Virus record (IMG/VR): IMGVR_UViG_2541047752_000007
Span: 1-52,139 of that record
Origin: a virus
Taxonomy: Duplodnaviria > Heunggongvirae > Uroviricota > Caudoviricetes
Reading direction: 5' to 3' (one strand)
Length of the DNA: 52,139 nucleotides
Shown: positions 1 through 52,139 of the stretch, piece by piece
How the letters are laid out: every line of letters starts with the position of its first letter
How positions within the stretch are numbered: the stretch's first letter is position 1
Made by a program: the position numbers and the translations under genes
Notes under the pieces: generated by a model
The model's database searches: none
Told to the model about the DNA's origin: nothing
What the model saw: only the letters and a program-made list of their open reading frames with translations

Positions 1-231
1 TTATGTATTATCTTTGGCTGACGTTAAACCAATCTGATCAAAGAACTGCATTACGTCCTGATAGCGGTACATAACGCCACGCCCGGTACCAAGTACATCA
101 ACAGGGGCCGGGAACGGAGTTCCGTTCCGTTCCCACTTTTTACGCCATAAATAAAACGTTCCCCTGCTAATTCCCCCCAGCATACGGCAGATGGCAGGGC
201 GACTAAGAAGAATTGTCCCGGTTTTATCCAT
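1..231 (-). CDS. AlpA/excisionase-like small DNA-binding protein
   Basis: 76 aa; GTFYLWRKKWERNGTPFPAPV resembles the AlpA/Xis HTH core; last gene of the leftward operon at the prophage edge. Confidence 0.5.
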   Translation of the reverse strand: MDKTGTILLSRPAICRMLGGISRGTFYLWRKKWERNGTPFPAPVDVLGTGRGVMYRYQDVMQFFDQIGLTSAKDNT

Positions 232-886
232 TATTCACCCCCGTGTATTCAACGTGTCCTATACATCCGTCTATAATAGCTTGCGCCATATTGCGATAAT
301 CGCACGAAAATTCGTTGTCGCGGTTAAAATCAATTTCTTTTGCAGCATCTTCACCGATAACCTTAGTAGCAAGTGCAAACGCAATTTCAGCCAGTATTTT
401 TTCTTTCGGATCTACATACAACTTATGAGCGAAATGCTTCCATTCCCCGGCTTGTTCAAAATCAGGCGCATCCATTTCTACAAAAAGAGCAAGGCGATCA
501 CTTATATACTTGTATTTCAGAATAACATATTTCCGACCATCGACAGGATCTAGAAGCTCAAGCCATACTCCGCATGGAGGCTTTTCTCCTGCCATCCATT
601 CCGTAACTTCTGGCGTATCGCAATCATGCCGCTCATCTTCGATTAATTCGTCAATGATTTCACTTTCTTTGTTCATGCCATCATCATCTTTATTAGATAA
701 ATTGGCATATTTATCAAACTTCCAGCTTGCCGCCATAACAGAATAAGTGCCGCGATCAGCGCGAACACCAACTAAATAACATGATCCAAAATTATATTCT
801 TCCCTGCATGTCGATACTTCAAACGATGGGTAGCATTCAGGGTTAGTGCGATGGCTAATCACACCGATTGCTTTTGATTTACTCAT
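224..886 (-). CDS. hypothetical phage protein
   Basis: 220 aa acidic ORF, start overlaps the downstream xis-like gene; no recognisable motif. Confidence 0.4.
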   Translation of the reverse strand: MSKSKAIGVISHRTNPECYPSFEVSTCREEYNFGSCYLVGVRADRGTYSVMAASWKFDKYANLSNKDDDGMNKESEIIDELIEDERHDCDTPEVTEWMAGEKPPCGVWLELLDPVDGRKYVILKYKYISDRLALFVEMDAPDFEQAGEWKHFAHKLYVDPKEKILAEIAFALATKVIGEDAAKEIDFNRDNEFSCDYRNMAQAIIDGCIGHVEYTGVNNG

Positions 887-900
887 TTGTTTATCCTCAA

Positions 901-1077
901 TTATGCCACTGGTACATCGTCAACTTTAATAAAATAATGTGGATGATTTCTAATATCTCTCAGGTAGTAGCACTGACACTCTCGCCACTCATTAGCCGCG
1001 CGATTAAGATAAAACACATTACCATTTTCTACCTTGTAATAAATCCCGGTCGGTTTAGCTTTAAAATACTCAACCAT
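901..1077 (-). CDS. hypothetical small protein (58 aa)
   Basis: Hand-translated MVEYFKAKPTGIYYKVENGNVFYLNRAANEWRECQCYYLRDIRNHPHYFIKVDDVPVA; ATG shares a base with the ninB stop; below ORF-track cutoff. Confidence 0.3.
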   Translation of the reverse strand: MVEYFKAKPTGIYYKVENGNVFYLNRAANEWRECQCYYLRDIRNHPHYFIKVDDVPVA

Positions 1078-1508
1078 TATTGCCCCCAGCGTTTTATAAA
1101 TTCCTCGTTTAATTTTGTATCACCTGACCACTGAACGCCATGCTCAGCGCCGAACGAGTAGATCAATTCGATTAGTTCACTGAATTCTGATTTACTCATT
1201 CGACTTGTAGATGTTCCCAATACAACGAAGCCGGATTTATCCAGATTAGGCACGACGCCATATTTTTTAAGCCCGGCGGTGAATACCGCTTTCCAGTCTT
1301 CCGGCGACAGCTTCTTACCGTACCAATTAACCTGATCACTAATGTCGGTTAGCAACGCCCATAGAAGGCTATTTTGGCTTAGCGAGCGGGTTTTCTCCTG
1401 GATGGTAATTATCAGCGGGCTTTTGCTATCAGGCTGGATCTCTCTTATCTGCCTGATAGCGTTTTCTTTTACGGCGTCGTTTACTATTTCAAATCTAATT
1501 TGCCTCAT
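1077..1508 (-). CDS. ninB: NinB/Orf-family recombination protein
   Basis: 143 aa; SQNSLLWALLTDISDQVNWYGKK and VVPNLDKSGFVVLGTSTSRMSKSEFSELIELI align with remembered lambda NinB. Confidence 0.75.
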   Translation of the reverse strand: MRQIRFEIVNDAVKENAIRQIREIQPDSKSPLIITIQEKTRSLSQNSLLWALLTDISDQVNWYGKKLSPEDWKAVFTAGLKKYGVVPNLDKSGFVVLGTSTSRMSKSEFSELIELIYSFGAEHGVQWSGDTKLNEEFIKRWGQ

Positions 1509-1702
1509 AATACACCGTTACTGTTTTTCCACTGCGCCCGCGCATACATGATCGCCTGCAAAGAAATTAGACGTGAGCTTGTCATGAAAGCGCTTTTTAA
1601 GTATCTCATATCAACCACAACAGGTTTATCAGGATCGTCACCGCGCATGTATTCCGCAATAGTGCTAAAGTCTTCAATGGTTAAATCTAACTCCTTATTC
1701 AT
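1505..1702 (-). CDS. hypothetical protein
   Basis: 65 aa ORF, 4-nt overlap with ninB start. Confidence 0.35.
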   Translation of the reverse strand: MNKELDLTIEDFSTIAEYMRGDDPDKPVVVDMRYLKSAFMTSSRLISLQAIMYARAQWKNSNGVL

Positions 1703-1711
1703 GATCGCCCC

Positions 1712-1918
1712 TCACACAATACGCATTGTGTTTCGTAATTCACCGCGCAGCACCCGCAGTGCATCACGCATTGGTACAAAAACCCGGTTAAATTTTACGT
1801 GTTTATATTTCCGCATCAGTGGCGGTGTATACACCTTTGCGTCGTATACTTCCCACGGATAATAAACGCGCGTATCGTCAACAAACGTTTCAACTGAATA
1901 AAAGATTACCCGTATCAT
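1712..1918 (-). CDS. hypothetical protein
   Basis: 68 aa ORF in operon context. Confidence 0.35.
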   Translation of the reverse strand: MIRVIFYSVETFVDDTRVYYPWEVYDAKVYTPPLMRKYKHVKFNRVFVPMRDALRVLRGELRNTMRIV

Positions 1919-2472
1919 AATTCCAACCCCGTTTCACCGTTAAGTTTTTCGATCTCAAATACTGGTTTATCCGGCAGCAGGCCGTTATTTTTCCGGTATT
2001 CATTCAGGCGGCTGTCAAAATCAAACGCGAGATCATTAGCGTGACCGAAGCGCCCAGGTTTAAACAGTGAGTAAAAATTAAGGCCGTGCTTATTGGTGTC
2101 TATGCAAAGCGTTTCATCCAGTACCATTAAACGCAGCGTGCGCGACAGGTAATTCCACGGAATACCAGTTTCCGCGCTAATGTCACGCATACGCTTTTTA
2201 ACGCTGTAGTCACTAAATAACGATGCCACACGATCGCGACGTTGTGCATACAAATATTTAATTCGATAGCCAAGCAACCTGCGGCGAGGTCCGAAATATG
2301 TATATACACGCTCGACAATGCCAGTGTCGATTAAGTGTTTAATTGTCTCAGGCAAACATCCAGCTTCGTCATATTCCGCTGATAATCCTGTTTTCTGGCG
2401 TAACTGGTGCATTGTGTCGATGCCATCAAGTTCAAGGATATTGATAATTTTTGCTTCAAGTTCAATGCTCAT
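1915..2472 (-). CDS. hypothetical protein, start chosen at MSIELEAK
   Basis: ORF track 1915-2508; internal ATG at 2472 has a GAGG RBS 9 nt upstream; immediately downstream of helicase. Confidence 0.4.
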   Translation of the reverse strand: MSIELEAKIINILELDGIDTMHQLRQKTGLSAEYDEAGCLPETIKHLIDTGIVERVYTYFGPRRRLLGYRIKYLYAQRRDRVASLFSDYSVKKRMRDISAETGIPWNYLSRTLRLMVLDETLCIDTNKHGLNFYSLFKPGRFGHANDLAFDFDSRLNEYRKNNGLLPDKPVFEIEKLNGETGLEL

Positions 2473-2551
2473 TGTTTTTCGCCTCGTTTTAAGCGCGAAA
2501 ACAGCCACTAGAAAGCGGTCAACTTTCCGGTAAGCCGTTTGCTCAAGTTAA

Positions 2552-3973
2552 TTAAAAAGATGCGTTGCTCTGGCTGTTTCGTGGGGAGAATCGACTTGCC
2601 GCCGGACGTTGTTGCATTGACTGAATGCAAGCGGACGCCGCGCGGGCCTGGTTGCATGGGATGATGTTGCCGTTATCGTCAAACCGCTGGTAAACAGTCC
2701 CCGTTTTCCCGTGACGGTTTTTTGAAACGATGATCTCCATATATTCGCGGGCAACCGATTGTTCGTTGTAGTAGCCGTCGCGGTAGACCATGATGATCCG
2801 GTCTGCGTCCTGTTCAAGATTACCGGAATCACGCAGATCAGAATTGTTCGGGCGCTTGTTCGGTCGTTCCTCAACGCGGCGGGATAATTGCGCCAGTGCC
2901 GCCACTGGCACGCGCAACTCTTTCGCCATCATTTTCAATGACCACGACAATTGCCCTACGGCGAGATCATGACGTTCGGCCTTAGCCAGTTTCATTAACC
3001 CGATATAGTCAATCATCACCATCCCCAGGTTAGGATGGTCCTGTTTCATCCGTTCGACGGTGGCGCGTATTTCCTCGACCGTTAACTGCGATGCGTCAAC
3101 AATCCACACATCGAGATCGGCAAGGGCACTCATTCCCTGGGTGACGTGCGCCCAACCTTCGTCATCCAGTTTTACCGGATTACGTAGGCAGTCGGTTGAT
3201 AAATTACCAGCGCCAGCTATAGCGCGTTCAGTCATCTGATCGAGTGACATTTCAAGCGTGAAGAACAAAACGCCAACCCGCTGATCTTTACTGCCAGGGT
3301 AAGGGCGCTCAGCAGCAGCGCGGGCAATCGCCAGCGCCAACGCAGATTTACCAGACCCAGGGCGTCCGGCGAGAAGTACCAAATCAGTAGCGTTAATACC
3401 GCCTAACATTTCGTCGAGCGGTTCTATCCCTGTTTTGATGTTGTCAGAATTGACACCGCATTCCATGCGCTTGCTTAAAACCTCTGTGTATTCCTGTACC
3501 GCATCGCGCAACAGAACAGGAATGATCTTGTCTTTAGTTGCCTTTAATTTTGAATACCGGGAATCAAAATCTTTCATCGTCTCTTTGACGACTTCAAGCG
3601 TCCCCGTTTCCAGCTTGTAGCGCATGTCGTCGATTAGTTCCAACATCTGCCTACGCTGGTGTTCTTCACGTAGTAGCTGTGCGTACCCTTTCAGGTTGGC
3701 AGCAGAAGGGCACGATCGCGCCGTTTGCATCAGCGGAACAAAGTTTTCATTGCCAATCTCATCGCCAACCAATAACGCGTCGATAAGATTCCTGTTTCTG
3801 GCTTGCGCCCGGATAATTTCAAACGCCCGCTTATACAGCGGAATAGTGAACACTTCAGGATCTAGTGTAGCGAGAACATCTTGCGCGTTAGGAGTGAGGC
3901 CGCCTAATAGCAGCCCGCCGATAACTGACGCTTCACGTTCCTGCCGTAGTGAGTTTATTTGCTCAGTTACCAT
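2552..3973 (-). CDS. DnaB-like replicative DNA helicase
   Basis: 473 aa; Walker A GRPGSGKS, IIVSKNRHGKTG and other DnaB C-terminal motifs; GGAGGT RBS; about 30 aa C-terminal extension. Confidence 0.9.
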   Translation of the reverse strand: MVTEQINSLRQEREASVIGGLLLGGLTPNAQDVLATLDPEVFTIPLYKRAFEIIRAQARNRNLIDALLVGDEIGNENFVPLMQTARSCPSAANLKGYAQLLREEHQRRQMLELIDDMRYKLETGTLEVVKETMKDFDSRYSKLKATKDKIIPVLLRDAVQEYTEVLSKRMECGVNSDNIKTGIEPLDEMLGGINATDLVLLAGRPGSGKSALALAIARAAAERPYPGSKDQRVGVLFFTLEMSLDQMTERAIAGAGNLSTDCLRNPVKLDDEGWAHVTQGMSALADLDVWIVDASQLTVEEIRATVERMKQDHPNLGMVMIDYIGLMKLAKAERHDLAVGQLSWSLKMMAKELRVPVAALAQLSRRVEERPNKRPNNSDLRDSGNLEQDADRIIMVYRDGYYNEQSVAREYMEIIVSKNRHGKTGTVYQRFDDNGNIIPCNQARAASACIQSMQQRPAASRFSPRNSQSNASF

Positions 3974-3991
3974 TATGTCATTACCTCCGGT

Positions 3992-5110
3992 TTACAAAAT
4001 GGAATATTCAGGGTAATAAACAAAGCGCCCAATTTCCCCATGATCCGGGCTGTAAATAATCACCGCTGCCAGACGCCGCGACCGCCAGCCGCCATTAGTT
4101 GAATATGCGTCTTTGCCAGCTAATGTGCCGTGGTGCTCAACTATTCCAAGTGATGTTTCAACAACTGATTGATGGTGCAGATGTCCAGTGTGAGCGTAAA
4201 CAGCCACAGACCTCCCGAAATCCTCCCGCCAGTCAGATACGCAAGCCGACAATAAATTTTCCGGCTTTTTGATAGTGTGCCCGTGGTGGTAAGCAAGGAA
4301 TGTTTTGCCGTACTGTGTGTGGTGGACGATAGCAGGGGACACATCAACAGTTACGCGCGGTTCATCTTCGTAAAAAGCCGCCAGCGCCGCACGTAGCCAA
4401 ATCATGCCAGACTGATCGTGATTGCCTGATAGTACCTGGATTTCAATATCCTTATGATTTAACAACATCTTTCCTACCGCCAGACGTACCGCTCGGATCG
4501 CTACATAGACAAGTTTTGCATAGCGTGAATCGCAATCCAGTACGTGATTGCTTGATGGCGTAACTGGCAACAGCCCGTCAGTGTGAAGAACATCCCCACC
4601 GAGAAGCAAAACAGCTTTTTCAGACATCGGCGCAGCGCCCACCGCGTAGTCAAAGAATTCATTCAACACGCGTTCAGCGATCCCAGTGTCGTAGCTCTCG
4701 CCGCATTCAGCTTTATGAGCAAGCGCCCCGATATGCAGATCAAATACCGGATAAAGGGCCAGGCTTTTTTGAAAATCAATTTCAGGCACTGGCACGGCCT
4801 CCGCGCGTGGTATTTCTTCCGTGAATGCGTCGCGGGCAGCTTCCATTAGCCTTTCCATTTCATCACGGTCACGGGCAGTTTTAATCCAGCGCATGACCGT
4901 ATTACCAGCCTTATCGACAAGAACAGATTCACCAGTAATGCCAAAACCAGGCGCGCGACGCGTTGATATTAAACCGCGTTTCGCCAGTTTTGCGCCTAGC
5001 CGCTCGACGTTGCGTTTTGACATGCCATATTTTTCAGCGATCTGCTTGTACGTTAAACCGTTGTTATATTCAGCGATCAATTGCTCATCGCTGATTTTTC
5101 TTTGCGACAT
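3992..5110 (-). CDS. HTH domain fused to calcineurin-like metallophosphoesterase
   Basis: 372 aa; N-terminal LTYKQIAEKYGMSKRNVERL HTH; phosphoesterase motifs FDLHIG, GGDVLHTDG, SGNHD, YHHGH, HTGHLHH. Confidence 0.6.
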   Translation of the reverse strand: MSQRKISDEQLIAEYNNGLTYKQIAEKYGMSKRNVERLGAKLAKRGLISTRRAPGFGITGESVLVDKAGNTVMRWIKTARDRDEMERLMEAARDAFTEEIPRAEAVPVPEIDFQKSLALYPVFDLHIGALAHKAECGESYDTGIAERVLNEFFDYAVGAAPMSEKAVLLLGGDVLHTDGLLPVTPSSNHVLDCDSRYAKLVYVAIRAVRLAVGKMLLNHKDIEIQVLSGNHDQSGMIWLRAALAAFYEDEPRVTVDVSPAIVHHTQYGKTFLAYHHGHTIKKPENLLSACVSDWREDFGRSVAVYAHTGHLHHQSVVETSLGIVEHHGTLAGKDAYSTNGGWRSRRLAAVIIYSPDHGEIGRFVYYPEYSIL

Positions 5111-5143
5111 AATGTTATTTCCTCATGTTTACATTTTGTATAT

Positions 5144-5866
5144 TTATTGACAACAAACAATCTCTTTATATGTTTCTTCTACCATGTCGAATACTTCCGG
5201 CCTGTAATAAAAAAATTCAGTGCTACCATCAAACTTAACAGGGAAGTTTATTTTATAGTCACTGAAAGCATCGTGCATTTTGCTTTCTATTTCCTGCATA
5301 ATCTCAGTAGGCCCATTCCATGTTTTAACTACCTGTAAATCAGTCAGCCTTACACCTGCCTTACGAGCACTTTTAAATACTCTGTTCCTCCTTTCGTTCT
5401 CTTTTACGCTTACACCAATTTTCATTTGTGTAGGCACTTCAAGATCATCAACCATGATGTAAAGTTTTCCGTTGTAGTGTGATAAAAACCCGTATTTAGC
5501 GCATTTCGGGCAACCGCGCCCGCTCTTAATGTCTCTAGGTTTAGCCGACCACTCATGATCACAAACCTTGCAGCGGCATAATACTTTTGTACTGTTATTA
5601 ACTATTTCAACCAGCACTTCAATATCAGGATTAACCTTAGCAATAGCCGATATTTGTTCTTCATGCGATAACTTCATATTCCCAGCGCATTTCTGGCAAC
5701 CACGTCCATATTTAATATTGCTAGGTGTAGCCGACCATTCATGGTTACAAACTTTGCAGCGACATAATACTTTTGTACTGTTATTAACAATTTCCCCTAA
5801 CACTTCAACATCAGGATTAACTTTCGCGATAGCTGCAACTTGTTCTTCATGTGTTAACTTGCGCAT
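5144..5866 (-). CDS. T5orf172 (GIY-YIG-like) domain protein with duplicated N-terminal zinc ribbon
   Basis: 240 aa; two copies of HEEQxAAIAKVNPDxEVLxEIVNNSTKVLCRCKVCxHEWSA...GRGCxKCA; C-terminal GKLYIMVDD...KIGVS...TEFF matches T5orf172 pattern. Confidence 0.5.
   Translation of the reverse strand: MRKLTHEEQVAAIAKVNPDVEVLGEIVNNSTKVLCRCKVCNHEWSATPSNIKYGRGCQKCAGNMKLSHEEQISAIAKVNPDIEVLVEIVNNSTKVLCRCKVCDHEWSAKPRDIKSGRGCPKCAKYGFLSHYNGKLYIMVDDLEVPTQMKIGVSVKENERRNRVFKSARKAGVRLTDLQVVKTWNGPTEIMQEIESKMHDAFSDYKINFPVKFDGSTEFFYYRPEVFDMVEETYKEIVCCQ
5490..5866. repeat. intragenic tandem duplication, about 180-bp unit x2
   Basis: 5570-5700 and 5750-5870 are near-identical (e.g. gcagcggcataatacttttgtactgttattaac vs gcagcgacataatacttttgtactgttattaac). 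Confidence 0.8.
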
Positions 5867-6005
5867 CGCTCCAACTCCTTAAGAACATCATGCGCGCTAC
5901 AACGCAAAAACCCACCGCGACACCCGTTTGCACAGGTTGCAGTGTCTTATTGCGTCAGAGACGCCATCAGGTGGCTAATTTTCGATTTACAGAATGGTAG
6001 GTAGG

Positions 6006-6107
6006 TTATGGATTGATTAGCAGGTACAGACCGCCGAACAAGGCGACGTTAACAGCGATTGCCGCAGCGATGGCAAAAGCCAGGGCGAAAACGTGTTTAC
6101 CGTCCAT
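6006..6107 (-). CDS. small hydrophobic peptide (33 aa, one predicted TM helix)
   Basis: Hand-translated MDGKHVFALAFAIAAAIAVNVALFGGLYLLINP; GAGAGGA RBS about 8 nt upstream; below ORF-track cutoff. Confidence 0.35.
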   Translation of the reverse strand: MDGKHVFALAFAIAAAIAVNVALFGGLYLLINP

Positions 6108-6240
6108 TTTAAAATCCTCTCTGTAACGCTCTATAACGAGCTAATCGCAAAAAGGTAAGCAAGTGTAGCACCACATGCGATTTAGCTCGCTGGTGAGGTT
6201 GTTTTGTGGGTAATTTTGGATTTTTGCGGATCGTGATTGG

Positions 6241-7293
6241 TCAAAGAACGCCAGCGCGCGTATCACGTAGCGTTTTTGGTTTAAGCAGGAAATCAAGTGT
6301 CGCGGTGAAGCCATCGCCGAAGTAAAAATCTGAAGCCGTGTTTTTGAACGTTTCGAAGTAGGCGACAAAGCCGTTAATGCTTTTGTCTTTCAGGTAGTCA
6401 GTGAACGCATAGATCTTGCGTTCAAGATCCCGATCCAGTTCGGCAGGTGGTAACAGGCCGTCAAACGTGCTGTTAAATGCTTCCACCACGTCGGCAGCGT
6501 TTACAGTGGCTGACAGTTTGCGCCATTGTTCAGCATCAGTCAGATACCCATCAAATTTAGTTACCCGGCAAATGTTGATAGGCTTAGGTACTCCACCACG
6601 GCTACGCCATTGGGTTAAAGCCCACTCAATTACTAACGTGATCTCATTCTCCGTATACGCTTTACGTGTTTTTGTTTCTGTCAGTAGTTCTACGAATGGC
6701 TTAGCATCACGACATTTGCATCCTGCCTTGTCGTTGTAGAAGGCAAGGCAACGCAATGCCGCTTCGTTTACGCCATCCTGATTGACCATTTTTTGTTCAT
6801 TTTCGACAATACACGAAGTGTATATATCTTTTTCTCTTTCTTTTTCTACTTCTAATTCTAATTCATGACCCTTTCCTGACCCGGTCATGACCCTATCATG
6901 ACCTTTTTGTGTTGGATTGATTAACTTTTCTAATTTTAATTGCTCCTTCGCTGTGTTTATGGCGGCCCTGTAAGCGCTTTTAGAAGTCATTGATTGGTCC
7001 AGCCTTTTCAATAACTTTAAACAAGTTATGTGGCCTTGAGAACATTCAAACAAACCAATTTCGATGAAGTATTTCATCATTTCTTCTATACGTTTTTCAG
7101 TAGATCCGACGTTTCGAGCAATGATTCTCGCGTCATGTCGTAGGTCAAAAGTCAGATTGTGCTGATCTACGTCATAAGTTATTAGTTCGAGGCAATACCA
7201 ATAAAGCCCGTACCCTTCCAGGCCATAATCTAACAAAACGTTTTGAAGTTTTTCATCGCGGTTCGCATCGCTGTCATGCTTAAACCACTTCAT
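6241..7293 (-). CDS. phage replisome organizer / replication initiation protein (DUF4373-like N-terminus)
   Basis: 350 aa; N-terminus MKWFKHDSDANRDEKL...GLEGYGLYWYCLELI typical of Lin1244-like N-domain; GGAGGG RBS. Confidence 0.6.
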   Translation of the reverse strand: MKWFKHDSDANRDEKLQNVLLDYGLEGYGLYWYCLELITYDVDQHNLTFDLRHDARIIARNVGSTEKRIEEMMKYFIEIGLFECSQGHITCLKLLKRLDQSMTSKSAYRAAINTAKEQLKLEKLINPTQKGHDRVMTGSGKGHELELEVEKEREKDIYTSCIVENEQKMVNQDGVNEAALRCLAFYNDKAGCKCRDAKPFVELLTETKTRKAYTENEITLVIEWALTQWRSRGGVPKPINICRVTKFDGYLTDAEQWRKLSATVNAADVVEAFNSTFDGLLPPAELDRDLERKIYAFTDYLKDKSINGFVAYFETFKNTASDFYFGDGFTATLDFLLKPKTLRDTRAGVL

Positions 7294-7296
7294 AGA

Positions 7297-7554
7297 TCAT
7301 CCCTCCGGCAACATCACTACATAGACATCACTGAATGCATCAAGACGACAAACAAATCCTTTATCCATTAACGCGGCGAAGGCATCATGTACCGTATGAA
7401 CAGGAAGTTCACACATTGCGGCTACTTCTTTGCGTGATGCATCATGTACCCGTCCTTTGTTATCTGCCTTTTCAGCCAGAGCCATTAAGACAAGTTTTTG
7501 AATCGGGCTATTAAGTTTTACGTTCCATGCTTTACTAATCATGTTTATACTCAT
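7297..7554 (-). CDS. winged-helix DNA-binding protein (HTH_36-like)
   Basis: Start moved to ATG 7554 (GGAGA RBS); KLVLMALAEKADNKGRVHDASRKEVAAMCELPVHTVHDAFAALMDKGFV resembles HTH_36; first gene of leftward operon. Confidence 0.5.
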   Translation of the reverse strand: MSINMISKAWNVKLNSPIQKLVLMALAEKADNKGRVHDASRKEVAAMCELPVHTVHDAFAALMDKGFVCRLDAFSDVYVVMLPEG

Positions 7555-7662
7555 CGCATTTTCTCCTATGGTTAGAGTGAACGCGCGGGCGGGCATCCCA
7601 TTAGCATTAGATAGCAGTGACTGACCGCTCAACAGATCCCGCCGTTGCGTGATATTTGTTTT

Positions 7663-7696
7663 TCGCTTCGCAGCGACACCGGATTTTTAAAGAGCA
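7663..7696 (-). promoter_or_regulatory. candidate nut-like site (boxA plus boxB hairpin), leftward operon
   Basis: Minus strand reads TGCTCTTTAAAAATCCGG then hairpin TCGCT-GCGA-AGCGA; resembles remembered lambda nutL CGCTCTTAAAAATTAA plus boxB. Confidence 0.35.
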
Positions 7697-7821
7697 TAAG
7701 GTAAGTGCCTTTTTGTGCCTTCCGTTATCTTTTTCCTTGCGTCTTTGCAAGTATGGCCTTACCTTGTCTGCAAGTTTACAAAATGGAATTTTAAGATCAA
7801 GGCTTAAAATACACGTTTTGT

Positions 7822-7850
7822 GACTTGCATCAAACTTTTTGAGGTTATAG
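7822..7850 (+). promoter_or_regulatory. weak PRM-like promoter for the repressor gene, possibly leaderless mRNA
   Basis: GTGACT-N18-TTATAG ending about 9 nt before the cI ATG at 7860; no SD upstream of ATG. Confidence 0.3.
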
Positions 7851-7859
7851 GGTAGCGAC

Positions 7860-8507
7860 ATGAAAACAAAATGGTATGACTTAGCAAAGCAGCTCATGCG
7901 GGCGCAGGGCATGAGCCAGGATTCGCTCGCGGATCGTATGGGGATAACTAAAGGCGGCCTGTCACACTGGCTGAACGGTCGCCGAGAGCCAAATCTTGAA
8001 GATATTGCGCGGATTATGCGCGAGCTTGGTCGTCGGCAGTTTACTGTTACACATGATGGCATGGTCATTGATGATTCTGTTTCTAATACACTTCAGGCCG
8101 TGCCGCCGCGTGATTTAGGTAGTTACCCGGTTATTGACTGGAAGGACACAGTAAACAATATGGATGACGCAAGGCGTTCAGCATTACGACACGTTACGAC
8201 TAGCGTTATTTGTTCAGATGACAGTTACTGGCTGGTTGCCAAAGGTGAATCAATGAACGCGCCGCAGGGGTTGAGCATCCCGGCGGGGACGATGATACTT
8301 GTGGACCCGCACGCGCCAGCTATTGACGGCAAACTGGTTATAGCCCAGCTTGAGGAAGGGCAGATACCGACGTTTAAACAGTTGATTATTGATGGAGGTC
8401 AAAGGCTTTTACGTTCGCTCAATCCGCTGTATCCGCCAATCCCTATGAATCCAGAATCAAAAATTATAGGCGTGGTGGTTGATGCGAAGATCGTAAACCT
8501 GCCATAA
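7860..8507 (+). CDS. CI-like phage repressor (HTH_XRE plus S24 LexA-like peptidase)
   Basis: 215 aa; N-terminal HTH MSQDSLADRMGITKGGLSHWLNGRR; C-terminal GESM (Ser) and VVDAK (Lys) autocleavage dyad. Confidence 0.85.
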   Translation: MKTKWYDLAKQLMRAQGMSQDSLADRMGITKGGLSHWLNGRREPNLEDIARIMRELGRRQFTVTHDGMVIDDSVSNTLQAVPPRDLGSYPVIDWKDTVNNMDDARRSALRHVTTSVICSDDSYWLVAKGESMNAPQGLSIPAGTMILVDPHAPAIDGKLVIAQLEEGQIPTFKQLIIDGGQRLLRSLNPLYPPIPMNPESKIIGVVVDAKIVNLP

Positions 8508-8512
8508 ACATT

Positions 8513-8538
8513 AGCCGCCGAATGGCGGCTTTTCTTTG
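8513..8538 (+). terminator. rho-independent terminator after repressor gene
   Basis: agccgcc-gaat-ggcggct stem-loop followed by tttctttg. Confidence 0.5.
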
Positions 8539-8630
8539 CCTGGAAAACACCAAAACGTAAACAGAAAACGTTATTTATTATTTAAATATCAATGGCATAT
8601 AAAATATTTTAAAAAAGTATACAAAATGGA

Positions 8631-8659
8631 TTGACTCGATGTTTTACGGGGCGTATATT
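8631..8659 (+). promoter_or_regulatory. strong sigma70-like promoter (pL-like) for rightward early operon
   Basis: TTGACT-N17-TATATT; immediately preceded by the recurring tatacaaaatgga motif. Confidence 0.55.
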
Positions 8660-8701
8660 GCGAGTCAAAGGAAGGGCGCAGGTAACAAAAGCAACTTCCT
8701 G

Positions 8702-8718
8702 GCACTTTAAAAATCAGG
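8702..8718 (+). promoter_or_regulatory. candidate boxA-like element in 340-nt leader
   Basis: GGCACTTTAAAAATCAGG shares CTTTAAAAATC with the minus-strand boxA-like site at 7679-7696. Confidence 0.3.
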
Positions 8719-9007
8719 CTTAACACCTTGTCAACCGTGGAGTAACTCCCCGATGGGGGACCGAAAGCGGCACTGATAACAAGGCGCATGGGGTGTTTAA
8801 AGCGTTACATCCCCCACGAAACCGCACGCAAGGCGACGAGTCAGCTTGCTTGGAGTGAGCAAGGTCACGCCGGGAACGGCGATGATTGCGGGATTAGTTG
8901 AAAGATGTTAAGCCGCTCATTAACAATCTGGTCAGCCGCTGGAAGTGCGGCAATTAACGAAGATGATTTTTTATTAAGTATCATCAAGGATATACGGAGA
9001 TCAGATT

Positions 9008-9298
9008 ATGAGCGTTACAATTATATATGGTAAATGTGATAGCAAAATGAATGCCAGGGAACGCAGAAGGATAAAAAGAGAAAACGAAAGAAAATCATCA
9101 CCTGCAATCAATAAAACAGACAATGTGGATAAAGCTATTCGATTTGCAAACGAGGAAAGATGCAAACCAAATAGCATTAAAGAACGTCGCAAAGGATCAG
9201 TAAAATGGTATACGGAAAATGAAAGCGGCAGCTACTACCACGCAACGCAACCACGCCATTTAGGGGAAAAACCCCTGGATAAAGTCCGCTACCATTAA
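9008..9298 (+). CDS. basic protein with arginine-rich N-terminal motif, possible N-like antiterminator
   Basis: 96 aa; NARERRRIKRENERK resembles an arginine-rich RNA-binding motif; first gene after promoter and long leader. Confidence 0.35.
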   Translation: MSVTIIYGKCDSKMNARERRRIKRENERKSSPAINKTDNVDKAIRFANEERCKPNSIKERRKGSVKWYTENESGSYYHATQPRHLGEKPLDKVRYH

Positions 9299-9328
9299 TA
9301 CAAAATGTAAACATCCGGAGATGACATT

Positions 9329-9451
9329 ATGGTTATTCAGGCGCTTCAATTCAAACTGGCAGTAGCGGAAATGCTTCACGATGCCGAAATGTGGAGCGCC
9401 GCGAATAAAGCCTTATACATAGTGTTAACAGCACGGGAGATTAAATGGTGA
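9329..9451 (+). CDS. hypothetical small protein (40 aa)
   Basis: Hand-translated MVIQALQFKLAVAEMLHDAEMWSAANKALYIVLTAREIKW; GGAG RBS; stop overlaps erf start. Confidence 0.3.
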   Translation: MVIQALQFKLAVAEMLHDAEMWSAANKALYIVLTAREIKW

Positions 9452-10089
9452 AAACAGAGTTACATAAAAAGCTATGGACGATTCAGCAAACGCTGAACGC
9501 GCCGAAAAATCAGCGTAATAATTTTGGTGGATATAATTACAGGTCGGCGGAGGATATTTTAGAGGCGGTTAAACCACTGCTTCAAAATATCACGCTGACT
9601 GTTAGTGATGAAATTGTCCTGATCGGCAATCGCTATTATGTGAAAGCAACGGCGACGCTAAGCGACGGTGAAGACGTAATAGCGGTAACTGCTTATGCCA
9701 GGGAGGAAGAAAACAAGAAGGGTATGGACGCCAGCCAGCTAACAGGAGCAACATCAAGTTACGCGCGTAAATATGCTTTGAACGGTTTATTCTGTATAGA
9801 TGATGCTCGCGATCCTGATACTGATGCTTACGCGAAGCAGACAGGCCAGCAGCCGCGACAACAGAAAAACCCACCAAAACAACAACCGCAGCAGAAGAAA
9901 GCGCCGCCAAATCCTGATGAAGTATTAGCACGTTTCTGTGATGCAGCAGCGAAAGCGCAGGACGCTAACAAGCTGCGTGAAATATTTGGCAAATGCTGGA
10001 AATTACTACCGGAAGGATCGGAACATCGAATCAAGGCAAAAGATGTTTATGACATCCGGGTCGCAGAGCTTAACGGGGAGATGGGTTAA
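9445..10089 (+). CDS. erf: ERF-family single-strand annealing protein
   Basis: 214 aa; NFGGYNYRSAEDILEAVKPLL and overall ERF-like pattern; followed directly by ssb. Confidence 0.8.
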   Translation: MVKTELHKKLWTIQQTLNAPKNQRNNFGGYNYRSAEDILEAVKPLLQNITLTVSDEIVLIGNRYYVKATATLSDGEDVIAVTAYAREEENKKGMDASQLTGATSSYARKYALNGLFCIDDARDPDTDAYAKQTGQQPRQQKNPPKQQPQQKKAPPNPDEVLARFCDAAAKAQDANKLREIFGKCWKLLPEGSEHRIKAKDVYDIRVAELNGEMG

Positions 10090-10508
10090 TGAGTTTGAAT
10101 TCAATTACGCTGGGCGGGAATATCGGAAACGACATGGAAGTTCGCTACACGCAAAACGGTAAAGCGATTGGTAGTTTTCCGTTAGCTGTAACGAATGGCT
10201 ACGGTGATAACAAGCGGACAATGTGGATCACTTGCCTGGTATTTGGTGAGCGTGCGGAAAAATTAGCGCCACATATCCGCAAGGGTGGAAAAATAGTGGT
10301 AAGCGGTCGCCTGGATGTTCGGCAATATGACCGGAACGACGGCACGAAGGGGACTGCGGTAGAAGTGGCGGTTAATGAATTTGAATTCATGAATGTTAAC
10401 CAACAAGGCCAGCAGCAAGGACAGCAGCAGAAAGCGCCGCCGCAGCAGCAGAATAATAACGGGAATAATCCGCCTCCGATGGACTTCGACGACGATATTC
10501 CTTTTTAG
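10089..10508 (+). CDS. ssb: single-stranded DNA-binding protein
   Basis: 139 aa; OB-fold N-terminus, Gln/Gly-rich linker, acidic tail DFDDDIPF. Confidence 0.9.
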   Translation: MSLNSITLGGNIGNDMEVRYTQNGKAIGSFPLAVTNGYGDNKRTMWITCLVFGERAEKLAPHIRKGGKIVVSGRLDVRQYDRNDGTKGTAVEVAVNEFEFMNVNQQGQQQGQQQKAPPQQQNNNGNNPPPMDFDDDIPF

Positions 10509-10524
10509 AATCAATGTGTTAGCG

Positions 10525-10803
10525 ATGAGTGATTATCTAAAACCGCCACCGCAACCACGAACAAAAGAGCAAGTATTAAAAGAAGCCCGCGATCAAATCG
10601 ATCGCGGGCTTTTTTTATGCGGCACGGCAGCGGATCGAATGGCGAAAAGATTTAGTGACCTGTACGCGAAGCAAATCTGGTTTGACAACTGGCGAGCGAG
10701 TTCTTACCCGCTACAGAAAACTGATGATATGCAGTGGCCTGAATATGTTGATCCACGAATGCGCAAATATCGCGGGCGTATGGGCAAGGTTATTAACGAT
10801 TAA
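10525..10803 (+). CDS. hypothetical protein (ORF spans a terminator-like hairpin)
   Basis: ORF-track frame 10393-10803 with first ATG at 10525; contains hairpin 10585-10617. Confidence 0.35.
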   Translation: MSDYLKPPPQPRTKEQVLKEARDQIDRGLFLCGTAADRMAKRFSDLYAKQIWFDNWRASSYPLQKTDDMQWPEYVDPRMRKYRGRMGKVIND

Positions 10804-10815
10804 TGAGGTATTACC

Positions 10816-11067
10816 ATGACAGCTACAACATTAAGCGAAAATAACGGGCGCGGTTTTCAGGGGACTGCGGAAACCTCAGACGATGGTGATGTATTTGTCG
10901 AATTCGGTGGCGGTAACTATGAATTCGAAACGTCGGCGGGCTGGCACGATAAATGGCCTTTCCCGACGCGCAAGGAATTAAGCGAACGTAAATCATTTGG
11001 CGAAGATGCCGAACGGCTGGCTAATAACAAATGGCTTGATAAGTTCATTGCGGAGGGTGGCAAATGA
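10816..11067 (+). CDS. hypothetical protein
   Basis: 83 aa acidic ORF. Confidence 0.4.
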   Translation: MTATTLSENNGRGFQGTAETSDDGDVFVEFGGGNYEFETSAGWHDKWPFPTRKELSERKSFGEDAERLANNKWLDKFIAEGGK

Positions 11068-11171
11068 AAAAGATTGCAATGTTATCCGCCGCCGTTGCTG
11101 TGGCGGCTGTTTACCTTAGTGCGTCACTCTATATCACTGTGGCGATTGTTAAGCTGATTACTGACATGTGA
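11064..11171 (+). CDS. small single-TM peptide (35 aa)
   Basis: MKKIAMLSAAVAVAAVYLSASLYITVAIVKLITDM; GGAGGGTGG RBS; ATGA overlap with upstream stop. Confidence 0.4.
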   Translation: MKKIAMLSAAVAVAAVYLSASLYITVAIVKLITDM

Positions 11172-11178
11172 GGTTTAT

Positions 11179-11295
11179 ATGCGAGTCGACAAAAATACTG
11201 TCAAGGCTGTTTTCTGTGTGGTCGCTTTCGTCTTCATGGTGGTAATAGCTGGCGCGACTGCGGCAATTATTAGCTATATCGGCGGGGTGATGTGA
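11179..11295 (+). CDS. small single-TM peptide (38 aa)
   Basis: MRVDKNTVKAVFCVVAFVFMVVIAGATAAIISYIGGVM; GAGG RBS. Confidence 0.4.
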   Translation: MRVDKNTVKAVFCVVAFVFMVVIAGATAAIISYIGGVM

Positions 11296-11567
11296 TGCCA
11301 TTCATGAATATCAAAACGGGTGATCTGGTCGTGCTCCCGGAATACCGTAAAGACCCTGGTCTGGTTGTGCTGAATAAGACATATAACGATCTTGAGCGTC
11401 CGATCCTGGTTAAATATCTGGACGGAACAATTATAGAGCCGCGCTTCTTTGACAAGATCGAACTGAAGGCCCGTAATGTTCGCGTTAAGCCGTTCCGGGC
11501 TTATGTTGAAGACCACTGGCGGAAATTGTTCGCCGGACTGAATGGGATGTTCGGCGTATGGCTATAA
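11295..11567 (+). CDS. hypothetical protein
   Basis: 90 aa ORF, ATG at 11295. Confidence 0.4.
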   Translation: MPFMNIKTGDLVVLPEYRKDPGLVVLNKTYNDLERPILVKYLDGTIIEPRFFDKIELKARNVRVKPFRAYVEDHWRKLFAGLNGMFGVWL

Positions 11568-11749
11568 AATTGGTAAAAGTTAAAGATTTAAAAGGCGGCG
11601 AAAAGATCCGTACGTGGTATGGGTATAAATTTATCATAGCTGCCTTTTCTTTTGGGCCTGGTGGTCAGGTAACATTATTTGACGAGGAAGATGATGAGGT
11701 GGGTCAATGGCATCTTGAACAATATGTTGAGGTGTTAAATGAAAATTAA
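11558..11749 (+). CDS. hypothetical protein
   Basis: 63 aa ORF. Confidence 0.35.
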   Translation: MAIKLVKVKDLKGGEKIRTWYGYKFIIAAFSFGPGGQVTLFDEEDDEVGQWHLEQYVEVLNEN

Positions 11750-12071
11750 ATTCCATAAAGCATATGATAGCGAAACAAACAAGCTATCACTATTTATCGA
11801 ATTCGAACGCCGGATCGTGGTTGTGCCCTGGGCGCGGCGCTTCAATGACGCTGGCGGACGTAGACAATTCGCGGTCGATATGCTGTTACGCGGCTGCGGC
11901 CTTATGCGTCCGCTATCTGATTTAAAACGAATGATGCCGGGATCGTTCGGTCAGATTGATGAAATAGAAATAAGCCCGGAAGAACTGAAACGGGAGCGTG
12001 ATTTATTCCTTTCAAGCGAAGGAAACCCGTTTAATTCAGAAACTGAAATGAAATGGCATCACCCACTATAA
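11739..12071 (+). CDS. hypothetical protein
   Basis: 110 aa ORF. Confidence 0.4.
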   Translation: MKIKFHKAYDSETNKLSLFIEFERRIVVVPWARRFNDAGGRRQFAVDMLLRGCGLMRPLSDLKRMMPGSFGQIDEIEISPEELKRERDLFLSSEGNPFNSETEMKWHHPL

Positions 12072-12084
12072 AAGGATAAATATC

Positions 12085-12705
12085 ATGAACGACATCAAAA
12101 CAGCTTACTCTCTCGGTAATGAAGGTATGTTGATCACTCGCTATACAGATGATGCAAACTTTCACGAAGTGGAAATTAAAGATTATCACGAAGTATTGAA
12201 AGATATGGAAGCTGGCGCGTATGACGCTGATTTGAATCTGGCGCTACAGGTTGTTGATATTGTGATGGGTGCGTCAATCCGCGATTACGTGTCTTTAAGT
12301 ATGGAAGAAAAAACATCGGTAGCGCGTTATGTATTCTCTCTTACTTTTGTGAAGCGCATGGAGGAAGAATTCGGACGCGTACCAGTGCCGGAAGAGGTTG
12401 ATCCGCTCGCGTTCGGAAGTGCTGTCATTTTCCCGTTGAACAAGGAACAGCTTGGTAGTGTTTCACTGCATCCTATGCGCGGCCTGATGAAAAATATCTT
12501 TGAGGTTAAGATGTTGCAGAAATGCATTGAGGAAGGCCACAAAGAGGAAGAAGTAAAAGCGCTCATGCCATTGTTTTACGGTGAAATGGTTGGCAATGAT
12601 ATGCGTGCAAATGATTTCGGCGTACGGGCGGCTATCGCTGTGCTTAATGACGCACGGAAAAACGCACAGCCGACGCCTGAACAGGGAAAACGTGTACTGC
12701 ATTAA
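12085..12705 (+). CDS. hypothetical protein
   Basis: 206 aa ORF, no recognised motif. Confidence 0.45.
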   Translation: MNDIKTAYSLGNEGMLITRYTDDANFHEVEIKDYHEVLKDMEAGAYDADLNLALQVVDIVMGASIRDYVSLSMEEKTSVARYVFSLTFVKRMEEEFGRVPVPEEVDPLAFGSAVIFPLNKEQLGSVSLHPMRGLMKNIFEVKMLQKCIEEGHKEEEVKALMPLFYGEMVGNDMRANDFGVRAAIAVLNDARKNAQPTPEQGKRVLH

Positions 12706-12804
12706 CCGAGTAATTCCGATCACATAAATATACATTTTGTATTGTGATTGTATATCCGTTTTGTAAGCCGAAATCAAAAGGTTTACGGTGCGGAGGAAGC
12801 AAAA

Positions 12805-13023
12805 ATGGAACGCGAATTGATGCTTTATTGCGTAGAAGGTGGCGTAGGTCACGATGCCTACGTCGCCGGGAAAGACTATCCAGCCGATGAAGTGCTTTCT
12901 AATATGCACTTCAGAGAAAATGAAAGCCAGGTGTCTGTGTGGAAACGGTGTATTGATGGTATTGAGGTTGTAAGTATCGAACGGTATTTAGGCACGTTTG
13001 ATTACGGTGTTATTGAGGCTTAA
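12805..13023 (+). CDS. hypothetical protein
   Basis: ORF-track frame 12748-13023, ATG MERELML at 12805. Confidence 0.35.
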   Translation: MERELMLYCVEGGVGHDAYVAGKDYPADEVLSNMHFRENESQVSVWKRCIDGIEVVSIERYLGTFDYGVIEA

Positions 13024-13025
13024 TT

Positions 13026-13118
13026 ATGGACGATACATTGTTTTATATGTGCTGTTTCTGGGGTTTTATTGCCTTATACCTGTTTATCAGGTGGTTTATT
13101 GAATACCATATGAGGTAA
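13026..13118 (+). CDS. small hydrophobic peptide (30 aa)
   Basis: MDDTLFYMCCFWGFIALYLFIRWFIEYHMR; GAGG RBS 8 nt upstream. Confidence 0.35.
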   Translation: MDDTLFYMCCFWGFIALYLFIRWFIEYHMR

Positions 13119-13121
13119 TGT

Positions 13122-13316
13122 ATGGAACAAGAAACTGATTATCGAATACCTGATAGCCTAAAATTAGTTGGCATTGGTTTCGGGTGTAGATTTGTATCTG
13201 ACGCAAAAGGAGCGATTTATTTAATACGTCTTATTGATGGCGTTCAACATATAAGGAGATTAGGAATTTACATCAAAGCATTCAGAAGAGGTTATTTAAA
13301 AACTCATGAAATTTAA
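13122..13316 (+). CDS. hypothetical protein
   Basis: 64 aa ORF. Confidence 0.35.
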   Translation: MEQETDYRIPDSLKLVGIGFGCRFVSDAKGAIYLIRLIDGVQHIRRLGIYIKAFRRGYLKTHEI

Positions 13317-13509
13317 ACATTACATGGAATGGAAAATTCCAGAAGCAGCAACAAAGGCAGCGCCAGGAAATTTTTCTGGCGTTTATTTTTATATGGATGG
13401 CAAATGGTATTTCGGCAGCAGGCCGGATCACTACTATCAAGAAATATGCAAGCCTCACGTATGGGATATTAAAGAGCGCGTGAAAGGCGGGGTAATTGAG
13501 GACGTTTAA
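13306..13509 (+). CDS. hypothetical protein
   Basis: 67 aa ORF. Confidence 0.35.
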   Translation: MKFKHYMEWKIPEAATKAAPGNFSGVYFYMDGKWYFGSRPDHYYQEICKPHVWDIKERVKGGVIEDV

Positions 13510-13510
13510 A

Positions 13511-13747
13511 ATGCTTAAGAGCTTTTTTAACTGGTTGGGGGTGTGGCTTTTGGCTACGCTTTTTGTTTTCCTGGCGGCCCTGACTGTTATCGGTGTTATT
13601 ATGCTGGGTGCTATGTTTATTACGTGGTCGCTTCCTGAATTTAACGACATTGGGAATATTCTTTTTGCAGCCCGCGCTTTATTGGCTGTTAGCGCATTCA
13701 TTGGTTTTTGCTGGACTGCCGCGCCGGATTGGACTGACACATGGTGA
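13511..13747 (+). CDS. small membrane protein (two predicted TM helices)
   Basis: MLKSFFNWLGVWLLATLFVFLAALTVIGVIMLGAMFITW...; GAGGA RBS. Confidence 0.4.
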   Translation: MLKSFFNWLGVWLLATLFVFLAALTVIGVIMLGAMFITWSLPEFNDIGNILFAARALLAVSAFIGFCWTAAPDWTDTW

Positions 13748-13751
13748 TCCT

Positions 13752-13985
13752 ATGGCCTTATTCAATATGTCAGAGCCGCAATTTAACGCCGTAAAGACTG
13801 CCGCCCGCGCCGCGCTTTCGGCCTGCAAAGCGGAGGTAGAGAAGAACGGCTACAGCGATAAAGCCACGCGGCTGATATTAGATAAGCATTATCGCAAGGT
13901 CGCCCCGCTAATCAGTATTGAGCGTTTTGTGTGGTTGGTGGGGTATCTGAATAACCGCTGGGGAACAGATCAGGATTATTTCTAA
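13752..13985 (+). CDS. hypothetical protein
   Basis: 77 aa, MALFNMSEP start. Confidence 0.35.
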   Translation: MALFNMSEPQFNAVKTAARAALSACKAEVEKNGYSDKATRLILDKHYRKVAPLISIERFVWLVGYLNNRWGTDQDYF

Positions 13986-13994
13986 GGGGGCGTA

Positions 13995-14534
13995 ATGAAA
14001 AATGATTACGGCGGCAGCCATACGCCGAAAGAAATAAAGGACTTATGGCAAACGCCAAAACCCGTTTTTAGAGGAATGGATCGGGAATTCGAGTTCGTCG
14101 CGGATGTGGCGGCAAACAAGGAAAACGCATTAATCCCGAGATATATAACCGAAGAAATGGACACGCTCCATTATCCGTGGGGAGCGGTGGCGATGCCTGG
14201 TGAGTATGTCTGGATGAATCCGCCATATTCTAATCCGGGACCATTCGTTGATAAGGCGGCGCTTGAACATCAACGAAATCACATTGGCTGTGTAATGCTA
14301 TTGCCCGCTGACATTTCTGTTAGCTGGTTTATGAACGGCGTGGAGACGGCAAACGAATGCCGATTAATCACGCGCGGGCGGCTGGCGTTTATCAATGCTG
14401 CAACAGGGAAACCAGTAAGCGGGAACAATAAGGGGAGCTTGTTCTTGATCTGGCATCCACGATGCAGACATGAATGTATTTTCACGCAGATAACACGTAA
14501 AGAGCTATATGCAAGAGGTGCAGATAATGACTAA
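13995..14534 (+). CDS. dam: phage-type DNA N6-adenine methyltransferase (Dam family)
   Basis: 179 aa; LWQTPKPVF N-terminus and catalytic NPPYS motif. Confidence 0.8.
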   Translation: MKNDYGGSHTPKEIKDLWQTPKPVFRGMDREFEFVADVAANKENALIPRYITEEMDTLHYPWGAVAMPGEYVWMNPPYSNPGPFVDKAALEHQRNHIGCVMLLPADISVSWFMNGVETANECRLITRGRLAFINAATGKPVSGNNKGSLFLIWHPRCRHECIFTQITRKELYARGADND

Positions 14535-14859
14535 GGCAGCAGATTTATTGAGACTTGCAGCGGAAACCATAGAGCAAAGAGGTAAACAAAACGGCTACGA
14601 CAAAAAAGAGGAAAAATCAGCGCCAAAAATAGCCACTATTTACAACGCTAAGAAGGGAGCAGATTTAACCCCGCTTGATGTATGGGATCTGCTAATTTGT
14701 CTCAAGGAGGCGCGTTTAGAGGCCATTTTAAGCAATAAATCAGATCCGACAGACACGCTAATTGATTTGATTAGCTATAACGCGCTAAAAGCGGAGCAAA
14801 TATTAACGGAGCGGGAGGAAGCCCAAAGAAAGAAACGGGCTGTTTTGATATACCGTTAA
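14527..14859 (+). CDS. hypothetical protein
   Basis: 110 aa from ATG 14527 (GAGGTG RBS). Confidence 0.4.
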   Translation: MTKAADLLRLAAETIEQRGKQNGYDKKEEKSAPKIATIYNAKKGADLTPLDVWDLLICLKEARLEAILSNKSDPTDTLIDLISYNALKAEQILTEREEAQRKKRAVLIYR

Positions 14860-14925
14860 ATTGCGGCTGTAAGAATGCCTCAATACCAGGCGACTTAATC
14901 GCCAGCAGCAAGGTAACGCTAAATA

Positions 14926-15501
14926 GTGTCCTTGCAAACAGGCTTGATGGTAAGTGTGATAACGAATCACTACTACGCGCGGCGGGGTATCATAAAAATG
15001 GAAAGGGTGACAATTGACAGGTTATTGGCCTGCATTTATGTCGCCGTTTTCGTGATCATTAACCTTATTGTTAACCACTGCGGCCCGTGGGTAATTCCGA
15101 TCACCACGGTAGCCGCCGTGTGCGTCAATATGATGATCCGTGACTTCCTGTTATATGACGGCGGCCTGAAATGGTCGGCTACAACATGCGCCGCCGCTGG
15201 CGCAATCACGGTGCTGATAAACTACGATGCCGGGATGGTGGCGATCGCGTCATTCGTCGCGGTTGTTTCCGGTGCGCTTATTTCTGGCGGTGTTTACCGG
15301 ATTTTACCTGGCGATTTCGATTCAAAACGCTGGCCTGCGAATATAGCGTCCGCCATTGGTGATGCGTTAATTTTTCCCACGCTATCGTTTATGGCATTTA
15401 TGCCGGAAATATCAGCTATGCAATTCATCTCAAAAATGGCGGCTGTAACGGTGATCACTATCATCATTCGTCGCTATTTTACGTTCGAGGGTAGGAAATG
15501 A
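14926..15501 (+). CDS. integral membrane protein (4-5 predicted TM helices)
   Basis: Hydrophobic segments throughout; likely start ATG 14998 (MERVTIDRLL). Confidence 0.5.
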   Translation: MSLQTGLMVSVITNHYYARRGIIKMERVTIDRLLACIYVAVFVIINLIVNHCGPWVIPITTVAAVCVNMMIRDFLLYDGGLKWSATTCAAAGAITVLINYDAGMVAIASFVAVVSGALISGGVYRILPGDFDSKRWPANIASAIGDALIFPTLSFMAFMPEISAMQFISKMAAVTVITIIIRRYFTFEGRK

Positions 15502-16262
15502 GTGGGCTTAGAAATTGGGTGGTGTGGTCGCTGTACGACGGCAGCGGGTACGCCGTTAAAGATTGGGCCGACGCTGGCTATAAGTGTTATTGTTTCAATT
15601 ATGACGGCGCTAATCATGGCGATTATGAAGGCGTCAAGATCATTCATCCTAACATTGAATATGTCAACGTATGGATTGACAGCCATTTCCTGGTAATGTT
15701 CTCCCCTGAATTGTCTGTTTATCCAGATCCTGACATTATCCTGGGCTTTCCTCCGTGCGACGATCTTGCGGTGTCCGGCGCTCGTTGGTTTTCAAGCAAG
15801 CGTGAAAAAGATCCTTACTTCCAGCAGAAGGCGGCATACAACGCAAAACTGGTAGAAACGCTTGCTGACATGTACCACGTCCCGTGGATGGTGGAAAACC
15901 CGGTTGGAGCACTGTCAACGTTATGGCGTAAGCCGGATTTCATTTTTAATCCGTGCGCTTACGGTGGCTACCTGCCGGAAGATGATAAGCATCCAGCTTT
16001 CCCGGAATACATCGCCGACCGCGACGCCTACACGAAGAAAACTTGTATCTGGTGCGGCAACGGATTTAAACAGCCGCTATTTCGGCCTGTACCAATGCCT
16101 GATGAGTGGGAAGATAGTAAGCAGCACGCGAAGTTAGGCGGGAAGTCGAAGCGCACTAAGATGATCCGCTCACTCACGCCGCGAGGATTCGCCCGTGCTG
16201 TATTCCTGGCTAATGACCGGGCAATCACGCGGACTACTCTTAACCGCGTTTTACCGGATTGA
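15498..16262 (+). CDS. compact DNA cytosine-5 methyltransferase-like protein
   Basis: 254 aa; motif I-like SLYDGSGY, PC motif GFPPCDDLAVSG, ENV motif WMVENPVG; no obvious target-recognition domain. Confidence 0.5.
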   Translation: MSGLRNWVVWSLYDGSGYAVKDWADAGYKCYCFNYDGANHGDYEGVKIIHPNIEYVNVWIDSHFLVMFSPELSVYPDPDIILGFPPCDDLAVSGARWFSSKREKDPYFQQKAAYNAKLVETLADMYHVPWMVENPVGALSTLWRKPDFIFNPCAYGGYLPEDDKHPAFPEYIADRDAYTKKTCIWCGNGFKQPLFRPVPMPDEWEDSKQHAKLGGKSKRTKMIRSLTPRGFARAVFLANDRAITRTTLNRVLPD

Positions 16263-16422
16263 TGTTTACAAAATGGCGTCATTGTGTGATGTGGATCACA
16301 TAATGGCGCTTTATTGTTTGTTCGCATGTATCCGTTTTGTATACTTCAAACAAACAAAATGCTCTTTAAAAATCCGGTAACGCTGAAATGCGTAAAAATC
16401 ACCTGAAAAAGGAGAGAGCATT

Positions 16423-16599
16423 ATGTCTTTTGAGAATTACCAATGGCATGACGACTATGAACGGGAAAGTGTCATGCGTGCAATGTGCAGTGTATGCAGC
16501 ACGAAGAAGGGAGAATGTAACGAGTGCAACGAATGCGTAGATCGCTTGCTAAGGGCTGGACACGCCGAAAGGCTGAACGAAACAGAGAATCAAGAATAA
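16423..16599 (+). CDS. small cysteine-rich protein (58 aa)
   Basis: MSFENYQWHDDYERESVMRAMCSVCSTKKGECNECNECVDRLLRAGHAERLNETENQE; below ORF-track cutoff. Confidence 0.3.
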   Translation: MSFENYQWHDDYERESVMRAMCSVCSTKKGECNECNECVDRLLRAGHAERLNETENQE

Positions 16600-16613
16600 T
16601 CGGGGTGGTTTTT

Positions 16614-17219
16614 ATGCAAAACCCTAAGAAACCAATAAGACGCCGTTGCAAATGCTGCGGCGTTTTTTTTGAGCCTAAATATCACAACCAGACGTGGTGC
16701 AGTGAAGAATGTCTGGAAGAACTGAAATTTGATCAGCTATGCCGCGACCGTGAAAAGGCAATGAAGGCGATGGAACGGAAGAAACGCCGTGACAGCCAGC
16801 GCGAGGAACGAAACCGGAAGCGGAAACAGTTAAATCCGCGCAGCTACTGGATCAAGCAAGTTCAAAATGTATTTAACGCCTATATCCGCGAACGTGACGC
16901 GCGGTTGCCGTGCATATCCTGCGGGACTTACTACGGTGAGCAATGCGGGTGGGATGCCGGACACTATAGGACGGTTGCCGCTGCCGGACACCTTCGCTTT
17001 AACGAAGATAATTGCCATAAACAATGTAGACACTGCAACCAGACGTTAGACGGCAACATCGGAGGTTATCGCCCGGCACTGATTAGAAAAATCGGCCTCG
17101 CCAGGGTGGTAGCACTGGAGAACAACAACGATACGCACAAATGGACGATCGCAGAATGTAAGGAGCTAATAAACATCTACCAGGCGAAATTGGACGCCTT
17201 AAGGAGAAAGGCAGCATGA
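16614..17219 (+). CDS. ninG: NinG/Rap recombination protein
   Basis: Start at MQNPKK; RRCKCCGVFFEP, PRSYWIKQ, LPCISCG, WDAGHYR, LRFNE, HKQC align with remembered lambda NinG. Confidence 0.8.
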   Translation: MQNPKKPIRRRCKCCGVFFEPKYHNQTWCSEECLEELKFDQLCRDREKAMKAMERKKRRDSQREERNRKRKQLNPRSYWIKQVQNVFNAYIRERDARLPCISCGTYYGEQCGWDAGHYRTVAAAGHLRFNEDNCHKQCRHCNQTLDGNIGGYRPALIRKIGLARVVALENNNDTHKWTIAECKELINIYQAKLDALRRKAA

Positions 17220-17617
17220 ATGAATATACTTTTAGCCTGCCTTACCCGCCATCGAATAACCGCTATTACCGACATTCGCGTGGTTTTCACTATATCAGCA
17301 AGGTAGGGAAAGAATACCGTGAACGAGTAAGAGACATCATCGAATTATTAAATTTAAACATCAACATATCTTGCCGACTGGCAATCATCATTTATGCCGC
17401 ACCGCCGGATAACAGGACCAGGGATCTCGATAATATCCCAAAATGCCTATTTGACAGCCTTACATATTCCGAATTCTGGAAAGACGACGGTCAGATCGAT
17501 TCTATAAAAATTGTTCGCTGCCGTAAGGTAAAAGGCGGGCGATTGTTTATCAAGGTGCGCGAACGCGGAGACCTGCTACCTGATATTAACGAATACGCAA
17601 CTAATATGTGGTGGTAA
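17216..17617 (+). CDS. rusA: RusA Holliday-junction resolvase
   Basis: 133 aa; LPYPPSNNRYYRH, RDLDNIPKCLFDSL, KGGRLFI match RusA. Confidence 0.85.
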   Translation: MNEYTFSLPYPPSNNRYYRHSRGFHYISKVGKEYRERVRDIIELLNLNINISCRLAIIIYAAPPDNRTRDLDNIPKCLFDSLTYSEFWKDDGQIDSIKIVRCRKVKGGRLFIKVRERGDLLPDINEYATNMWW

Positions 17618-17619
17618 CA

Positions 17620-17801
17620 ATGAAAAACGAAATTAAAGATCTGCAAATAGACATTCAGCGCGACGAGCGTGATTTAGCCACAGTTCGACAAATTCAGGCT
17701 TTTCACATGTGAGAATTACTTGCACTGAAAGAGTTTGAGAGAAAGCTGGTGCAATCAATTTCTGATCGTAAACGCCTTATTGCTCGTTACGGGGGCAAAT
17801 A
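17620..17801 (+). pseudogene. coiled-coil small ORF interrupted by in-frame TGA
   Basis: MKNEIKDLQIDIQRDERDLATVRQIQAFHM, TGA at 17710, then same frame continues ELLALKEFERKLVQSISDRKRLIARYGGK to TAA at 17800. Confidence 0.3.
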
Positions 17802-18530
17802 ATGAATTTAGAATCCATTCTAAAATTCCACTTTCCCAAATCACCGCGATTGTCAGACGAAAGCAGGGGAACATCACCTGATGCACTTAATACGACGGAT
17901 GCGCTTACCGCCGCTGGTATGGCGCAATCGCGCGTAGCGCTTGGTTACAGCGCTTTTTTGGGGAAGATGGAACTATCGCAAACTGAAAAACACAGGGCCG
18001 TAGTTTTGCTTACAGAGCGTTTAAGAGCTATGGCAAAAGATTACGAATACGTTATGGAGTTGGACGATGAGCGACGCAATGATCTTATTATTCTTGTTGC
18101 CGTTTTCGCGTTTCGGGATTACTGCCAGAGTGCGGCGACCGAAAAGGTTTGCCCTAAATGCGGTGGAAACGGGCTTTTACCGCATCCATGCTGCGAATAC
18201 ACATCAACGGTTTGTTCGCGGTGCAACGGGAAAGGCTACGTTAAAAACCATTGCCAGCGGTGCAAAGGGCGCGGCGAGATACCGGATAAAGCAGCCAGTG
18301 AAGCAGCGGAAATGCCAGTTTTCAAAACGTGCCAGCATTGTGGCGGGCGCGGGTACTCGCGTTTCCCGGTAGATCTTGTCCGACAGGCGGTTAATCAGCT
18401 TGTTTTCCCGGTAAGCCGATCAACATGGTGGAAGAAATACAGGGTTTTCTATGAGGACGCCATAGCGGAGCTATTTAAAGAAGAAGCCCGCGCGGAAAGC
18501 GAAATTAAACGAGTGACACGGGGTGAATAA
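17802..18530 (+). CDS. Q-like late-gene antiterminator
   Basis: 242 aa; four CxxC pairs (CPKCGGNG, CSRCNGKG, CQRCKGRG, CQHCGGRG); follows ninG-rusA. Confidence 0.7.
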   Translation: MNLESILKFHFPKSPRLSDESRGTSPDALNTTDALTAAGMAQSRVALGYSAFLGKMELSQTEKHRAVVLLTERLRAMAKDYEYVMELDDERRNDLIILVAVFAFRDYCQSAATEKVCPKCGGNGLLPHPCCEYTSTVCSRCNGKGYVKNHCQRCKGRGEIPDKAASEAAEMPVFKTCQHCGGRGYSRFPVDLVRQAVNQLVFPVSRSTWWKKYRVFYEDAIAELFKEEARAESEIKRVTRGE

Positions 18531-18732
18531 TGACAAGTTAGAAATAAACGATCAGTTTGCCGTTATATTGTTCGAAGATAAAACTGGCGGCGCATGGTGT
18601 AAGAGAGTCACTGGTGCAGAAGCGCGTTTAATATTAGGTATGGCAAGCGCGTTAAACGAAGGAGAATTACCCGCCATCCCTGTTAAACCAGTCCACATCT
18701 ATAAACGGGGCGACGATGATGAAAATAATTAA
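18523..18732 (+). CDS. hypothetical protein
   Basis: 69 aa, GTG start overlapping Q stop. Confidence 0.3.
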   Translation: MNNDKLEINDQFAVILFEDKTGGAWCKRVTGAEARLILGMASALNEGELPAIPVKPVHIYKRGDDDENN

Positions 18733-19066
18733 TATTGGGTGGCTGTATTGCGAAAACTGCGACGACGACGGCATGGTTGTTAAAACTGAAAAAGGCTGCG
18801 GCTTCATACTGTATCAAGATGATAAATTTGTTTGCCCGCGATGCGGTGGTCGTGGTGAGATAGAGATCGTTGATGATATTGCTACCGCACCCAAGCCATC
18901 GCGCATTGTCCTTGATGAAAAAATAAAAATTCATCCTGATTTATTACAGCAAATTATCGATCACGTATCGGCAGCCGCAATCTATAGCGATAACAATTAT
19001 CAGCGTGAAATGAACGTCAAACGTGCGCTTAATCAGTATTTTAAGGGTGACGATGATGAAGCCTAA
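18716..19066 (+). CDS. hypothetical zinc-ribbon protein
   Basis: 116 aa; CENC...CPRCGGRG. Confidence 0.4.
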   Translation: MMKIINIGWLYCENCDDDGMVVKTEKGCGFILYQDDKFVCPRCGGRGEIEIVDDIATAPKPSRIVLDEKIKIHPDLLQQIIDHVSAAAIYSDNNYQREMNVKRALNQYFKGDDDEA

Positions 19067-19328
19067 ATTAAAAGAACATGTTTACCGCCAGTTGGTTAAC
19101 GAGTTGGCTGACACGGCCCGCCATTACGCCGGAACACAACAGCTACGCGGTCGGCTATCTTCGGTTGTTAACCGTTATATTGATGCTGGATGCCATCGCA
19201 AAGGTGAAATTACGATGGACGAGGCAATCAAGCGCCGGACGGCTGAATGGTCAGTGAGTAATACCGGATTAACCGGATACATTGAAGGCTATAACGACTG
19301 TTTACAGGATCATGGCGATGGCAAGTAA
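19053..19328 (+). CDS. hypothetical protein
   Basis: Frame of ORF 19023-19328, ATG at 19053. Confidence 0.35.
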   Translation: MMKPKLKEHVYRQLVNELADTARHYAGTQQLRGRLSSVVNRYIDAGCHRKGEITMDEAIKRRTAEWSVSNTGLTGYIEGYNDCLQDHGDGK

Positions 19329-19626
19329 AGATCTACATTTAAACCTGAAAGGAGAATACTTTTACGCCATCCGGGCGGGAAAGAAGGTGGAGGAATACCG
19401 ACTTTATAATGACTATTGGCGTAAACGCCTGAAAGGGCGGGAATATGAACGCCTGATAATCAAGCTGGGGTATCCAGCCAGCCACGAAACACACCGGATC
19501 ATAAACCTGCCTTATTTCGGGTATGAAGTGAAAACTATCACACATCCATTGTTCGGCCCTGATCCTGTTAAGGTATTCGCAATTAAATGTGATGTGAATT
19601 GGATGTTAAGGTGGGGTGAGCAATGA
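19318..19626 (+). CDS. ASCH-like (PUA-fold) protein
   Basis: LNLKGEYFYAIRAGKKVEEYRL fits ASCH N-terminal pattern; weak. Confidence 0.35.
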   Translation: MASKDLHLNLKGEYFYAIRAGKKVEEYRLYNDYWRKRLKGREYERLIIKLGYPASHETHRIINLPYFGYEVKTITHPLFGPDPVKVFAIKCDVNWMLRWGEQ

Positions 19627-19838
19627 AAAAAGCTGGCCTATCAATTAGCCGTGTATTGTGCGGTGACGAAAACGAGATCCGCATAGAAATTAAATTTAGC
19701 ACAGGTAAAGAGATAATCCTTTACACGACACCTGAAAACCTGACGCTGGCGCTTACTGGTAAATCTGAAACGCCGTGCGACGTCCGGTTGCGCAATATTG
19801 AAATTAAGGAATTAAGGAAGGTGAAAGATGAAAAGTAG
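19623..19838 (+). CDS. hypothetical protein
   Basis: 71 aa ORF. Confidence 0.35.
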   Translation: MKKAGLSISRVLCGDENEIRIEIKFSTGKEIILYTTPENLTLALTGKSETPCDVRLRNIEIKELRKVKDEK

Positions 19839-20028
19839 AATGAAACGCATGGTAAGAGCTTACGATAAGGCTTTAATGGTTTTTGATGATTTGCGACGCA
19901 ATAAGCGTGAGCGTCGTAAATGGGCGCGTTTATTCGCGAAAGAATGGCACGAAGACGATGCGACAATCGACTGTCAAAAAGACGCTGACGAATTAGCTGA
20001 CGATAACGTTTATTATATGATGTGGTGA
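19828..20028 (+). CDS. hypothetical protein
   Basis: 66 aa ORF. Confidence 0.35.
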   Translation: MKSRMKRMVRAYDKALMVFDDLRRNKRERRKWARLFAKEWHEDDATIDCQKDADELADDNVYYMMW

Positions 20029-20032
20029 CAAC

Positions 20033-20398
20033 ATGCAAATAATCATTGATTACCTTTGCCATGCAGCAAATACACTTTTCGGTTTTTATCAACAACCTTT
20101 CCTTAAAGAGTGGGATTCGATGTTAAACGATATCCTCGACAAAGGATTAATAATGGAGGTTGACGAGCTTACAATCAAAATTAATTATGAAGGTGAAGAA
20201 TATCAAATTTGGGTGGGTAATAGATGGTATTCATACGGTCATATTTATTCAATTGGTGGTAAGTTCATTAAAAGAAACCAGGAATTCAGACCGCGCTTCC
20301 GCACAATGCGCCGACTACATAACCTGCATATGAATCTATTTGAAGACCAGGAAGCACGGGAACTATTCAAGATCTACGGAGATAAATCATGGAGCTAA
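20033..20398 (+). CDS. hypothetical protein
   Basis: 121 aa ORF. Confidence 0.4.
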   Translation: MQIIIDYLCHAANTLFGFYQQPFLKEWDSMLNDILDKGLIMEVDELTIKINYEGEEYQIWVGNRWYSYGHIYSIGGKFIKRNQEFRPRFRTMRRLHNLHMNLFEDQEARELFKIYGDKSWS

Positions 20399-20619
20399 AA
20401 ATCTGGAAGGCTATCGACGTAGTTGATAATGAGTTAAGTATGTTTGCCACTGACGGAAAGCGCGCGGTGATCGCCACATGGACGCGTAACCATGATGATA
20501 TCGCTTTTCGTCGCAAGGCTGCGGAGTGGCTTTTCTCTGATGGCGGCTACACGATGAACATCGCCCAGCTTGCCAGAATGAAGGATGAAAAGCTGGTAGA
20601 CAGCTACACAACTGCATAG
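20389..20619 (+). CDS. hypothetical protein
   Basis: 76 aa ORF. Confidence 0.35.
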   Translation: MELKIWKAIDVVDNELSMFATDGKRAVIATWTRNHDDIAFRRKAAEWLFSDGGYTMNIAQLARMKDEKLVDSYTTA

Positions 20620-20629
20620 CGGGGTAAAT

Positions 20630-20863
20630 ATGCGTATCTATGAGCACAAGCGGGATAAAACCCGCTTTTTTGTTCGTGCTGGCGTTGCATACCAGTATCA
20701 CGAATGCGGATACATTGAGGCGCTTGCTTACGATCTGGATTTCGAGCAGGAAAAAGAATGGTTCGATTTCAAAATATACCGCAAGCGTAAACCAACGCGC
20801 TACGAGCGCCACGCTATCCGGGACTTTTTAATCAGCATTGAGCGCTGGGGGACAGAAGAATGA
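20630..20863 (+). CDS. hypothetical protein
   Basis: 77 aa ORF. Confidence 0.35.
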   Translation: MRIYEHKRDKTRFFVRAGVAYQYHECGYIEALAYDLDFEQEKEWFDFKIYRKRKPTRYERHAIRDFLISIERWGTEE

Positions 20864-21138
20864 GAACAAAGAAAACAGCAGATCAGAAAGCGTTAGTTAT
20901 CGCTACAACGGATGTATCGTTATTCACGAAGGGTGAAGAGATAGATCTTAAATTGCTTTTTGGAATGTTTGAGCCACACGAAAAGCCGTGGTTCGTACAT
21001 GAAGATAAACAAGGCAATATGCGCGTAGTAGTGCCTGACAGTAAAAGCGATATATTTTTTGGTATTCCAGATCCGTTACATGACGGTGAGATGTTGGCGG
21101 TGTTGTTGATCTCTGATGCTGTTACTTATAAGGGGTAA
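20860..21138 (+). CDS. hypothetical protein
   Basis: 92 aa ORF. Confidence 0.35.
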   Translation: MRTKKTADQKALVIATTDVSLFTKGEEIDLKLLFGMFEPHEKPWFVHEDKQGNMRVVVPDSKSDIFFGIPDPLHDGEMLAVLLISDAVTYKG

Positions 21139-21140
21139 AG

Positions 21141-21368
21141 ATGAAAGTCAAATTCTTGCACGATCACGGTTATCCGTCATTGAAACAGGTTGTTGGTAAG
21201 GTCGTTAATGTCGTTCATAGCGATGATGTCACTTGCATGATTAACGGTGCTGATTTAATCGCCGCTGGCGCTGATGATCATTACATCAATCCGGCGTGGT
21301 CGTATACGTTCAGCCTGGGTGACTTCGTTGGCGACAAGGGGCGCGGGCTGCAAGTGGTCGAGGGTTAA
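21141..21368 (+). CDS. hypothetical protein
   Basis: 75 aa ORF. Confidence 0.35.
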   Translation: MKVKFLHDHGYPSLKQVVGKVVNVVHSDDVTCMINGADLIAAGADDHYINPAWSYTFSLGDFVGDKGRGLQVVEG

Positions 21369-21371
21369 TAT

Positions 21372-21621
21372 CATGGACGTTTACGAAGATCTATACCTTC
21401 AGACGAATACCCACACTTTTTATTTTTTGAAAAACGGCGTTGTATATCGCAGCGACGACGGGATGGTAATGAAGGAGTGGTTATTTAAGCGTAAAGACCT
21501 ACTCGACGATCTGGTTTTTGCCGGGATATTTCGTAAACGTCCGGCTAACCTGGAAGAAGAAATGTTGATTGAGGTAATTAAAAATGAAAATCAGGGTAAG
21601 TTATTTCCGGGCGAAAGATAA
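21372..21621 (+). CDS. hypothetical protein
   Basis: ATG 21372 within ORF-track frame 21274-21621. Confidence 0.35.
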
Positions 21622-21835
21622 GGCAACAGGAAAGCAGATGGCGATCCTGGTTAACGAGGCCAATTATATGTTTGTACTTCGGCCGTGGTGCATAGCTGAC
21701 TATAACGATGATTATCGTCGTCACGGTGCGCGGAGTGCGGTAGGCATGAAAGGCTGGCAACCGCGCGACATGGAAAACTATTGTGAATGGAAATTAGTAG
21801 CAAAATACACTGTCGATTATAAAGGTGTTTTCTGA
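21584..21835 (+). CDS. hypothetical protein
   Basis: 83 aa ORF. Confidence 0.35.
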   Translation: MKIRVSYFRAKDKATGKQMAILVNEANYMFVLRPWCIADYNDDYRRHGARSAVGMKGWQPRDMENYCEWKLVAKYTVDYKGVF

Positions 21836-21838
21836 TTA

Positions 21839-22207
21839 ATGTTACTTTCACGGAAGATATGCGAACCAGTGGGGCAAATGACCCCATCAAGCCAGAAGGG
21901 TTTAATCATGAAAAGCGATAAATTCATTGCGTGCTGTTTTGTTGAAGTGCCTAAAGGTGATGCCTTCTGCGATTATGAATTTAAAGACAGTTGGGGAAAA
22001 TCTCATGTTGTAGTTGGCAAGCGCGGAGACTGGTTATACATAACAGACGACGACATGATTTTTACTGCAAACCAGTTATTCAAAATTAAGTCAGAAAATA
22101 GTGAAACGCCACTTTGCAGCATGTTTAACATGCATTATCACTCACTATTATTGTTAAAACAAGATGTTATAAATAAAGCGCGTAGCTTACCTGGTGCGGA
22201 GTTTTAA
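21839..22207 (+). CDS. hypothetical protein (start uncertain, possibly ATG 21908)
   Basis: 122 aa ORF; better RBS before MKSDKF. Confidence 0.35.
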   Translation: MLLSRKICEPVGQMTPSSQKGLIMKSDKFIACCFVEVPKGDAFCDYEFKDSWGKSHVVVGKRGDWLYITDDDMIFTANQLFKIKSENSETPLCSMFNMHYHSLLLLKQDVINKARSLPGAEF

Positions 22208-22230
22208 TTTATTACGAAGGGGAATAATAA

Positions 22231-22554
22231 ATGTCTAAATTTATCAGCGTTAAGGTTTTTCGTGGCAATTTTCCAGAAGATAAAGAAATTGGACAATTCG
22301 CAGGTGAACGTGGCGTATGTTTCCGTGTAGCTACTGAAGACGATGCGCACGTTAAATGCTTTCACGTATCTGAACCGCCTTTTAATGCAGACCATCTTGA
22401 AGACCTGAATAGAATTAAAAGCCTTATTTTTGCCTATCTGGCGTTCCCTGGCATAGCTAATGCTGATGTGGGATTGGTTGGAGCTGAACTAGTGGCAGAA
22501 TATAAAATGACTGAAGGAGAAGAAGGGGGAATTAAAATTGAGCGCATCAAATAA
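22231..22554 (+). CDS. hypothetical protein
   Basis: 107 aa ORF. Confidence 0.4.
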   Translation: MSKFISVKVFRGNFPEDKEIGQFAGERGVCFRVATEDDAHVKCFHVSEPPFNADHLEDLNRIKSLIFAYLAFPGIANADVGLVGAELVAEYKMTEGEEGGIKIERIK

Positions 22555-22792
22555 GGTATACAAAATCAGGTGTAAAGGTGAATACCCTGGCTTTACGACT
22601 GGTTGCGAATACCTGGGCCACATTGGATACGGTCCTTTCGGTGAGTTAGGGATGAATACGATTGATGACGATGGCGACAGCAGGACGCTTGGTCTTGATT
22701 CTGATGATTTCGAATACATCCCGCCGATAACTTACCGCGACGTTGATGATTTCATGGCTGAACATGACGACGAGGACGATGATTATGATTGA
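22538..22792 (+). CDS. hypothetical acidic protein
   Basis: 84 aa, Asp/Glu-rich C-terminus. Confidence 0.35.
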   Translation: MSASNKVYKIRCKGEYPGFTTGCEYLGHIGYGPFGELGMNTIDDDGDSRTLGLDSDDFEYIPPITYRDVDDFMAEHDDEDDDYD

Positions 22793-22985
22793 ATGCCTTA
22801 TTGCTGTGACTGTTTTGCTTTATATCGCTGGCGCGATCCTGATGTCATGTTTTATTAAGTTTAGCGGTGCCGAACATGGTGGACTTGAGATTCCTTTTTG
22901 GCCTGTGACTGTGTTTATCGCTTTCTTCGACGCTACGGCAGAGCAAATCAGGCGAGCCATTAAGGAGCGTAAAAATGGGAAATAG
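22785..22985 (+). CDS. small membrane protein (two TM helices)
   Basis: MIECLIAVTVLLYIAGAILMSCFIKF...; GAGGA RBS. Confidence 0.35.
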   Translation: MIECLIAVTVLLYIAGAILMSCFIKFSGAEHGGLEIPFWPVTVFIAFFDATAEQIRRAIKERKNGK

Positions 22986-23172
22986 CGACCATGAATATGA
23001 TGGCGTTTATCAGTCATTGGCTACGCGAGCTTATTACCGCCTCGAAGGTGAGCACGTTTTGATGCGCCTCGGTAGTCTTGATCGGTGGCATGAGCCATTT
23101 TTACCTATGACAGCGAAAGAAGTTATCACGATGGTTAATCATAGATACTGGCGCAAGGTTGGTGATTTGTAA
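22975..23172 (+). CDS. hypothetical protein
   Basis: 65 aa ORF. Confidence 0.35.
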   Translation: MGNSDHEYDGVYQSLATRAYYRLEGEHVLMRLGSLDRWHEPFLPMTAKEVITMVNHRYWRKVGDL

Positions 23173-23235
23173 CCATAATCGCGCATAAAAAACAAATAGA
23201 TTAAAATATTTCCTAACAATGCGAAATTGTAATTG

Positions 23236-23257
23236 CCCGGCCACGCGCCGGGTTTTT
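23236..23257 (+). terminator. rho-independent terminator immediately upstream of holin (tR'-like)
   Basis: cccggc-cacgc-gccggg followed by ttttt. Confidence 0.5.
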
Positions 23258-23278
23258 GCTTTGTTGGAGGTAAATCTA

Positions 23279-23478
23279 TGTTCGACAGAATACGGGAGGC
23301 GTGCGCGTATGTGACTGGGGCCGTAACTGCTTTTTTCGGCGCGATAACCATCAATGACATTGCCGTCTTTGTGGGTATCTTATCAACCGTAGGCACATTT
23401 GCCGTCAATTATTACTTCAAATCACAGGAGAACAAGCGAGCGCAAGAGGAACACGACGCGCGAATGGGGAATAAGTAA
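23279..23478 (+). CDS. class II holin (pinholin-like)
   Basis: 66 aa, two predicted TM segments and charged C-terminus; GGAGG RBS; directly precedes SAR endolysin. Confidence 0.6.
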
Positions 23479-23971
23479 CATGATTAGCCAATCGCTGAAG
23501 AATAAGATTATTGCTGCGGCGGCTGGTGGGGCGATCGCTATTGCGGCGGTGATGGTTAAACCATTAGAGGGCGTGGAGTACGATCCCTATCGTGATGTTA
23601 TCGGCGTATGGACCGTTTGCTATGGTCACACCGGAAAAGACATCATGCTTGGTAAGACTTACACGCAATCAGAATGCGATGCTTTGTTAAACAAGGATCT
23701 CCACAAAACCGCAAAAGCGATTGACCCCTATATTAAAGTCGAAATATCAGATTTTACCCGCGCGGCGCTTTATTCATTCGCCTATAACGTAGGTGCAACC
23801 AATTTCAAAACATCAACCTTATTAAAACTACTCAATGACGGCAAGAAATCAGAAGCGTGCGCACAGCTTAAACGCTGGGTATACGCTGGCGGTAAGAAGT
23901 GGCAAGGCCTGGTAAACCGCCGCGAGGTTGAATATGCCGTTTGCGAATGGGGGGAAACGTGGACAAGGTGA
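23479..23971 (+). CDS. SAR endolysin (T4-lysozyme-like, phage 21 R-type)
   Basis: N-terminal SAR segment [15 protein letters not shown]; [34 protein letters not shown] nearly identical to remembered phage 21 endolysin. Confidence 0.85.
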
Positions 23972-24429
23972 AGGCGTTAATTATCGCCGCTGTTGTTTGC
24001 ATTATTGCCGGACTGACCGCCGTAACATGTTATTACCAGGGTGAGGCGGCAAGGTTACAGGAAGAAGTCACGGTAACGAAAGGCGCACTGAAAACGGCAA
24101 GTAACACTATTCAGCAGATGAAGGAGCGAAACGCCGAACTGTCAAAACTTGATAAGAGGTATCACGATGAGATTAAAGCTATCAGATCTGACATTGCCGA
24201 TCTGCGCACTGGCATTGATAACGGTACTATCCGGTTGCGCGTCAACGCAATACCCGTGCGAGTGTCCGACCCCGCCGCGACCGCCAGCCGCATTGATGGA
24301 GCCACCTGCGAGCTTGATGCCACTGCTAGACAATCTTATCTATCCCTCAGAGAACAACTAAAAGAGAAAGACGCACAGATCACTGGCCTACAGGACTACA
24401 TCAAAACTCAGTGTTTACGCAAAGAATAG
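23947..24429 (+). CDS. i-spanin (Rz-like)
   Basis: N-terminal [16 protein letters not shown] then coiled-coil; start codon uncertain (ATG 23947 or GTG 23959). Confidence 0.6.
24167..24361 (+). CDS. o-spanin (Rz1-like) embedded in +1 frame of Rz
   Basis: [24 protein letters not shown] lipobox then Pro-rich [13 protein letters not shown]; AAGAGG RBS. Confidence 0.6.
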   Translation: MRLKLSDLTLPICALALITVLSGCASTQYPCECPTPPRPPAALMEPPASLMPLLDNLIYPSENN

Positions 24430-24708
24430 CAGCGCGTTGACGTGTCGCCGTTTCTGTCAGCCAGCCATAACCTGGCCAATCCTTCCCGCGAGCGACGGCG
24501 GAATAGTCAAAAACACGTAATACCGGATCAACAGTCCCATTAACAGGTCAGGCGCTACCTGGGTAGAAGAAAGCGCCATTCACCAATTTTATAAAATTCT
24601 GGAAACGGTACTGATGAAGCGCCGTTTTCAGTGTTTTATAACTGTTTTCACTCCCTGCGGTGTCGAGTTTTGCGGGGGTTATATTTTTCAGAATAGGAGA
24701 TTATTCTG

Positions 24709-25251
24709 ATGGCTAAGGCTAAAGGCATTAAATTGCCTCAATTTAAGATCCCACTCTTTGAGCATACAACCGTTTTCTTTTGCCCGACCCGCGAGATGTT
24801 CTATGAATTTTGCGAAAAGGCAGGAATTCCGATTGAACCTGATTTCGAGTTGGCTGGAGGATTAACGCTTACTTGCACTGGCGAGAATGGTGGTAACTTC
24901 TACGTGATCGCAGTATTCAACAATGAGTTGGGAACGCTGGTCCATGAATGCGCCCACACTACATTCCACGTTTTAAGTGATGTAGGCGTCGTGGCTACCA
25001 CGGATCCTACCCATCCGGCGAATGAGACTTACGCTTACATGGTAGGCCGTATCTTCGATGCGTTTTTCCCTATCCTAGCAGAATCAAACGAAGCACAGGT
25101 TGCAGCAATGCAGGCGGCAGAAGTCGTCGATCAGGCGCTGGAACAGGCAGAACAGCCGAAGGAAGAAGAAAAGCCAGCGAAGAAAGGTAAACGTAAGCCT
25201 AAGCAAAAAGATGCGTTAGTCCAGCGTGTAATGAGCTTTAAACGAGGCTGA
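24709..25251 (+). CDS. putative HExxH zinc-metallopeptidase-like protein with Lys-rich tail
   Basis: 180 aa; LVHECAHTTFH motif; C-terminal KPAKKGKRKPKQK. Confidence 0.4.
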   Translation: MAKAKGIKLPQFKIPLFEHTTVFFCPTREMFYEFCEKAGIPIEPDFELAGGLTLTCTGENGGNFYVIAVFNNELGTLVHECAHTTFHVLSDVGVVATTDPTHPANETYAYMVGRIFDAFFPILAESNEAQVAAMQAAEVVDQALEQAEQPKEEEKPAKKGKRKPKQKDALVQRVMSFKRG

Positions 25252-25253
25252 TT

Positions 25254-25343
25254 ATGATTGCATCAATATTAACGTTTATAGGCGGTATGGCGGCTGGATT
25301 CATTCTTTGCATGTTTCTGGTGGTTATGTCTAAGCAGGATTGA
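25254..25343 (+). CDS. small single-TM peptide 1 (29 aa)
   Basis: MIASILTFIGGMAAGFILCMFLVVMSKQD; GAGG RBS 7 nt upstream. Confidence 0.45.
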   Translation: MIASILTFIGGMAAGFILCMFLVVMSKQD

Positions 25344-25345
25344 TT

Positions 25346-25453
25346 ATGGATGATTACATTATCGCCGGATTAATCGGTATCTCTGTGTTTCTGGTGGGTT
25401 CTATTATAGTTGCGCTGATAAACGTATATATCAAGTATTTGGTGGAGGGGTAA
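25346..25453 (+). CDS. small single-TM peptide 2 (35 aa)
   Basis: MDDYIIAGLIGISVFLVGSIIVALINVYIKYLVEG; AGGA RBS. Confidence 0.45.
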   Translation: MDDYIIAGLIGISVFLVGSIIVALINVYIKYLVEG

Positions 25454-25454
25454 G

Positions 25455-25529
25455 ATGATTGACCCGCTCATTATCCTTTCTGCCTGCGTCGCTGTATGGC
25501 TGGCGATCATGATATTCATTGAAAGCTGA
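25455..25529 (+). CDS. small single-TM peptide 3 (24 aa)
   Basis: MIDPLIILSACVAVWLAIMIFIES; GGAGGGG RBS. Confidence 0.45.
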   Translation: MIDPLIILSACVAVWLAIMIFIES

Positions 25530-25540
25530 AGGTATTCACC

Positions 25541-25621
25541 ATGAACGCATATGAAATGCTATTGCTGGTGGCTGTGGTTGTAGTCATTGCCGTAGATGTT
25601 TATCGGGAGTTTAAAAAATGA
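25541..25621 (+). CDS. small single-TM peptide 4 (26 aa)
   Basis: MNAYEMLLLVAVVVVIAVDVYREFKK; GAAGG RBS. Confidence 0.45.
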   Translation: MNAYEMLLLVAVVVVIAVDVYREFKK

Positions 25622-25686
25622 AATGGCTTGATTTCCTTTTCCTGATTGTTGCGATTGTTCTTACCATGACCGCGCTGACTCAATAG
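25618..25686 (+). CDS. small single-TM peptide 5 (22 aa)
   Basis: MKWLDFLFLIVAIVLTMTALTQ; ATGA overlap with peptide 4; GGGAG RBS. Confidence 0.45.
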   Translation: MKWLDFLFLIVAIVLTMTALTQ

Positions 25687-25694
25687 GTGAGTAA

Positions 25695-25769
25695 ATGGAT
25701 GTTATCGAAGCCGTATTATTCGTATGTATCGCCGCGTTAATTATCGTTGGGGTGATTATCAATGTCTGA
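25695..25769 (+). CDS. small single-TM peptide 6 (24 aa)
   Basis: MDVIEAVLFVCIAALIIVGVIINV; AGGTGA RBS. Confidence 0.45.
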   Translation: MDVIEAVLFVCIAALIIVGVIINV

Positions 25770-25830
25770 CCGTGAATTATTAATCATAGCTATAGGTTCG
25801 CTGTTAGCTGTTATTGTTTTCTTCTGGTGA
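25762..25830 (+). CDS. small single-TM peptide 7 (22 aa)
   Basis: MSDRELLIIAIGSLLAVIVFFW; 8-nt overlap with peptide 6; GGGGTGA RBS. Confidence 0.45.
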   Translation: MSDRELLIIAIGSLLAVIVFFW

Positions 25831-25838
25831 GAAATATT

Positions 25839-25982
25839 ATGTTTGAATTTATCGATCTACTGATGTTCTTGCTTTGCGCTGGTGTGCTTATTATCGCGTT
25901 AATGTTATGCGCATACGTGATTGTAATGATTGGCGCGCTTATTTACAGAGAAGCAAAACAGAGATTTAAGGGTAAACAATGA
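25839..25982 (+). CDS. small single-TM peptide 8 (47 aa)
   Basis: MFEFIDLLMFLLCAGVLIIALMLCAYVIVMIGALIYREAKQRFKGKQ; GGTGAG RBS. Confidence 0.45.
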   Translation: MFEFIDLLMFLLCAGVLIIALMLCAYVIVMIGALIYREAKQRFKGKQ

Positions 25983-26062
25983 AAGAGCTATTCGACTGGT
26001 TGGAAGTATTAACATACTGCGCAAGTTTTGCGGCTTGCGTATATATCATCAATAAATATTGA
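25979..26062 (+). CDS. small single-TM peptide 9 (27 aa)
   Basis: MKELFDWLEVLTYCASFAACVYIINKY; ATGA overlap with peptide 8; AAGGG RBS. Confidence 0.45.
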   Translation: MKELFDWLEVLTYCASFAACVYIINKY

Positions 26063-26073
26063 GGGGTGACGTG

Positions 26074-26217
26074 GTGAGCAATGAAGAACTAAAAATGGCT
26101 GATGAAATAAGAAAGGCACTTGACGCGGCAGAAAATAATGAAACCGTCTACATTTCCGAACGGGAAGTGGAAAAGATGATGGATGAATTTAAATTAAAAT
26201 TTGAAAAAGATAATTGA
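26074..26217 (+). CDS. small acidic hydrophilic protein (47 aa, GTG start)
   Basis: VSNEELKMADEIRKALDAAENNETVYISEREVEKMMDEFKLKFEKDN; GAGGGG RBS; ends at TerS start. Confidence 0.3.
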   Translation: MSNEELKMADEIRKALDAAENNETVYISEREVEKMMDEFKLKFEKDN

Positions 26218-26228
26218 GAGGTGAAATT

Positions 26229-26744
26229 ATGGCCCGCACGAAAAAGGCAAATGCTGACGATAAAAAGCCAGCCGCTAAAAAGGTGGGCCGTCCGCATGGT
26301 TATACCGAAGAAAAGGCGTTAGAAATCTGTGAACTGGTGGCGGACGGTCAGAGCGTTAACAAAATTTCGAAGATGCCTGGTATGCCTACCCGTTCAACAA
26401 TCCTGAAATGGTTTAGAGACGTGCCGGAATTCTCGGACATGTACATGCGCGCGAAGGAAATCGGCTTCGAGGTATTAGCTGATGAGATCCTCGATATAGC
26501 TGATGATGCTAAGAACGTTGATAAAGACCAACTACGCCGCCACCAACTGATGATTGAAACGCGCAAATGGTTACTGGCAAAACTGCAACCGCGCAAATAT
26601 GGCGAACGCGTCACACAGGAGATCGTCGGTAACAAGGAAGAAGCACCCGTCCAGGTAGAAGTAAATCAGACTACTGTCCTTGAGATAATCGATAACCTGA
26701 ATAAGGAGTACAATACTCATGGAGACTGCGACGACAAAGATTGA
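26229..26744 (+). CDS. terminase small subunit
   Basis: Start at MARTKK; GRPHGYTEEKALEICELVADGQSVNKISKM HTH and KDQLRRHQLMIETRKWLLAKLQPRKYG typical of TerS. Confidence 0.8.
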   Translation: MARTKKANADDKKPAAKKVGRPHGYTEEKALEICELVADGQSVNKISKMPGMPTRSTILKWFRDVPEFSDMYMRAKEIGFEVLADEILDIADDAKNVDKDQLRRHQLMIETRKWLLAKLQPRKYGERVTQEIVGNKEEAPVQVEVNQTTVLEIIDNLNKEYNTHGDCDDKD

Positions 26745-28233
26745 CAGAGAGGTTCTAAGGGGGTTGTGTGTTAAAGGTTGTGCTCCCAAAGACATATCAG
26801 CACCTTTGTTTTTTAGTTCCTACTTTTATAAGCAACAGGTTGGCAAGGACTTTTTGGTTGGGCGTCATCACAGAATAATTGCCGATACGCTACAACGAGT
26901 TATTAATGGTGAAATCACCAGGTTGATAATCAACATCCCACCGGGCTATGGCAAAACAATGATTGCCACAATTCACATGATGGCCCGCTGCCTCGCAATA
27001 GAACCCCGCACCAGATTCCTGCATGTATCGTATTCACACGGACTCGCCTTGCTTAATTCCTCAGAGACAAGAAACATAATCACGATGCCGCAATATCAGG
27101 AATTGTGGCCTATGCAAATGCGCAACGATTCGAACGCGAAAAACCTGTGGTGGACCACTCAGGGTGGCGGCGTGTATGCGACGTCATCGCTTGGACAGGT
27201 GACAGGGTTCCGCGCCGGGTACATGGAACCTGGGTTTAACGGCGCAATGATTATTGATGACCCCCTGAAACCAGCTGACGCTTATTCTGATGTGGTGCGA
27301 AAGCAGGTTAATACCAATTACAACGACACGCTTTCTTCGCGCCTGGCTGTGCAAACAACGCCAGTGATCGTCATCATGCAGCGTATCCACTACGATGATT
27401 TATCCGGCTACCTGTTACGTGGCGGTAGTGGTGAGAAATGGCATCACCTTTGCCTGCCAGTGAAGATCGACAACAGTCTTGACTATTGGGATCTGTACCC
27501 GGAAAACAAATTTGCTATTCCTGTTCCTCACAACCTGCCGGATGGCTGGCTATGGTTGCATAAGCATAGTGATAAAGATGAATCAACTCTTAAATCACAT
27601 CGCCGAACATTCGAAGCTCAATATATGCAGTGTCCGCGCAAGTTCGATCAAGAGGGCGCATTGTGGACTGAAGCGATGATAACCGCCGCGCACATGATGC
27701 AGATAACGCAGGAGAAAATTCGCACGGTGATAGCCATCGACCCGGCGACAACATCATCTGATGAGTCAGACGAAACAGGGATTGTAGCCTGTTCCGCTTA
27801 TGGTGGTGGCAAGAATGCTCAGTATTCAGTAGACGGTGACTACTCAGGCCGCATGTCACCTAATGACTGGGCGCAAGCAGCAATGAACGCCTACAACATC
27901 CATGAAGCTGACGCGATGGTTATCGAAACCAACCAGGGTGGTGATATGGCAGAGGCCACACTACGCAATGCAGGATTTAAGGGCCGCATTGTTAAGGTGC
28001 ACGCAAGCAAGGGTAAATTTGCCCGCGCCGAACCAATATCTGCATTGTATGCACAGGGTAGGGTAGCCCACACTGGCAGCCTGTACACGCTGGAAAATCA
28101 AATGATGGAATATGTGCCAGCTACCGCTAAAAAATCCCCTGACCGTATGGATGCGATGGTATGGGGGATCACTGAATTAAGCCAACCACAGGCGATGGGT
28201 CTTATGTTACCTAAACGCCTGCGCGGATTTTAA
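26719..28233 (+). CDS. terminase large subunit
   Basis: 504 aa; ATPase Walker A-like PPGYGKTM; C-terminal nuclease-like region; overlaps TerS end. Confidence 0.9.
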   Translation: METATTKIDREVLRGLCVKGCAPKDISAPLFFSSYFYKQQVGKDFLVGRHHRIIADTLQRVINGEITRLIINIPPGYGKTMIATIHMMARCLAIEPRTRFLHVSYSHGLALLNSSETRNIITMPQYQELWPMQMRNDSNAKNLWWTTQGGGVYATSSLGQVTGFRAGYMEPGFNGAMIIDDPLKPADAYSDVVRKQVNTNYNDTLSSRLAVQTTPVIVIMQRIHYDDLSGYLLRGGSGEKWHHLCLPVKIDNSLDYWDLYPENKFAIPVPHNLPDGWLWLHKHSDKDESTLKSHRRTFEAQYMQCPRKFDQEGALWTEAMITAAHMMQITQEKIRTVIAIDPATTSSDESDETGIVACSAYGGGKNAQYSVDGDYSGRMSPNDWAQAAMNAYNIHEADAMVIETNQGGDMAEATLRNAGFKGRIVKVHASKGKFARAEPISALYAQGRVAHTGSLYTLENQMMEYVPATAKKSPDRMDAMVWGITELSQPQAMGLMLPKRLRGF

Positions 28234-28335
28234 GTTATTGATTATTATCAACTTCGAAAAATTTTCGAAGATGAACAAGAATAATTCTCAATTGGCTACA
28301 TAAAATCTGTCTCACAATCCCCCACAAGTTTTTCT

Positions 28336-28359
28336 ATTTTTCGCGTAGCAACGCGTAAA
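28336..28359 (+). promoter_or_regulatory. conserved 24-bp motif upstream of portal gene (copy 1)
   Basis: atttttcgcgtagcaacgcgtaaa; 22/24 identical to 40773-40796. Confidence 0.5.
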
Positions 28360-28381
28360 CATGTATTCAGGAGTAAACATT

Positions 28382-29761
28382 ATGCCATCCAATTTAGAAT
28401 TGGCGGTTAATGCTGCCTTGTCACAACGCCAGGCGGCCTTTGCCCGCTATGCAGCCGCTAACCCATTCTCAATGGGTATTGATGCAAAACGTGATGCTGC
28501 GTGGAGTGAATACGGATTCAAAGAAGAAATCACCTATGCCGATTTATACAAACTGTATCGTCGCGGTGGTATCGCTCACGGTGCTATTGAGAAGATCATT
28601 ACTACGTGCTGGCGCACCAGGCCAACGCTGATTGAAGGTACGGAAGACGAGAAAGCGGAAAAGGAAACTTCGTGGGAAAGAGAAATCAAAAAACGATTCG
28701 ACAATAGATTCTGGCGCGTAATTGCTGAATGCGATCGCCGCCGCCTCATCGGTCGTTATGCTGGACTGTTAATTCACGTCAGGGATAACAAGCCGTGGGA
28801 TCAGCCAGTAACAAAAGGCGTAGGCATTGCCAAATTTACCCCCGTATGGGCTGGTGCTCTTACACCGAAGGACTTCGAAGAAAACCCGGATAAAGAAAAC
28901 TATGGCCTGCCTACATGGTGGGAATACAAGGAGCGCATTAACAGTAAGACCATAGCAAGAAAGATACATCCAGATCGTATATTTATCTTCGGTGATTATT
29001 CTGATGATGCCATCGCTTTCCTTGAACCGTCCTATAACGCATTCGTTTCACTGGAGAAAGTGGAAGGCGGCAGCGGTGAATCATTCCTGAAAAACGCCGC
29101 ACGTCAACTGGCTATCTCATTCGACAAAGAGATTGATTTCCGTTCCCTGGCTGCGACATACGGTTGCGACGTTACAGAGCTGCGCGAAAAATTCAATGAA
29201 GCGGCAGAGGATATAAACAAAGGGAATGATGTGATGATGGCATTACAGGGAGCCACCGTTAGCCCGCTGGTCACTGCCGTAGCAGATCCGTCCGCAACCT
29301 ATGACGTCAACCTGCAAACCGCCGCCGCTGGTATCGACATTCCAACGCGTATCCTGGTTGGGAATCAGCAGGGCGAACGCGCATCAACTGAAGACCTCCG
29401 CTACTTCAATAATCGCTGTATGACCCGCCGTGAGGAAATAGGAGGCGAGCTTGAGGAACTATTCCGCAAGATGGCAGATCTCCGCCTTATCAGTATGCCA
29501 GTCGATGTATCAGTGTTATGGGATGACCTTAACGCCATGACAAAAGCCGAACTACTGGAAGCGGCACACAAGATGGCGCAAATCAATCAGGCATGTCTCG
29601 CTACTGGTGAGGAAATATTTAGCGGCGATGAGATCCGCGAAGCTGCCGGATATGAAGGGCCAACGCAGGAAGTAGAAGTGGAAGACGAGGACGATAAAGA
29701 TGAAGATGAAAGTAAAGAGAATAATCAAAAAGATTCCGCCGTCCGCGATAATGCCATCTAA
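28382..29761 (+). CDS. portal protein
   Basis: about 459 aa from ATG 28382 (AGGAG RBS); size, acidic C-terminus and position after TerL. Confidence 0.8.
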   Translation: MPSNLELAVNAALSQRQAAFARYAAANPFSMGIDAKRDAAWSEYGFKEEITYADLYKLYRRGGIAHGAIEKIITTCWRTRPTLIEGTEDEKAEKETSWEREIKKRFDNRFWRVIAECDRRRLIGRYAGLLIHVRDNKPWDQPVTKGVGIAKFTPVWAGALTPKDFEENPDKENYGLPTWWEYKERINSKTIARKIHPDRIFIFGDYSDDAIAFLEPSYNAFVSLEKVEGGSGESFLKNAARQLAISFDKEIDFRSLAATYGCDVTELREKFNEAAEDINKGNDVMMALQGATVSPLVTAVADPSATYDVNLQTAAAGIDIPTRILVGNQQGERASTEDLRYFNNRCMTRREEIGGELEELFRKMADLRLISMPVDVSVLWDDLNAMTKAELLEAAHKMAQINQACLATGEEIFSGDEIREAAGYEGPTQEVEVEDEDDKDEDESKENNQKDSAVRDNAI

Positions 29762-30647
29762 CACCGAAGACCCGACCATGACAGGTAAGTTGCGGTCTGG
29801 AGCTATTAAGCGTTTTAAATCCTGCCTGAAGAAAATAGCCGATCCATATATCGCCATACTGGACAAAATACAATATAGCCTGGCTGTTAATAAGAAATAT
29901 ACCTTCCAGATTTACATGGATGAATTGCACGACATGCTGGAGGACGCCAGCGACATGATTGATGAGATATTCGAGCTAACCGACCCGGAAAGTTTTTGGT
30001 TCTGGCAGGAATACGTGAAGGTCGCGTATCAGCGAGGCACGGCACAGGAATACGCCAACCTTACTAACCAGTCTGTCACGTACTCAAGCGTTTATCCCGA
30101 TGTATCTGCCGTACTATCAAGCACAACCTACCGCACGCGCCTTGCCCTGGTCCGTACCCGTGTATTTGAGGAAATGCGCGGGCTGACAGCACAGATCAAA
30201 AAGGATATGGCCCGCCGACTAACTGAAGGCATGGCCCGTGGTTTAAACCCACTGGAAATAGCGCGCACATTGAATCAGGAGACGCAATTACCGCTATACA
30301 GATGCAAACGTATTGCTCGAACTGAAATATGCACAGCGTTACGCACAGCGCGTATGGATGAGGCAGAAGCGGCGACAGAAGAATTTAATCTGCGCACTAT
30401 GCAAATGCACATTTCGGCATTGTCACCGACTACCAGGCTATCGCACGCGCAGCGGCACGGGAAAACATACACCATAGATGAGCAGCGCGAATGGTGGAGT
30501 AGATCCCCTAATTCAATTAACTGCAAATGTAGCACGATTACCGTATTAGTTGACGAAGACGGTAACATATTAAACGAAAGAATATTAGATCGGGCGCAAG
30601 AAAACTATAAAGTTGCGCACGCTAAATATGGCGAAGATTGGGAGTAA
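29700..30647 (+). CDS. minor head / head morphogenesis protein (Mu F / SPP1 gp7-like)
   Basis: 315 aa; position after portal; family call from remembered pattern. Confidence 0.65.
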   Translation: MKMKVKRIIKKIPPSAIMPSNTEDPTMTGKLRSGAIKRFKSCLKKIADPYIAILDKIQYSLAVNKKYTFQIYMDELHDMLEDASDMIDEIFELTDPESFWFWQEYVKVAYQRGTAQEYANLTNQSVTYSSVYPDVSAVLSSTTYRTRLALVRTRVFEEMRGLTAQIKKDMARRLTEGMARGLNPLEIARTLNQETQLPLYRCKRIARTEICTALRTARMDEAEAATEEFNLRTMQMHISALSPTTRLSHAQRHGKTYTIDEQREWWSRSPNSINCKCSTITVLVDEDGNILNERILDRAQENYKVAHAKYGEDWE

Positions 30648-30652
30648 AAACC

Positions 30653-31942
30653 GTGAGTAAAGAATTAATTCAGGTTAATACCAAATTAACCGCTAATACC
30701 ATACGCCGGGAAACTTATAACGGACGCGAGCACATTGTTGTGCCATCATATACGCTGCCATTCAATATCGTTATGAATCGTGAGTATTACCCAGAAGCTG
30801 AAATTATCGCTAATTACCAGTTACTGGAGGGGACGCTTGCACCGTTAGGCCATCCTACCGTTGACGGTAAATTTGTTTCCGCATTTAGCCCGGAAGGATT
30901 GAACACGGGTTTTTGTGGAGCGTGGAACAGAAACGTTGAGTTACGCGGCAACCGTGTTTATGTGGAAAAATGGGTGGACGTGGAAACCGCCAGCCATTCA
31001 GAGCAGGGCCGGGAATTGTTAAGCCGACTGGAAGCGCTGGAGAAGGGAGAGAGCAAAGATCCTATCTGGTCGTCCGTCGCTGTATATCGCCAGCGTATGC
31101 CAGCCACCGAAGATATGAAAGCCCAGGGCGCTGACCATGTAGTGAAAATCATGTCGATCGACCATGACGCTATTTTGCTGCATGAGCCTCCAGCCGCTTC
31201 ACCGGAACAAGGTGTAGGCCTGATGGTTAATACTGACCAGGCAAAACCGTTAATGTCGGTGGCGATGAAAGAAAACAGCTACAGAACACTTGAGAAACAA
31301 TTAACAGACGCGGCGCGGGATTTATTCCCTGATGCTGATTATGTGTATGTGGTGGACTTCACTGATAAAGAGGTGACGATCGCCACTAATGCGGAAAGTG
31401 CTCAAGTTTGCGCATATGAAAAACAGGCTGATAAAATTATTCTCAATAATGGCGAGCTTGCAACCAACGAGGAAAGTAAATCATGGTTTGCTCAGTTCGC
31501 TGAACACCTTTCTAATCTTTTCTCCCTGAATGAAAAAATTAAGGCCAATAAATCGGAGGACGATCCCATGCCTTTGACAAAAGAAGAACGCGCCGAACTG
31601 GTAAAAGAAATTAACGAAGGCTTAGCCGCCAATATCGCTAATGCAGTAGCAGAGGCATTAAAACCAGTACAGGCAAGCGTAGAAGAATTACAGACCAACC
31701 AAGAAGAATTACAGACCAACCAGAAAGCAATTAAAGAAGAAATTGCAGCAAACGCAAATAAAGAAGTAGCAGAAAAACGCGCCGCAGTAGCAAAAGTTCA
31801 CGGCGAAATTGTTGCTAACGCATTAAGCGGTGAAGCATTAGAGGCAATGTTTAAATCCCTGGGTAAAGCAACTCCGCTAGCCGCCAACACAGCAAGTGAA
31901 GACAAAAAAGGTGAAGTCCCTGACTTTAACACTTATTTCTAA
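30653..31942 (+). CDS. putative scaffolding protein
   Basis: GTG start 30653 after GGAGT RBS; coiled-coil Glu/Ala/Lys-rich C-terminal half; precedes capsid genes. Confidence 0.5.
   Translation: MSKELIQVNTKLTANTIRRETYNGREHIVVPSYTLPFNIVMNREYYPEAEIIANYQLLEGTLAPLGHPTVDGKFVSAFSPEGLNTGFCGAWNRNVELRGNRVYVEKWVDVETASHSEQGRELLSRLEALEKGESKDPIWSSVAVYRQRMPATEDMKAQGADHVVKIMSIDHDAILLHEPPAASPEQGVGLMVNTDQAKPLMSVAMKENSYRTLEKQLTDAARDLFPDADYVYVVDFTDKEVTIATNAESAQVCAYEKQADKIILNNGELATNEESKSWFAQFAEHLSNLFSLNEKIKANKSEDDPMPLTKEERAELVKEINEGLAANIANAVAEALKPVQASVEELQTNQEELQTNQKAIKEEIAANANKEVAEKRAAVAKVHGEIVANALSGEALEAMFKSLGKATPLAANTASEDKKGEVPDFNTYF
31682..31723 (+). repeat. 21-bp perfect tandem repeat x2 inside scaffold gene
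   Basis: gaagaattacagaccaacca(a/g) twice, encoding EELQTNQ EELQTNQ. Confidence 0.85.
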
Positions 31943-31956
31943 CTGGAGGGAATACA

Positions 31957-32385
31957 ATGTCTCGTTTTCGTCGTGTAAATATTGATGGTAAATCCATTAC
32001 CGAAACCTACACTGCTAAGGTCGCAGTAAAACCAGGTGAACTGGTAAAACTGGACGGAGGTAAGTTTGCAAAAGCAACCAGTGCTGATGTCGGTGCAGCT
32101 CAGTTGTACATCGTCAACCCGGCATTCCACGAAGGCAAAACCATTACTGATGCAATCGCTGCAAATGAAACTGTTGTTGCTGATTATGTGGAACAGGGCC
32201 GAGAGTTTGCTCTCCTTGTTCCTGCAGCCGCTTATGTTAAGGGTGCAGCTATTGCTCTCGCAGCTGACGGGGTGAAACTGTTTGTTGCGCCAAGTGAACA
32301 GGCAGCGCCAGATCCGATCATCGCATACTGCCAGGAAGACGTAACCCTGGAAGCGGAAGATTTTATCCGCGTTCGCGTGGCTTAA
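31957..32385 (+). CDS. putative head decoration / structural head protein
   Basis: 142 aa, Ala/Val-rich; between scaffold and major capsid; GGAGGG RBS. Confidence 0.45.
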   Translation: MSRFRRVNIDGKSITETYTAKVAVKPGELVKLDGGKFAKATSADVGAAQLYIVNPAFHEGKTITDAIAANETVVADYVEQGREFALLVPAAAYVKGAAIALAADGVKLFVAPSEQAAPDPIIAYCQEDVTLEAEDFIRVRVA

Positions 32386-32402
32386 TTTAAAAGGGGAATA
32401 AC

Positions 32403-33467
32403 ATGTACTTTACTAAAGAAAACCTTGTCGCCAACTCCCGGATGCAGAGCCATTGGAAAGAACTGTGGGCGCAACGCAATATCTTCAACGAGCAGCACAA
32501 CGCCATGATTGCAGCAAATCAGGCAAATATGACCGCTGAAATGTTGACCTGTAACGCCGTCGGCGGCTTCGCAAAAGAATTCTGGAAAGAAATCGATAAC
32601 CAAATCATTGAACTGAACACCGAAGAGGTCGGTATCGAGATCGTAAACGACCTGATGGGTGTACAGACCGTATTACCAATCGGTAAAACGCTGAAAATGT
32701 ACAACGTATCCGGCGACATTAACGATGAGGTCGTAATGTCTATGGATGGTCAAGCGCCACACAGCTTTGATCACACCGAATACGGCAGCGATGGCGACCC
32801 GATCCCGATGTTCGCAGCGGGTTACGGTGTTAACTGGCGTTTAGCTCAGGGCTTAAATACTGTAGGTATCGACCTTGCATTAGACAGCCAGCGCCTTAAA
32901 CTGAAAAAATTCAACAAAGCACGCGTCCAGTTCTACCTGAATGGTAACGATCGCATCGTGGTTGATGATCATAAAGCAATGGGTATTAAAAACCACAAAA
33001 ACACCCAGCAACTTAAACTGAAAACTGTTGCTAAAATCGACCTTACCACTGCGGCTTTCGATAAGATTATTGAATTCTTTACCACTGGTGAGTTCGGGAA
33101 ACTGGCCCGCGCCAACTTCGTAGCTAAATACGATGTAATGTGGGTATCGCCAGAAATCATGGCTAACCTGGCACGCCCACACATCGTTAATGGCGCAATT
33201 GTTGGTAGTGTGCTGGATGTTATCAAGCCGTTTGTCCCGGTTGGTGATATTCGCCAGACCTATGCGCTGACTGGCAACGAATTTATCGCTTATCAGCGTA
33301 GCCGCAGCGTCATCACCCCGCTGATTGGCATGACCACTGGCGTAGTTCCGTTACCGCGCATGATGCCGACTGATAACTACAACTTCCGCATCATGTCCGC
33401 TGAGGGTCTGCAAATCACCCGTGACATGGAAGGTCGTTCAGGAGTGGTCTACGGCAGCAATACCTGA
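32403..33467 (+). CDS. major capsid protein
   Basis: 354 aa; position; followed by strong terminator. Confidence 0.7.
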   Translation: MYFTKENLVANSRMQSHWKELWAQRNIFNEQHNAMIAANQANMTAEMLTCNAVGGFAKEFWKEIDNQIIELNTEEVGIEIVNDLMGVQTVLPIGKTLKMYNVSGDINDEVVMSMDGQAPHSFDHTEYGSDGDPIPMFAAGYGVNWRLAQGLNTVGIDLALDSQRLKLKKFNKARVQFYLNGNDRIVVDDHKAMGIKNHKNTQQLKLKTVAKIDLTTAAFDKIIEFFTTGEFGKLARANFVAKYDVMWVSPEIMANLARPHIVNGAIVGSVLDVIKPFVPVGDIRQTYALTGNEFIAYQRSRSVITPLIGMTTGVVPLPRMMPTDNYNFRIMSAEGLQITRDMEGRSGVVYGSNT

Positions 33468-33485
33468 TTGATATGTTTCTGTAGC

Positions 33486-33513
33486 TCCCCGGCGCAATGC
33501 CGGGGATTTTTTT
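33486..33513 (+). terminator. rho-independent terminator after major capsid gene
   Basis: ccccggc-gcaat-gccgggg stem-loop followed by a T-run. Confidence 0.75.
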
Positions 33514-33532
33514 TGTATGTGGAGAAAACAAA

Positions 33533-33919
33533 ATGGTTACCACACAACAGGCGCGGGAATATCTCGAAAGCCAGGGGATTGAAATACCAGACGTGGTTTT
33601 ATCTTTGCTGGTGGAGCAGGCAAATAGCGTTAATGAATGCCTTGATGCCAATTATCCGTCCTCCACTGCAACATTGATTCAGCTTTATCTCATTGGCCTG
33701 TTAGGACTCAGCCAGGCTGATAAATACGTTTCCTCGCAGACTGGTCCGAACGGTGCAAGCCAGTCTTACCGCTATGTCGATTTTAATAAGCGATGGAAGG
33801 CGGCCTATTCGTTGCTTTACTCACTGGACAAACACCATTGTACAGCCGAACTAATTCCACCAGATCCAGAAAACACCGCGCACGCCGGGCTGTGGATTGG
33901 TAAGAGCAGGAGGATGTGA
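33533..33919 (+). CDS. putative head-tail connector / packaging protein
   Basis: 128 aa from MVTTQQARE; GGAGA RBS; position. Confidence 0.4.
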   Translation: MVTTQQAREYLESQGIEIPDVVLSLLVEQANSVNECLDANYPSSTATLIQLYLIGLLGLSQADKYVSSQTGPNGASQSYRYVDFNKRWKAAYSLLYSLDKHHCTAELIPPDPENTAHAGLWIGKSRRM

Positions 33920-33921
33920 CA

Positions 33922-34107
33922 ATGTGGAACGACCTGACATTACCAAATCCAGTATTGCCGAAACCATTTACCCGCGTGTGGGTTAAAACGGATAGCGGAC
34001 GCCAGGTGGCGGCCTACCTCAATGATGCTGGCTTATGGGTAATTCTTTGCCCGCGCGTGGCGAAAACTCATCCAAAGGTCATTAGCTGGAGTTACGGCTA
34101 TGAGTAA
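33922..34107 (+). CDS. hypothetical head-tail joining protein
   Basis: 61 aa; AGGAGGA RBS. Confidence 0.35.
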   Translation: MWNDLTLPNPVLPKPFTRVWVKTDSGRQVAAYLNDAGLWVILCPRVAKTHPKVISWSYGYE

Positions 34108-34468
34108 GATTGCGCGATTCAGTTACAAGGCATTAGCCACCATCTACCCCGTAACGCATGACGACTGGACAAACGCCGACGTATACGGCGCACCATACCT
34201 GATTAACTGCGCATGGGAGCGCACCGACGGCACTGCAACAGACACAAACGGTAATGAGGTTAGCAATACAATAACCGTATTTACCGAACTGCTTCATAAT
34301 ATGCAGCCAGTGCAGCGCCCGAAAAACGGCTGGATGATTGCCACTGGCGACACCACTAATATTTCCGACCCGCTGGTGGCTGGGGCCAACGTTATTACCG
34401 GGATCGTTGAATGGGATATGAGCATGTTTAACGACACGCCGGATTATAAGATCGTGACAGGGGGTTAA
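34100..34468 (+). CDS. putative head-tail adaptor
   Basis: 122 aa; position. Confidence 0.4.
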   Translation: MSKIARFSYKALATIYPVTHDDWTNADVYGAPYLINCAWERTDGTATDTNGNEVSNTITVFTELLHNMQPVQRPKNGWMIATGDTTNISDPLVAGANVITGIVEWDMSMFNDTPDYKIVTGG

Positions 34469-34470
34469 TC

Positions 34471-34935
34471 ATGCCTATCAAGGGGGTTAAACGCGTCCGT
34501 GAGAGATTAAAGCAGGAACTAAAGGAAATCACCGATAAAAAGACGCACGAAGTTTTATGGCGCGTCGGTATGCTGGCTGGTGGCTTCGCGGCTAATATGA
34601 CGCCAGTCGATACGGGCTTCTTAATTAACAGTCAGTTCCAGTACATAGGGAACACGGCGGACGGTATGCAATTACGCCTGGGATATACGGCCCGCTACGC
34701 TGAATGGGTGCACAATATGCCGGGTACATTAAAAGGCCAGCCGCGCGAAGATTTCGGCAAAACGAATAACCTTTCAGATTTCGGACCGAAACAGGTAATT
34801 AGTTTTGGTGGTGGTACTGGAAAGGGTAATTATTGGGATCCAAATGCGGAGCCTGGATTCTTGCGTAAGGCATTCGAAGATCCTAACCACGCCGATGATA
34901 TTTATAAAGAAATTGTAGAAGGTTACAAAGTATGA
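34471..34935 (+). CDS. HK97 gp10-like head-tail joining protein
   Basis: 154 aa; position and general resemblance. Confidence 0.45.
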   Translation: MPIKGVKRVRERLKQELKEITDKKTHEVLWRVGMLAGGFAANMTPVDTGFLINSQFQYIGNTADGMQLRLGYTARYAEWVHNMPGTLKGQPREDFGKTNNLSDFGPKQVISFGGGTGKGNYWDPNAEPGFLRKAFEDPNHADDIYKEIVEGYKV

Positions 34936-35318
34936 AACGCAGCGAAGTTTACGACGAAATAAGGGATTGGATTCAATCCCACGGATACGATGAAGGCTAT
35001 ATTTTGCAGGCCCGTTTCTGGAATGAGCGAAGTAATTCGAATAATGACAGATACATCGTGATCCAGCAAAACGGCGGCGCGGCTGGTGAGGAAGCAATAA
35101 CCCGTGATTATTTCCGCATCCTGGTTATTTCAGCGCGTAATGATGCAAATATCAGTGAGGTGGAAGACCTTGCCGATGCCATCCGTCAAAGTATGTTAAC
35201 AGAATATAAAACTGATAAAATTACACACATGAAGCCAGTTGGCGCTATTCCTGCAATACAGACAAGAGAAGGGCGCTTTATTTTTACCGTAGCCTTTCAA
35301 ACCATCATATCAAGATAA
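34932..35318 (+). CDS. putative tail completion protein
   Basis: 128 aa; immediately upstream of major tail protein. Confidence 0.4.
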   Translation: MKRSEVYDEIRDWIQSHGYDEGYILQARFWNERSNSNNDRYIVIQQNGGAAGEEAITRDYFRILVISARNDANISEVEDLADAIRQSMLTEYKTDKITHMKPVGAIPAIQTREGRFIFTVAFQTIISR

Positions 35319-35331
35319 GAGGTAAATTAAC

Positions 35332-35808
35332 ATGTCTCAGACTTGCGAAAAAGGCACGTTTTCAGGCCGTGACGTTGCTGTATTCTTCGCTATCGCTTGT
35401 CCAAATGCGAAGCCGGAAACTGGAGCGTACAAAGCGTTAGGCATGATGCGTGGTAAAACACTTTCCGTTGAATGGGAAACCGCTGACGCCACCGCCGATA
35501 AATCAGCCGATTACACGAAAGAATCAATGGTTACTTACAAATCCGTTTCTTTCTCCGGCGACGGTGTGTCCCGCACTGAAGAAATCCATAATCAGAAAGC
35601 GCTGAAACGCCACGTAATTACGCCAGGTGAAACCACCGGATCACAACCTTATGTATGGCTGAAGATCGTTTCTCCTGTAGACGTAACTGAAGGCCCATTC
35701 CTTTGCACTTCCTTTAAAGAAGAAGATCCGTATGATGATGTTTCCACCTGGTCTATTGAGTGCGAAAGCGCTGGCAAGGTAACGGTAGGCGACGTTCCGC
35801 CAGCATAA
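35332..35808 (+). CDS. major tail (tube) protein
   Basis: 158 aa; position before chaperone and tape measure; terminator follows. Confidence 0.55.
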   Translation: MSQTCEKGTFSGRDVAVFFAIACPNAKPETGAYKALGMMRGKTLSVEWETADATADKSADYTKESMVTYKSVSFSGDGVSRTEEIHNQKALKRHVITPGETTGSQPYVWLKIVSPVDVTEGPFLCTSFKEEDPYDDVSTWSIECESAGKVTVGDVPPA

Positions 35809-35826
35809 CAGCCAATATTAACAATC

Positions 35827-35851
35827 GGGGCCATTTGGCCCCTTTTCTTTT
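35827..35851 (+). terminator. rho-independent terminator after major tail gene
   Basis: ggggcc-attt-ggcccc followed by ttttctttt. Confidence 0.65.
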
Positions 35852-35863
35852 AAGGTGAATACT

Positions 35864-36541
35864 ATGATCCATGTTCGTACAGGGCAATTTGCGGCTGTGG
35901 TGAACGGTAAGCGCTATGAGTTTAATCCTTGCTTTGCTGCGATGGCTAAAATCGGCAACGATAGTGAGCTTGTCGAATATTTCGCACTTATCCACGGCAG
36001 CAAATACCCTTCACGATTACCTACAGATCCAGACCTCCGCAATCGCATTATGGCACGGTGTTATGGTGAGATAGTGCAAACGTCAATGCGCATCCTGAAA
36101 TGTTGCTCAGACGACGAAACAGGCCCGTTATTGGGCAAATGTAGGTTTACTCCTTCTGGTAAATTGAGACTAAAACCCGGACTGATGCCTACAAGTGATG
36201 TTATCACGCTGGCGCAACATTGCATGTACCACGGTTTAATTGGTGACGGGCCGGAAGAAGACACGGGCGCGATCCAGGAAGGCGAGTACAAGCCGACATT
36301 TGACGTACTTGAGTTTGTTTATTCTGCCGTTGCTCACCTGGGATTGTCAGAATCAGAAGCATGGAATATGACAATGACCGGATACAGGGCCGCAGTGCGC
36401 GCTAAAACGCCGCCAGACGAAAGAAATGAAAGAAGTAGACCAAATGTTCACATAAATAAACGTGCTTATGACGAGCAAATGGAGGCCGCTAAAAAGGCAC
36501 TGGAAAGAATGAAAAATAGCAAGCAAGAAAAAGCCCGGTAG
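35864..36541 (+). CDS. putative tail assembly chaperone
   Basis: 225 aa from ATG 35864; between major tail and tape measure; no slippery heptamer found. Confidence 0.4.
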   Translation: MIHVRTGQFAAVVNGKRYEFNPCFAAMAKIGNDSELVEYFALIHGSKYPSRLPTDPDLRNRIMARCYGEIVQTSMRILKCCSDDETGPLLGKCRFTPSGKLRLKPGLMPTSDVITLAQHCMYHGLIGDGPEEDTGAIQEGEYKPTFDVLEFVYSAVAHLGLSESEAWNMTMTGYRAAVRAKTPPDERNERSRPNVHINKRAYDEQMEAAKKALERMKNSKQEKAR

Positions 36542-36556
36542 ATCCGGGCGTTCATC

Positions 36557-36976
36557 TTATTTGATTCTAATAATATCAATAAACCCGTTACCCAAATCTA
36601 CAATTGCGTAATTTTTTGCGCCCGCGCCGCCTTCATTAAAAATTCTTTCCGCGAAAGCAACTTTATTTGCCTTGCACTCGTTTGCTATCCTGTTTTTTAT
36701 TTCGCTATTATTTTCAAAGACTACGCCTACAGCAGCCTCGTTTACAAGGCCATAATTAAACCAGCGAGCATAAACTGGTTTACCTTCAAATTTTTTATCA
36801 ATTGCCTTAAAAAGAATTGCTGGCGCGGCTGGTTCTTTTTTGATCATGTCGTGATATGCTGCTACATGGTTTGCCACTTCTTCACAGTTAATGCTTATGG
36901 CCTCGTTAGCGTTCGCGTTAAATGCGAGTGCGGCAATCACAGTAAGTGCCATTTTTGCTAACCGTTTCATAATCAA
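36557..36976 (-). CDS. secreted (signal-peptide) protein, reverse-strand moron
   Basis: 139 aa; N-terminal MKRLAKMALTVIAALAFNANA signal peptide; convergent with chaperone gene. Confidence 0.5.
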   Translation of the reverse strand: MIMKRLAKMALTVIAALAFNANANEAISINCEEVANHVAAYHDMIKKEPAAPAILFKAIDKKFEGKPVYARWFNYGLVNEAAVGVVFENNSEIKNRIANECKANKVAFAERIFNEGGAGAKNYAIVDLGNGFIDIIRIK

Positions 36977-37200
36977 CTCCTACCGCTTATTATGATTTGC
37001 TAAATTCTTCCTTTAACTTATTTATACACGCATATTGTTTATTTTTTAAGTGCTTTTAACATTTCTTCGATGAAATCCGCATAGCGTTCATGTTCGTTGG
37101 GGCGGTAGTTTGCGTTTTTCATTTTCTTGTCCCCTTTTGCTTCCTCCGGTTAATCCGGCCTTTTAAATCCATTTGCTCTATCCCTTCCCTTTAGCTTCTT

Positions 37201-37240
37201 TATACAAAATGTATTCGTTGAAATGAAGCCATTTTGTATA
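37201..37240. repeat. perfect 11-bp inverted repeat upstream of tape measure gene
   Basis: tatacaaaatg - 18 bp spacer - cattttgtata; 40 bp upstream of TMP start. Confidence 0.8.
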
Positions 37241-37279
37241 AAATAGAGGCATACATCACATTCTGCATGAGGTTAAATC

Positions 37280-39619
37280 ATGGCTACCAGTGTAGGTACA
37301 ATTTATTACGAAGTTGATGCGAAAACTGGTCAACTTCTCGTTGCACAACGACAGGCAGACCAGGCCTTTGATCGTATAGAGCGCGGCGCAAAACAGGCTG
37401 ACCGCCAGGTAAACACCCTGAAAACATCCATCAAGGCACTGACCAGGGTTATCCATTTGCTAATTGCTGCCGAGGCTGTGCGCCAATTTATGGATATGGC
37501 GGAGCAAGCAAAAATGCTTCGCGTAAAAATCAAAATGCTTACGGGCGATGCAGAGTCCGCCGGACGGGTTTTTGACGGCCTGAAAGCAATATCCAGGGAG
37601 ACGGGTCAGAGCCTGAAGGATACTGGCGAACTATGGCAAGGCCTGGCTATCTCACTGAAGAACACGTCAGCTACCGAAGGTCAATTACTTAACCTTGTCG
37701 GCACTATTCAGAAAATGGGGGCGTTAGGCGGTGCGTCAGCAGAGCAAATGTCAAACTCTATGCGCCAGTTCCGCCAGTCTATAGACGGCGGCGTGCTGCG
37801 TGCTGAAGAATTTAACAGCCTACTTGAAAACACCCCGACCATCGTACAAACAATGGCCCGCCATATGGGATTATCAATGGGCCAGTTCCGCGCCGAAATG
37901 CTGGACGGTAAGATCACGGCAGAAAGGATGGTTAACGCAATCCAGGCGGCTACGCAGGAAACAAACGAGAAGTTTGCGCAGTTGCCGCGCACATCCGGCA
38001 CGGCTATCAATGAACTAAAAGTCGAGGTAATGGGTCTGGTGGAACAACTGGACGATCTTTTCGGTGTATCAGATGGCGTAGTCTCAGCTATCGACTTGAT
38101 CACAAAAGGAGTTAATGGGCTAGGTGAGGGCGCTAAATTCGCTAAAACCTGCTTTGATACGCTCAAAACGGCTGGTAGCGAATTCATCGACATGTTTGAT
38201 GATGTGGCTGTGAAGGCTGGCGAGGTGGCAGAGAAGATCATCGCAATGGTGACGCCAATCAAGGCGCTAATGGATGGCTATAAATGGATGAAAGAGATTG
38301 TCGATGAACGCAAGGAAGAACTAAACAGCAACAACGAGAAAAAATTTGGCCCTACCATCGGTAAATTCATGACGTTTAAAAACGACATTGAAAAGGCGAC
38401 CGCCGCTTATGACGAGCTTATGCAGAAACAGGCAGAAGCCAACGACGGAGCTATTACCGGATTCGATAAGCCAGTTGATAAGCCGAAAAAACAGAAAAAA
38501 GAGAAGAAATCGGAAGCTGATCGGCTTGGAGACAAGGGCATAAGCGTTTCTGATCAGTACAACAAAGACGCCGCCGCCATGCGCAAAGCGTTAGAGAACG
38601 GCAAGGCCATTGATGCTGCGTTCGCCCAGGGTAAAATCACACTCCTTGAGTACCGCGCCGCGCAAAAAGGGATCGGCAAGGAGCTGAAAGAAGAATTAGC
38701 GCAGATCCCGGTAGATGAATTGCGTGATAAATGGTCGCAAATAGTTAGCCCAATGGACCAGCTAAAAGGCGAAGTTGACCCTATCCAGCAGGCGCAAAAT
38801 GAATGGGCCGTCCGTAAGCAAATGCTTATCGACCTGGGCGCTACAGAAGCACAACAGAAACAGGAATTATTAGCCTATGAGCAGCAGATCCGCGATCTGA
38901 AGTGGGAACAGTGGCAGGCGCAAAGCCAGACAAACGGCCTGATCGGTGATTGCGTTAATGGCCTTAAAGGTGGCATGAGCAATGCGCTTGTTGGCCTGCT
39001 TAACGGTACTCAATCATTGAGCGATGTTTTTGCTAACTTAGGCAGCAATATACTTGGGAATATCGGTAACAGACTTTCGGACATAGCTGCCAACTGGATA
39101 GCAGATCAAATCATGATGGAGACACAAAGCAAAGCCACGCAGGCCAGCACAACGGCAAGCGCGGTTGCCGCTCAGGGAAGCATTGCTGCGGCGGCGGCCC
39201 CGGCGGCGGCAGCGACAGCGGCATCAACTGGCGGTAGCTGGGCGGCGGCTGGCTCGGCGGCGCTTACTGCGATCATGTCGCTGGCAACATCCATTTTCGG
39301 CGGCGGGCGCTTTAATGGTGGTAGCGTAATTGGTGGCAATATGTACCGCGTCGGGGAACATAACAGGCCGGAGCTATTCCAGACGTCTAACGGCAACCAA
39401 TACATGATCCCCGGCGAGAATGGCAGGGTTATCCCGGGCCGTGATATTGGCGGCGGCGGCGGTATCAGTATGCCTGTTTACATCGACATTCAAACCACAA
39501 ACGGATTTAGTGACGAAGACAGCCGCAGACTTGAACAGACAATGGAACGTGTAGCCATGAAAATGATAACAAGGGAATCGCAAAGACCTGGCGGGATGTT
39601 GCAACCGCGCCGCAAATAA
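37280..39619 (+). CDS. tail tape measure protein (lambda H-like)
   Basis: 779 aa; coiled-coil, Ala/Gly-rich C-terminal region; position. Confidence 0.85.
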   Translation: MATSVGTIYYEVDAKTGQLLVAQRQADQAFDRIERGAKQADRQVNTLKTSIKALTRVIHLLIAAEAVRQFMDMAEQAKMLRVKIKMLTGDAESAGRVFDGLKAISRETGQSLKDTGELWQGLAISLKNTSATEGQLLNLVGTIQKMGALGGASAEQMSNSMRQFRQSIDGGVLRAEEFNSLLENTPTIVQTMARHMGLSMGQFRAEMLDGKITAERMVNAIQAATQETNEKFAQLPRTSGTAINELKVEVMGLVEQLDDLFGVSDGVVSAIDLITKGVNGLGEGAKFAKTCFDTLKTAGSEFIDMFDDVAVKAGEVAEKIIAMVTPIKALMDGYKWMKEIVDERKEELNSNNEKKFGPTIGKFMTFKNDIEKATAAYDELMQKQAEANDGAITGFDKPVDKPKKQKKEKKSEADRLGDKGISVSDQYNKDAAAMRKALENGKAIDAAFAQGKITLLEYRAAQKGIGKELKEELAQIPVDELRDKWSQIVSPMDQLKGEVDPIQQAQNEWAVRKQMLIDLGATEAQQKQELLAYEQQIRDLKWEQWQAQSQTNGLIGDCVNGLKGGMSNALVGLLNGTQSLSDVFANLGSNILGNIGNRLSDIAANWIADQIMMETQSKATQASTTASAVAAQGSIAAAAAPAAAATAASTGGSWAAAGSAALTAIMSLATSIFGGGRFNGGSVIGGNMYRVGEHNRPELFQTSNGNQYMIPGENGRVIPGRDIGGGGGISMPVYIDIQTTNGFSDEDSRRLEQTMERVAMKMITRESQRPGGMLQPRRK

Positions 39620-39624
39620 CACTA

Positions 39625-39650
39625 AGGCCGCTATAAGCGGCCTTTATTTT
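39625..39650. terminator. bidirectional rho-independent terminator after tape measure gene
   Basis: aggccgc-tataa-gcggcct followed by ttatttt; between convergent genes. Confidence 0.55.
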
Positions 39651-39756
39651 ACATGGTAAGGATATAAATTAAACAGCACAGGAATGCGGGCGCGGCGAAG
39701 TCGCAAACGCTAGCCATATTCCATGCTTTTGGTAAAAAACCACCATACCACGGCAT
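39649..39756 (-). CDS. small hydrophobic peptide (35 aa)
   Basis: MPWYGGFLPKAWNMASVCDFAAPAFLCCLIYILTM; GGAGGG about 12 nt upstream; C-terminal part of ORF-track 39649-39840. Confidence 0.3.
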   Translation of the reverse strand: MPWYGGFLPKAWNMASVCDFAAPAFLCCLIYILTM

Positions 39757-39799
39757 TCTTTCTCGTTTCCCTCCGCAAAATTCCGCTATGTAACGATAT

Positions 39800-39934
39800 T
39801 CAGCCTGTGTGTTCCCGCGCAAAAAAGAATGTACATCCAATCAGGCCGCCAGTGAGATAATCGCCAGTAAGCAGGCCGATAACAACCTGTATAGTCGCCG
39901 CAGCCAGTGCGTGACCAATAACGGTTAAATCCAT
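39800..39934 (-). CDS. small glycine-zipper membrane peptide (44 aa)
   Basis: Hand-translated MDLTVIGHALAAATIQVVIGLLTGDYLTGGLIGCTFFFAREHTG; GGGAGGA RBS 7 nt upstream. Confidence 0.4.
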   Translation of the reverse strand: MDLTVIGHALAAATIQVVIGLLTGDYLTGGLIGCTFFFAREHTG

Positions 39935-39936
39935 CG

Positions 39937-40122
39937 TTAATCCTCCCGATCGTTCTCAAATGTGCCATCTACAAATTTTTGCAGCCCGGCGATAAGTTGT
40001 GTTGCCTGCGATTTTTCAATCACTATGGTTTCAGTCCCCATAAGTTCGGTTATCCACAGCCGACCATCCTCATCAAGATCTAACCTAACTCCGTAACATA
40101 ACTCTGTTTCGTCAATAATCAT
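39937..40122 (-). CDS. hypothetical acidic protein
   Basis: 61 aa; stop overlaps start of the 44-aa peptide gene. Confidence 0.4.
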   Translation of the reverse strand: MIIDETELCYGVRLDLDEDGRLWITELMGTETIVIEKSQATQLIAGLQKFVDGTFENDRED

Positions 40123-40231
40123 TTTTCCTCCTATAATCTTCCGTTACGTGCGACGTAACCCCTGCCGAACATCACTAACCAGATGTTCCAGATCTCCCGC
40201 TAGGTATATTTCTCCTCCTCCATATTCCACC

Positions 40232-40486
40232 TCACTTATGAGCGCCTTTCACTCCGCAATGACGGTTGTATTCCAGGTGATCGATAATTAACCAAATATT
40301 CAAATCTTCACTGAACAGCCGCCAGTCAGGATTGATATCGAATTTAAAGCCATAACCATCACGTAATTTTTTGGGGCGGGCTTCTTTTTTCAGGAAGGCG
40401 TTAAGCAACTTCTTGCCTTTCTTGATTACCCGTTCCTGTGCATTCTTTTGTGCTTTCAGGTTTTTTTCGATAGTTACCAGTTTCAT
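40232..40486 (-). CDS. hypothetical basic protein (84 aa)
   Basis: Lys-rich N-terminal half; possible toxin-like fold but no confident family. Confidence 0.4.
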   Translation of the reverse strand: MKLVTIEKNLKAQKNAQERVIKKGKKLLNAFLKKEARPKKLRDGYGFKFDINPDWRLFSEDLNIWLIIDHLEYNRHCGVKGAHK

Positions 40487-40503
40487 AACTCACCCCATCG
40501 TCC

Positions 40504-40659
40504 TTAGTTAAGCGCCCTCAGGAAGAAATCCCGGTATTCATCATCCTTCGCGTTCATCATGAATTGACCGTATTTGAATGCGTCGTCGAAACCCTTAACA
40601 ATTGCTACTTCCACTTGCTCGAATGCGTTGTTTAGCATCACTACTACATAGCTACTCAT
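40504..40659 (-). CDS. hypothetical small protein (51 aa)
   Basis: Hand-translated MSSYVVVMLNNAFEQVEVAIVKGFDDAFKYGQFMMNAKDDEYRDFFLRALN; 17 nt upstream of the 84-aa gene. Confidence 0.35.
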   Translation of the reverse strand: MSSYVVVMLNNAFEQVEVAIVKGFDDAFKYGQFMMNAKDDEYRDFFLRALN

Positions 40660-40772
40660 TTTTGGGCCTCACTTGCTGGTACCGCTTTTCTTCTTGCTTC
40701 CTGTATACAGCTTGTTGCTTCATGTGTGAATCCATATTGTAAACTAGCTATAATTCTTGTGATGAATATCTC

Positions 40773-40796
40773 ATTTTTCGCGTAGAAGCGCGTAAA
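40773..40796 (+). promoter_or_regulatory. conserved 24-bp motif upstream of tail gene M (copy 2)
   Basis: atttttcgcgtagaagcgcgtaaa, followed by tatacaaaatgtaa motif and RBS. Confidence 0.5.
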
Positions 40797-40830
40797 GATA
40801 TATACAAAATGTAACTTACAGGAGGGGGGT

Positions 40831-41184
40831 ATGCCGGAAGTGTTCAGATGGACACCACAGAGAAGCTACAGCGTAAACAGTGAGCCTAACGTGTCCGTTA
40901 TCAAGCTGGGCGATGGCTATGAACAGCGCCAGACAAAAGGGATTAATCCACTACTTGACAGCTATACGCTGGTCTTTAAAGGTACGAGCGCCGGATGCGG
41001 TGACGCCGGAAACGTGGCGCTCCAGGTTGACGCATTTTTAAGAGCACGTTGCGCGGTCGAGGCGTTTTACTGGACGCCATCTACAGACGGAGTGAAAAGG
41101 CTTTTTGTATGCCGAAAGTGGAGCATGGCGAAAGACGGCCCGGTATGCACTCTGAATGCAACGTTTGAACAAGTTATCAATTAA
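40831..41184 (+). CDS. M: minor tail protein M
   Basis: 117 aa; FRW, GDGYEQRQ, FEQVIN align with remembered lambda gpM. Confidence 0.8.
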   Translation: MPEVFRWTPQRSYSVNSEPNVSVIKLGDGYEQRQTKGINPLLDSYTLVFKGTSAGCGDAGNVALQVDAFLRARCAVEAFYWTPSTDGVKRLFVCRKWSMAKDGPVCTLNATFEQVIN

Positions 41185-41197
41185 TGGAGAAGTCAAT

Positions 41198-41383
41198 ATG
41201 TATGCTATTTGTGTAGTTGACCGCACGGGCGCTTTTACATTATTTGACGACTATGAAATCAAAGATCTTACCGTAAAGGCTGACAATGGCGAGATCTGGT
41301 ATCTTCATGACGTTGGTGACGGGTATGTCGGATGCAGATCGAGAGAGGGTAGGGAAGTTTTATTCTTGCTTGATGGCGTATAA
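41198..41383 (+). CDS. hypothetical small protein
   Basis: 61 aa from MYAICVVDR; GGAGA RBS. Confidence 0.4.
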   Translation: MYAICVVDRTGAFTLFDDYEIKDLTVKADNGEIWYLHDVGDGYVGCRSREGREVLFLLDGV

Positions 41384-41412
41384 ACACTACCCCGCGCGAA
41401 GCGGGGTTATTA

Positions 41413-41529
41413 TTATTCCATTTCCATTAACGCTATATTTTCCGCTATCGTTTTCCAGTCCAGATCTACAGCATGAACACCAAATACTATCAATCCCATT
41501 GCGATTAGTGCTAAAACTTCGATTTTCAT
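41413..41529 (-). CDS. small single-TM peptide (38 aa)
   Basis: MKIEVLALIAMGLIVFGVHAVDLDWKTIAENIALMEME; GAGG RBS. Confidence 0.35.
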   Translation of the reverse strand: MKIEVLALIAMGLIVFGVHAVDLDWKTIAENIALMEME

Positions 41530-41541
41530 AATCAACCTCAC

Positions 41542-41622
41542 TTAATTAAGAAAGGCATAAACGATGACAATCGCGCCAGCCACTACCAAAACGTTTTCGA
41601 TTACTTCGTCCACTCTATTCAT
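41542..41622 (-). CDS. small single-TM peptide (26 aa)
   Basis: MNRVDEVIENVLVVAGAIVIVYAFLN; start shares a base with upstream stop. Confidence 0.3.
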   Translation of the reverse strand: MNRVDEVIENVLVVAGAIVIVYAFLN

Positions 41623-41825
41623 TAAGGTAACTCCACTTCATTAAATGTAACAAGCACCCCTTGATTTTCTTTATTTATAATTATGAAGGCATTAATTGAA
41701 GGCAGACATCTTTCCACGCGGTAAACGTCACCAATATCTAAACTGTAATATTCTGTTAATTCTCTATTGTTCCCTTTAGCAAAACCCGTAAACCTAACCA
41801 TTCCTTGACCGTCGTACTTTAACAT
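41622..41825 (-). CDS. hypothetical protein
   Basis: 67 aa ORF in moron operon. Confidence 0.4.
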   Translation of the reverse strand: MLKYDGQGMVRFTGFAKGNNRELTEYYSLDIGDVYRVERCLPSINAFIIINKENQGVLVTFNEVELP

Positions 41826-41833
41826 ATACAGTC

Positions 41834-42082
41834 CTATAGGCTATCACGCAGATAATTAACGCCCTTATCAGTGACGAATGAATGATTAACCTGGTTTTCA
41901 TCCGTCATGATGATGAATAACTTTTCCTGTAGGTATTTCGCTTTCGGGTACAGCGTTAAGCAGACCTGGTACAAAATCCCGCGCTCAATCAGCAAATCAA
42001 TAAATTCGTGCTCATGATAACCGATAAGGCGGGCGGCCTGCTTCAACGTGTACACATAATCACTGTGATTGCGCCGCGCCAT
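41834..42082 (-). CDS. putative HTH DNA-binding protein
   Basis: 82 aa; YTLKQAARLIGYHEHEFIDLLIERGIL helix-turn-helix-like. Confidence 0.4.
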   Translation of the reverse strand: MARRNHSDYVYTLKQAARLIGYHEHEFIDLLIERGILYQVCLTLYPKAKYLQEKLFIIMTDENQVNHSFVTDKGVNYLRDSL

Positions 42083-42090
42083 ATTGCCAC

Positions 42091-42438
42091 CTATTTGTCG
42101 AACGCTCCAAGATTATCTATACAGAAATCCTTTGCCGCTTTTTCGTATTCGCGTTTTGCTTGCGGATCGTCAGCCGGGAAACCTTTTGCGTGTATTTCAC
42201 CAGGGCAAGACTGATCCATAGAGTCTGCAAAATTAACATTGAAGTTAACATTAATATCTTTCGGGTTCATATCTTCCACCTCATCAACTATCTGTACCGG
42301 ATTAGCAGCATATTTCACTGGATGGCCTAAACTACATTCAAGAATCCTGCCTTCTTCCAGGGCTACTTCTTCGCTATCAAATAATCCGAAACACTCCTTT
42401 CTGCCACTTAACCACACATCAAGACTGTATTTTTTCAT
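42091..42438 (-). CDS. hypothetical protein (about 115 aa from MKKYSL)
   Basis: ORF-track 42091-42540; internal start chosen to avoid long overlap. Confidence 0.4.
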   Translation of the reverse strand: MKKYSLDVWLSGRKECFGLFDSEEVALEEGRILECSLGHPVKYAANPVQIVDEVEDMNPKDINVNFNVNFADSMDQSCPGEIHAKGFPADDPQAKREYEKAAKDFCIDNLGAFDK

Positions 42439-42606
42439 TTTTGTTAGCCTCATATTTGACAGGTTCGATCTGGTATCCCAAAAGGCGGTCATCCTCAACA
42501 AGTAAAAGCGCGTCAACCAATGCTTCCCCCTCGTCGTCATACAGGGCGATAACCTTTTCCCTACCGTCTGTCATGAATGCCGTCAACTTCCATAGCTTTT
42601 CAGTCA
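42419..42606 (-). CDS. hypothetical small protein (62 aa)
   Basis: MTEKLWKLTAFMTDGREKVIALYDDEGEALVDALLLVEDDRLLGYQIEPVKYEANKNEKIQS; GGAGGTG RBS; first gene of moron operon. Confidence 0.45.
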
Positions 42607-42736
42607 TAACGCACCTCCGCGCCATTTTGTTAACTCCTCCTTCGTTTGAGTAAAATATACATATTGTAAAAACCACGATCAATCCATTTTGGTATGATTT
42701 GGCGTGACGCAGATCACAAAATGACAAGGTGAGAAA

Positions 42737-43441
42737 ATGCGCAATATTCCGAGAGAGATGATTATTGATTCCGTCGATGCCGGAGTTGGCGCGGTCATTG
42801 ACTTATTTGAACTGGACCTTACTCCCCTGGGAGGCGAGGTTATCCGCTTCCATTCCGGCGCGAACGGCTATTACGGCCAGGTTATCTGGAAGGGAGTAGC
42901 TTACAACAGCTACCCGATCGAGGCGACGGGCTTCGAAATGAAAAATGAGGGTGTTTATTCGCGGCCTCAAATGATTGTAGCCAATATCGGCGGACTCATT
43001 ACGGGGATGAACAACGATTTTAACGACCTTAGAGGAATGAAGGTTACGCGCCGCCAGGTGGAGGTGAAATATCTTGACGCCGTTAACTTCCCTAACGGTA
43101 ATCCAGACGCAGATCCATCTATTGAGGCTGTATCTTTTTACGTCGTTGAAGCAATGAGCGAAGAAACAGCGGATCAGGTGCAGTATGAACTGTCAACGCC
43201 AATTGATGCAGATAAAGCTGTCATCCCTGGGCGCACCATCCTTGCTGACGTTTGCCAGTGGCAATACAGAGGCGACGGGTGTATGTACGCTGGCGGACCA
43301 GTAGCAAACGATAAAGACGAGCCGACAAGCGATCCTAAAGCCGACAGATGTAGCCACCGTCTGAGCGGTTGTCGTTTACGTTTCCCGCGTCCAAATCCGT
43401 TACCAATTTCCTGTTTCCCCGGTTCAAGTAAGGTGGGCTAA
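42737..43441 (+). CDS. L: minor tail protein L
   Basis: 234 aa; LDLTPLGGE, ARFLDAVNFxNGN-like YLDAVNFPNGN, AVIPGRTILADVCQWQYRGDGC align with remembered lambda gpL. Confidence 0.85.
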   Translation: MRNIPREMIIDSVDAGVGAVIDLFELDLTPLGGEVIRFHSGANGYYGQVIWKGVAYNSYPIEATGFEMKNEGVYSRPQMIVANIGGLITGMNNDFNDLRGMKVTRRQVEVKYLDAVNFPNGNPDADPSIEAVSFYVVEAMSEETADQVQYELSTPIDADKAVIPGRTILADVCQWQYRGDGCMYAGGPVANDKDEPTSDPKADRCSHRLSGCRLRFPRPNPLPISCFPGSSKVG

Positions 43442-43443
43442 TT

Positions 43444-44175
43444 ATGGCACTTGAAGACAAAATGGTTCGCTACGCCGCAGCTCACCCGCGTGAGGAAGTT
43501 TGCGGCCTGGTGATAAATAACGAATATTTTTACCCGTGCGCTAACGTATCTGAAACGCCATACAACAGCTTCAAAATTTCGCCGGACGATTACATCAAAG
43601 CTGACGAATTAGGCGTTATAACCGCCGTTTTTCACTCTCACGTTGATGATATTCCGGTATTGTCTGCGCTGGATCGACAACAACAGGTTATTTCCGGCCT
43701 CCCGTGGCTTTTATGTTCCGGTGGCAGGGTTAGAAAATTCCGCCCGGTAGCGCACCTGTTAGGCCGAAAATTTGAGCACGGGAAAACAGACTGCTACGCG
43801 CTTTTCCGCGACGCATATCACCTTTGTGGCGTGGATCTGCCGGACTTCGAGCGCCTTGATGGCTGGTGGCTTCGCGGTGAAAACCTGTATTTAAAAAACT
43901 TGCCGCGAAACGGGTTTTATCAGGTTGATGCGCAAAGCATCCAGCCAGGTGACGTAATAATCAGGCAGCCGTTCAAAGGCGCTGACCCATGCCACGCGAT
44001 GATTTACCTGGGCGATAACACTGTTTTGCATCATGACAATGCCGGACTGTTAAGCCGCCGCGAGCAAATGCGGCCCGCTTATGTTCGACAAACGCATTCA
44101 ATATGGAGATCTGATAAATGCTCAAATTTAGATTTACGGGCAATCTTCGAAGATATTACAGCAAAGTGTGTTTAA
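43444..44175 (+). CDS. K: tail assembly protein K (MPN/JAB plus NlpC/P60-like)
   Basis: 243 aa; HSH.D metal motif, downstream Cys/His region; position after L. Confidence 0.8.
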   Translation: MALEDKMVRYAAAHPREEVCGLVINNEYFYPCANVSETPYNSFKISPDDYIKADELGVITAVFHSHVDDIPVLSALDRQQQVISGLPWLLCSGGRVRKFRPVAHLLGRKFEHGKTDCYALFRDAYHLCGVDLPDFERLDGWWLRGENLYLKNLPRNGFYQVDAQSIQPGDVIIRQPFKGADPCHAMIYLGDNTVLHHDNAGLLSRREQMRPAYVRQTHSIWRSDKCSNLDLRAIFEDITAKCV

Positions 44176-44648
44176 ACGTTGAAACGCCAGCGCAAGGGCT
44201 TCGCTTATTGACCGCGCAGAATCAGGAATTCAAGAAGGCGTTTTTAAACACTCCTTTGCGCTTACGAATTGCCGGGAAAGATTACGACGAAAAGACCGCG
44301 CCAGCTGCGGTTAATAGCAAATATCCAGATGGAACTACTGTGATTATTGCGCCAATAGTGGAAGGTGGTATTGCAGGTATTGGTGTGATCGGCTGGATTA
44401 TGATTGGGATATCAGTTGTCAGTGTCGCTTTTTCTATTTTTATGTCTCGCAACATGAAGGTAAAAACATCATCAGAAAGCGCACAGGACAACACCATAAC
44501 TAATAACACTTACACCAGCATAGAAAACAGGGTAGGCCAGGGTAGACCAGTGCCAATTTTATTAGGCGAAATGAAAGTAGGTTCAAACGTCGGATCGTTA
44601 GGCATAGACACAACCAACAATAAAGACGCCTTAGACGTTGTAAGTTAA
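44118..44648 (+). CDS. I: tail assembly protein I
   Basis: 176 aa; hydrophobic Gly-rich central segment; overlaps K end as in lambda. Confidence 0.7.
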   Translation: MLKFRFTGNLRRYYSKVCLNVETPAQGLRLLTAQNQEFKKAFLNTPLRLRIAGKDYDEKTAPAAVNSKYPDGTTVIIAPIVEGGIAGIGVIGWIMIGISVVSVAFSIFMSRNMKVKTSSESAQDNTITNNTYTSIENRVGQGRPVPILLGEMKVGSNVGSLGIDTTNNKDALDVVS

Positions 44649-44662
44649 CAGGAGAAATAACC

Positions 44663-47600
44663 ATGAGTAGCGGCGGCGGCAAAGCAAAAACACCGACTTT
44701 GATTAATGATAACCTTTATCACAAACAGTTTTATCGTGTGCTGGATATTATTTCGGAAGGTCCGATTTATGGCCCTGTCAATACCAGTGCGCCATTAAAT
44801 AGCGTAATGCTTAATGACACTCCTGTAACTGACGCGAACGGTAATACCAGTATCCCTGGTGTTAGCGTTGCGTGGCGAAATGGTACTGCCGACCAGTCAC
44901 CAATCAACGGCTTTAATGCCATCGAATCAACGGTAATGGTTAACGCGCAGGTGAAGCACGACACGCCACTTGTAAGGACGGTATCAGATCCGAACGTGAC
45001 GCGAGTCCGGTTAAATATTGGCGTGGATTCACTGGTGGAAAGCGATAGCCAATCAAACCAGAAAGAAACATCTGTCATTATGGCGATCGACGTTAAACCG
45101 TCCTCATCCTCAACATGGTCGTCTATTAAGGCCGTGCAAATAGGTCCAGGTAAAATCAGCGGAGAATACCTTGAAGCGCATATTATTGATGCGCCAGATG
45201 AAAAGCCGTTTGATATTCGCGTTCGCCGCGTAACCGCTGATAACACAAGTGATCTATTGCAGAATGATACGCGGTGGAGTAGCTACAGCGAAATAATCGA
45301 CGATAATTTGTCTTATCCTCACACTGCTGTAGCAGGCGCGGTAATTGATCACGATCAGTATACTGACACACCTACACGCACTTATCACCTGCGTGGGCTT
45401 ATTGTTGACGTGCCTGATAACTACGACCCGGAAACGCGCACTTATTCCGGTTTATGGCTTGGCGGATTTAAACAGGCTTACACTAATAACCCTGCGTGGA
45501 TCTTTCGTTACCTGGTTAAAAACGAGCGTTTCGGCCTTGCCCGCCATGCTGGTTATATCGACGTTGACGACGGCGCATTATACACACTTTCCCAATACTG
45601 CGACCAGTTGGTCGATGATGGTTACGGTGGCCTTGAGCCTCGCGTGACGCTTAATGCGTACATAACAGAGCAAATGAGCGCCCGCGATTTGCTGGACAAT
45701 ATCGCCGGGATGTTCCGTGGCATCGCGTTATGGGACGGGCAACGTCTTACCGTAATGATTGATGCACCGCAAGATCCAATAGCCACCATTACGAATGCAA
45801 ACGTCGTTGATGGCGCGTTCACTCGTTCGAGTATCGCCCGTGCGGAATGCTACAACGCCGTGATCGTATCCTGGACTGACCCGGAAAACGGGTGGGAGCA
45901 GTCAAAAGAGTATGTAGCAGATGATGAGCTAATCGCCCGCGATGGTTACAACGAAACCACGATGGAGGCGTTCGGCTGTACGTCACGCGGGCAAGCGTAC
46001 CGCGCGGGCAAATGGCTGATAGAAACAGCAAAACGCGAGCCGTCAAAATTCACGTTTAAAATGGCACGTGACGCGATTCACTTTACGCCAGGGGATATAG
46101 TCGAAATCCTCGACAATAACCGCGCAGGTGCGCGTTTAGGTGGGCGTATCGTGGCGAACAATGGAAACGTGATAACGGTCGATAAGGTTGACAGCGACTA
46201 TATCACAGCAGGCGACACCATCAGCTTACTCGACAGCGACGGCAAATTTAAAAAACATCAGATTACTGGTGTAAACGGAAACGAAATCACACTAGCGGCG
46301 GCCCCGGCATGGATTCGGAACGGTACTGTATTTGCTGTATCCACCGAAGCGGCAAAACCCGTTTTATGCCGGATCACCAGTGTAGCCGAAACCGAAAATA
46401 ATAGCGTGTATACCATCGAAGCAGCGCAACATGACCCGAACAAACAAGCGGTAGTCGATGAAGGCGCGATATTTGAAATCAACAACGACACGCTTAATCA
46501 CTTCCGTGTCCCGAACATTGAAAACCTGAAAGTGGTAAACATCGGATCTGAAACAGTTCAATGCCGAGCTACATGGGAAACACAGACAACCACGCATCGC
46601 ATGACATTCGAGATCCGCATATACAATACTGATGGTGCGGTGGTTAAAAGCTACGAAACAACGAAATACAGTTATGATTTTTATGGTATTGACGCTGGCG
46701 CGTATTCGTTAGGCGTTCGCGGAAGAAACGATACTGGCATGAAAGGCGCTGAAAGCATTGTTGATCTTGTTATTGGTGCTCCAGCCGCGCCAGTTGGCGT
46801 AAATTGGGTTCCAGGCGTATTTCAGGCGACCGTGTACCCGATAAGCAAAACCACGCTTACTACCGATACGTCATATGAATTCTACTATGCAGGGGAAAAT
46901 CAGATCACAGATCCGGCAAAAATAACCACGTCGGCACAGTTTACCGGGCGCGGGTATCAGTGGACGTTCGGCGGCATGAATACGGGCCATACTTATTACG
47001 TTTATGTGCGCACTCGTAATGCTTTTGGTGTGTCTGATTTCGTCGAGGCATCAGGTAAGCCAACAGAGGATTTTGACGAAATCACTGATTACGTTACAAA
47101 GGATGTAATGGAATCAGAGCAATTCAAGGAGATGATTAGCGACATTAAAGATCTTGGTGATCGCACTGATATTGTAGAAGGAGCTACCGAAGACCTTAAA
47201 ATAGCTACAGAGGATCTTAAAGCTGACACAGATACACTTAAAAAAGACACCGAAGACCTTTATAAAAAAGTCGAAGAAAACGCCGATGAAATAGGCAAAC
47301 ATGAGGTAAGAATAGACTCATTAGAGGTATCAAACGAAAACGTTAACAACGAACTGGCACAGGCAAAAGCAAGTTTACAAAACGCTTCGCTTGCTCTGAT
47401 CAATAACTCGCTTGCTCAAACTAACACGCGGGTTACTCTTACCGCTCAATATAAGAAAGGTCGCAACGAAACAAAGGCACAGATTGACCGCATCGACAAC
47501 GTTATCGCAGAGGAGAAAAAAGCGACAGCGGAATCACTGGAAACCATCACAGCCGAAATAAATACGATAGACTCAAACATCAAAGGAGAAATAGCCCGCG

Positions 47601-48715
47601 TAGACAAAGCAATAGCAACCGAAACGCAGGCGAGAACGGAAGCTATAAGCAACGTTAACGCCAGTATCAGCAGCCTGGAAAACAAAACTGATGCGAGCGT
47701 TTCTCGTCTCGATCAAGCTATCGCTGACGAATCAAGCGCCCGCGCTCAGGCAATATCAGGAATCAGTGCGGAGCTTGGTCTTGTTGAAAATGAGGTTGAT
47801 AAAAACAGCAACGAAATAGATCAGGCGAAAGCAAGTCTGCAAAACGCCTCGATTGCACTTATCAACAACTCAATAGCGCAAAGCAAGATGAGCACCGTTA
47901 TTGAGGCGAAGTACAGGAAAGGCCAGACAAAAACAAAAGCGGAAATAGCAAGGATCGACACAGCAATAGCAGACGAAACCCAGGCCCGCGCGGAGGCTAT
48001 AGCATCACTTGAAGCCAATATTAATGAAAACATTTCAGCAAAAATAACAGATATATCAACGGCGCTCGCAACTCACGAGGCATCAAGTGCTGAAAAATTT
48101 GTCAAAATATCGGCATCTTTCGACGATGTAAATTCAAGTATCACGGAATGGTCACAGGCTATGGCAACGGCAGACGAGGCATTATCAACCAAAATTGATC
48201 AGCTAACAGTTACCGTTAACGGAAACACAACAGCTATCGAGACGACATCGAAAGCATTAACTGATTTCAAAGGTGACGTTAACGCATCATATTCAATCAA
48301 GATTGCCACTGATAACAACGGAATGAAATATGCCACTGGCATGTCGCTTGGCCTGACTGGTAGCGGTACGAACGCTCAATCGCAGTGTATTTTCCTCGTC
48401 GATCGCTTCGTGTTAATGACGGCAGCAAACGGCACATACACAACGCCTTTCTATGTCACTGGCGGAGCAATGTATGTACGTGAAGCGTTTATTAAGGACG
48501 CATCAATCACCAACGCGAAAATAGGTTCTTACATCCAGTCAAATAACTATGTTTCCGGCAGCACAGGCTGGAAACTTGATAAATCAGGTACATTCGAAAA
48601 CTACGGATCAGTAAGCGGTGAAGGAGCAATGAAATGGACGAACACAACTATCTCAGTAAAAGATGGTAATGGCGTGTTACGCGTCCAGGTTGGGCGAATT
48701 ACCGGATCATGGTAG
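44663..48715 (+). CDS. J: tail tip / host-specificity protein J (central tail fiber)
   Basis: 1350 aa; position after I; conserved J-like N-terminal two thirds; coiled-coil repeat region near C-terminus. Confidence 0.85.
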   Translation: MSSGGGKAKTPTLINDNLYHKQFYRVLDIISEGPIYGPVNTSAPLNSVMLNDTPVTDANGNTSIPGVSVAWRNGTADQSPINGFNAIESTVMVNAQVKHDTPLVRTVSDPNVTRVRLNIGVDSLVESDSQSNQKETSVIMAIDVKPSSSSTWSSIKAVQIGPGKISGEYLEAHIIDAPDEKPFDIRVRRVTADNTSDLLQNDTRWSSYSEIIDDNLSYPHTAVAGAVIDHDQYTDTPTRTYHLRGLIVDVPDNYDPETRTYSGLWLGGFKQAYTNNPAWIFRYLVKNERFGLARHAGYIDVDDGALYTLSQYCDQLVDDGYGGLEPRVTLNAYITEQMSARDLLDNIAGMFRGIALWDGQRLTVMIDAPQDPIATITNANVVDGAFTRSSIARAECYNAVIVSWTDPENGWEQSKEYVADDELIARDGYNETTMEAFGCTSRGQAYRAGKWLIETAKREPSKFTFKMARDAIHFTPGDIVEILDNNRAGARLGGRIVANNGNVITVDKVDSDYITAGDTISLLDSDGKFKKHQITGVNGNEITLAAAPAWIRNGTVFAVSTEAAKPVLCRITSVAETENNSVYTIEAAQHDPNKQAVVDEGAIFEINNDTLNHFRVPNIENLKVVNIGSETVQCRATWETQTTTHRMTFEIRIYNTDGAVVKSYETTKYSYDFYGIDAGAYSLGVRGRNDTGMKGAESIVDLVIGAPAAPVGVNWVPGVFQATVYPISKTTLTTDTSYEFYYAGENQITDPAKITTSAQFTGRGYQWTFGGMNTGHTYYVYVRTRNAFGVSDFVEASGKPTEDFDEITDYVTKDVMESEQFKEMISDIKDLGDRTDIVEGATEDLKIATEDLKADTDTLKKDTEDLYKKVEENADEIGKHEVRIDSLEVSNENVNNELAQAKASLQNASLALINNSLAQTNTRVTLTAQYKKGRNETKAQIDRIDNVIAEEKKATAESLETITAEINTIDSNIKGEIARVDKAIATETQARTEAISNVNASISSLENKTDASVSRLDQAIADESSARAQAISGISAELGLVENEVDKNSNEIDQAKASLQNASIALINNSIAQSKMSTVIEAKYRKGQTKTKAEIARIDTAIADETQARAEAIASLEANINENISAKITDISTALATHEASSAEKFVKISASFDDVNSSITEWSQAMATADEALSTKIDQLTVTVNGNTTAIETTSKALTDFKGDVNASYSIKIATDNNGMKYATGMSLGLTGSGTNAQSQCIFLVDRFVLMTAANGTYTTPFYVTGGAMYVREAFIKDASITNAKIGSYIQSNNYVSGSTGWKLDKSGTFENYGSVSGEGAMKWTNTTISVKDGNGVLRVQVGRITGSW
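47360..48010 (+). repeat. intragenic duplication in J C-terminal coiled-coil region
   Basis: QAKASLQNASLALINNSLAQ...YKKGRNETKAQIDRIDN repeated as QAKASLQNASIALINNSIAQ...YRKGQTKTKAEIARIDT about 460 bp later. Confidence 0.7.
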
Positions 48716-48764
48716 AATTAAGGGGCCGACTTGTTCGGCCTCATTTTATTATGGAGGTGTAATA

Positions 48765-49076
48765 ATGGCTACTTTCGGCGTGGCAACATGGGACGCCAAC
48801 GGAAATCCTAATAACTACGGAATTAAACCTTCCGTAGTAGTCGGCTATATTTCCCTATCTTCCGGGCAAGTATCCGGCACATATAATTTTACCGTTCCTA
48901 CAGGATGTAAATTATCATATGCTATGACGCTTGATTATGGCACAACATCATCAACGCGCAGAAAGATCAGTATTTCAGGCGGTACTGTTTCCATTTCCTC
49001 AGCAGGTGATACGGTTGGTGCTAATATATGGCCCGCATCGCAGTGTGAACTGGTTATTTTTACGGAGAGCGCATAA
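48765..49076 (+). CDS. hypothetical tail-associated protein (MATFG paralog 1)
   Basis: 103 aa from MATFGVATW; GGAGGTG RBS. Confidence 0.45.
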   Translation: MATFGVATWDANGNPNNYGIKPSVVVGYISLSSGQVSGTYNFTVPTGCKLSYAMTLDYGTTSSTRRKISISGGTVSISSAGDTVGANIWPASQCELVIFTESA

Positions 49077-49676
49077 ATGGCTACTTTCGGCGCTTATTTA
49101 CGTTTAAGTAATGGCAATATTTTCGTAACTCCAGATTCGACACCTATGTGCCTTTATTCGCGGGTTGCTCTAAATTCAAGCCAACAGCAAACAATAGCCG
49201 TTCCCAATGGTAAGCCTGTAATGGTATTCATAAAAAACACAAACGATACCGCTACTGGTGTAGCCTATCGCAATTCATCGTCTACCATAGTGATCCCACC
49301 TGGGAATGGTTATGCGTATATATTCAGCATCTTCCCACAATCGCGTCCTAAGTGGGGGATGGCTATATGGAACGCTTCAGGGGAACTGGTATTGACAAAC
49401 GAATCAAGAATATTAACAGACATTGTTACGGTAGGCACGGCTGGATCGAGTGGTGGGATTTATATTGATCAGACGTTATCAGGATCTTATGCGGTAGTTC
49501 CTCAGATATTGGGGGCCGCTGTAGGTATGGGTTCCGCAACAATATATACAGAATCATACTACAACGGCAGCAATACACGAATTCGCGGGAAGATGGTTGG
49601 TAGCTTGCAACAGATTTACGGTTACATTAATCACGGGAACGCTATCACCGCCATTAAAACCGACGCCTATGATTAA
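49077..49676 (+). CDS. hypothetical tail-associated protein (MATFG paralog 2)
   Basis: 199 aa starting MATFGAYL; N-terminal similarity to preceding gene. Confidence 0.45.
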   Translation: MATFGAYLRLSNGNIFVTPDSTPMCLYSRVALNSSQQQTIAVPNGKPVMVFIKNTNDTATGVAYRNSSSTIVIPPGNGYAYIFSIFPQSRPKWGMAIWNASGELVLTNESRILTDIVTVGTAGSSGGIYIDQTLSGSYAVVPQILGAAVGMGSATIYTESYYNGSNTRIRGKMVGSLQQIYGYINHGNAITAIKTDAYD

Positions 49677-49912
49677 TTCAGTTCCGGGCAATCCGTTTTC
49701 TTGAAGTGGTCAACGCTTACCCATTGGAAGTTAAACGGATACCCGGCCTTAACCATTTTATGACCGCCAACATCCGCGACACCGAAGACTGCAACCGCAT
49801 ATTCATTACCTCCAGCCTGATAAGTTGCCGTGCATTCACGTTTCGGCATATCAGCGCAACCAACCATACCAGCGACCATTGCAGCTATAGCGATATTTTT
49901 AAAGCCTTTCAT
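49673..49912 (-). CDS. small lipoprotein, Cor/Llp-like superinfection-exclusion candidate
   Basis: 79 aa from MKGFKNIAIAAMVAGMVGC (lipobox MVGC); GGAGGA RBS; reverse strand just downstream of J. Confidence 0.45.
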   Translation of the reverse strand: MKGFKNIAIAAMVAGMVGCADMPKRECTATYQAGGNEYAVAVFGVADVGGHKMVKAGYPFNFQWVSVDHFKKTDCPELN

Positions 49913-50071
49913 TGTCTTATCCTCCATTGTTCCGTCGGTTGTAGTATCCATAAACATCGTTTTCTCAACATTGATATAAATCAATAAATACATTTTGTAT
50001 AAACCAGAAATGTAACGCAGATCACAAAATGGTAAAATTACCAGGTTAATTAACATAATGGAGTCATTGCG

Positions 50072-51862
50072 ATGATTTACACAACAGGCACGATAGCCGT
50101 TAGCGGAAACACAGTTACCGGAAAGGGGACTGAATTCAACGCCGCATTATCTCTGATCAGAGTTGGTTGCACCCTTATTGCCATTAGCAATCCGGTGCAG
50201 ATTTTCTCAATCACAGAGGTAAAAAGCGCAACAAGTTTATCAGTAACACCTGCGGCAAGTCCTGCTATTCCGGCTGGAACTAAATTTAGCATCCTGCTTT
50301 CAGATTCGATCTCTGTGGATGGTCTTGCTCAGGATGTCGCCGAAACACTGCGTTACTATCAGGGCAAAGAATCAGAAATAGCGGACGCAGTTGAATTTTT
50401 TAGCGACAACAAAGATGTGATTTCAGCCTCAAAATTAGCATCACAATCAGCTACCACTGCAACCAACGCTGCAACAACAGCGACAACCGCCGCCGATTCA
50501 GCCAAGACATACAGAGACGAGGCCCACGAATACGCCAATCAGACAGCAGAGCCGTACAGATATGTTTTACAGCCGCTGCCGGATGTGTGGATACCCTTTA
50601 ATGATTCGCTGGATATGATTACGGGCTATTCTCCGGGTTATAAAAAAGTGAAGATTGGTGATAATGTGGTTCAGGTTGCCAGTGATAAACAGGTTAATTT
50701 CAGTCGCGCATCAACGGCAACATATATCAACAAATCTGGCGAACTGAAAACGGCGGAAATTAATGAGCCACGATTTGAAAAAGAAGGTTTATTGATTGAA
50801 GGTCAGCGAACCAACTACATGTTGAATTCAGTAACTCCAGCTTCTTGGGGTAAATCTGCAAATATGAATGTCGCTGAGGTTGGAACTGATAGTTTTGGTT
50901 TTACTTATGGAAAGTTTGTTTGTAATGAATCATTAATTGGGCAAAGTACAACCCTTAATATGGCAGCAGTTTCAACCTCGGGGGGGGTCGATGTATCAGG
51001 CGATAATAAGAGTGTGACGACATCGTGCAGATTTAAAACGGATTTGGAACTCCTGTTAAGGATCAGGTTTGAAGCCTTCGATGGCAGCACTTCATCTAAT
51101 CTTGGATATGCCATTGTTAATACGCGGTCTTTATTGGTTGAAATCACCGGTGTAGCTGCCGACAGGCTCACCGCACGAGTTAACAAAGATGAAGCTACGG
51201 GCTGGATTTTTGTAGAGGCAACGATTCAAGCAAGTAAAGAAACTTACATAACCTCTGCAATACAATACGCACCAAAAAAAGGTGGTGTCGTTGAATCTGG
51301 TGACTATATTTATCTGGCCACCCCTCAGGTTGAGGATGGTTCGTGTGTATCATCTTTTATTATATCAGGAACGACGGCGGCGACGCGCGCAAGCGATATG
51401 GTTACAGTTCCGATTAAGAATAATCTTTATAATCTTCCTTTTACGGTTCTTTGTGAGGTACATAAGAACTGGTATAAAACGCCAAATGCAGCACCGCGTG
51501 TTTTTAATATCAGCGGTCATCAAACCGGAGCGGGGATCGAAATGGGGTTTGGTTCATCAGGTAGGTACGACGGTTTTCCGTATTGCAATATAAGTGGTTC
51601 AGACCGACGAATAAATGAAAATGCCGGGCTGAAAAAAATGCTTATTGGTATGCGGGTAAAGTCCGAACGGTCCACATGTGTAGTCAGTAACGGTAAGTTA
51701 AGCAGCGAAACAAAAACAACCTGGACTTATATTCAAAGCTCCGCAACTATTCGTATCGGTGGTCAGACAACGACAGGACAACGTCATTTATTTGGTCATG
51801 TTAGAAATTTTCGAGTATGGCATAAGGCATTAACTGATGCGCAATTAAGCGAAATTGTTTAA
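50072..51862 (+). CDS. tail fiber protein
   Basis: 596 aa; N-terminal MIYTTGTIAVSGNTVTGKGTEF; Ala/Thr-rich stretch ATTATNAATTATTAADSAKTYRDEA. Confidence 0.6.
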   Translation: MIYTTGTIAVSGNTVTGKGTEFNAALSLIRVGCTLIAISNPVQIFSITEVKSATSLSVTPAASPAIPAGTKFSILLSDSISVDGLAQDVAETLRYYQGKESEIADAVEFFSDNKDVISASKLASQSATTATNAATTATTAADSAKTYRDEAHEYANQTAEPYRYVLQPLPDVWIPFNDSLDMITGYSPGYKKVKIGDNVVQVASDKQVNFSRASTATYINKSGELKTAEINEPRFEKEGLLIEGQRTNYMLNSVTPASWGKSANMNVAEVGTDSFGFTYGKFVCNESLIGQSTTLNMAAVSTSGGVDVSGDNKSVTTSCRFKTDLELLLRIRFEAFDGSTSSNLGYAIVNTRSLLVEITGVAADRLTARVNKDEATGWIFVEATIQASKETYITSAIQYAPKKGGVVESGDYIYLATPQVEDGSCVSSFIISGTTAATRASDMVTVPIKNNLYNLPFTVLCEVHKNWYKTPNAAPRVFNISGHQTGAGIEMGFGSSGRYDGFPYCNISGSDRRINENAGLKKMLIGMRVKSERSTCVVSNGKLSSETKTTWTYIQSSATIRIGGQTTTGQRHLFGHVRNFRVWHKALTDAQLSEIV

Positions 51863-51872
51863 GGTGGTTAAC

Positions 51873-52139
51873 ATGAAAGACGTTAGCTTGCAATTTACTG
51901 ACAAACAGCAATACAACGACATTGTGATTAATAGCGGCTGGCTGGATGCCAATTGGTCAACCGTGTTTATTGATGATATCGGTTTTGTCCTTGTATTCGA
52001 CGATCCAGAAAGCGAGACACCTGTACTTATTGGGAAAAAAGGTTATTACGTCAACGTGCGTATAACTGGTGACGATGTTGATATTTCTCAGCTTGAGCCT
52101 TTCATCGTTCCAGATCCAGGCGTCCGCGCATGGGCTTAA
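51873..52139 (+). CDS. hypothetical protein, possible tail fiber assembly protein
   Basis: ORF 51855-52139, ATG at 51873; stop at last base of window. Confidence 0.3.
   Translation: MKDVSLQFTDKQQYNDIVINSGWLDANWSTVFIDDIGFVLVFDDPESETPVLIGKKGYYVNVRITGDDVDISQLEPFIVPDPGVRAWA

Follow-up and report, generated by a model that had tools for sequence, protein, structure and literature searches.

Short and nearly identical DNA elements recur in the gaps between genes of an mEp021-like (mEpimmI) E. coli prophage, in the early region as well as among the tail genes, which raises the question of what recognizes them. Based on the analysis of the whole stretch of 52,139 bp (hereafter the window) and of related and unrelated phages, we propose that the motif is very probably the operator of the prophage's own lambda-CI-type repressor, Rep.

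Abundance, symmetry and placement of the motif

The sequence-only reading had described a recurrent intergenic motif, and this recurrence is real. The exact 11-mer TACAAAATGKA occurs nine times, compared to 0.08 expected from dinucleotide shuffles (Poisson P about 3e-16), TACAAAATG occurs 11 times (0.72 expected from shuffles), and in an unbiased k-mer scan of the window the TACAAAATG-type word family ranks first at k = 8, 9 and 10. The composition is not AT-rich, as had been assumed, since the window has a GC content of 43-50%. All copies listed earlier exist within 1-2 bp of the positions given for them; the copy at 9297 contains AATACAAAATGTAA and not TATACA.

Altogether there are 15 strong 15-bp sites with the consensus T-W-TACAAAATG-K-A-W (starting at 3991, 5128, 7775, 8618, 9297, 12729, 12753, 16265, 16329, 37201, 37226, 40729, 40801, 42656 and 49987) and about nine weaker candidates. 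A position weight matrix (PWM) finds 16 sites at 12 loci in the window at a score of at least 14; it was trained on the window's own sites, so that the scores of those sites are circular, a limitation that does not apply to the 11-mer count or the k-mer ranking. Positions +/-2, +/-3 and +/-5 from the centre are complementary in 87-100% of the 15 sites, seven sites contain a perfect TACA-N3-TGTA, and TGGA often forms the right half. The motif is thus a partial dyad of approximately 15 bp, T-W-TAC-AAAAT-G-K-A-W, which fits the dimeric DNA-binding protein suggested previously. Where sites occur in pairs, their centres are 24-25 bp apart.

The centres of ten of the 15 strong sites lie in non-coding DNA (P = 1e-7, on a crude ORF map with 9.4% non-coding sequence). 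Four of the other five are artefacts of ORF calling (ORFs 7656-7823 and 8589-8789 are spurious, and the starts at 12748 and 50056 are over-extended) and the fifth, at 3991, shares just the final four codons of ORF 3992-5110, so that essentially all strong sites are non-coding. They are dispersed over at least ten control regions, or twelve or more places if the weaker sites are counted, tail genes included. In short gaps, six sites have their centre 17-25 bp 5' of a start codon, in agreement with the earlier remark that several copies are close to a gene start.

Sites flanking the repressor gene

The features around rep are as follows.

7682-7695, minus strand: nutL boxA, with the operator at 7775-7789 upstream of it
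7775-7789, plus strand: strong operator TTTACAAAATGGAAT, located between rep and the leftward operon and within the spacer and -10 of predicted P_L
-35 at 7795-7800 and -10 at 7773-7778, minus strand: predicted leftward promoter P_L
7810-7824, minus strand: weak candidate operator GTCACAAAACGTGTA, 35 bp from the centre at 7782, part of inverted repeat I1, conserved in relatives, low PWM score
7860-8507, plus strand: rep, CI/LexA-type immunity repressor with HTH_3 and Peptidase_S24 domains, proposed to bind the motif
8618-8632, plus strand: strongest operator TATACAAAATGGATT, overlapping the -35 of predicted P_R by 2 bp
8631-8659, plus strand: predicted P_R, TTGACT-17-TATATT, with conserved hexamers and a variable spacer
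8643-8657, plus strand: candidate auxiliary operator TTTACGGGGCGTATA, which we infer inside the spacer and -10 of P_R, 25 bp from the centre at 8625
8702-8715: nutR1 boxA, 3' of P_R and followed by the N-like gene at 9008-9298

Rep matches HTH_3 (1.5e-12) and Peptidase_S24 (5.8e-19) above the Pfam cut-off, and among solved structures full-length lambda CI (3BDN, E = 1.4e-20) comes closest, with an alignment over both domains (residues 15-208) including the cooperativity domain. Its recognition helix region reads GITKGGLSHWLNGRREP, and no other protein of the window has a helix of this type. The N-terminal domain is approximately 97% identical to that of Rep021, which has been demonstrated to confer immunity by blocking all phages of its group (PMC11893012). 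The role of Rep in immunity is therefore known from experiment, while its operators were hitherto undefined and are proposed here.

Of the conserved elements on either side of rep, the strongest two, which lie at predicted P_L and P_R, are copies of the motif. Apart from it, the P_L and P_R regions have no repeated element in common except for the nut boxA words, which have been published (PMC11893012) and lie just 3' of three motif copies. The site at 8618-8632 is identical in 15 of 15 positions in all five relatives, with flanks of 81-95% identity. The site at 7775 is less uniform: relatives carry the weaker variant TTTACAGAATGG, and the weakening of this rep-gap site in most relatives (TACAGAATGG) counts against the proposal that the motif is the Rep operator.

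The arrangement at P_R also speaks against the proposal: the centre of the strong site falls near -41, a position from which lambda CI activates P_RM and does not repress. Repression at P_R would depend on the candidate weak site at 8643-8657, which has perfect TAC/GTA half-sites and a G/C-rich centre and is not scored by the weight matrix.

Sites within the early operons and among the tail genes

Further sites are found in the early region.

3991-4005, plus strand: strong operator TTTACAAAATGGAAT, centred 25 bp 5' of the helicase ATG (3973, minus strand), extending over the last four codons of the exonuclease gene 5' of it; 14-15 of 15 positions conserved in five relatives
5128-5142, minus strand: strong operator TATACAAAATGTAAA in a 33-bp gap, centred 25 bp 5' of the ATG of an exonuclease-like gene (5110, minus strand); the gene upstream belongs to different cassettes among relatives
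9297-9311, plus strand: strong operator AATACAAAATGTAAA, abutting the stop of the N-like gene and centred 25 bp 5' of the ATG of a 39-aa ORF (9329)
12729-12767, minus strand: operator pair AATACAAAATGTATA and CTTACAAAACGGATA, centres 24 bp apart, 5' of the gene at 12805; the second of them leads into a -10-like TAAACT in relatives
16265-16279, plus strand: strong operator TTTACAAAATGGCGT, extending into the 5' arm of a terminator hairpin at 16275-16310; 15 of 15 positions conserved in five relatives
16318-16345, plus strand: predicted third early promoter, TTGTTC-16-TATACT, with TTGT and TATACT conserved amid variable flanks
16329-16343, minus strand: strong operator TATACAAAACGGATA, covering spacer and -10 of this promoter
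16361-16374: nutR2 boxA, downstream of this promoter

The tail region contains the following sites.

37201-37240, both orientations: inverted pair of operators, TATACAAAATGTATT and TATACAAAATGGCTT, with 25 bp from centre to centre, flanked by a cassette gene on the opposite strand and by the tape-measure gene (ATG 37280); the right one of the two leads into TATAAAAT
37255-37269, minus strand: degenerate third site CATGCAGAATGTGAT, 29 bp beyond the pair and 18 bp 5' of the tape-measure ATG; relatives match the motif better (CATACAAAATGTGAT in mEp515)
40729-40743, minus strand: strong operator TTTACAATATGGATT, in the spacer 5' of an invariant TATAAT (40749-40754)
40729-40754, plus strand: predicted rightward promoter before tail gene M
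40801-40815, plus strand: strong operator TATACAAAATGTAAC, centred 23 bp 5' of the start of M (40831); three relatives have a degenerate version
42619-42727: four-site cluster between an antirepressor-like cassette (minus strand) and tail gene L (ATG 42737), with all four blocks conserved in six genomes; 42619-42633 weak, 42656-42670 strong, 42681-42695 weak and overlapping an extended -10 TGGTATGAT at 42690-42698, 42713-42727 weak
49987-50001, minus strand: strong operator TATACAAAATGTATT, between cor (real start 49912, minus strand) and the tail-fibre gene at 50072, which had been taken for a phosphoesterase gene
50021-50035: weak site in the same gap, overlapping an extended -10 TGGTAAAAT at 50030-50038

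The exclusion gene cor is normally expressed in the lysogen, and a purely repressive model does not account for an operator upstream of it.

Several motif copies are accompanied by a second conserved dyad, TGTGA-N6-TCACA, which resembles a CRP box.

Conservation and comparison with other phages

In five relatives the sites are conserved to 93%, compared to 87% for the flanks; many sites are conserved in 15 of 15 positions, and footprints from this comparison reveal conserved -10 hexamers at the edges of sites. Strong sites (PWM score of at least 14) number 12-17 at 9-13 loci in six mEpimmI genomes. The corresponding numbers are 2-3 at 1-3 loci in the four lambdoid or P22-like comparators, Erwinia phage Midgardsormr38, Enterobacter phage ENT1, Klebsiella phage KPP5665-2 and Salmonella phage L.

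These comparators have a Rep-type recognition helix in CI, and in them the ATAC-N5-GTAT dyad occurs almost only at the canonical O_L and O_R. Midgardsormr38 is a classical cI-cro-cII-O-P lambdoid phage, whose CI is 45% identical to Rep (helix GITKGAVSHWLNARREP compared to GITKGGLSHWLNGRREP in Rep). Over its 50 kb, the PWM gives just five hits: the gap between cI and cro contains three and the O_L position the remaining two, with spacings of 25 bp at O_L and 26 bp at O_R. In ENT1, KPP5665-2 and phage L, the dyad sites lie on both sides of the repressor gene; KPP5665-2 has one additional hit elsewhere. The sequence-only reading had considered a CI operator unlikely because the motif is spread over early, replication and late regions; this argument does not hold, since the same dyad is the canonical O_L/O_R in phages with the same CI helix. 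The alternative listed there of sites for a phage regulator agrees with an operator of CI type.

A scan of viral contigs for the inverted motif pair yielded 81 loci unrelated to the window. Among these loci, there are 11 hits to a Rep-N-domain-like HTH, all of them in immunity-type regions. For seven of the 11, the distance to the pair does not exceed 300 bp, a range that covers just about 12% of the DNA (P = 6e-5). The hits belong to at least five lineages, and His36 of the recognition helix is invariant in nine Rep-like proteins. Taken together, the dyads at O_L and O_R of the comparators, the Rep-like HTH genes adjoining the motif in unrelated contigs and the position of Rep as the sole helix match in the window argue for the motif being the Rep operator.

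Alternative explanations

Among the alternatives, the best surviving one is that a different phage regulator binds the motif (a Cro-like protein, the MarR-like protein at 1915-2508 or a cassette-encoded protein) and that the Rep operators lie elsewhere. Lambdoid Cro proteins share operators with CI, those of the comparators carry an (S/G/N)-H-Y helix as Rep does, and the window encodes further HTH proteins. However, a search with the four comparator Cro proteins found no Cro homolog in the window besides Rep itself, and the gene divergent from rep encodes the N-domain of an O-like replication initiator and not Cro. Furthermore, the motif tracks Rep-type HTH genes in unrelated phages that have no other genes in common with the window, and the P_L and P_R regions offer no other shared repeat as an operator candidate except the boxA words. 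We consider this explanation improbable.

Slightly less probable still is that the motif is mainly a promoter element of the host RNA polymerase, present in many similar promoters: an UP element, or a -10 (extended or not) preceded by a T-tract. Read toward the downstream gene, several copies do lead into -10-like sequences (TAAACT, TATACT, TATAAA, TGGTATGAT, TGGTAAAAT). The UP-like element proposed previously would apply to the site at 8618-8632 only, which abuts a -35 from its 5' side, whereas the others lie in spacers, over -10 elements or near ribosome-binding sites, 17-25 bp before an ATG, and in both orientations. A TAnnnT is in register in just six of the 15 sites, close to the approximately 28% estimated from base composition (hand count), and the conserved CCATTTTG part has no sigma-70 role. 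Operators normally overlap -10 elements, and the dyad is confined to operator positions in the lambdoid comparators.

There is very little probability that the motif is the site of a host protein, nucleoid-associated or a global regulator, recruited by the phage. Dispersed intergenic sites are typical of global regulators and the CRP-box-like dyad mentioned above is present beside several copies, but the motif follows the repressor gene across hosts of four genera: it occurs at repressor-flanking operators in phages of Erwinia, Enterobacter, Klebsiella and Salmonella, and even in phages of low-GC hosts, always beside an HTH gene with the same helix. The LexA (SOS) box CTGT-N8-ACAG has no match in the window, and the motif is not known to match any E. 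coli regulator consensus. Equally improbable are module-boundary linkers that promote mosaic recombination and have no regulatory role, because, even though homology to some relatives ends at or beside 5128, 3991, 16265 and 37201 and the flanking cassettes differ between phages, breakpoints do not lie significantly nearer to the sites (13 of 199) than to randomly chosen intergenic positions (9.1 +/- 4.1, P = 0.2), many sites are in regions collinear across all relatives, and the link to a repressor family accounts for the motif sequence.

Proposed mode of action and relation to known systems

If the motif is the Rep operator, a Rep dimer would bind the partial dyad, and site pairs 24-25 bp apart may be filled cooperatively as in lambda, with which their spacing and the conserved C-terminal domain of Rep agree. 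Two classes of sites can be distinguished. At the first, which overlaps predicted promoters, bound Rep would block initiation; this class would comprise the leftward and rightward early promoters, the third early promoter just 5' of nutR2, the restart promoters for tail genes M and L and the tail-fibre gene after opposite-strand cassettes, and the divergent promoters of these cassettes. All promoter assignments are predictions, since generic sigma-70 scans of the motif regions did not exceed background. The second class lies in very short gaps, with centres 17-25 bp 5' of the starts of the helicase, the exonuclease, the 39-aa ORF, M, L and the tape measure, where Rep, once bound, may serve as a roadblock or else mask a minimal promoter.

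Lambda CI-type systems are the closest parallel: Rep shares the two-domain HTH and S24 architecture and aligns over both domains, the dyad operator measures about 15 bp, rep has sites on both sides that overlap predicted divergent early promoters, and neighbouring sites have a similar spacing of 24-26 bp. The closest operators in sequence are those of the CI/C2 repressor phages Midgardsormr38, ENT1, KPP5665-2 and L/ST64T, which share the operator sequence with the window. However, P_R follows the terminator 3' of rep and is thus not divergent from rep, no Cro homolog was found, as described above, and the operators are not confined to the two clusters O_L and O_R but also lie inside early operons and among tail genes. 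What appears unusual is therefore the distribution, whereas the dyad itself seems to be of the CI type.

The layout is comparable to the stoperators of L5 and the operators of P1 C1. In the Cluster A phages L5, Bxb1 and TipsytheTRex, one immunity repressor has more than 20 sites genome-wide, in promoters and short intergenic gaps, which are thought to keep the entire prophage silent (PMC9283540). The 15 strong and about nine weak sites of the window are similarly placed, and those 17-25 bp before start codons resemble the short-gap class. Stoperators differ in being asymmetric 13-mers that function in a single orientation with respect to transcription, bound by a monomeric repressor with two DNA-binding domains (PMC9283540). 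In contrast, the window site is a dyad, its orientation is uncorrelated with transcription (three forward and four reverse in the two unidirectional early operons), and Rep does not have the domain plan of an HTH and a 'stoperator' domain. The primary repressor C1 of the temperate E. coli phage P1 is reported to have 22 dispersed operators, each with its own transcription unit and with the asymmetric 17-mer ATTGCTCTAATAAATTT as operator sequence (PMC8546580). The window likewise has many dispersed operators, but its motif has another sequence and forms a dyad. C1 is not known to be related to HTH_3/S24 proteins, and the P1 prophage is a plasmid. In the Streptomyces phage phiC31, a palindromic repressor site is repeated in many intergenic regions genome-wide; this repressor, too, belongs to another family and another host than Rep.

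A more far-reaching, tentative idea that we regard as rather doubtful is that a dimeric repressor of the lambda-CI type has become a silencer of the whole genome, which blocks about eight promoters and acts as an elongation roadblock at operators directly 5' of key start codons. If this were true, a coliphage would have arrived at the stoperator principle independently, and the TGTGA-N6-TCACA dyad by many operators would add a second input, by host CRP or another phage protein. The need for about 15 operators to co-evolve would also lock immunity specificity, and this would account for the single immunity group to which all of the approximately 50 isolates and 48 sequenced genomes belong, compared to 19 groups among the lambdoid phages of the same collection.

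Sequence, placement and conservation of the motif

The word TACAAAATGKA occurs nine times in the window against 0.08 expected copies, and TACAAAATG occurs eleven times against 0.72, while in an unbiased k-mer scan this word family ranked first at k = 8, 9 and 10. With counts so far above expectation, the recurring motif noticed in the sequence-only reading is real, although the composition described there as AT-rich is actually 43-50% GC. Alignment of the copies lengthens the motif to T-W-TACAAAATG-K-A-W, and 15 sites in the window score as strong. The centres of ten of these are non-coding (P = 1e-7, on a crude ORF map with 9.4% non-coding DNA). Four of the five coding exceptions are ORF-calling artefacts, the start of cor among them, and the fifth overlaps its gene by the last four codons only.

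The motif has partial dyad symmetry about its middle A, and in 87-100% of the sites positions +/-2, +/-3 and +/-5 pair as complements. The left half-site (T-W-TACA) is almost invariant and the right one reads TGTA or TGGA. The bare core TAC-N5-GTA is little enriched (13 copies, 8.1 expected), so the A/T-rich centre belongs to the preferred site; where the centre is G/C-rich, sites are regarded as candidates only. Sites are frequently paired at a distance of 24-25 bp (centres 12736/12760, 37208/37233 and 42663/42688), and footprints over six genomes brought out additional, weaker sites that are also conserved; with these, the tape-measure gene is preceded by an array of three sites and the tail gene L by an array of four.

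Coliphages of the mEp021 group (mEp515, mEp010, mEp554 and MagusPhagus) are 86-91% identical to the window over most of its length, and among 5,426 complete genomes of E. coli its immunity region is present in 35. The sites hold the same positions in mEp021, mEp515 and three divergent E. coli prophages as in the window. Mean identity in these relatives is 93% for the sites versus 87% for the flanks, and many sites are identical at 15 of 15 positions where the flanks reach 78-88%. A literature search with the motif string returned matches to primers and miRNA sites only.

Identity of the binding protein

The mEpimmI group, to which mEp021 belongs, comprises temperate, Nus-dependent, non-lambdoid siphophages that reportedly occur in human faeces as frequently as lambdoid phages do (PMC11893012). 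Its repressor function has been shown experimentally, as Rep021 (gp15), the mEp021 counterpart of the CI-type repressor Rep encoded by rep (7860-8507, plus strand), blocks infection by every mEpimmI phage, and the operator sequences were stated to be unknown (PMC11893012).

Several lines of comparative evidence connect the motif with Rep. A scan of viral contigs for two motif copies in inverted orientation yielded, besides many relatives of the window, 81 unrelated loci. Every match to the Rep N-terminal domain among these loci sits in an immunity-type region containing the motif, and seven of the eleven matches lie at most 300 bp from the motif pair (P = 6e-5); at least five lineages are represented, low-GC phages among them. 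The genome of the Erwinia phage Midgardsormr38 is a textbook case of the lambdoid type (cI, cro, cII, O, P), and its CI protein shares 45% identity and the recognition helix with Rep. Only five motif matches exist in its 50 kb, three of them in the cI/cro gap, where one overlaps the -10 of P_R, and two at the position of O_L. In Enterobacter phage ENT1, Klebsiella phage KPP5665-2 and Salmonella phage L, whose repressor N-domains share 52-59% identity with that of Rep, ATAC-N5-GTAT sites flank the repressor gene on both sides and are found almost nowhere else. Vibrio phage H8 has a more diverged helix and a shifted site variant, ATTAC-N5-GTAAT. The recognition-helix histidine H36 is invariant in nine Rep-like proteins. 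Cro must share its operators with the CI protein of the same phage, and the comparator Cro proteins carry the same (S/G/N)-H-Y helix; Rep is the sole match to these Cro proteins in the window. Finally, Rep aligns to full-length lambda CI across both domains. Klebsiella phage Sin4 was discarded as a co-variation comparator, being a virulent T1-like phage.

On the basis of this comparative evidence we propose, with high confidence for a purely computational analysis, that the motif is the operator of Rep. The sequence-only reading had recognised the dyad but considered a simple CI operator unlikely; the pattern it described is real, while the conclusion drawn from it was wrong, as the motif would be a CI-type operator in dispersed form.

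It is unlikely that another phage regulator binds the motif instead of Rep, since no protein of the window other than Rep has the relevant helix, and since an O-like replication-initiator domain, not a Cro protein, is the product of the gene divergent from rep; a search of the entire window found no Cro homolog. A pure promoter element does not fit, because position and orientation of the copies vary. Nor does a host-factor site, as the motif goes with the repressor gene across hosts; to our knowledge, none of the host-factor consensuses (LexA, CRP, TyrR, GntR-type, IHF and others) fits it either. The suggestion that the copies are module-boundary linkers was not significant in a direct test (P = 0.2).

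The gene divergent from rep (7297-7632, minus strand) matches the N-terminal wHTH of O-like replication initiators (PHROG 4617, E = 4e-22) and is annotated elsewhere as a 'MarR/HTH' regulator. Unrelated low-GC phages (viral contigs of approximately 25% GC at loci L008, L015, L019, L050 and L120; also L037 and L118) possess three-site TATACAAAATGTATA dyad arrays immediately upstream of a small HTH gene, the helix of which (…ISHYINGRR, …YSHIENGRN) resembles that of Rep. The pairing of this operator with such a helix therefore appears to be widespread.

Predicted early promoters and antitermination sites

In mEpimmI phages, three nut sites are the targets of the N-like protein Gp17 (PMC11893012). 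The published boxA word has three copies in the window, each located downstream of an operator.

Predicted early promoters and their operators
Leftward of 7775-7789, minus strand: predicted P_L, TTGATC-16-TAAACT; operator in spacer and -10; nutL next
Rightward of 8618-8632, plus strand: predicted P_R, TTGACT-17-TATATT; nutR1 and then the N-like gene downstream
16318-16374, including the nutR2 boxA: predicted third early promoter, TTGTTC-16-TATACT (conserved TTGTTn); operator 16329-16343 over spacer and -10

All three promoters are predictions; generic sigma-70 and terminator scans did not rise above shuffled background and were not used as stand-alone evidence. The third one follows a terminator (16275-16310) and precedes nutR2 by approximately 10 nt. 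Such an additional early promoter under repressor control next to nutR2 would account for the use of three nut sites, and not two, in the mEpimmI group. The strong site of the predicted P_R has its centre at about -41, which is the geometry of lambda CI activation at P_RM. For repression at P_R, a candidate weak site, G/C-rich at its centre and located 25 bp farther downstream, would be needed.

The stretch from P_R to the N-like gene forms an untranslated leader of about 340 nt (8660-9008), which contains nutR1 and is 97% identical among three phages, more than most coding DNA. An Rfam search of 7500-9400 gave sub-threshold chance matches only, with no support for an RNA-level element and no family for this leader. 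Over rep codons 2-6, a motif-like word, AAAACAAAATGGTAT (7863-7877), is coding and conserved in relatives, and is a candidate autoregulatory site.

Tail region and start codons

Each of the opposite-strand cassettes of the tail region, cor included, also has operators at its promoter end, where they lie upstream of the following tail gene as well.

Genes of the tail region near operators
40232-40486, minus strand: ParE-like toxin domain protein, in an opposite-strand cassette between tail genes behind an operator cluster
41834-42082, minus strand: KilAC antirepressor-like protein, in an opposite-strand cassette between tail genes behind an operator cluster
49673-50056, minus strand: ORF of cor, Cor-like exclusion lipoprotein; real start probably ATG 49912 (SD GGAGGA, lipobox AGMVGC)
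50072-51862, plus strand: tail-fibre protein (PHROG 1419, E = 6e-228), earlier taken for a phosphoesterase

Conserved -10 elements are present at the edges of the tail operators (TATAAT at 40749, TGGTATGAT at 42690-42698 and TGGTAAAAT at 50030-50038). We identified cor through the annotation of the E. coli M15 prophage, which was rejected as a general annotation source, since the match is confined to the immunity region, the rest is mosaic and its coordinates are not transferable. The start at 49912 precedes a lipoprotein signal peptide; the longer 127-aa call, which RefSeq also gives for the homolog in E. coli M15, extends the protein by 48 residues but brings no signal peptide. As cor is normally expressed in the lysogen, an operator upstream of it suggests that Rep may be more than a pure repressor. 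UV induction is absent in most mEpimmI lysogens (PMC11893012), and a scan of the window found no LexA box; the KilAC antirepressor-like gene may therefore be relevant to induction.

In six cases the site lies in a very short gap, with its centre 17-25 bp ahead of a start codon (helicase, exonuclease, a 39-aa ORF, M, L and tape measure), and in three of the six exactly 19 nt separate the 11-mer from the ATG. These sites may act as stoperator-like roadblocks or may cover minimal promoters. An RNA hairpin or translational operator was considered for the three copies at 19 nt and rejected, because one of them points the other way and all three are accounted for by the DNA dyad.

The 39-aa ORF (9329-9448, plus strand), directly downstream of the operator at 9297, is a member of the conserved phage family PHROG 34942 and bears a weak likeness to lambda Kil (Pfam Lambda_Kil, E = 2e-4, below the family cut-off). 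At 5128-5142 a motif-like word is kept at a junction upstream of which each relative has a different cassette, with a GIY-YIG/HNH-type endonuclease gene in the window and zinc-ribbon, BRO or Rha genes in relatives.

A second dyad

With at most one mismatch, the dyad TGTGA-N6-TCACA occurs six times in the window against 1.3 expected copies.

Copies of TGTGA-N6-TCACA
7819-7834: in an operator-bearing regulatory gap
16285-16300: in an operator-bearing regulatory gap
40758-40773: in an operator-bearing regulatory gap
42703-42718: in an operator-bearing regulatory gap
50011-50026: in an operator-bearing regulatory gap
19527-19542: coding

Six mEpimmI genomes have 5-7 copies each, at the same loci and at fixed offsets of 19-47 bp from operator centres; the half-sites are conserved and the centres vary. 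The dyad is absent from three of the comparators, and neither of the two copies in ENT1 is near operators. It matches the E. coli CRP consensus, and no single CRP class fits its offsets from the predicted start sites; it could be a host CRP site or the site of a second phage regulator. An identical 17-bp block, ACGCAGATCACAAAATG, at 42707-42723 and 50015-50031, just upstream of the L and tail-fibre genes, joins half of the CRP-like box to a weak operator.

Dispersal of the proposed operator sites

At a score of at least 14, the number of sites in six mEpimmI genomes is 12-17, distributed over 9-13 loci, compared to 2-3 sites at 1-3 loci in the four lambdoid or P22-like comparators. The unusual feature is thus the distribution, as a CI-type operator appears to be dispersed over the genome. 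In sequence and domain architecture the pair resembles the lambda type, but the window has neither the restriction to two clusters nor the Cro protein of that family. The layout is like that of P1 with its 22 dispersed C1 operators, which are, however, asymmetric 17-mers (PMC8546580), and it also resembles that of the stoperators of Cluster A mycobacteriophages, which are asymmetric 13-mers with orientation-dependent function and a monomeric two-domain repressor (PMC9283540). None of the defining molecular features of these two systems was found in the window, where the site is a dyad, the repressor is CI-like and the orientation is mixed (3 forward, 4 reverse).

New in the present study are the proposed operator sequence and the full site map for the mEpimmI repressor, and the circuit is directly testable with the existing Rep021 plasmid. 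A classical CI-type repressor/operator pair would be usable in the compact lambda layout as well as in a dispersed layout like that of P1 or L5. All of the approximately 50 mEpimmI isolates belong to a single immunity group, whereas 46 lambdoid phages from the same collection fall into 19 (PMC11893012). Operators spread over the whole genome would prevent the immunity cassette from being exchanged as a unit, which would explain this single immunity group.

Follow-up and report, generated by a model that had tools for sequence, protein, structure and literature searches.

Several enzymes of the calcineurin-like metallophosphoesterase (MPE) superfamily act on DNA. Mre11/SbcD is a nuclease, and DP1, the small subunit of archaeal PolD, is a 3'-5' proofreading exonuclease. 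In archaeal and eukaryotic polymerases, the B-subunits have an MPE fold and act as a scaffold. Pseudomonas putida has an MPE nuclease of about 200 aa encoded in an Lhr-MPE operon. Among phages, lambda carries in its early region the gene for NinI, a Ser/Thr protein phosphatase of the same superfamily. Phage T5 encodes A1, a predicted metallophosphatase. Host DNA degradation requires A1, and A1 alone suffices for it; the structural neighbors of A1 are DSB-repair nucleases and polymerase proofreading subunits (bioRxiv 10.64898/2026.04.02.716235). A1 has 556 aa, and its DNA-binding partner, A2, is a separate protein.

The phage family PHROG 704 is large and neglected. It is a core gene of the Drexlerviridae, which include therapy candidates and laboratory contaminants. 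In this group, it is a persistent gene that stands immediately before the lysis cassette in 508 of 522 genomes, and polynucleotide kinase or dNMP kinase genes often come next (PMC13164509). The database names for the family are inconsistent: hypothetical, Rrf2 (family) regulator, oxidoreductase, putative phosphoesterase, DNA polymerase II small subunit, and DNA repair exonuclease. PGAP uses "hypothetical protein" in Escherichia coli genomes, and a re-annotation of phage TLS calls gp66 a "proof-reading exonuclease" (PMC11447400). There is no Pfam or NCBIfam model for the family. The literature that we searched contains annotation-level mentions only, with no biochemical or genetic experiments on any member and no escape mutants or defense triggers.

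We analyzed a PHROG 704 gene in a 52,139-nt stretch of phage DNA (the window, positions 1 to 52139), which looks like a complete or nearly complete genome of an mEpimmI-type (mEp044/mEp010-like) temperate phage. The gene lies on the minus strand at 3992 to 5110. It encodes a 372-aa protein that is 94% identical to mEp044_10 of phage mEp044, its best match. mEp044 belongs to the mEpimmI group of Nus-dependent temperate coliphages (PMC11893012). Residues 4 to 368 of the protein align with positions 2 to 387 of the 390 in the phrog_704 profile ("DNA repair exonuclease"; E = 1.1e-137). Judged by this match, the protein is not new but belongs, over its full length, to a phage family that is very common and already annotated. 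A tblastn search found homologs in 2048 of 50,697 phage records. The hosts are mostly Escherichia, Klebsiella, Salmonella, Vibrio, and Campylobacter, and the family extends to Rhodobacter and Ruegeria phages. An exhaustive HMMER search yielded 4362 clusters (50% identity) at E ≤ 1e-3 and 925 at E ≤ 1e-30. An earlier note on this DNA had presented the fusion of a helix-turn-helix (HTH) domain to a phosphoesterase as a special feature of the replication module. However, the fusion is the standard architecture of this very large family. For this window, the result is mainly one of annotation, an ordinary PHROG 704 member in an mEpimmI-type phage.

Domain organization and catalytic motifs

The protein begins with a three-helix HTH (residues 8 to 44; 4979 to 5089, minus strand), in which the modeled helices span residues 8 to 16, 21 to 28, and 32 to 44. 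Pfam matches to HTH families (HTH_23, Rrf2, and Sigma70_r4) were sub-threshold only, covering residues 10 to 58 with an E of about 1e-3. The family profile matched HTH structures of the GerE/LuxR type (E = 0.011 to 0.03), and HTH Pfam families are precomputed for several relatives. A linker module follows (residues 57 to 97; 4820 to 4942, minus strand). It is modeled as a β-hairpin with strands at 57 to 65 and 71 to 79 and a helix at 82 to 97. To assess conservation, we aligned 141 sequences, each representing a 50%-identity cluster; they are 29 to 57% identical to the query. The hairpin residues W75 and K77 are kept in 134 and 110 of the 141 representatives, respectively. All 141 relatives have 115 to 202 residues before motif I, and therefore the whole family has the HTH-containing N-terminal module. 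The computed pI is 9.6 for the N-terminal module versus 6.0 for the MPE domain. Among relatives with less than 70% overall identity, the N-terminal domain is 24 to 57% identical to that of the window protein, versus 32 to 70% for the MPE domain.

The earlier note had proposed a domain search. It returned the full-length PHROG 704 match, and the Pfam and NCBIfam searches gave no Metallophos match. Neither Metallophos (PF00149) nor Metallophos_2 (PF12850) matched the window protein or its T1 homolog, ST16, even at E ≤ 0.1, and the searches of NCBIfam and, with the single sequence, of the PDB found nothing for the enzyme part. The missing match does not contradict the fold, because the family is too divergent for the Pfam models. 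We obtained an AlphaFold2 model from a 50-sequence alignment, with a mean pLDDT of 82 and a pTM of 0.71. In the model, residues 114 to 365 (4016 to 4771, minus strand) form the β-α-β-α-β sandwich of the calcineurin-like MPE superfamily and make up the catalytic core, with no C-terminal capping domain. All five motifs of the superfamily (DxH, GDxx[D/H], GNH[D/E], H, and GHxH) are present. Motif conservation and the modeled structure together establish that the MPE domain is real.

The motifs, all encoded on the minus strand, are strongly conserved. Motif I (D124-L-H126; 4733 to 4741) is invariant in all 141 representatives. Motif II (G172-D-V-L-H176-T-D178; 4577 to 4597) is of the GDxxH type, with D173 kept in 141, H176 in 137, and D178 in 133 of them. 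It is followed by a family-specific loop, T184-P-x-S-x-H-x-L-D192-x-D194-x-R196 (4523 to 4561), in which T184 is kept in 141/141, D192 in 136/141, D194 in 133/141, and R196 in 138/141; residues 192 to 195 have a low pLDDT in the model. Motif III (G229-N-H-D232; 4415 to 4426) has N230 and H231 in all representatives and D232 in at least 133 of the 141. The motif IV region reads Y-H-H276-G-H (H275-H276-G-H278; 4277 to 4291), with H276 in 141/141 and G277 in 139/141. Motif V is G309-H-L-H312 (4175 to 4186), where H312 is found in all 141, G309 in 139, and H310 in 135. Thus, D124, H126, D173, N230, H231, H276, and H312 are the residues that never vary. Because the metal ligands are invariant across 141 diverse relatives, selection is evidently preserving the activity of the enzyme. 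The degeneration of the active site on alignment that the earlier note had feared was not seen, and the motifs that it listed for the HTH fusion are correct for I, III, IV, and V. Motif II, however, is GDxxH and not the GDxxD that it had read.

Comparison with known enzymes and predicted activity

The window protein has the nuclease-domain fold of Mre11/SbcD with the DxHxG and GDxxH motifs, and we take its motif I (DxH[ILV]G) and motif II (GDxxH) to be the Mre11-type form. We searched PDB sequences with family profiles of 50 or 141 sequences. The sole MPE proteins found were Mre11/SbcD of T. maritima (E = 0.2, motifs I and II) and the "Nuclease MPE" of P. putida (E = 1.2). These matches are suggestive but not significant, and the best E for profile similarity to Mre11/SbcD is thus 0.2. 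There are also clear differences. The window protein has an N-terminal HTH module instead of the capping domain of Mre11/SbcD, and its MPE core reaches residue 365 of 372, leaving no room for a further domain of this kind. No ORF of the size or type of a Rad50/SbcC partner is present in the window, and none adjoins the gene in T1, Henu8, Jerseyvirus, Vibrio, or Rhodobacter phages. Because it has neither the capping domain nor this partner, the protein is not an Mre11/SbcD ortholog.

The other nucleases are also imperfect counterparts. Compared with DP1 and the polymerase B-subunits, the window protein has no DP2-type polymerase partner, and its model contains no complete OB domain; the phages concerned mostly have no polymerase of the DP2 type of their own. 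The P. putida nuclease is much smaller, has no HTH, goes with another helicase family, and shows distant structural likeness only. T5 A1 resembles the window protein in being a phage MPE and in having the same structural neighbors, and its DNase-type phenotype offers a precedent for function. We rejected homology between the two, because the hhalign probability was 0.4% and A1 was absent from the top 50 matches among viral structures in BFVD. Therefore, A1 is a functional analogy only.

Another reading is a protein phosphatase (Ser/Thr/Tyr) with a fused DNA-binding domain, which would be a NinI-like transcriptional or developmental regulator. The window protein belongs to the superfamily of lambda NinI, and in several prophages NinG and NinB are encoded near the gene, in a nin-like region. 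We rejected a NinI-like phosphatase, because the window protein has neither the GDxVDRG and GNHE motifs of the PPP type nor its closest fold similarity to PPP enzymes. We consider a protein phosphatase of any such kind very unlikely.

We suggest that the protein is a stand-alone, DNA-tethered, binuclear-metal phosphodiesterase of the nuclease-type (Mre11/SbcD/DP1-like) MPE branch and a predicted DNA nuclease, a reading to which we would give an even chance. It is the best fit because the binuclear-metal site is constrained, nuclease-type MPEs are the nearest structurally, the motifs are Mre11-like, the basic HTH module is universal, and the neighboring genes (see below) belong to DNA metabolism and nucleotide salvage. 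In such a nuclease, D124, H126, D173, N230, H276, H310, and H312, which are conserved, would bind two metal ions, and H231 and the Mre11-like H176 of motif II would assist hydrolysis of the DNA phosphodiester. The basic N-terminal module, with its HTH and β-hairpin, may keep the enzyme on DNA, and the enzyme would work without a Rad50/SbcC partner. It might trim or open DNA ends and structures in phage replication and recombination intermediates. Alternatively, it might degrade host DNA and feed nucleotide salvage; this would be an odd role for a temperate phage, and it counts against the nuclease model. A demonstration of DNA-tethered nuclease activity and of the target DNA would give a core phage gene a function. 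In T1-like phages, it could account for the degradation of host DNA or the processing of ends as well.

The MPE domain could instead be a small-molecule phosphodiesterase. In that case, its substrates would be nucleotides or cyclic (oligo)nucleotides that act as second messengers, their breakdown would counter defense or remodel nucleotide pools, and the HTH would serve in regulation or partner binding. However, a universal basic module containing an HTH is hard to square with an enzyme for soluble metabolites, and the forms of motifs I and II are Mre11-like. To our knowledge, the anti-CBASS and anti-Pycsar enzymes described so far have different folds. The PADLOC defense-system HMMs gave no match at E ≤ 0.01, and the gene belongs to the persistent core, not to the variable accessory genes (PMC13164509). 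We therefore regard this alternative as unlikely. A role as a defense protein was rejected, because there was no PADLOC match and virulent phages have the gene in their core (PMC13164509).

The early operon of the window

The minus strand carries, in order, a winged-helix gene, an O-like initiator gene, a zinc-ribbon/T5orf172 gene, the HTH-MPE gene, dnaB, several small genes, and ninB; cI (7860 to 8507) is divergent from this early operon. The first gene (7297 to 7632) encodes a small winged-helix protein that resembles the N-terminal domain of initiators (phrog_4617, "replication initiation protein"; 4e-22). The O-like replication initiator gene (6241 to 7293) matches Lin1244_N, phrog_20981, and phrog_345 ("replication initiation O-like"). 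Within it, a repeat search located a candidate ori (6863 to 6903) of four tandem 11-bp iteron-like repeats, TCATGACCCnn. The units are TCATGACCCTT, TCCTGACCCGG, TCATGACCCTA, and TCATGACC, and they are partly palindromic. By analogy with lambda, where the ori iterons lie within gene O, these repeats are probably origin iterons.

The gene directly upstream of the HTH-MPE gene (5144 to 5866, minus strand) is a variable accessory gene that resembles homing endonucleases (Pfam DUF4379/CapR/T5orf172; phrog_681, "endonuclease"). It encodes two treble-clef zinc ribbons, and these modules precede a T5orf172/MUG113 (GIY-YIG-like) domain. The gene has an internal 177-nt duplication, with 5498 to 5674 being 82% identical to 5684 to 5860. 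Only 11 of 32 related viral contigs have it upstream of the MPE gene, and therefore it behaves like a mobile insert of the homing-endonuclease type.

Downstream of the HTH-MPE gene is a gene for a DnaB-family replicative helicase (2552 to 3973, minus strand; Pfam DnaB_C, 2e-76; DnaB N-terminal domain, 7e-12; phrog_19, 2e-110). The spacer between the two genes (3974 to 3991) reads ACCGGAGGTAATGACATA on the coding strand and contains GGAGG, the ribosome-binding site of the helicase gene. It is exactly 18 nt long, as the earlier note had said, and the gene does lie within the replication module, between the initiator gene and dnaB in the early operon. A scan of 2300 to 8200 found fewer promoter-like sites and no more terminator-like sites than in shuffled sequence, and it revealed no convincing internal promoter or terminator. 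We infer that the gene is transcribed together with the initiator and DnaB genes, in an early rightward operon, after infection or induction.

A 197-aa ORF with no Pfam or PADLOC match lies directly downstream of dnaB (1915 to 2508, minus strand). mEp044 and E. coli prophages likewise have an ORF at this position, and its product is a candidate helicase accessory protein. In related prophages, the integrase gene is just past ninB. The module order is unlike that of lambda. The genes for an Erf-type annealing protein (9445 to 10089) and SSB (10089 to 10508) are on the plus strand, opposite the early operon. No exonuclease of the lambda-Exo/RecE type was seen among the listed ORFs of 1 to 12000.

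Linkage to dnaB and gene neighborhoods in other phages

To count linkage, we used 80 viral contigs that encode relatives of the protein, of which 32 are mEpimmI-like (at least 89% identity) and 48 are T1-like or Webervirus (58 to 68%). DnaB is encoded directly downstream in all 32 mEpimmI-like contigs. The spacing in 29 of them fits the 18-nt gap (tblastn gap of 19 to 22 nt), and the remaining three have an insertion of about 550 nt. In contrast, a DnaB homolog within 5 kb of the gene is absent from all 48 contigs of the T1-like or Webervirus group. Among about 17 diverse proteobacterial prophages, two or three have DnaB within 5 kb; these prophage counts are approximate, since crude ORF calling on GC-rich loci missed the gene in a few. 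Of 5426 complete E. coli genomes, 35 contain the pair of helicase and MPE genes. Adjacency to dnaB thus characterizes a single phage lineage and not the protein family. Because the linkage is absent in most lineages, it is no evidence for a helicase-linked function, and the functional clue that the earlier note had drawn from it carries little weight. The place directly upstream of dnaB would be a consequence of how genes are ordered in the mEpimmI lineage and not a sign of a function dedicated to the helicase.

These counts bear on whether the HTH-MPE protein is a helicase loader or replisome accessory factor. Such a protein would bring the phage DnaB encoded next to it to the origin, or load it there, and so stand in for lambda P, perhaps as a scaffold. 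However, DnaB is rarely nearby outside the one lineage, and T1 uses a DUF3987-type helicase that is encoded elsewhere. We found no similarity to lambda P by hhalign or to DnaC-type loader PHROGs, and there was no Pfam or NCBIfam match to a loader; the homology to a known helicase loader that the earlier note had feared is therefore absent. The strictly conserved catalytic residues argue for an enzyme and not a scaffold. A P22-type initiator and DnaB-like pair functions without a separate loader. We rejected the loader role on the grounds of lineage-confined linkage and missing loader homology, and we rate it as quite improbable. The earlier note had left a choice among nuclease, replication accessory factor, and regulator. 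Nuclease is the best of these options, and an accessory role is unlikely for the same two reasons.

A broader version of the nuclease reading is conceivable, although we think it unlikely. PHROG 704 might be a class of Rad50-independent, HTH-guided, Mre11-like nucleases with a core phage function. In T1-like phages, this could be the long-unassigned degradation of the host chromosome. In the mEpimmI lineage, the nuclease could be recruited to the origin, where nicking or processing of DNA would let DnaB load without a loader of the lambda-P or DnaC type.

Gene neighborhoods differ among the lineages. T1 ST16, annotated as a putative phosphoesterase, is a full-length homolog that shares the HTH-linker-MPE architecture and the invariant residues with the window protein. 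Upstream of its gene are those for an SF2 helicase, a VRR-NUC nuclease, and Dam; an HNH gene and the lysis cassette come after it. The gene is therefore placed before the lysis cassette in T1-like phages but before dnaB in the window. In Jerseyvirus, the gene stands alone amid tail genes on the opposite strand, and in Vibrio and Rhodobacter phages it is near lysis genes. In the diverse prophages, its neighbors include genes for lysozymes, NinG, DnaB, a dATP/dGTP diphosphohydrolase, and the small terminase. The lysozymes, NinG, diphosphohydrolase, and small terminase mark a location at the early/late boundary.

Proximity to lysis genes could point to a sequence-specific transcription factor, for example, a regulator of the early/late switch upstream of the T1-like lysis genes, with the MPE as a sensor or co-factor module. 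The resemblance of the N-terminal domain to sigma-70 region 4 and to the LuxR/GerE HTH is in keeping with this idea, as is the position before the lysis cassette in the 508 Drexlerviridae genomes (PMC13164509). However, a terminator stands between the gene and the lysis genes in T1, and the gene is far from the lysis genes in the window. The catalytic residues are also far better conserved than the HTH, as the identity ranges of the two domains indicate. We consider it very doubtful that the protein is such a factor.

In four phage lineages that are unrelated, an HNH endonuclease gene lies directly beside the MPE gene, at 7001 to 8645 in locus L007, 40822 to 42510 in L011 (T1), 4513 to 6104 in L002, and 4920 to 6717 in L004. 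The MPE protein of L007, an E. coli prophage, is a mosaic. Its N-terminal domain is 86% identical to that of the window protein, and its MPE domain is only 46% identical. This mosaic is consistent with co-conversion at the domain boundary, driven by a homing endonuclease.

Follow-up and report, generated by a model that had tools for sequence, protein, structure and literature searches.

A T5orf172-type gene with a diverged, copy-number-variable zinc-ribbon array at a cassette slot of an mEp021-like coliphage

HEGs (homing endonuclease genes) of the T5orf172 type have been described in the lytic vibriophage ICP1 and in a wider survey, in which 200 of 229 such genes carry zinc-finger domains of the CapR, DUF723 or DUF4379/4397 types, often several per protein, and in which they sit at the boundaries of genetic exchange near essential genes (PMC10448857). 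The degenerate nucleotide repeats within these HEGs recombine, one example being a 228-bp in-frame deletion in ICP1 gp174 (PMC10448857), and arrays of CapR-like domains have been read as NUMOD-like (PMC12350094, PMC10448857). CapR itself, the repressor of the capsid operon that is encoded by the Vibrio cholerae phage satellite PLE, derives from ICP1 T5orf172 HEGs, and EMSA with Cys-to-Ser substitutions has shown that its four cysteines are needed for sequence-specific DNA binding (PMC8096241). For the origin-directed T5orf172 nuclease Odn (ICP1 Gp88), DNA cleavage depends on a conserved glutamate, as judged from an E180A mutant (PMC8263062). Neither of the words ‘temperate’ and ‘prophage’ occurs in the paper by Barth, Dunham & Seed 2023 (PMC10448857).

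The locus that we compared with these systems lies in a window of 52,139 nucleotides, i.e. the whole stretch of viral DNA analysed, which is that of an mEp021-like temperate coliphage; its first 25 kb are 86–88% identical, over 77–86% of their length, to the relatives compared (mEp010, mEp554, mEp044, mEp515 and mEp013). These mEp021-like relatives belong to the mEpimmI group (PMC11893012), and the mEpimmI genome paper mentions neither zinc, homing, T5orf172 nor GIY-YIG, so that it holds no earlier description of the gene (PMC11893012). The features of the locus are collected in Table 1. As in ICP1 gp174 and gp165 (Netter 2021, PMC8096241; PMC10448857), domains of the CapR/DUF723/DUF4379 type, often repeated, stand at the N-terminus and a T5orf172-type domain at the C-terminus, and, as with the ICP1 HEGs, the gene is free-standing and adjoins essential genes; judged from one genome pair, it may also lie at an exchange boundary. 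It fits the description given by Barth et al. 2023 (PMC10448857) point for point and the differences are modest, one of them lying in the host, a temperate mEp021-like coliphage or prophage as opposed to the lytic vibriophage ICP1. With a probability of roughly 75%, we consider this to be a free-standing gene of homing-endonuclease type from the T5orf172 branch, which carries an old module array and of which the window holds an allele contracted by unequal recombination.

Table 1. Positions in the window of the gene, its parts and the cassette that contains it
Feature	Position	Strand	Basis or remark
Nuclease-like gene, 240 aa, two zinc-ribbon modules + T5orf172 (GIY-YIG superfamily)	5144..5866	-	Intact ORF
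Shine-Dalgarno sequence AAGGAG	5875..5880	-	8 nt upstream of the ATG, within the cassette; read from the sequence
Module 1 (codons 1-62), putative ligands C37, C40, C57, C60	5681..5866	-	Pfam DUF4379 + CapR, model
Module 2 (codons 63-124), putative ligands C99, C102, C119, C122	5495..5680	-	Profiles, model, DNA painting
C-terminal domain (codons 125-240, 116 aa), predicted GIY-YIG fold, T5orf172/MUG113 type	5147..5494	-	
Unit-deletion junction tract	5613..5670	-	Parental units B and C identical or nearly so; DNA painting, indel relative to E. coli FAH
Accessory cassette (ORF + own ribosome-binding site)	5149..5892	.	Homology breakpoints against mEp010 and mEp554
Mosaic boundary, ~150 bp beyond the 3′ end of the gene	4998..5152	.	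Sliding identity and mismatch positions against the E. coli FAH prophage

Tandem Repeats Finder reported a single array, a tandem direct repeat at the 5′ end of this gene (5498..5860), with a period of 186, 2.0 copies, 82% matches, no indels and a score of 509, and a second repeat search agreed with it (two copies of 177 nt, 82%, spacing 186). The two tandem units noticed in the first-pass annotation are thereby borne out, and the repeat, in which one module finds the other by tblastn with E = 3e-31, is real and well above chance; the same tblastn search with the modules found no third copy elsewhere in the 52-kb window. The dimensions first given need correction, however, as the units in codon register are in frame and 186 bp long rather than 180 bp, and together cover 372 rather than 360 bp. 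Nor are the copies nearly identical, as had been claimed: they agree at 147 of 186 nucleotides (79%) and at 48 of 62 amino acids (77%), their 39 differences fall 10/7/22 on codon positions 1/2/3, and the longest exact run common to both is 26 nt. By the NG86 method, dN is 0.12, dS is ~0.97 and dN/dS is 0.13. At 79% identity and with a dS of ~0.97, the units are therefore old and diverged.

Tandem repeats are prone to mis-assembly, and an array expanded or collapsed in this way had been raised as a concern for the present gene. With 39 differences between the units and no shared run longer than 26 nt, the copies are resolvable by short reads, and 11 contigs drawn from NCBI, ENA and Logan encode the identical 240-aa protein (WP_021528819.1 of E. 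coli HVH 110); in addition, the deletion junction described below is clean and in frame. The concern is excluded in practice, and we give an assembly artefact a negligible probability.

Two further observations were made on the repeated region. The 14-nt motif GCACTTCAAGATCA occurs three times, at 5434-5447, 5614-5627 and 5800-5813, with spacings of 180 and 186 nt, and the former spacing may be the source of the earlier figure of 180 bp. The third copy of the motif lies inside the nuclease domain, which opens (..LSH..11 aa..DLEV) much as a module does (..LSH..13 aa..D[IV]EV), and this copy may be either a vestige of the junction between module and nuclease or the product of chance. An antisense ORF at 5568..5882 on the plus strand was considered as a coding sequence and rejected as a by-product of the repeat with nothing in its support.

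The domain content of the protein was assessed with profiles, both on the window protein and on 54 homologues aligned over the nuclease domain. DUF4379 (PF14311, ‘probable treble clef zinc finger’) matched the window protein in two stretches with 56.9 bits against a Pfam cutoff of 24.5, and CapR (PF21817) likewise in two stretches, covering both modules, with 39.4 bits against 24.2. Taken alone, the protein stays below the gathering cutoffs of T5orf172 (PF10544, 18.1 against 20) and MUG113 (PF13455, 20.4 against 22.3), and an NCBIfam search of it returned nothing meaningful; against PHROG 681 (phrog_681, ‘endonuclease’), it scored E = 4e-47. At a profile match threshold of E <= 1e-3, all 54 homologues match both DUF4379 and CapR, MUG113 is matched by 43 of them (best E = 1.8e-8) and T5orf172 by 39 (best E = 2.2e-9). 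Profiles and homologues together bear out the view, already taken in the first-pass annotation, that two zinc-ribbon modules precede a T5orf172/GIY-YIG-like C-terminal domain, and the motif CRCKVCxHEW...GRGCxKC given there was found in both units.

The AlphaFold2 model computed from the alignment of the 54 homologues has a mean pLDDT of 87 and a pTM of only 0.51. It consists of two copies of a treble-clef ribbon, each made of helix plus three strands (in module 1, H6-16, E20-22, E33-37, E43-46 and H48-52), followed, after a linker modelled with low confidence (residues 125-127), by a C-terminal alpha/beta domain with the GIY-YIG fold, so that the predicted layout is one of ‘beads on a string’. 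When the complete multi-domain model was searched against the PDB with Foldseek, nothing reached E <= 0.001, and the top hit, which alone is informative, was the DUF4379 protein 6yxx_E2; 6sga_Fd, also a DUF4379 protein, was among the best matches to solved structures.

The module cysteines, W44, P48, K52 and G56 are invariant in the 54 sequences, as are Y136 (the Tyr of the first strand), K149, G151, R159, E194, H198 and E217 in the nuclease domain. Over a set of 401 modules, each of the four cysteine positions (C37, C40, C57 and C60) is kept in 389–401, and variability peaks in two patches (27-31 and 45-55), set against zinc ligands and a hydrophobic core that are fixed. Matched by position, R159 and E217 would correspond to the Arg and Glu that are catalytic in GIY-YIG enzymes. 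R159 lies 8 residues past the glycine of ‘KIG’, which we take to be the same spacing as that from G19 to R27 in I-TevI. In I-TevI, one of the GIY-YIG homing endonucleases of phage T4, the zinc finger is a distance-determining linker and DNA is bound by the HTH. The order of domains in I-TevI is the reverse of that in the window protein, with its nuclease at the N-terminus, and the first motif of the window protein reads KIG rather than YIG.

E217 would also be the counterpart of Odn E180 (PMC8263062), a correspondence of sequence position as opposed to residue-level structural alignment. Odn and the window protein both have a T5orf172-type domain with conserved, putatively catalytic Arg and Glu residues; however, Odn carries a RepA_N DNA-binding domain and has an anti-satellite role, whereas the window protein carries zinc-ribbon modules. 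PLE CapR shares the module family (PF21817) with the window protein, but it is a repressor with no nuclease domain, whereas a GIY-YIG-type domain, together with the presumed catalytic residues, has been retained in the window protein. The cysteine pattern also differs, being CxxC-16-CxxC in the window modules against the CxxC-24/26-CxC reported for CapR (PMC8096241). By analogy with these proteins, we infer that the zinc-ribbon modules bind DNA and set the target specificity, for which the NUMOD-like reading of CapR-like arrays (PMC12350094, PMC10448857) is a further ground as regards binding, and that the C-terminal domain cuts DNA.

The module profile also found proteins on IMG/VR contigs (L027-L068, many of them 80–197 kb long) in which arrays of one to six modules are fused to a C-terminal domain other than T5orf172, with the motif FDFY...IEYDGxQH. 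Among five of these proteins checked with Pfam, one (L032) gave a weak match to DUF2726; L028 and L066 of the same set have additional HTH-like regions. The fusions match the CapR-like/EDxHD-Vsr-like homing endonucleases known from group I and II introns of phages, in which three to five CapR/DUF4379/DUF723-like modules of ~60 aa are followed by a nuclease domain of ~100 aa (PMC12350094). Those enzymes, some of which are intron-encoded, have a Vsr-like (PD-(D/E)xK) nuclease, in contrast with the GIY-YIG type of the window protein. With the same module fused to two C-terminal types, the binding module is shuffled between at least two nuclease folds.

The first-pass annotation had expected the copy number to vary between isolates, and it does: related phages and prophages carry one, two, three, four or six modules at the same slot. 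Specifically, there is one module in mEp013 (178 aa), two in the window (240 aa), three in E. coli FAH (307 aa) and six in mEp021 (495 aa), and a single 90%-identity cluster holds alleles of 178, 240, 307 and 374 aa, all at this slot. Copy-number polymorphism is thus present among near-identical alleles, which have one, two, three or four modules. Close relatives on IMG/VR contigs have one, three or four modules and, across 121 proteins (the query and the 120 homologue clusters that matched best), two modules occur in 18, three in 57 and four in 46. This series at one slot, partly in a background of >99% identity, is fuller than that known from the ICP1 HEGs.

The three-module form, with units that we term A-B-C, is the commonest allele, on 176 contigs compared with 11 for the allele of the window. 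The genes of the window and of FAH are identical at 721 of 723 nucleotides apart from one clean, in-frame indel of 201 bp (67 codons), which corresponds to the middle module B plus a linker of 5 aa; gp174 alleles of ICP1 differ in a comparable manner, by a 228-bp deletion that runs from repeat to repeat and keeps the frame. Module 1 of the window is identical to module A. To place the junctions, alleles with one, two, three and four modules, whose C-terminal domains are identical at 349–351 of 351 nucleotides, were painted at the DNA level against units A, B and C. Module 2 of the window proved to be a B/C chimera, of B type over the first ~10 nt and of C type from nt 68 onward, and the window allele is thus a B/C crossover; the one-module allele is a crossover between A and C, and P0134, with four modules, has the form A-B-(C/B)-C, an unequal-crossover duplication. 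At the crossover junctions, the tracts of homology are 8 to ~56 nt long, in agreement with homologous or unequal recombination and not with simple slippage. A second two-module allele, P0031, is 94% identical to that of the window and has a different B/C junction, and therefore reflects an independent deletion.

These alleles bear directly on the proposal in the first-pass annotation that a recent tandem duplication, or ongoing slippage, of a single 180-bp unit made both ribbons in the window isolate. Duplications of this kind do occur in the family, as in P0134 and in gene mEp021_12 (locus 5999-7486 of mEp021), where units 5 and 6 (residues 258-379) have 94% DNA identity and a dS of 0.10 and are a truly recent unit duplication, unlike the pair in the window. 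The window units are likewise tandem, in frame and without indels, but their identity of 79% and dS of ~0.97 contradict a recent origin, and so does positional orthology: first modules have their best match among the first modules of other proteins in 100 of 124 cases and last modules among last modules in 87 of 123, while only three of 397 modules have their closest relative within the same protein. Unit 1 of the window is orthologous in position to the first module, and unit 2 to the last, in many homologues, so that the duplication which separated the two is older than the diversification of the family. The FAH allele, which is 99.7% identical and one unit-sized indel apart, argues in the same direction, as its middle module B differs from A and from C along most of its sequence and cannot stem from duplication of either window unit. 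We consider a recent duplication very unlikely to explain the window pair.

The window allele is best read as a one-unit, 201-bp contraction of the common A-B-C form, and a deletion through recombination between B and C across their near-identical 5′ parts explains it. That the change was a loss and not a gain is suggested by parsimony and by allele frequency (176 against 11 contigs). The one- and four-module alleles each fit a single unequal crossover from A-B-C.

The genomic setting of the gene was examined by comparison with relatives that lack it. It lies in the replication region, where on one side it is adjoined by a 372-aa phrog_704 gene, exonuclease/metallophosphoesterase-like (3992..5110), and on the other by a replication gene of Lin1244 type (6241..7293). 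Homology to mEp010 ends at window position 5148 and restarts at 5893, the slot in mEp010 being empty (~10 bp, its locus 4003-4012), and mEp554 has identical breakpoints (5148/5893) with a Bro-N/KilAC gene in the slot (its locus 3483-4226). A set of 35 complete E. coli genomes carrying the slot was compared: the zinc-ribbon gene is present in 12, the span is of empty length in seven, most of the remainder hold BRO, KilAC, Rha or Ant genes, and one holds a DUF559 gene. The DUF559 gene in the slot of E. coli M15 (351 aa, a Vsr-like nuclease, its locus 1189-2244) may be a second, unrelated type of homing endonuclease at the same site. The breakpoints are fixed, and the slot is a hot spot for cassettes. 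Given the precise breakpoints, the empty or alternative slots and the ribosome-binding site of its own, the gene is therefore an ORF-precise accessory cassette, and its presence or absence at a single defined site, in genomes that are homologous otherwise, is as expected of an HEG. Between the window and mEp013 or mEp021, the nuclease domain is 76% identical, with a dS of 1.7–2.6, and the surrounding blocks are ~84–93% identical.

The mosaic boundary (Table 1) was located against the closest prophage, that of E. coli FAH, to which the window is ~100% identical from ~4998 to ~8350 and 88–96% identical over 3100-4997, in a comparison of one genome pair. In the same single pair, in which the tract is very asymmetric, there are 0–2 mismatches over 4998-7116 and about 1 per 10 nt over 4784-4997.

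Several features of the neighbourhood were noted in addition. A promoter and terminator scan of 4900-6400 found sites no more numerous than expected by chance, and no Rfam family was found at gathering thresholds in the whole window. The ~350 bp of non-coding DNA between the cassette and the replication gene (5893-6240) are 87–93% conserved in every related phage of the comparison, the ones with an empty slot among them, and contain no above-chance promoter or terminator and no Rfam family. In mEp021 (locus 4342-4845) and mEp010 (locus 2305-2895), an HNH ‘homing endonuclease’ gene separates the helicase gene from the 372-aa gene and is absent from the window (~4002-4016), which makes this a second presence/absence nuclease slot at ~1.1 kb from the first. 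Further along, 6763-7559 covers the 5′ part of gene 6241..7293 and most of a 111-aa ORF (7297..7632), i.e. the central replication-initiator region; no DNA homology of this segment to the corresponding loci of mEp021, mEp010, mEp554 and mEp013 was detectable, and it is nearly identical to the FAH prophage, with five mismatches. It is a swapped module, possibly the part that determines origin specificity. Finally, the 3′ 430 nt of the zinc-ribbon gene, which comprise the nuclease domain and a portion of a module, have ~71% DNA identity to genes in many lytic rV5-like coliphages (Vequintavirinae, genomes of about 137–143 kb), and the same sequences occur in several records that bear the label ‘Campylobacter phage’; this suggests exchange between temperate and lytic phages.

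These data are consistent with the following mechanism for a homing-endonuclease-type gene. The CapR/DUF4379 modules, each of ~62 aa, would bind DNA and choose the target, and a flexible linker would join them to the GIY-YIG domain, which would nick or cut DNA nearby. In a relative without the cassette, the break would be repaired from the cassette-bearing genome, whereby the gene and some of its flank would be copied, and such copying of flank during HEG repair would leave a mosaic boundary like that at 4998..5152. The length of the array shifts by unequal homologous recombination between partly identical modules, and gain or loss of a module may alter the length or the sequence of the recognised site. 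As Bro-N/KilAC, Rha and Ant genes share the slot, recombination in the flanks could also explain presence and absence without homing.

The gene could alternatively be a domesticated, moron-like accessory gene instead of a selfish one, acting as a sequence-specific nuclease against competing phages or satellites, like Odn, or as a DNA-binding regulator, with an array that tracks a changing target. Regulators have precedents in CapR and in the autorepression of I-TevI. Domestication overlaps with the homing-endonuclease reading as regards architecture and array dynamics, and the variable patches at 27-31 and 45-55 are as expected for diversifying target recognition, but the invariant, putatively catalytic Arg and Glu make a role as a pure repressor unlikely. 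Both T5orf172 and CapR domains have been co-opted in conflict between phages and satellites (PMC8263062, PMC8096241, PMC10448857), whereas PADLOC gave no convincing defence-family match here (best match PDC-S57, E = 0.007), and we set aside the idea that the gene belongs to a catalogued defence system. Although the slot otherwise holds cassettes of regulator or antirepressor type (Bro-N/KilAC, Rha and Ant), presence or absence at a precise site by essential replication genes, together with a mosaic boundary such as that seen in one genome pair, is the classic HEG pattern, and we regard domestication as rather unlikely.

A more specific proposal concerns the array itself, which might be a modular DNA-reading device in which each module reads a short segment through patches 27-31 and 45-55, so that the number and order of modules set the target. 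We put this forward as a tentative idea, with the odds clearly against it. If it were true, the alleles with one, two, three, four and six modules would differ in cleavage specificity and gain or loss of a unit would amount to retargeting; the array would then be a compact, evolvable recognition scaffold with a logic comparable to that of C2H2 zinc-finger arrays.

In itself the finding is ordinary, as both a repeated zinc-finger array and repeat-to-repeat recombination have already been described for lytic vibriophages. What the present locus adds is, first, that the T5orf172 family is placed in temperate mEpimmI/mEp021 gut coliphages, which the published genome paper leaves unmentioned, and secondly an unusually clean natural series, with one to four modules in a background of >99% identity plus six in mEp021, and with its junctions mapped. 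For this poorly characterised class of nucleases, such a series could reveal the effect of module number on DNA binding and on the specificity of cleavage.

Follow-up and report, generated by a model that had tools for sequence, protein, structure and literature searches.

The window, meaning the whole 52,139-nt stretch of viral DNA analysed here (IMG/VR record IMGVR_UViG_2541047752_000007), belongs to the mEp021 ("mEpimmI") group, as a temperate coliphage or a prophage. It carries four tiny ORFs, hereafter A to D, which a sequence-only reading had reported with their SD sequences; coordinates, strands and SDs were all confirmed, each ORF starting with ATG and having its SD 6-7 nt upstream. 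In the leftward operon, ORF A comes after a replication gene, and the rightward operon runs through the genes for an N-like antiterminator, Erf, SSB and Abc2 before reaching B, C and D. Synteny with the mEp021 map places all four in what would be the early regions, 10 kb from the lysis cassette (~23.9-24.4 kb). The features around the four ORFs are:

5906-5944, minus strand: terminator-like hairpin (5913-5944) and, after it, a U5 run (5906-5910), ~60 nt downstream of A
6006-6107, minus strand: ORF A, 33 aa, MDGKHVFALAFAIAAAIAVNVALFGGLYLLINP, ATG start
6115-6121, minus strand: SD of A, GAGAGGA, 7 nt before the ATG, conserved across aligned relatives
6138-6188, minus strand: inverted repeat upstream of A, GAGCTAAATCGCA ... 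TGCGATTAGCTC, conserved, inside a 133-nt non-coding spacer
11052-11057, plus strand: SD of B, GGAGGG, 6 nt before the ATG, within the end of the upstream 83-aa gene
11064-11171, plus strand: ORF B, 35 aa, MKKIAMLSAAVAVAAVYLSASLYITVAIVKLITDM, ATG start
11088-11107, plus strand: terminator-like hairpin inside B, formed by Ala codons (GCCGCC-GTTGCTGT-GGCGGC, then TGTTTACCTT)
11170-11173, plus strand: SD of C, GAGG, overlapping the B stop codon (TGAGG)
11179-11295, plus strand: ORF C, 38 aa, MRVDKNTVKAVFCVVAFVFMVVIAGATAAIISYIGGVM, ATG start
13015-13018, plus strand: SD of D, GAGG, 7 nt before the ATG
13026-13118, plus strand: ORF D, 30 aa, MDDTLFYMCCFWGFIALYLFIRWFIEYHMR, ATG start

ORF A follows a gene with a Lin1244/Lin1753 replication domain on the same strand. 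It is predicted to fold as one hydrophobic helix that carries a mid-helix Asn (N20), a GG pair and an AxxxA spacing. Long conserved non-coding spacers (133 and 139 nt) lie on its two sides; the other three ORFs have no such flanks. The outer 8-bp arms of the upstream inverted repeat (GAGCTAAA/TTTAGCTC) are kept in relatives, and the leader (6105-6245, minus strand) folds more stably than shuffled sequences (z = -3.5); an apparent SD-occluding pairing in this leader is not kept in relatives. The downstream hairpin at 5906-5944, which was not flagged by a simple terminator scan, sits where conserved DNA gives way to a variable gene cassette, and the inner stem of 5913-5944 shows compensatory changes among relatives (ACCTGTGCAAACGGGT / ACCCTTACAAGTGGGT / ACATGTGCAAACGTGT). 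ORF A is in frame in the 6 GenBank relatives compared over this region (all of the seven but MagusPhagus) and present in 38 of the 40 IMG/VR loci that cover the site, the exceptions being a truncated locus and a locus with a different cassette that has an HTH gene instead (L117). In a motif scan, its core motif was found on 39 IMG/VR contigs, every one of the mEp021 group.

ORFs B and C lie back to back, separated by a 7-nt spacer that contains the SD of C. The ATG of B shares bases with the stop of the upstream gene (ATGA), and the stop of C shares bases with the start of the next gene (90/91 aa; TGATG). B begins with MKK, followed by a 26-residue uncharged stretch, and its conserved part is the C-terminal half (YLSxSLYITVAIxKLI); C has a basic N-terminus, MRVDKNTVK, a 29-residue uncharged stretch and conserved residues at F12, C13, F17, F19, G25, A26, A28 and A29. 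The N-terminal TM halves of both vary freely, as a generic anchor would. Both ORFs occur in 7 GenBank phages and in 44/44 IMG/VR loci (B being fused to the upstream frame in one of them), with synonymous change saturated; B falls into three divergent sequence types, with identity down to 43%, all of which are still hydrophobic, and its GGAGGG is kept in 7/7 GenBank relatives. The mEp021 GenBank record marks a 'TERM_2' within the B ortholog. Most B variants have hairpins, though neither position nor sequence stays the same, and the hairpin here is possibly a weak terminator or incidental.

ORF D encodes an acidic N-terminus (MDD), an 18-residue hydrophobic stretch and a basic/aromatic tail (RWFIEYHMR), with the conserved motif W-G-x5-L-F-x-R-W-x-I-E, and the SD of the next gene (64 aa) falls within its last codons. 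It was found in 7 GenBank phages and in all 43 IMG/VR loci covering the site, truncated by a stop in one of them; two distant homologs of ~45% identity still sit between the same two genes. The motif scan returned 41 IMG/VR contigs for D, again every one of the mEp021 group.

Annotation has mostly passed over these ORFs. In a prophage of 99.9% identity, RefSeq PGAP calls none of the four, the original mEp021 GenBank record leaves them uncalled, and neither a family match nor a homolog of known function was found for A-D in Pfam, NCBIfam, PHROGs or PADLOC. PHANOTATE, which over-calls short ORFs, and older GenBank records label them "hypothetical protein". Orthologs sharing position, size and sequence family are PHANOTATE-called in mEp010, mEp013, mEp044, mEp515, mEp554 and MagusPhagus (for example mEp515_14, _31, _32 and _38, and MagusPhagus CDS0113, 0112 and 0106), and the paper describing the mEp phages gives them no name, evidence or discussion. 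Identical copies of the peptides are encoded on about 99-456 public contigs, most of them E. coli chromosomes.

Across the relatives compared, 7 GenBank phages (6 for A) and about 40 IMG/VR loci (up to 44), all four ORFs are in frame and syntenic throughout the phage family, with ATG starts and SDs likewise kept, which upholds their reading as genes. The pN/pS ratio was 0.19 for A (bootstrap CI 0.10-0.31), 0.33 for B (0.22-0.45), 0.41 for C (0.28-0.57) and 0.24 for D (0.15-0.39), no bootstrap replicate reached 1, and neighbouring genes gave 0.23 and 0.16. Shifted sense frames gave 0.76-2.15. A lowish pN/pS (0.35-0.50) is also seen in the antisense frame with shared wobble positions, which is open in all A variants and most C variants; of the six frames, only the annotated one has conservative replacements, with a mean BLOSUM62 of +0.36 to +0.58, the other five lying at -0.21 to -1.71. 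Hydrophobicity is retained in all 17-31 peptide variants of each family, and the hydrophobic, helical character persists where identity has fallen to about 45%. The ratios indicate that purifying selection acts on A-D as strongly as on their neighbours, B and C being less constrained (0.33-0.41); some of the nucleotide conservation has causes other than the peptide, since B contains a terminator-like hairpin and the end of D holds the SD of the gene that follows. Altogether, this comparative evidence indicates that A-D are genuine, conserved protein-coding genes missed by standard annotation.

The sequence-only reading had also counted at least 15 tiny membrane peptides in the phage and called this number unusually high. 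Two further regions enter this total:

25254-26062, plus strand: array of 8-9 tiny hydrophobic ORFs (the 'nine-gene array'), with the lysis genes on one side and the small terminase gene on the other
41413-41622, minus strand: two adjacent small hydrophobic ORFs, 26 aa (ATG, SD) and 42 aa (GTG start), in a leftward accessory operon

We counted strictly, taking ORFs of 20-60 aa that start with ATG, have a strict SD, show a Kyte-Doolittle mean of 2.0 or higher over 17 residues and lie outside all ORFs of at least 80 aa. There are 8 in the window, 0.2 +/- 0.4 (maximum 1) in 100 shuffles of it, 1 in the 48.5 kb of lambda and 2 in the 113 kb of 35 early-region loci from unrelated phages. The excess is about 8-fold or more over each of these, and the number is indeed unusual. 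The figure of at least 15 stands under looser criteria that admit TTG/GTG starts and weak SDs, where A-D, the 8-9 ORFs of the array and the two at 41413-41622 make about 15, but it drops to 8 under the strict ones. Among 44 relatives, the array region holds 2-11 such ORFs (median 7) in varying combinations, and the 41413-41622 region is about 80% identical in nucleotides, with PHANOTATE hypothetical proteins there.

The predicted single-TM character of the peptides was likewise supported. An uncharged hydrophobic stretch of 18-29 residues is present in each and its hydrophobicity is kept in every variant; AlphaFold2 predicted one helix for C (residues 5-37, mean pLDDT 89.7, from an 18-sequence alignment) and one for D (residues 3-29, pLDDT 94.3), the helices of A and B being predicted by hydropathy alone. 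The residues conserved within these helices are polar or small (N20, GG and AxxxA in A, Y/S/S/Y/T in B, G/A/C in C and W-G...R-W..E in D).

We hold it to be somewhat more probable than the opposite that A-D are microproteins expressed early, each crossing the inner membrane once and binding a membrane-protein partner by helix-helix packing. Judging by position, they would belong to the early transcripts made after infection or induction, with Gp17/Nus antitermination, and the overlap of the start and stop codons of B and C with those of adjacent genes suggests that their translation would be coupled to that of these genes. The peptides would then be inserted into the inner membrane, as their sequences suggest by an SRP/YidC-type route, with B and C predicted to be N-in (basic N-termini) and D N-out/C-in (acidic N-terminus, basic tail), and would associate specifically, helix to helix, with a host or phage membrane protein. 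We infer packing solely from which residues are conserved; since these are polar or small and lie within the helix, we prefer a specific partner to bulk membrane damage.

That the peptides instead depolarise or permeabilise the inner membrane and arrest the host, like type I toxins, Kil or holins and with no specific partner, seems unlikely to us. Type I toxins are 19-50 aa long and often lie in prophages, and Hok, TisB, Ldr, ShoB and Ibs are small proteins with a single hydrophobic helix and charged ends; A-D resemble them, as they do Gef and Fst, in size, helix and charged termini. Host-killing functions are frequent in temperate-phage early operons, the mEpimmI paper mentions a Kil-like protein in the core, and the stable leader fold of A recalls type I toxin mRNAs, which are often structured. 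However, A-D gave no match to Pfam toxin or holin families at E <= 1, the opposite strand near all four has no promoter-like site for an antisense RNA, and the apparent SD-occluding pairing of the A leader is not kept in relatives. Strong SDs and coupling within polycistronic early operons would mean unrestrained translation, as opposed to the repressed translation of type I toxins, the lysis cassette is elsewhere, and the conservation of specific polar and small residues exceeds what a generic pore-former would need.

It is rather improbable, in our view, that A alone is a moron-type gene for lysogenic conversion or exclusion, an autonomous unit that has a control region and a terminator to itself, is expressed from the prophage and protects the lysogen, for instance against superinfection. 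Its long non-coding flanks, the inverted repeat and the covarying hairpin with its U-run, the border with a variable cassette, the replacement by an HTH gene in L117 and a contig with two tandem copies of A would all fit such a gene. Yet those copies, lying close to the end of the contig, may be an artefact of assembly, the sequence upstream of A yielded no sigma-70-like promoter, and read-through from the early promoter would suffice for a gene directly behind a same-strand replication gene; moreover, the published exclusion function of the group is ascribed to Lpp lipoproteins. The idea that the peptides are irrelevant, A-D being untranslated or chance or spacer frames kept for DNA or RNA signals, is disfavoured by these data and we consider it very improbable. 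It can draw on the TERM_2-marked hairpin in B, the SD in the 3' end of D, the bridging of two larger genes by B and C through overlapping stops and starts, the omission of all four by PGAP and the original mEp021 annotation, and PHANOTATE over-calling. Against it stand pN/pS values of 0.19-0.41, equal to those of bona fide neighbours with CIs far below 1, replacements that are conservative in the annotated frame only, a hydrophobic helix that no variant has lost although synonymous change in B and C is saturated, a B hairpin of no conserved position or sequence, and 8 such ORFs observed where a shuffled window gives 0.2.

For the favoured reading of A-D as partner-binding microproteins, the closest parallels are MgrB, AcrZ, MgtS, KdpF, CydX and PmrR of E. 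coli (the Storz-lab class), single-pass membrane regulators of at most 50 aa. Like A-D, the MgrB/AcrZ/MgtS class has 30-50 residues, one TM helix with conserved polar or small residues and a record of being missed by annotation, and it acts by packing against a larger membrane protein, as is proposed here. The likeness is a functional analogy, A-D having neither sequence similarity to this class nor a Pfam match and lying in phage early operons rather than host stress regulons. T4 Imm, Sp and rI, HK97 gp15, the lambda S holin/antiholin and pinholins resemble A-D, as read here, in being phage-encoded, membrane-inserted proteins that interact with membrane proteins; they are larger (roughly 60-220 aa, often 2-3 TM) and lie in lysis cassettes or are prophage-expressed, whereas A-D lack homology to them and sit 10 kb from their own lysis genes.

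Small gene families of phages have reportedly been predicted at scale (by Fremin, Bhatt and Kyrpides, 2022, Cell Rep 39:110984). A-D are likewise short phage ORFs recognised through conservation instead of gene callers, but with gene-specific evidence from synteny, pN/pS, the frame test and helix prediction. The small proteins of phages are recognised as a class, most of it uncharacterised (Beggs and Bassler, 2024, PMC11323111). For A-D, candidate roles may include host takeover, exclusion of other phages and modulation of transport or division.

Four tiny hydrophobic ORFs of the window, A to D, had been taken in the sequence-only reading for single-TM peptide genes:

6006-6107 (-): ORF A, 33 aa
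11064-11171 (+): ORF B, 35 aa
11179-11295 (+): ORF C, 38 aa
13026-13118 (+): ORF D, 30 aa

All four are where that reading had placed them, with ATG starts and Shine-Dalgarno (SD) motifs 6-7 nt upstream. ORF, ATG and SD are each present and conserved; translation itself we infer. The ATG of B overlaps the stop of the preceding 83-aa gene (ATGA), the SD of C overlaps the stop of B and the stop of C overlaps the start of a 90/91-aa gene (TGATG), and D begins 2 nt past the stop of the preceding gene and holds in its last codons the SD of the next, 64-aa gene. In phage operons, translational coupling typically goes with such overlaps of starts, stops and SD motifs, and B, C and D are probably coupled to their neighbours in this way. 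Relatives annotated with PHANOTATE carry a 'hypothetical protein' of the same size at each of the four positions, and A-D have no call in the original record of the related phage mEp021 or in the RefSeq PGAP annotation of an E. coli M15 prophage. Since the callers disagree, annotation settles nothing, and conservation was tested directly.

By megablast, six mEp phages (mEp515, 010, 021, 044, 554 and 013) are ~86-89% identical to 5800-13400, Escherichia phage MagusPhagus is 95.7% identical in the right part of that segment only, and the M15 prophage matches 10816-11567 with 99.9% identity. Judged by its sequence, the window belongs to the mEpimmI (mEp021-group) temperate coliphages. These are described as Nus-dependent and non-lambdoid, with an N-like protein, Gp17, that acts at nutL, nutR1 and nutR2, and the description makes no mention of small membrane peptides (Negrete-Mendez et al. 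2025, PMC11893012). A local map was built from the ORFs and the annotation of relatives:

Local map around ORFs A-D
Leftward operon: HTH gene, then replication gene (6241-7293), then ORF A, then variable cassette
7860-8507: LexA/CI-type repressor
Rightward operon: N-like antiterminator (9008-9298), then Erf, SSB, Abc2 and small genes including B, C and D
Beyond the small-gene run in the rightward operon: Ipe and methyltransferase

Because this order is syntenic with the Gp17/nut phage map, both operons would be early, antiterminated units. Abc2 excepted, the neighbouring genes all fall in PHROGs of 'unknown function'. The 90/91-aa gene beside C (11295-11567, +) is named 'toxin-antitoxin system toxin subunit' in RefSeq and 'putative toxin-antitoxin system subunit' in the mEp021 record; no Pfam or NCBIfam model matched it, its sole PHROG match is of unknown function, and the name looks unsupported. 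Directly 5' of the homolog of Ipe ('inducer of pleiotropic effects'), 13511-13747 (+) encodes a protein of 78 aa that has two or three hydrophobic segments, so that the rightward, presumed early operon has larger membrane proteins besides the microproteins.

Selection was measured on 27-35 distinct DNA variants per family. In the annotated frame, pN/pS was 0.19 for A (bootstrap 95% interval 0.10-0.31), 0.33 for B (0.22-0.45), 0.41 for C (0.28-0.57) and 0.24 for D (0.15-0.39), with no replicate reaching 1. The flanking 91-aa and 64-aa genes gave 0.23 and 0.16: the constraint on A and D is that of ordinary genes, and B and C are somewhat less constrained. Between the window and the mEp phages, B and C have reached saturation at synonymous sites, with dN of 0.19-0.42. 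The two shifted sense frames gave pN/pS of 0.76-2.15 and have stops in nearly all sequences. The antisense frame that shares the wobble position gave lowish values (0.35-0.50) and is open in all A and most C variants; a frame test was therefore added, in which the mean BLOSUM62 score of replacements was +0.36 to +0.58 in the annotated frame and -0.21 to -1.71 in the five other frames. Amino-acid identity was likewise highest in the annotated frame. The antisense ORFs at 6013-6126 (+) and 11158-11301 (-) were rejected as real genes: neither has an SD, both are oriented opposite to the operon, their replacements are radical, and their lowish pN/pS is the expected artefact of wobble sharing. Purifying selection acts on A-D at the protein level, and the four are protein-coding genes.

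Conservation in relatives, which the sequence-only reading had named as a test, holds for all four ORFs. Among the GenBank relatives, B, C and D are intact in 7 of 7 and A in all 6 that cover its site. Across the IMG/VR relatives retrieved through the genes neighbouring A-D, neither B nor C is missing from any of the 44 loci (in one, B is joined to the upstream frame), D is found at all 43 that cover its site (one copy is shortened by a stop) and A at 38 of the 40 that cover its own, the exceptions being locus L117, where an unrelated 72-aa HTH gene fills the A slot (2200-2420), and locus L091, which is truncated. Near the end of another contig, A stands twice in tandem with 235 nt between the copies (L099 2681-3023, equal to L209 6918-7187), which may be an assembly artefact. 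The exact A-D peptides are found on ~100-450 public contigs, chiefly E. coli chromosomes, always as 'hypothetical protein'. A-D belong to the gene set of the mEpimmI group: described members carry them at matching map positions.

How far the four extend beyond this group was followed by several searches. When 2.9 million IMG/VR contigs were scanned, the core DNA motif of A was found on 39 contigs and the DNA motif of D on 41, all of this phage group (a mis-spaced D pattern, used as a control, matched 7 contigs, all unrelated), which supports a restriction of A and D to the group within IMG/VR. By tblastn against 50,697 phage records, D matched only the 7 relatives; the same search was blind for A and B, whose known orthologs were missed as the low-complexity filter masks the peptides, and for C it recovered one known ortholog, the others being masked. 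A protein search with an alignment of concatenated B+C, returning only hits of at least 40 aa, gave nothing outside the phage group; its hits were C variants of 40 aa, with a small number of reads that were frameshifted or fused. Two scans of GTDB species representatives, with alignments of the 91-aa neighbour and of A+D, found no relative; as candidate hits in these scans are confirmed by tblastn, the A+D scan may suffer from low-complexity masking.

Each peptide has one uncharged stretch (29 residues in A, 26 in B, 29 in C and 18 in D), and across the 17-31 peptide variants of each family the 17-residue Kyte-Doolittle mean never falls below 2.14, hydrophobicity being kept despite identity down to 43% among B variants and ~45% among D homologs. 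AlphaFold2 models C as one continuous helix over residues 5-37 (pLDDT 89.7, 18-sequence alignment) and D as one over residues 3-29 (pLDDT 94.3, single sequence). A segment long enough to span a bilayer (at least ~18 residues) is hence predicted in all four, as a helix for C and D and by hydropathy for A and B, in agreement with the proposed single TM. The positive-inside rule predicts an N-in orientation for B (MKK-) and C (MRVDKNTVK-) and an N-out/C-in one for D (MDD-...-RWFIEYHMR). A lipoprotein nature of C or D was discarded: the lipobox (VVSC) is confined to a subset of the C variants and thus not a conserved feature.

The invariant residues comprise nearly the whole helix in A, including a mid-membrane Asn, a GG pair and an AxxxA spacing, Y-L-S-x-S-L-Y-I-T-V-A-I-x-K-L-I in B, F, C, F, F and G-A-x-A-A in C, and W-G-x5-L-F-x-R-W-x-I-E in D. 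Polar and small residues within TM helices drive specific helix-helix packing, and their invariance is the one ground on which we prefer a mechanism of partner binding. In the favoured chain, A-D would be made early as inner-membrane peptides, each of which would then bind a membrane-protein partner. We lean slightly towards this chain as a whole, and are less confident of the binding step. That A-D are instead membrane-damaging toxins we consider unlikely: a mere anchor or pore-former would allow free exchange of I, L, V and F, whereas A-D conserve polar and small helix residues. No match to A-D was found in Pfam or NCBIfam (cut-off E <= 1), PHROG or PADLOC. This absence of family matches places them outside the Hok, Ldr, TisB, Ibs and Fst toxin families and any holin family, and also outside the MgrB, AcrZ, KdpF and CydX families. 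They thus differ from the type I toxins (Hok/Gef, Ldr, TisB, Ibs, ShoB, Fst) in lacking family membership, and from holins, pinholins and antiholins in lying outside the lysis cassette and matching no holin model in Pfam or PHROG; spanin-like genes are at 23941-24429, 10-18 kb away. Nothing in Rfam overlaps A-D, and a consensus scan of the opposite strand, itself weak evidence, showed nothing promoter-like within ~100 nt of them. A hok-like long-range pairing that would hide the SD of A was rejected, the pairing partner not being conserved in relatives.

A different proposal, that ORF A is a moron or exclusion gene, draws on its surroundings, since A, unlike B-D, is flanked by conserved non-coding DNA. 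Upstream, at 6138-6188 (-), lies a conserved inverted repeat (fold z = -3.5); downstream, at 5906-5975 (-), a small hairpin, GCG(T/C)C-TCT-G(A/G)CGC with a compensatory change, is followed by a longer covarying, terminator-like hairpin and then by GGTTTTTG (a U5 run), and beyond these hairpins gene content differs among relatives. The flanking elements look like a boundary at which the conserved replication module gives way to a variable cassette, and this apparent module border, the downstream hairpin with its U5 run and the cassette replacement in L117 all favour the proposal. No promoter-like site was found upstream of A, however, and we give a moron or exclusion gene only a small chance. 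That the A-D peptides are irrelevant or untranslated seems highly improbable; conservation, selection and helix evidence together support the reading that A-D are genuine genes, conserved and specific to the family, which encode single-pass membrane microproteins and lie in the putative early operons of an mEp021-group phage.

The surroundings of B and D have features of their own. B contains a terminator-like hairpin of Ala codons (11088-11107, +), and the mEp021 GenBank record carries a predicted terminator, 'TERM_2 score=85', at the equivalent place (locus L003, 6224-6240). Hairpins recur in B variants, but their position and sequence shift, and the hairpin is possibly a weak terminator or a by-product of GCN-rich coding. 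Terminators t1, t2 and t5 have reportedly been shown experimentally. D is invariably flanked by the same two genes, of 72-74 aa and 64-68 aa, and this order holds in the most diverged relative too (L050). In the window, D and the 64-aa gene share a frame, with TAA and one codon between them (13026-13316, +), and a rare public protein variant, P0062, found on 4 public contigs, is a 96-aa in-frame fusion of the two; in some relatives (e.g. mEp013) their spacing is out of frame. The shared frame and the P0062 fusion are a weak hint that D and the 64-aa protein may work together. In L050, an extra small hydrophobic ORF (MWLIDLILGCWLFALVGFVCYFAWEEGKHNGR; 4426-4526, +) stands directly before the D homolog, and this extra ORF is in turn closely preceded by an 81-aa ORF that has a TM segment.

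Tiny hydrophobic ORFs were also counted by a strict rule (ATG; GGAG, GAGG or AGGA at -16 to -4; 20-60 aa; 17-residue Kyte-Doolittle mean of at least 2.0; outside any ORF of at least 80 aa):

Strict-rule tiny hydrophobic ORFs in the window and controls
Window, 52 kb: 8 ORFs, 0.15 per kb
Lambda, 48.5 kb: 1 ORF, 0.02 per kb
35 unrelated phage early-region loci, 113 kb: 2 ORFs, 0.018 per kb
100 shuffles of the window: 0.2 +/- 0.4 ORFs

The excess in the window is about 8-fold over these few controls. The unusually high number proposed from the sequence therefore stands, with 8 strict ORFs, and the figure of at least 15 is reached only under looser criteria. The single lambda ORF (J02459, locus L155, 40567-40647, +; MTIYITELITGLLVIAGLFIWGRGKS) encodes a 26-aa hydrophobic peptide with ATG and SD, is unannotated and sits between ren and ninB. 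In a leftward accessory operon of the window, genes for 82 aa and 67 aa are followed by two adjacent small hydrophobic ORFs of 26 aa and 42 aa (41413-41622, -), a region ~80% conserved in relatives.

An array of 8-9 tiny hydrophobic ORFs lies between the lysis genes and the terminase (25254-26062, +). The corresponding region of 44 relatives (loci L156-L201) holds 2-11 tiny hydrophobic ORFs (median 7), which are recurring peptide types in changing combinations and amount to 170 distinct peptides. The array is a family-wide, cassette-like trait; it is denser and more unusual than A-D and is a separate finding. Its first ORF (MIASILTFIGGMAAGFILCMFLVVMSKQD; 25240-25348, +) has ~81% nucleotide matches in unrelated large E. 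coli myoviruses (e.g. vB_EcoM-Pr121LW and LL12; 98 phage records with a wider query), which suggests that this 29-codon gene may have been exchanged horizontally.

Phage small proteins are already recognised as abundant and understudied (PMC11323111), and A-D are thus new members of an existing class. They are missing from the RefSeq annotation of E. coli prophages in hundreds of sequenced strains, a concrete case of short membrane genes lost by standard pipelines, and the phage family that carries them, reported to be prevalent in the human gut, has ~8 times the background density of such genes. Since mEp021 grows on E. coli K-12, each gene is open to knockout and testing, and should A-D turn out to have host membrane proteins as their partners, they would offer small, natural probes of these targets or inhibitors of them. 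More speculatively, and with doubts that we wish to make plain, the mEp021 group may keep a dozen or more microproteins as TM-helix 'effectors', each acting on a different host inner-membrane machine. The near-universal early genes A-D and the shuffling array of 2-11 more would then form one set, whose targets could be a transporter, a sensor kinase, the divisome, a protease or a DNA-entry route, and the envelope would be reprogrammed during infection. If this effector view were true, a whole phage family would be using membrane microproteins as a dedicated means of host takeover, and they would not be scattered oddities.

Follow-up and report, generated by a model that had tools for sequence, protein, structure and literature searches.

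The region described here lies in a prophage of the mEpimmI coliphage group, to which mEp021, mEp010 and MagusPhagus belong. The whole stretch of DNA that was analysed (the window; 52,139 nucleotides, IMG/VR record IMGVR_UViG_2541047752_000007) shares 90-96% nucleotide identity with seven members of this group. Over 7560-9010 it is 100% identical to a prophage of E. coli M15, and for mEp021, mEp010 and mEp515 the identity across the region amounts to 90-93%. On the plus strand a CI-type repressor gene (7860-8507), the counterpart of Rep021/gp15 by annotation, encodes HTH_3 and Peptidase_S24 domains (Pfam, E=1.5e-12 and 5.8e-19). It is followed by an intrinsic terminator (8513-8537, plus strand; AGCCGCCGAATGGCGGCT then TTTTCTT), which corresponds to mEp021 TERM_1, and by a predicted rightward early promoter (TTGACT-17-TATATT, 8631-8659, plus strand). 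The promoter is conserved in all relatives, including the distant relative L079 described below, and the motif TACAAAATGG lies directly upstream of it (8620-8629). On the minus strand the first leftward gene (7297-7572) encodes a small HTH protein, assigned as the counterpart of mEp021 gp14 from the ORF list, the mEp021 annotation and weak Pfam HTH matches, and the replication gene (6241-7293) comes next. The sequences, the promoter and the 96-aa ORF named in a preliminary description of this DNA are all present in the window, apart from slips in position and spacing.

The first plus-strand gene (9008-9298) encodes a protein of 96 aa, which is identified by orthology and family alignment as Gp17, an N-like antiterminator. 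It is 93% identical to Gp17 of mEp021 and 100% identical to a MagusPhagus protein annotated as 'anti-termination protein N-like protein', and the earlier view of a basic protein with an N-type arginine-rich motif is thereby borne out. The motif NARERRRIKRENERK comprises residues 15-29 of the ORF product and carries R17, R19, R20, R21 and R24. The family alignment shows no variation at N15, A16, R17, R20 or R24 and at least 90% conservation of R19 and R21. R17, R19, R20 and R24 are also the conserved arginines given in the paper on the mEp021 group (PMC11893012). An alternative start at M14 was rejected because the orthologues have leucine at residue 14.

In Pfam scans Gp17 did not reach the gathering threshold of any N family (PF25694 N_peptide, 15.9 bits vs a cut-off of 27.9), and PF11438 (N36) was not matched. 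The N_peptide family, that of P22 gp24 (N), was matched by 14 of the 16 Gp17-family members in the same region as in the window protein (best E=4.8e-4), with all scores below the gathering threshold. Lambda N itself gave 0.013 on this model. With hhalign the N-terminus and the arginine-rich motif of Gp17 align with P22 N (E=0.003; VTIIYGKCDSKMNARERRRIKR vs TVITYGKSTFAGNAKTRRHERRRK) and the two share a D-x-V-x-KAI motif, but their C-terminal halves are unrelated. No similarity was detectable in the hhalign comparison with lambda N, which belongs to PF11438 (probability 2%). Gp17 gave only chance matches in a PDB sequence search, and tblastn against 50,697 phage records returned the seven group members and no others. 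A word-indexed protein search yielded 31 close clusters, and a scan of the GTDB species-representative genomes contained no relatives. A search with the family profile, run exhaustively over 1.84 billion representative proteins, yielded one further true distant relative, P0033 (E=4.6e-8), and no P22-type N proteins. Another candidate, P0032, was rejected as it consists of four partial stretches inside an unrelated 3778-aa repeat protein.

On the leftward side the site nutL (7663-7696, minus strand) was defined by sequence and conservation. It consists of boxA TGCTCTTTAAAAA (7696-7684), which is rrn-type, the spacer TCCGGTG and boxB UCGC-UGCGAA-GCGA (7676-7663); an alternative reading of the latter is a 5-bp stem capped by the GNRA tetraloop GCGA. 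The boxA-like element and hairpin that had been reported here are thus present, but the reverse complement of 7663-7696 reads TGCTCTTTAAAAATCCGG-TG-TCGCT-GCGA-AGCGA and the gap after the 18-mer is 2 nt instead of the 6 nt given before. The 40 related loci that extend this far all have nutL at the same position, with very little change, and this position fits the published description, which puts nutL upstream of the repressor gene. A consensus scan detected no leftward promoter upstream of nutL. Between nutL and the first leftward gene lies a conserved leader hairpin (7588-7643, minus strand) with the arms GGCGGGAU (7643-7636) and AUGCCCGCC (7596-7588). The leftward leader is almost invariant among 24 distinct sequences, and one locus (L040) shows a compensatory G-C to U-A change in this hairpin.

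For the rightward leader the preliminary description had placed the nut site at 8702-8718. A boxA-like sequence, GGCACTTTAAAAATCAGG, does occur at this place (8701-8718, plus strand; one base off the earlier position), where it makes up the 5' edge of a leader insert and repeats the proximal boxA, with divergence, in direct orientation. However, it is not the conserved rightward nut site. No boxB-type hairpin follows within 30 nt, and conservation among relatives, which holds for nutL, extends for 8701-8718 only to genomes with the long leader. It is missing from 10 of 42 IMG/VR relatives, from 4 of 35 E. coli prophages and from three of the seven isolated phages. The conserved boxA and boxB, absent from the preliminary description, are instead found about 200 bases downstream as nutR1 (8914-8951, plus strand), with boxA CGCTCATTAACAA (8914-8926), spacer TCTGGTCA and boxB GCCGC-UGGAAGU-GCGGC (8935-8951). 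nutR1 is present in every relative about 60-90 nt upstream of gp17, with either leader type. Its boxB stem covaries between alleles, and the gp17 alleles are co-inherited with matching nutR1 boxB variants. The proximal boxA of the window is one position off the GCUCUUUA core (GCUCAUUA). An alternative nutR1 hairpin, CUGGU-CAGCC-GCUGG, was rejected; it shows no covariation, includes three G.U pairs and differs from the minimum-free-energy fold.

The two rightward boxA copies flank the structured insert of about 200 nt (8716-8914, plus strand), which is closed by a 9-bp stem (GGCUUAACA/UGUUAAGCC) that brings the insert ends together in the predicted fold (z=-3.5). The insert is conserved to 97.8-100%, vs about 91% identity in the flanks, and is absent from about a quarter of the relatives, visible as an indel in the alignment. 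It contains a covarying hairpin (8845-8863) and a further internal hairpin (8869-8880, GCCG-GGAA-CGGC), and compensatory changes were found in L050/L072. There was no Rfam match to the insert. Over 6000-20000 and 7540-9010, Rfam searches with permissive E-value limits likewise returned nothing relevant, the sole match with E<0.01 being a Thr_leader terminator hairpin (10527-10618). A repetitive or mobile element was rejected as explanation, since the insert occurs once per genome and is confined to the mEpimmI phage group.

This arrangement would allow for a split site, in which the distal sequence at 8701-8718 serves as the working rightward boxA of long-leader genomes, the folded insert brings it near the boxB at 8935-8951 and the proximal boxA is a decaying copy. 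The distal copy lies at about +35 from the predicted start, roughly the place of the true boxA in short-leader genomes, and the closing stem would juxtapose the insert ends. In addition, the proximal boxA of long-leader genomes has five variants, mostly off the GCTCTTTA core, and the distal copy is nearly invariant. However, the distal copy is off-consensus as well (GCACUUUA), its invariance may merely reflect the near-clonal state of the whole insert, and it has no boxB nearby. Furthermore, mEp013, mEp044 and mEp554, the isolated phages that lack both the distal copy and the insert, are all viable members of a group that is Nus-dependent according to PMC11893012, and the same paper places the published nutR1 upstream of gp17 and describes it as the nut site with the most variation, which fits the proximal site. 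We therefore regard a split site as unlikely and take the contiguous nutR1 at 8914-8951 as the rightward site.

A third site, nutR2 (16360-16393, plus strand), has boxA TGCTCTTTAAAAA (16360-16372), spacer TCCGGTA and boxB ACGC-UGAAAU-GCGU (16380-16393). All related loci that extend to this position have it, as does mEp021, and one base pair of its stem varies among the loci (A-U, G.U or C-G). nutR2 lies upstream of nin-like genes and a Q-family gene, and downstream of a cytosine methyltransferase ORF (15498-16262) and a terminator-like hairpin (16275-16310, plus strand; counterpart of mEp021 TERM_4), an arrangement that is the same in mEp021. This site did not appear in the preliminary description. 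The Q-like gene listed there at 17802 was recovered as a late antiterminator gene of the Q family (17802-18530, plus strand; Pfam PF03589 Antiterm, E=1.4e-30, 105.7 bits vs a gathering threshold of 26.7). A strong intrinsic terminator (AAGCCCGCGATC...GATCGCGGGCTT then T7; 10583-10618, plus strand) is located 3' of the ssb gene and is a likely target of read-through; its hairpin accounts for the partial Rfam Thr_leader match.

An 11-mer, CTTTAAAAATC, that nutL, the distal boxA-like sequence and nutR2 have in common occurs as three exact copies in the window (7682-7692, minus strand; 8705-8715 and 16364-16374, plus strand), vs 0.13 expected, and none of 100 shuffles reached three copies. All of them lie between genes, on the strand that is transcribed locally. 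With one mismatch allowed there was no enrichment (4 matches vs 2.2 expected). In the boxB helix 98% of the cells are paired and 3 of 5 pairs show compensatory changes; the covariation score was reached by none of 500 shuffles, and slid controls were low. The stems covary across sites, across alleles and in one distant relative (L079, included in the extended set), and at each site the covarying hairpin lies at a fixed distance 3' of boxA and carries a conserved U-GNRA-N loop. The folding energies of the individual boxB hairpins were no better than those of shuffled sequence (z -0.2 to -0.8). The distant relative is the contig that encodes P0033. It has the same gene order (repressor, Gp17-like, ERF, SSB) and two sites of the same grammar, with GCTCTTTAACAA, a short stem and a UGAAAA loop. 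The nut grammar of rrn-type boxA, short GC stem and U-GNRA-N loop thus extends to a distant Gp17 relative. The boxA core GCTCTTTAACAA of L079 and of the short-leader nutR1 is identical to the E. coli rrn consensus.

Taken together, the region is a lambda-N-like early antitermination system, composed of Gp17 and nut RNA sites, that has already been published for mEp021-type mEpimmI coliphages. The closest known system is the Gp17-nut system of mEp021/mEpimmI (Valencia-Toxqui et al. 2023, Arch Virol 168:92; Negrete-Mendez et al. 2025, PMC11893012). According to the latter, which also relays the 2023 experiments, Gp17 of mEp021 is an early N-lambda-like antiterminator by experiment and acts on nutL upstream of the repressor gene, on nutR1 and on nutR2, the last located downstream of the methyltransferase gene. 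In the window, and likewise in more than 40 relatives, the three boxA and boxB sites stand at the published nut positions, the match to the published nutL, nutR1 and nutR2 being by description of position only. Gp17 is orthologous, with the same conserved arginines and, by description, the same three nut positions, and the neighbours are also alike (repressor, ERF, SSB, methyltransferase, NinF/NinG and Q). The differences are allelic only: the stem-foot base pair of nutR2 is A-U in the window vs G.U in mEp021, and residue 14 of Gp17 is M in the window vs L in mEp021. The preliminary proposal of N-type antitermination, in which the first gene product is arginine-rich and both early leaders carry nut sites, together with a Q-type late system, is therefore supported by the published orthologues at 93% identity, and the comparative data agree with it. 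As the region is explained as a previously characterised switch, it need not count as new. Covariation in the comparative data is an independent line of support for the published nut sites, and the prophage map is corrected in that the rightward nut lies at 8914-8951 and a third site at 16360-16393.

In this mEpimmI-group prophage the region very probably is the early regulatory switch and operates in the manner of lambda N. Antitermination activity of Gp17, its reliance on three nut sites and the Nus dependence are carried over from the literature on mEp021 and its group. From the predicted promoter at 8631-8659, a leader RNA carrying nutR1 and then gp17 would be made. The arginine-rich motif of Gp17 (residues 15-29) would bind the boxB of nutR1, nutL and nutR2 through putative protein-RNA contacts, and the adjacent rrn-type boxA (GCUCUUUAA) would recruit host NusB/S10 together with NusA and NusG. 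The complex would render RNA polymerase resistant to downstream terminators, the presumed ones being for example 10583-10618 and 16275-16310. In this scheme nutL would act on the replication operon, which runs leftward, and nutR2 ahead of the nin-like genes and Q. Transcription could then proceed into the genes for replication and recombination and, in the end, into the Q-family late antiterminator gene.

Like Gp17, lambda N is small and basic, its arginine-rich motif lies near the N-terminus and its sites consist of boxA followed by boxB. As in lambda, the sites of the window would lie on early transcripts and would require host Nus factors, and the system would lead on to a Q-type late antiterminator. 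The local order of repressor gene, terminator, promoter, nut and N gene is also shared. In contrast, lambda has two nut sites vs three in the Gp17 system. The boxB of the Gp17 system has a 4-5 bp stem and a 6-7-nt loop of the form U-GNRA-N, whereas lambda has a GAAAA/GAAGA pentaloop (lambda nutL, CGCTCTTAAAAATTAA-GCCCTGAAGAAGGGC). Unlike that of lambda, the boxA of the Gp17 system is the full rrn-type GCTCTTTAA. The window phage is non-lambdoid and, unlike in lambda, its replication genes are on the operon opposite the N-like gene.

The boxA sequences are closer to the E. coli rrn consensus, TGCTCTTTAACAA, than lambda boxA is, and Gp17 has no above-threshold family assignment. Both would be compatible with antitermination of the host-only rrn type, acting through boxA and Nus factors/SuhB, with the 96-aa protein otherwise employed, for instance as a nucleic-acid chaperone or as a regulator of recombination genes. 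We consider this very improbable. The rrn boxA system of E. coli (NusB/S10, NusA, NusG, SuhB) needs neither a phage protein nor a boxB-binding arginine-rich peptide. Here, a covarying hairpin with the U-GNRA-N loop follows every boxA at a fixed distance, gp17 alleles travel with matching nutR1 boxB variants and the distant homologue retains the same pairing of protein and sites. In addition, the published experiments, as given in PMC11893012, credit early antitermination to Gp17 and its arginine-rich motif. A coincidence, with the AT-rich 11-mers and small hairpins arising by chance in intergenic phage DNA, as the one-mismatch count and the shuffle-like folding of the hairpins might suggest, has a negligible probability and is effectively refuted by the comparative data, given the excess of exact copies, positions conserved in more than 40 genomes, compensatory stem changes and the same arrangement in a distant relative.

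Within this Gp17-nut switch the leader insert is possibly the sole new item. The 2025 paper on the mEp021 group (PMC11893012) mentions neither the long/short leader polymorphism nor the structured insert. Tentatively, the insert at 8716-8914, with its diverged boxA copy on either side, could be a structured RNA module with a cis-regulatory role that is so far undescribed. Such a module may adjust how much Gp17 is made or how nut sites assemble, for example by serving as an RNase III-type processing site, as in the lambda N leader, by offering a boxB-like hairpin as decoy or by forming part of a split nut site. The leader polymorphism could affect the control of Gp17 expression, and if the insert is such a module, genomes with and without it would represent two regulatory variants of one antitermination switch. 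A 37-aa ORF inside the insert (8788-8901), the counterpart of mEp021 gp16, is doubtful because it is absent from the short-leader phages and its substitutions are radical yet keep the RNA pairing.

Positions 7300-9500 share 90-96% identity with the mEpimmI coliphages mEp021, mEp010, mEp013, mEp044, mEp515, mEp554 and MagusPhagus. Within this region 7560-9010 shows 100% identity to the E. coli M15 prophage, and this stretch is carried by 35 of 5,426 complete E. coli genomes. The first plus-strand gene (9008-9298), for which the preliminary description had suggested an N-like function, encodes a basic protein of 96 aa with the arginine-rich motif NARERRRIKRENERK at residues 15-29. It occupies the position of mEp021_17, with 93% protein identity, and is 100% identical to a MagusPhagus protein annotated as 'anti-termination protein N-like protein'. 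PMC11893012 (citing Valencia-Toxqui et al. 2023, Arch Virol 168:92) describes Gp17 as an N-lambda-like protein to which early antitermination in mEp021 is due, gives R17, R19, R20 and R24 as fully conserved, and states that the phage group depends on host Nus factors. The window orthologue contains R17, R19, R20, R21 and R24. It also describes three sites on which Gp17 acts. Of these, nutL and nutR1 are upstream of the repressor gene and of gp17, respectively, nutR2 is downstream of the methyltransferase gene, and nutR1 is the most variable; they were equated with sites in the window solely by position and description. The N-like assignment is thus supported, and the Gp17/nut antitermination system of the window is already known.

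All sequences quoted in the preliminary description, i.e., the minus-strand element, the plus-strand boxA-like sequence and the arginine-rich ORF, are present in the window. The minus-strand element of the early leader (7663-7696, reverse complement TGCTCTTTAAAAATCCGG-TG-TCGCT-GCGA-AGCGA), proposed as a nut site, corresponds to nutL and consists of boxA TGCTCTTTAAAAA, a 7-nt spacer and the boxB UCGC-UGCGAA-GCGA. The 11-mer CTTTAAAAATC is shared by both early leaders, as had been noticed, but a third copy at 16364-16374 had been overlooked; exactly three copies are found in 52 kb (0.13 expected), a number reached by 0 of 100 shuffles. This third copy belongs to nutR2 (16360-16393, plus strand, TGCTCTTTAAAAATCCGGTA-ACGC-UGAAAU-GCGU), which is flanked on one side by a terminator-like hairpin at 16275-16310 that corresponds to mEp021 TERM_4 and on the other by NinF/NinG/RusA-like genes and Q.

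On the plus strand the boxA-like sequence GGCACTTTAAAAATCAGG is indeed present at 8701-8718, downstream of the promoter TTGACT-17-TATATT (8631-8659), but it is not followed by a boxB-type hairpin. The rightward leaders of mEp021 and of 42 IMG/VR loci found with Gp17 were aligned and fall into two types. In short leaders (~274 nt between the repressor terminator and the ATG of gp17) the promoter-proximal region is directly joined to TGCTCTTTAACAATC-TGGTCA-GCCGC-UGGAAGU-GCGGC, in which the rrn-consensus boxA TGCTCTTTAACAATC precedes a GC stem of 5 bp. Long leaders (~487 nt), among them those of the window and mEp021, contain an extra ~200 nt that starts with GGCACTTTAAAAATCAGG and stops just 5' of a slightly degenerate boxA copy, in the window CGCTCATTAACAA (8914-8926), with the boxB at 8935-8951 unchanged. 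The proximal boxA and boxB are present in every relative aligned, whereas 10 of the 42 IMG/VR loci and 4 of 35 E. coli prophages lack the distal element, as do the isolated phages mEp013, mEp044 and mEp554. Because the proximal site is universal and the distal one is missing from some relatives and without boxB, the conserved rightward nut site is 8914-8951 and not 8701-8718. The earlier map is usefully corrected in two respects: nutR1 lies elsewhere, and there is a third site, nutR2. In one relative (metagenome contig OQVL01004386.1) all similarity is lost halfway through the loop of the nutR1 boxB, beyond GCCGCTGGAAG, suggesting that recombination or a deletion had its breakpoint at the nut site.

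Individual boxB hairpins fold no better than shuffled sequence, and their support comes from comparison. In an alignment of 13 distinct nut variants 98% of the stem cells are paired, with compensatory changes in 3 of 5 pairs (UCGC/GCGA, ACGC/GCGU, CCGC/GCGG, GCAC/GUGC, GCUAC/GUAGC, GCCGC/GCGGC). The covariation score was reached by 0 of 500 shuffles, and pairing collapses when, as a control, the 3' partner is shifted by 1-3 columns. The loop keeps the form U-G-N-R-A-N (UGAAAU, UGCGAA, UGGAAGU). In addition, gp17 alleles travel with matching nutR1 variants, NARERRRIKRENERK with the loop UGGAAGU and NAR(K/A)RRRMKRAAEQ with UGAAAU, while nutL and nutR2 are the same for both. The second allele (loci L050/L072, proteins P0020-P0025) is characterized by the motif NARKRRRMKRAAEQ and comes with a nutR1 boxB of its own, GCUAC-UGAAAU-GUAGC. 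P0020 combines an N-terminal half from this allele with a C-terminal half from the window allele, indicating recombination within gp17.

In the proposed mechanism, the 8631 promoter would transcribe nutR1 and gp17 once the repressor is lost, the arginine-rich motif of Gp17 would bind the boxB hairpins, and boxA would recruit NusB/S10, along with NusA and NusG. The modified polymerase could then pass terminators, e.g., 10583-10618 (after ssb) and 16275-16310, and nutR2 would reload or reinforce the complex before it reaches the nin-like genes and the Q-family gene. The latter (17802-18530) matches PF03589 (E=1.4e-30), in support of the earlier interpretation that N-type and Q-type antitermination occur together. 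On the other strand nutL would serve the HTH/replication operon. A consensus scan detected no leftward promoter; TTGCAA-15-GATAAC at about 7750-7725 (minus strand), picked out only by inspection, is a weak candidate. The terminator 10583-10618 is a very strong, symmetric, intrinsic and possibly bidirectional one, and partially matches the Rfam family Thr_leader (32 bits, below the gathering score of 55).

The insert of long leaders (8716-8914, ~200 nt) is a minor lead that may be novel. Within the mEpimmI group, 31 of 35 E. coli prophages and 4 of 7 isolated phages carry it and the others do not. It is confined to this group, with one copy per genome, and has diverged boxA direct repeats on both sides. 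Identity between phages is 97.8-100% in the insert but ~91% in its flanks. No Rfam match was obtained for the insert; its predicted fold is a closed multi-branch structure (8660-9010: -115.7 kcal/mol, z=-3.5). The hairpin 8845-8863 changes from CUUGCU-UGGAGUG-AGCAAG to AUCACU-UGGAUUG-AGUGGU in L050/L072 by three double compensatory changes; elsewhere in the insert variation is too low for a covariation test. A 37-aa ORF (8788-8901), hypothetical gp16 of mEp021, is absent from short-leader phages and undergoes radical changes at the hairpin positions (Q to W, G to C). As RNA pairing is kept where these substitutions occur, an RNA constraint fits better than a protein one, and the ORF is probably not a gene. 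Neither gp16 nor the leader polymorphism is mentioned in PMC11893012. The insert may control Gp17 synthesis through processing, as happens in the lambda N leader, serve as a decoy or additional site for Gp17, or form a split nut site together with the distal boxA.

Judged from database searches, the Gp17 family is narrow. It comprises 31 clusters at 90% identity in a collection of 5.8 billion proteins, to which a profile search against 1.84 billion representatives contributed only P0033 (115 aa, E=4.6e-8) as a genuine distant member; no relatives were found in GTDB species-representative genomes. In L079, the metagenome contig that encodes P0033, the genes are arranged as in the window (divergent HTH gene, CI-type repressor, Gp17-like gene, ERF, SSB), and there are two nut-like sites (at 3530-3560 and 4738-4775). 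One of them, GGCTCTTTAACAAAATGGA-ACGC-UGAAAA-GCG, is found upstream of the Gp17-like gene, the other, CGCTCTTTAACAATCTGG-AUUGC-UGAAAA-GCAAU, in the leftward operon. The leftward site follows a cro-like gene, as lambda nutR does, instead of preceding the first gene. This arrangement indicates that the pairing of the Gp17 family with the nut grammar is older than the mEpimmI group. The mode of action resembles lambda N/nut, as published experiments support, whereas hhalign detected no similarity between Gp17 and lambda N (probability 2%). In hhalign the N-terminus and arginine-rich motif of Gp17 align with those of P22 N (E=0.003, probability 10.6%). PF25694 (N_peptide), which models the P22 gp24 family, is matched by 14 of 16 Gp17-family members (best E=4.8e-4), all below threshold; lambda N scores no better (E=0.013). 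Since the match of the window protein is also below threshold (15.9 vs 27.9 bits), Gp17 was not assigned to these Pfam N families. At sequence level it is at most a remote relative of P22-type N proteins.

Further motifs were also observed. The motif TACAAAATGG occurs in five exact copies (0.19 expected in the window), at 3993-4002, 7777-7786, 8620-8629 and 16267-16276 on the plus strand and 37229-37238 on the minus strand. One of them directly adjoins the -35 of the rightward early promoter, a second is located between repressor and nutL in the divergent region, and a third ~95 nt upstream of nutR2. In L079, too, the motif is found immediately 5' of the promoter's -35. The motif may be an operator or an element associated with promoters. 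Relatives hardly differ in the 130 nt from nutL to the first leftward gene, where a long-range stem GGCGGGAU...AUGCCCGCC at 7588-7643 (minus strand), in which the related locus L040 has one compensatory change of G-C to U-A, may represent a second structured leader. Repeated CTTGCA/TGCAAG-type inverted repeats in the repressor-nutL divergent region (7700-7830), e.g., CTTGCAAAGACGCAAG and CTTGCAGACAAG, look like repressor operators.
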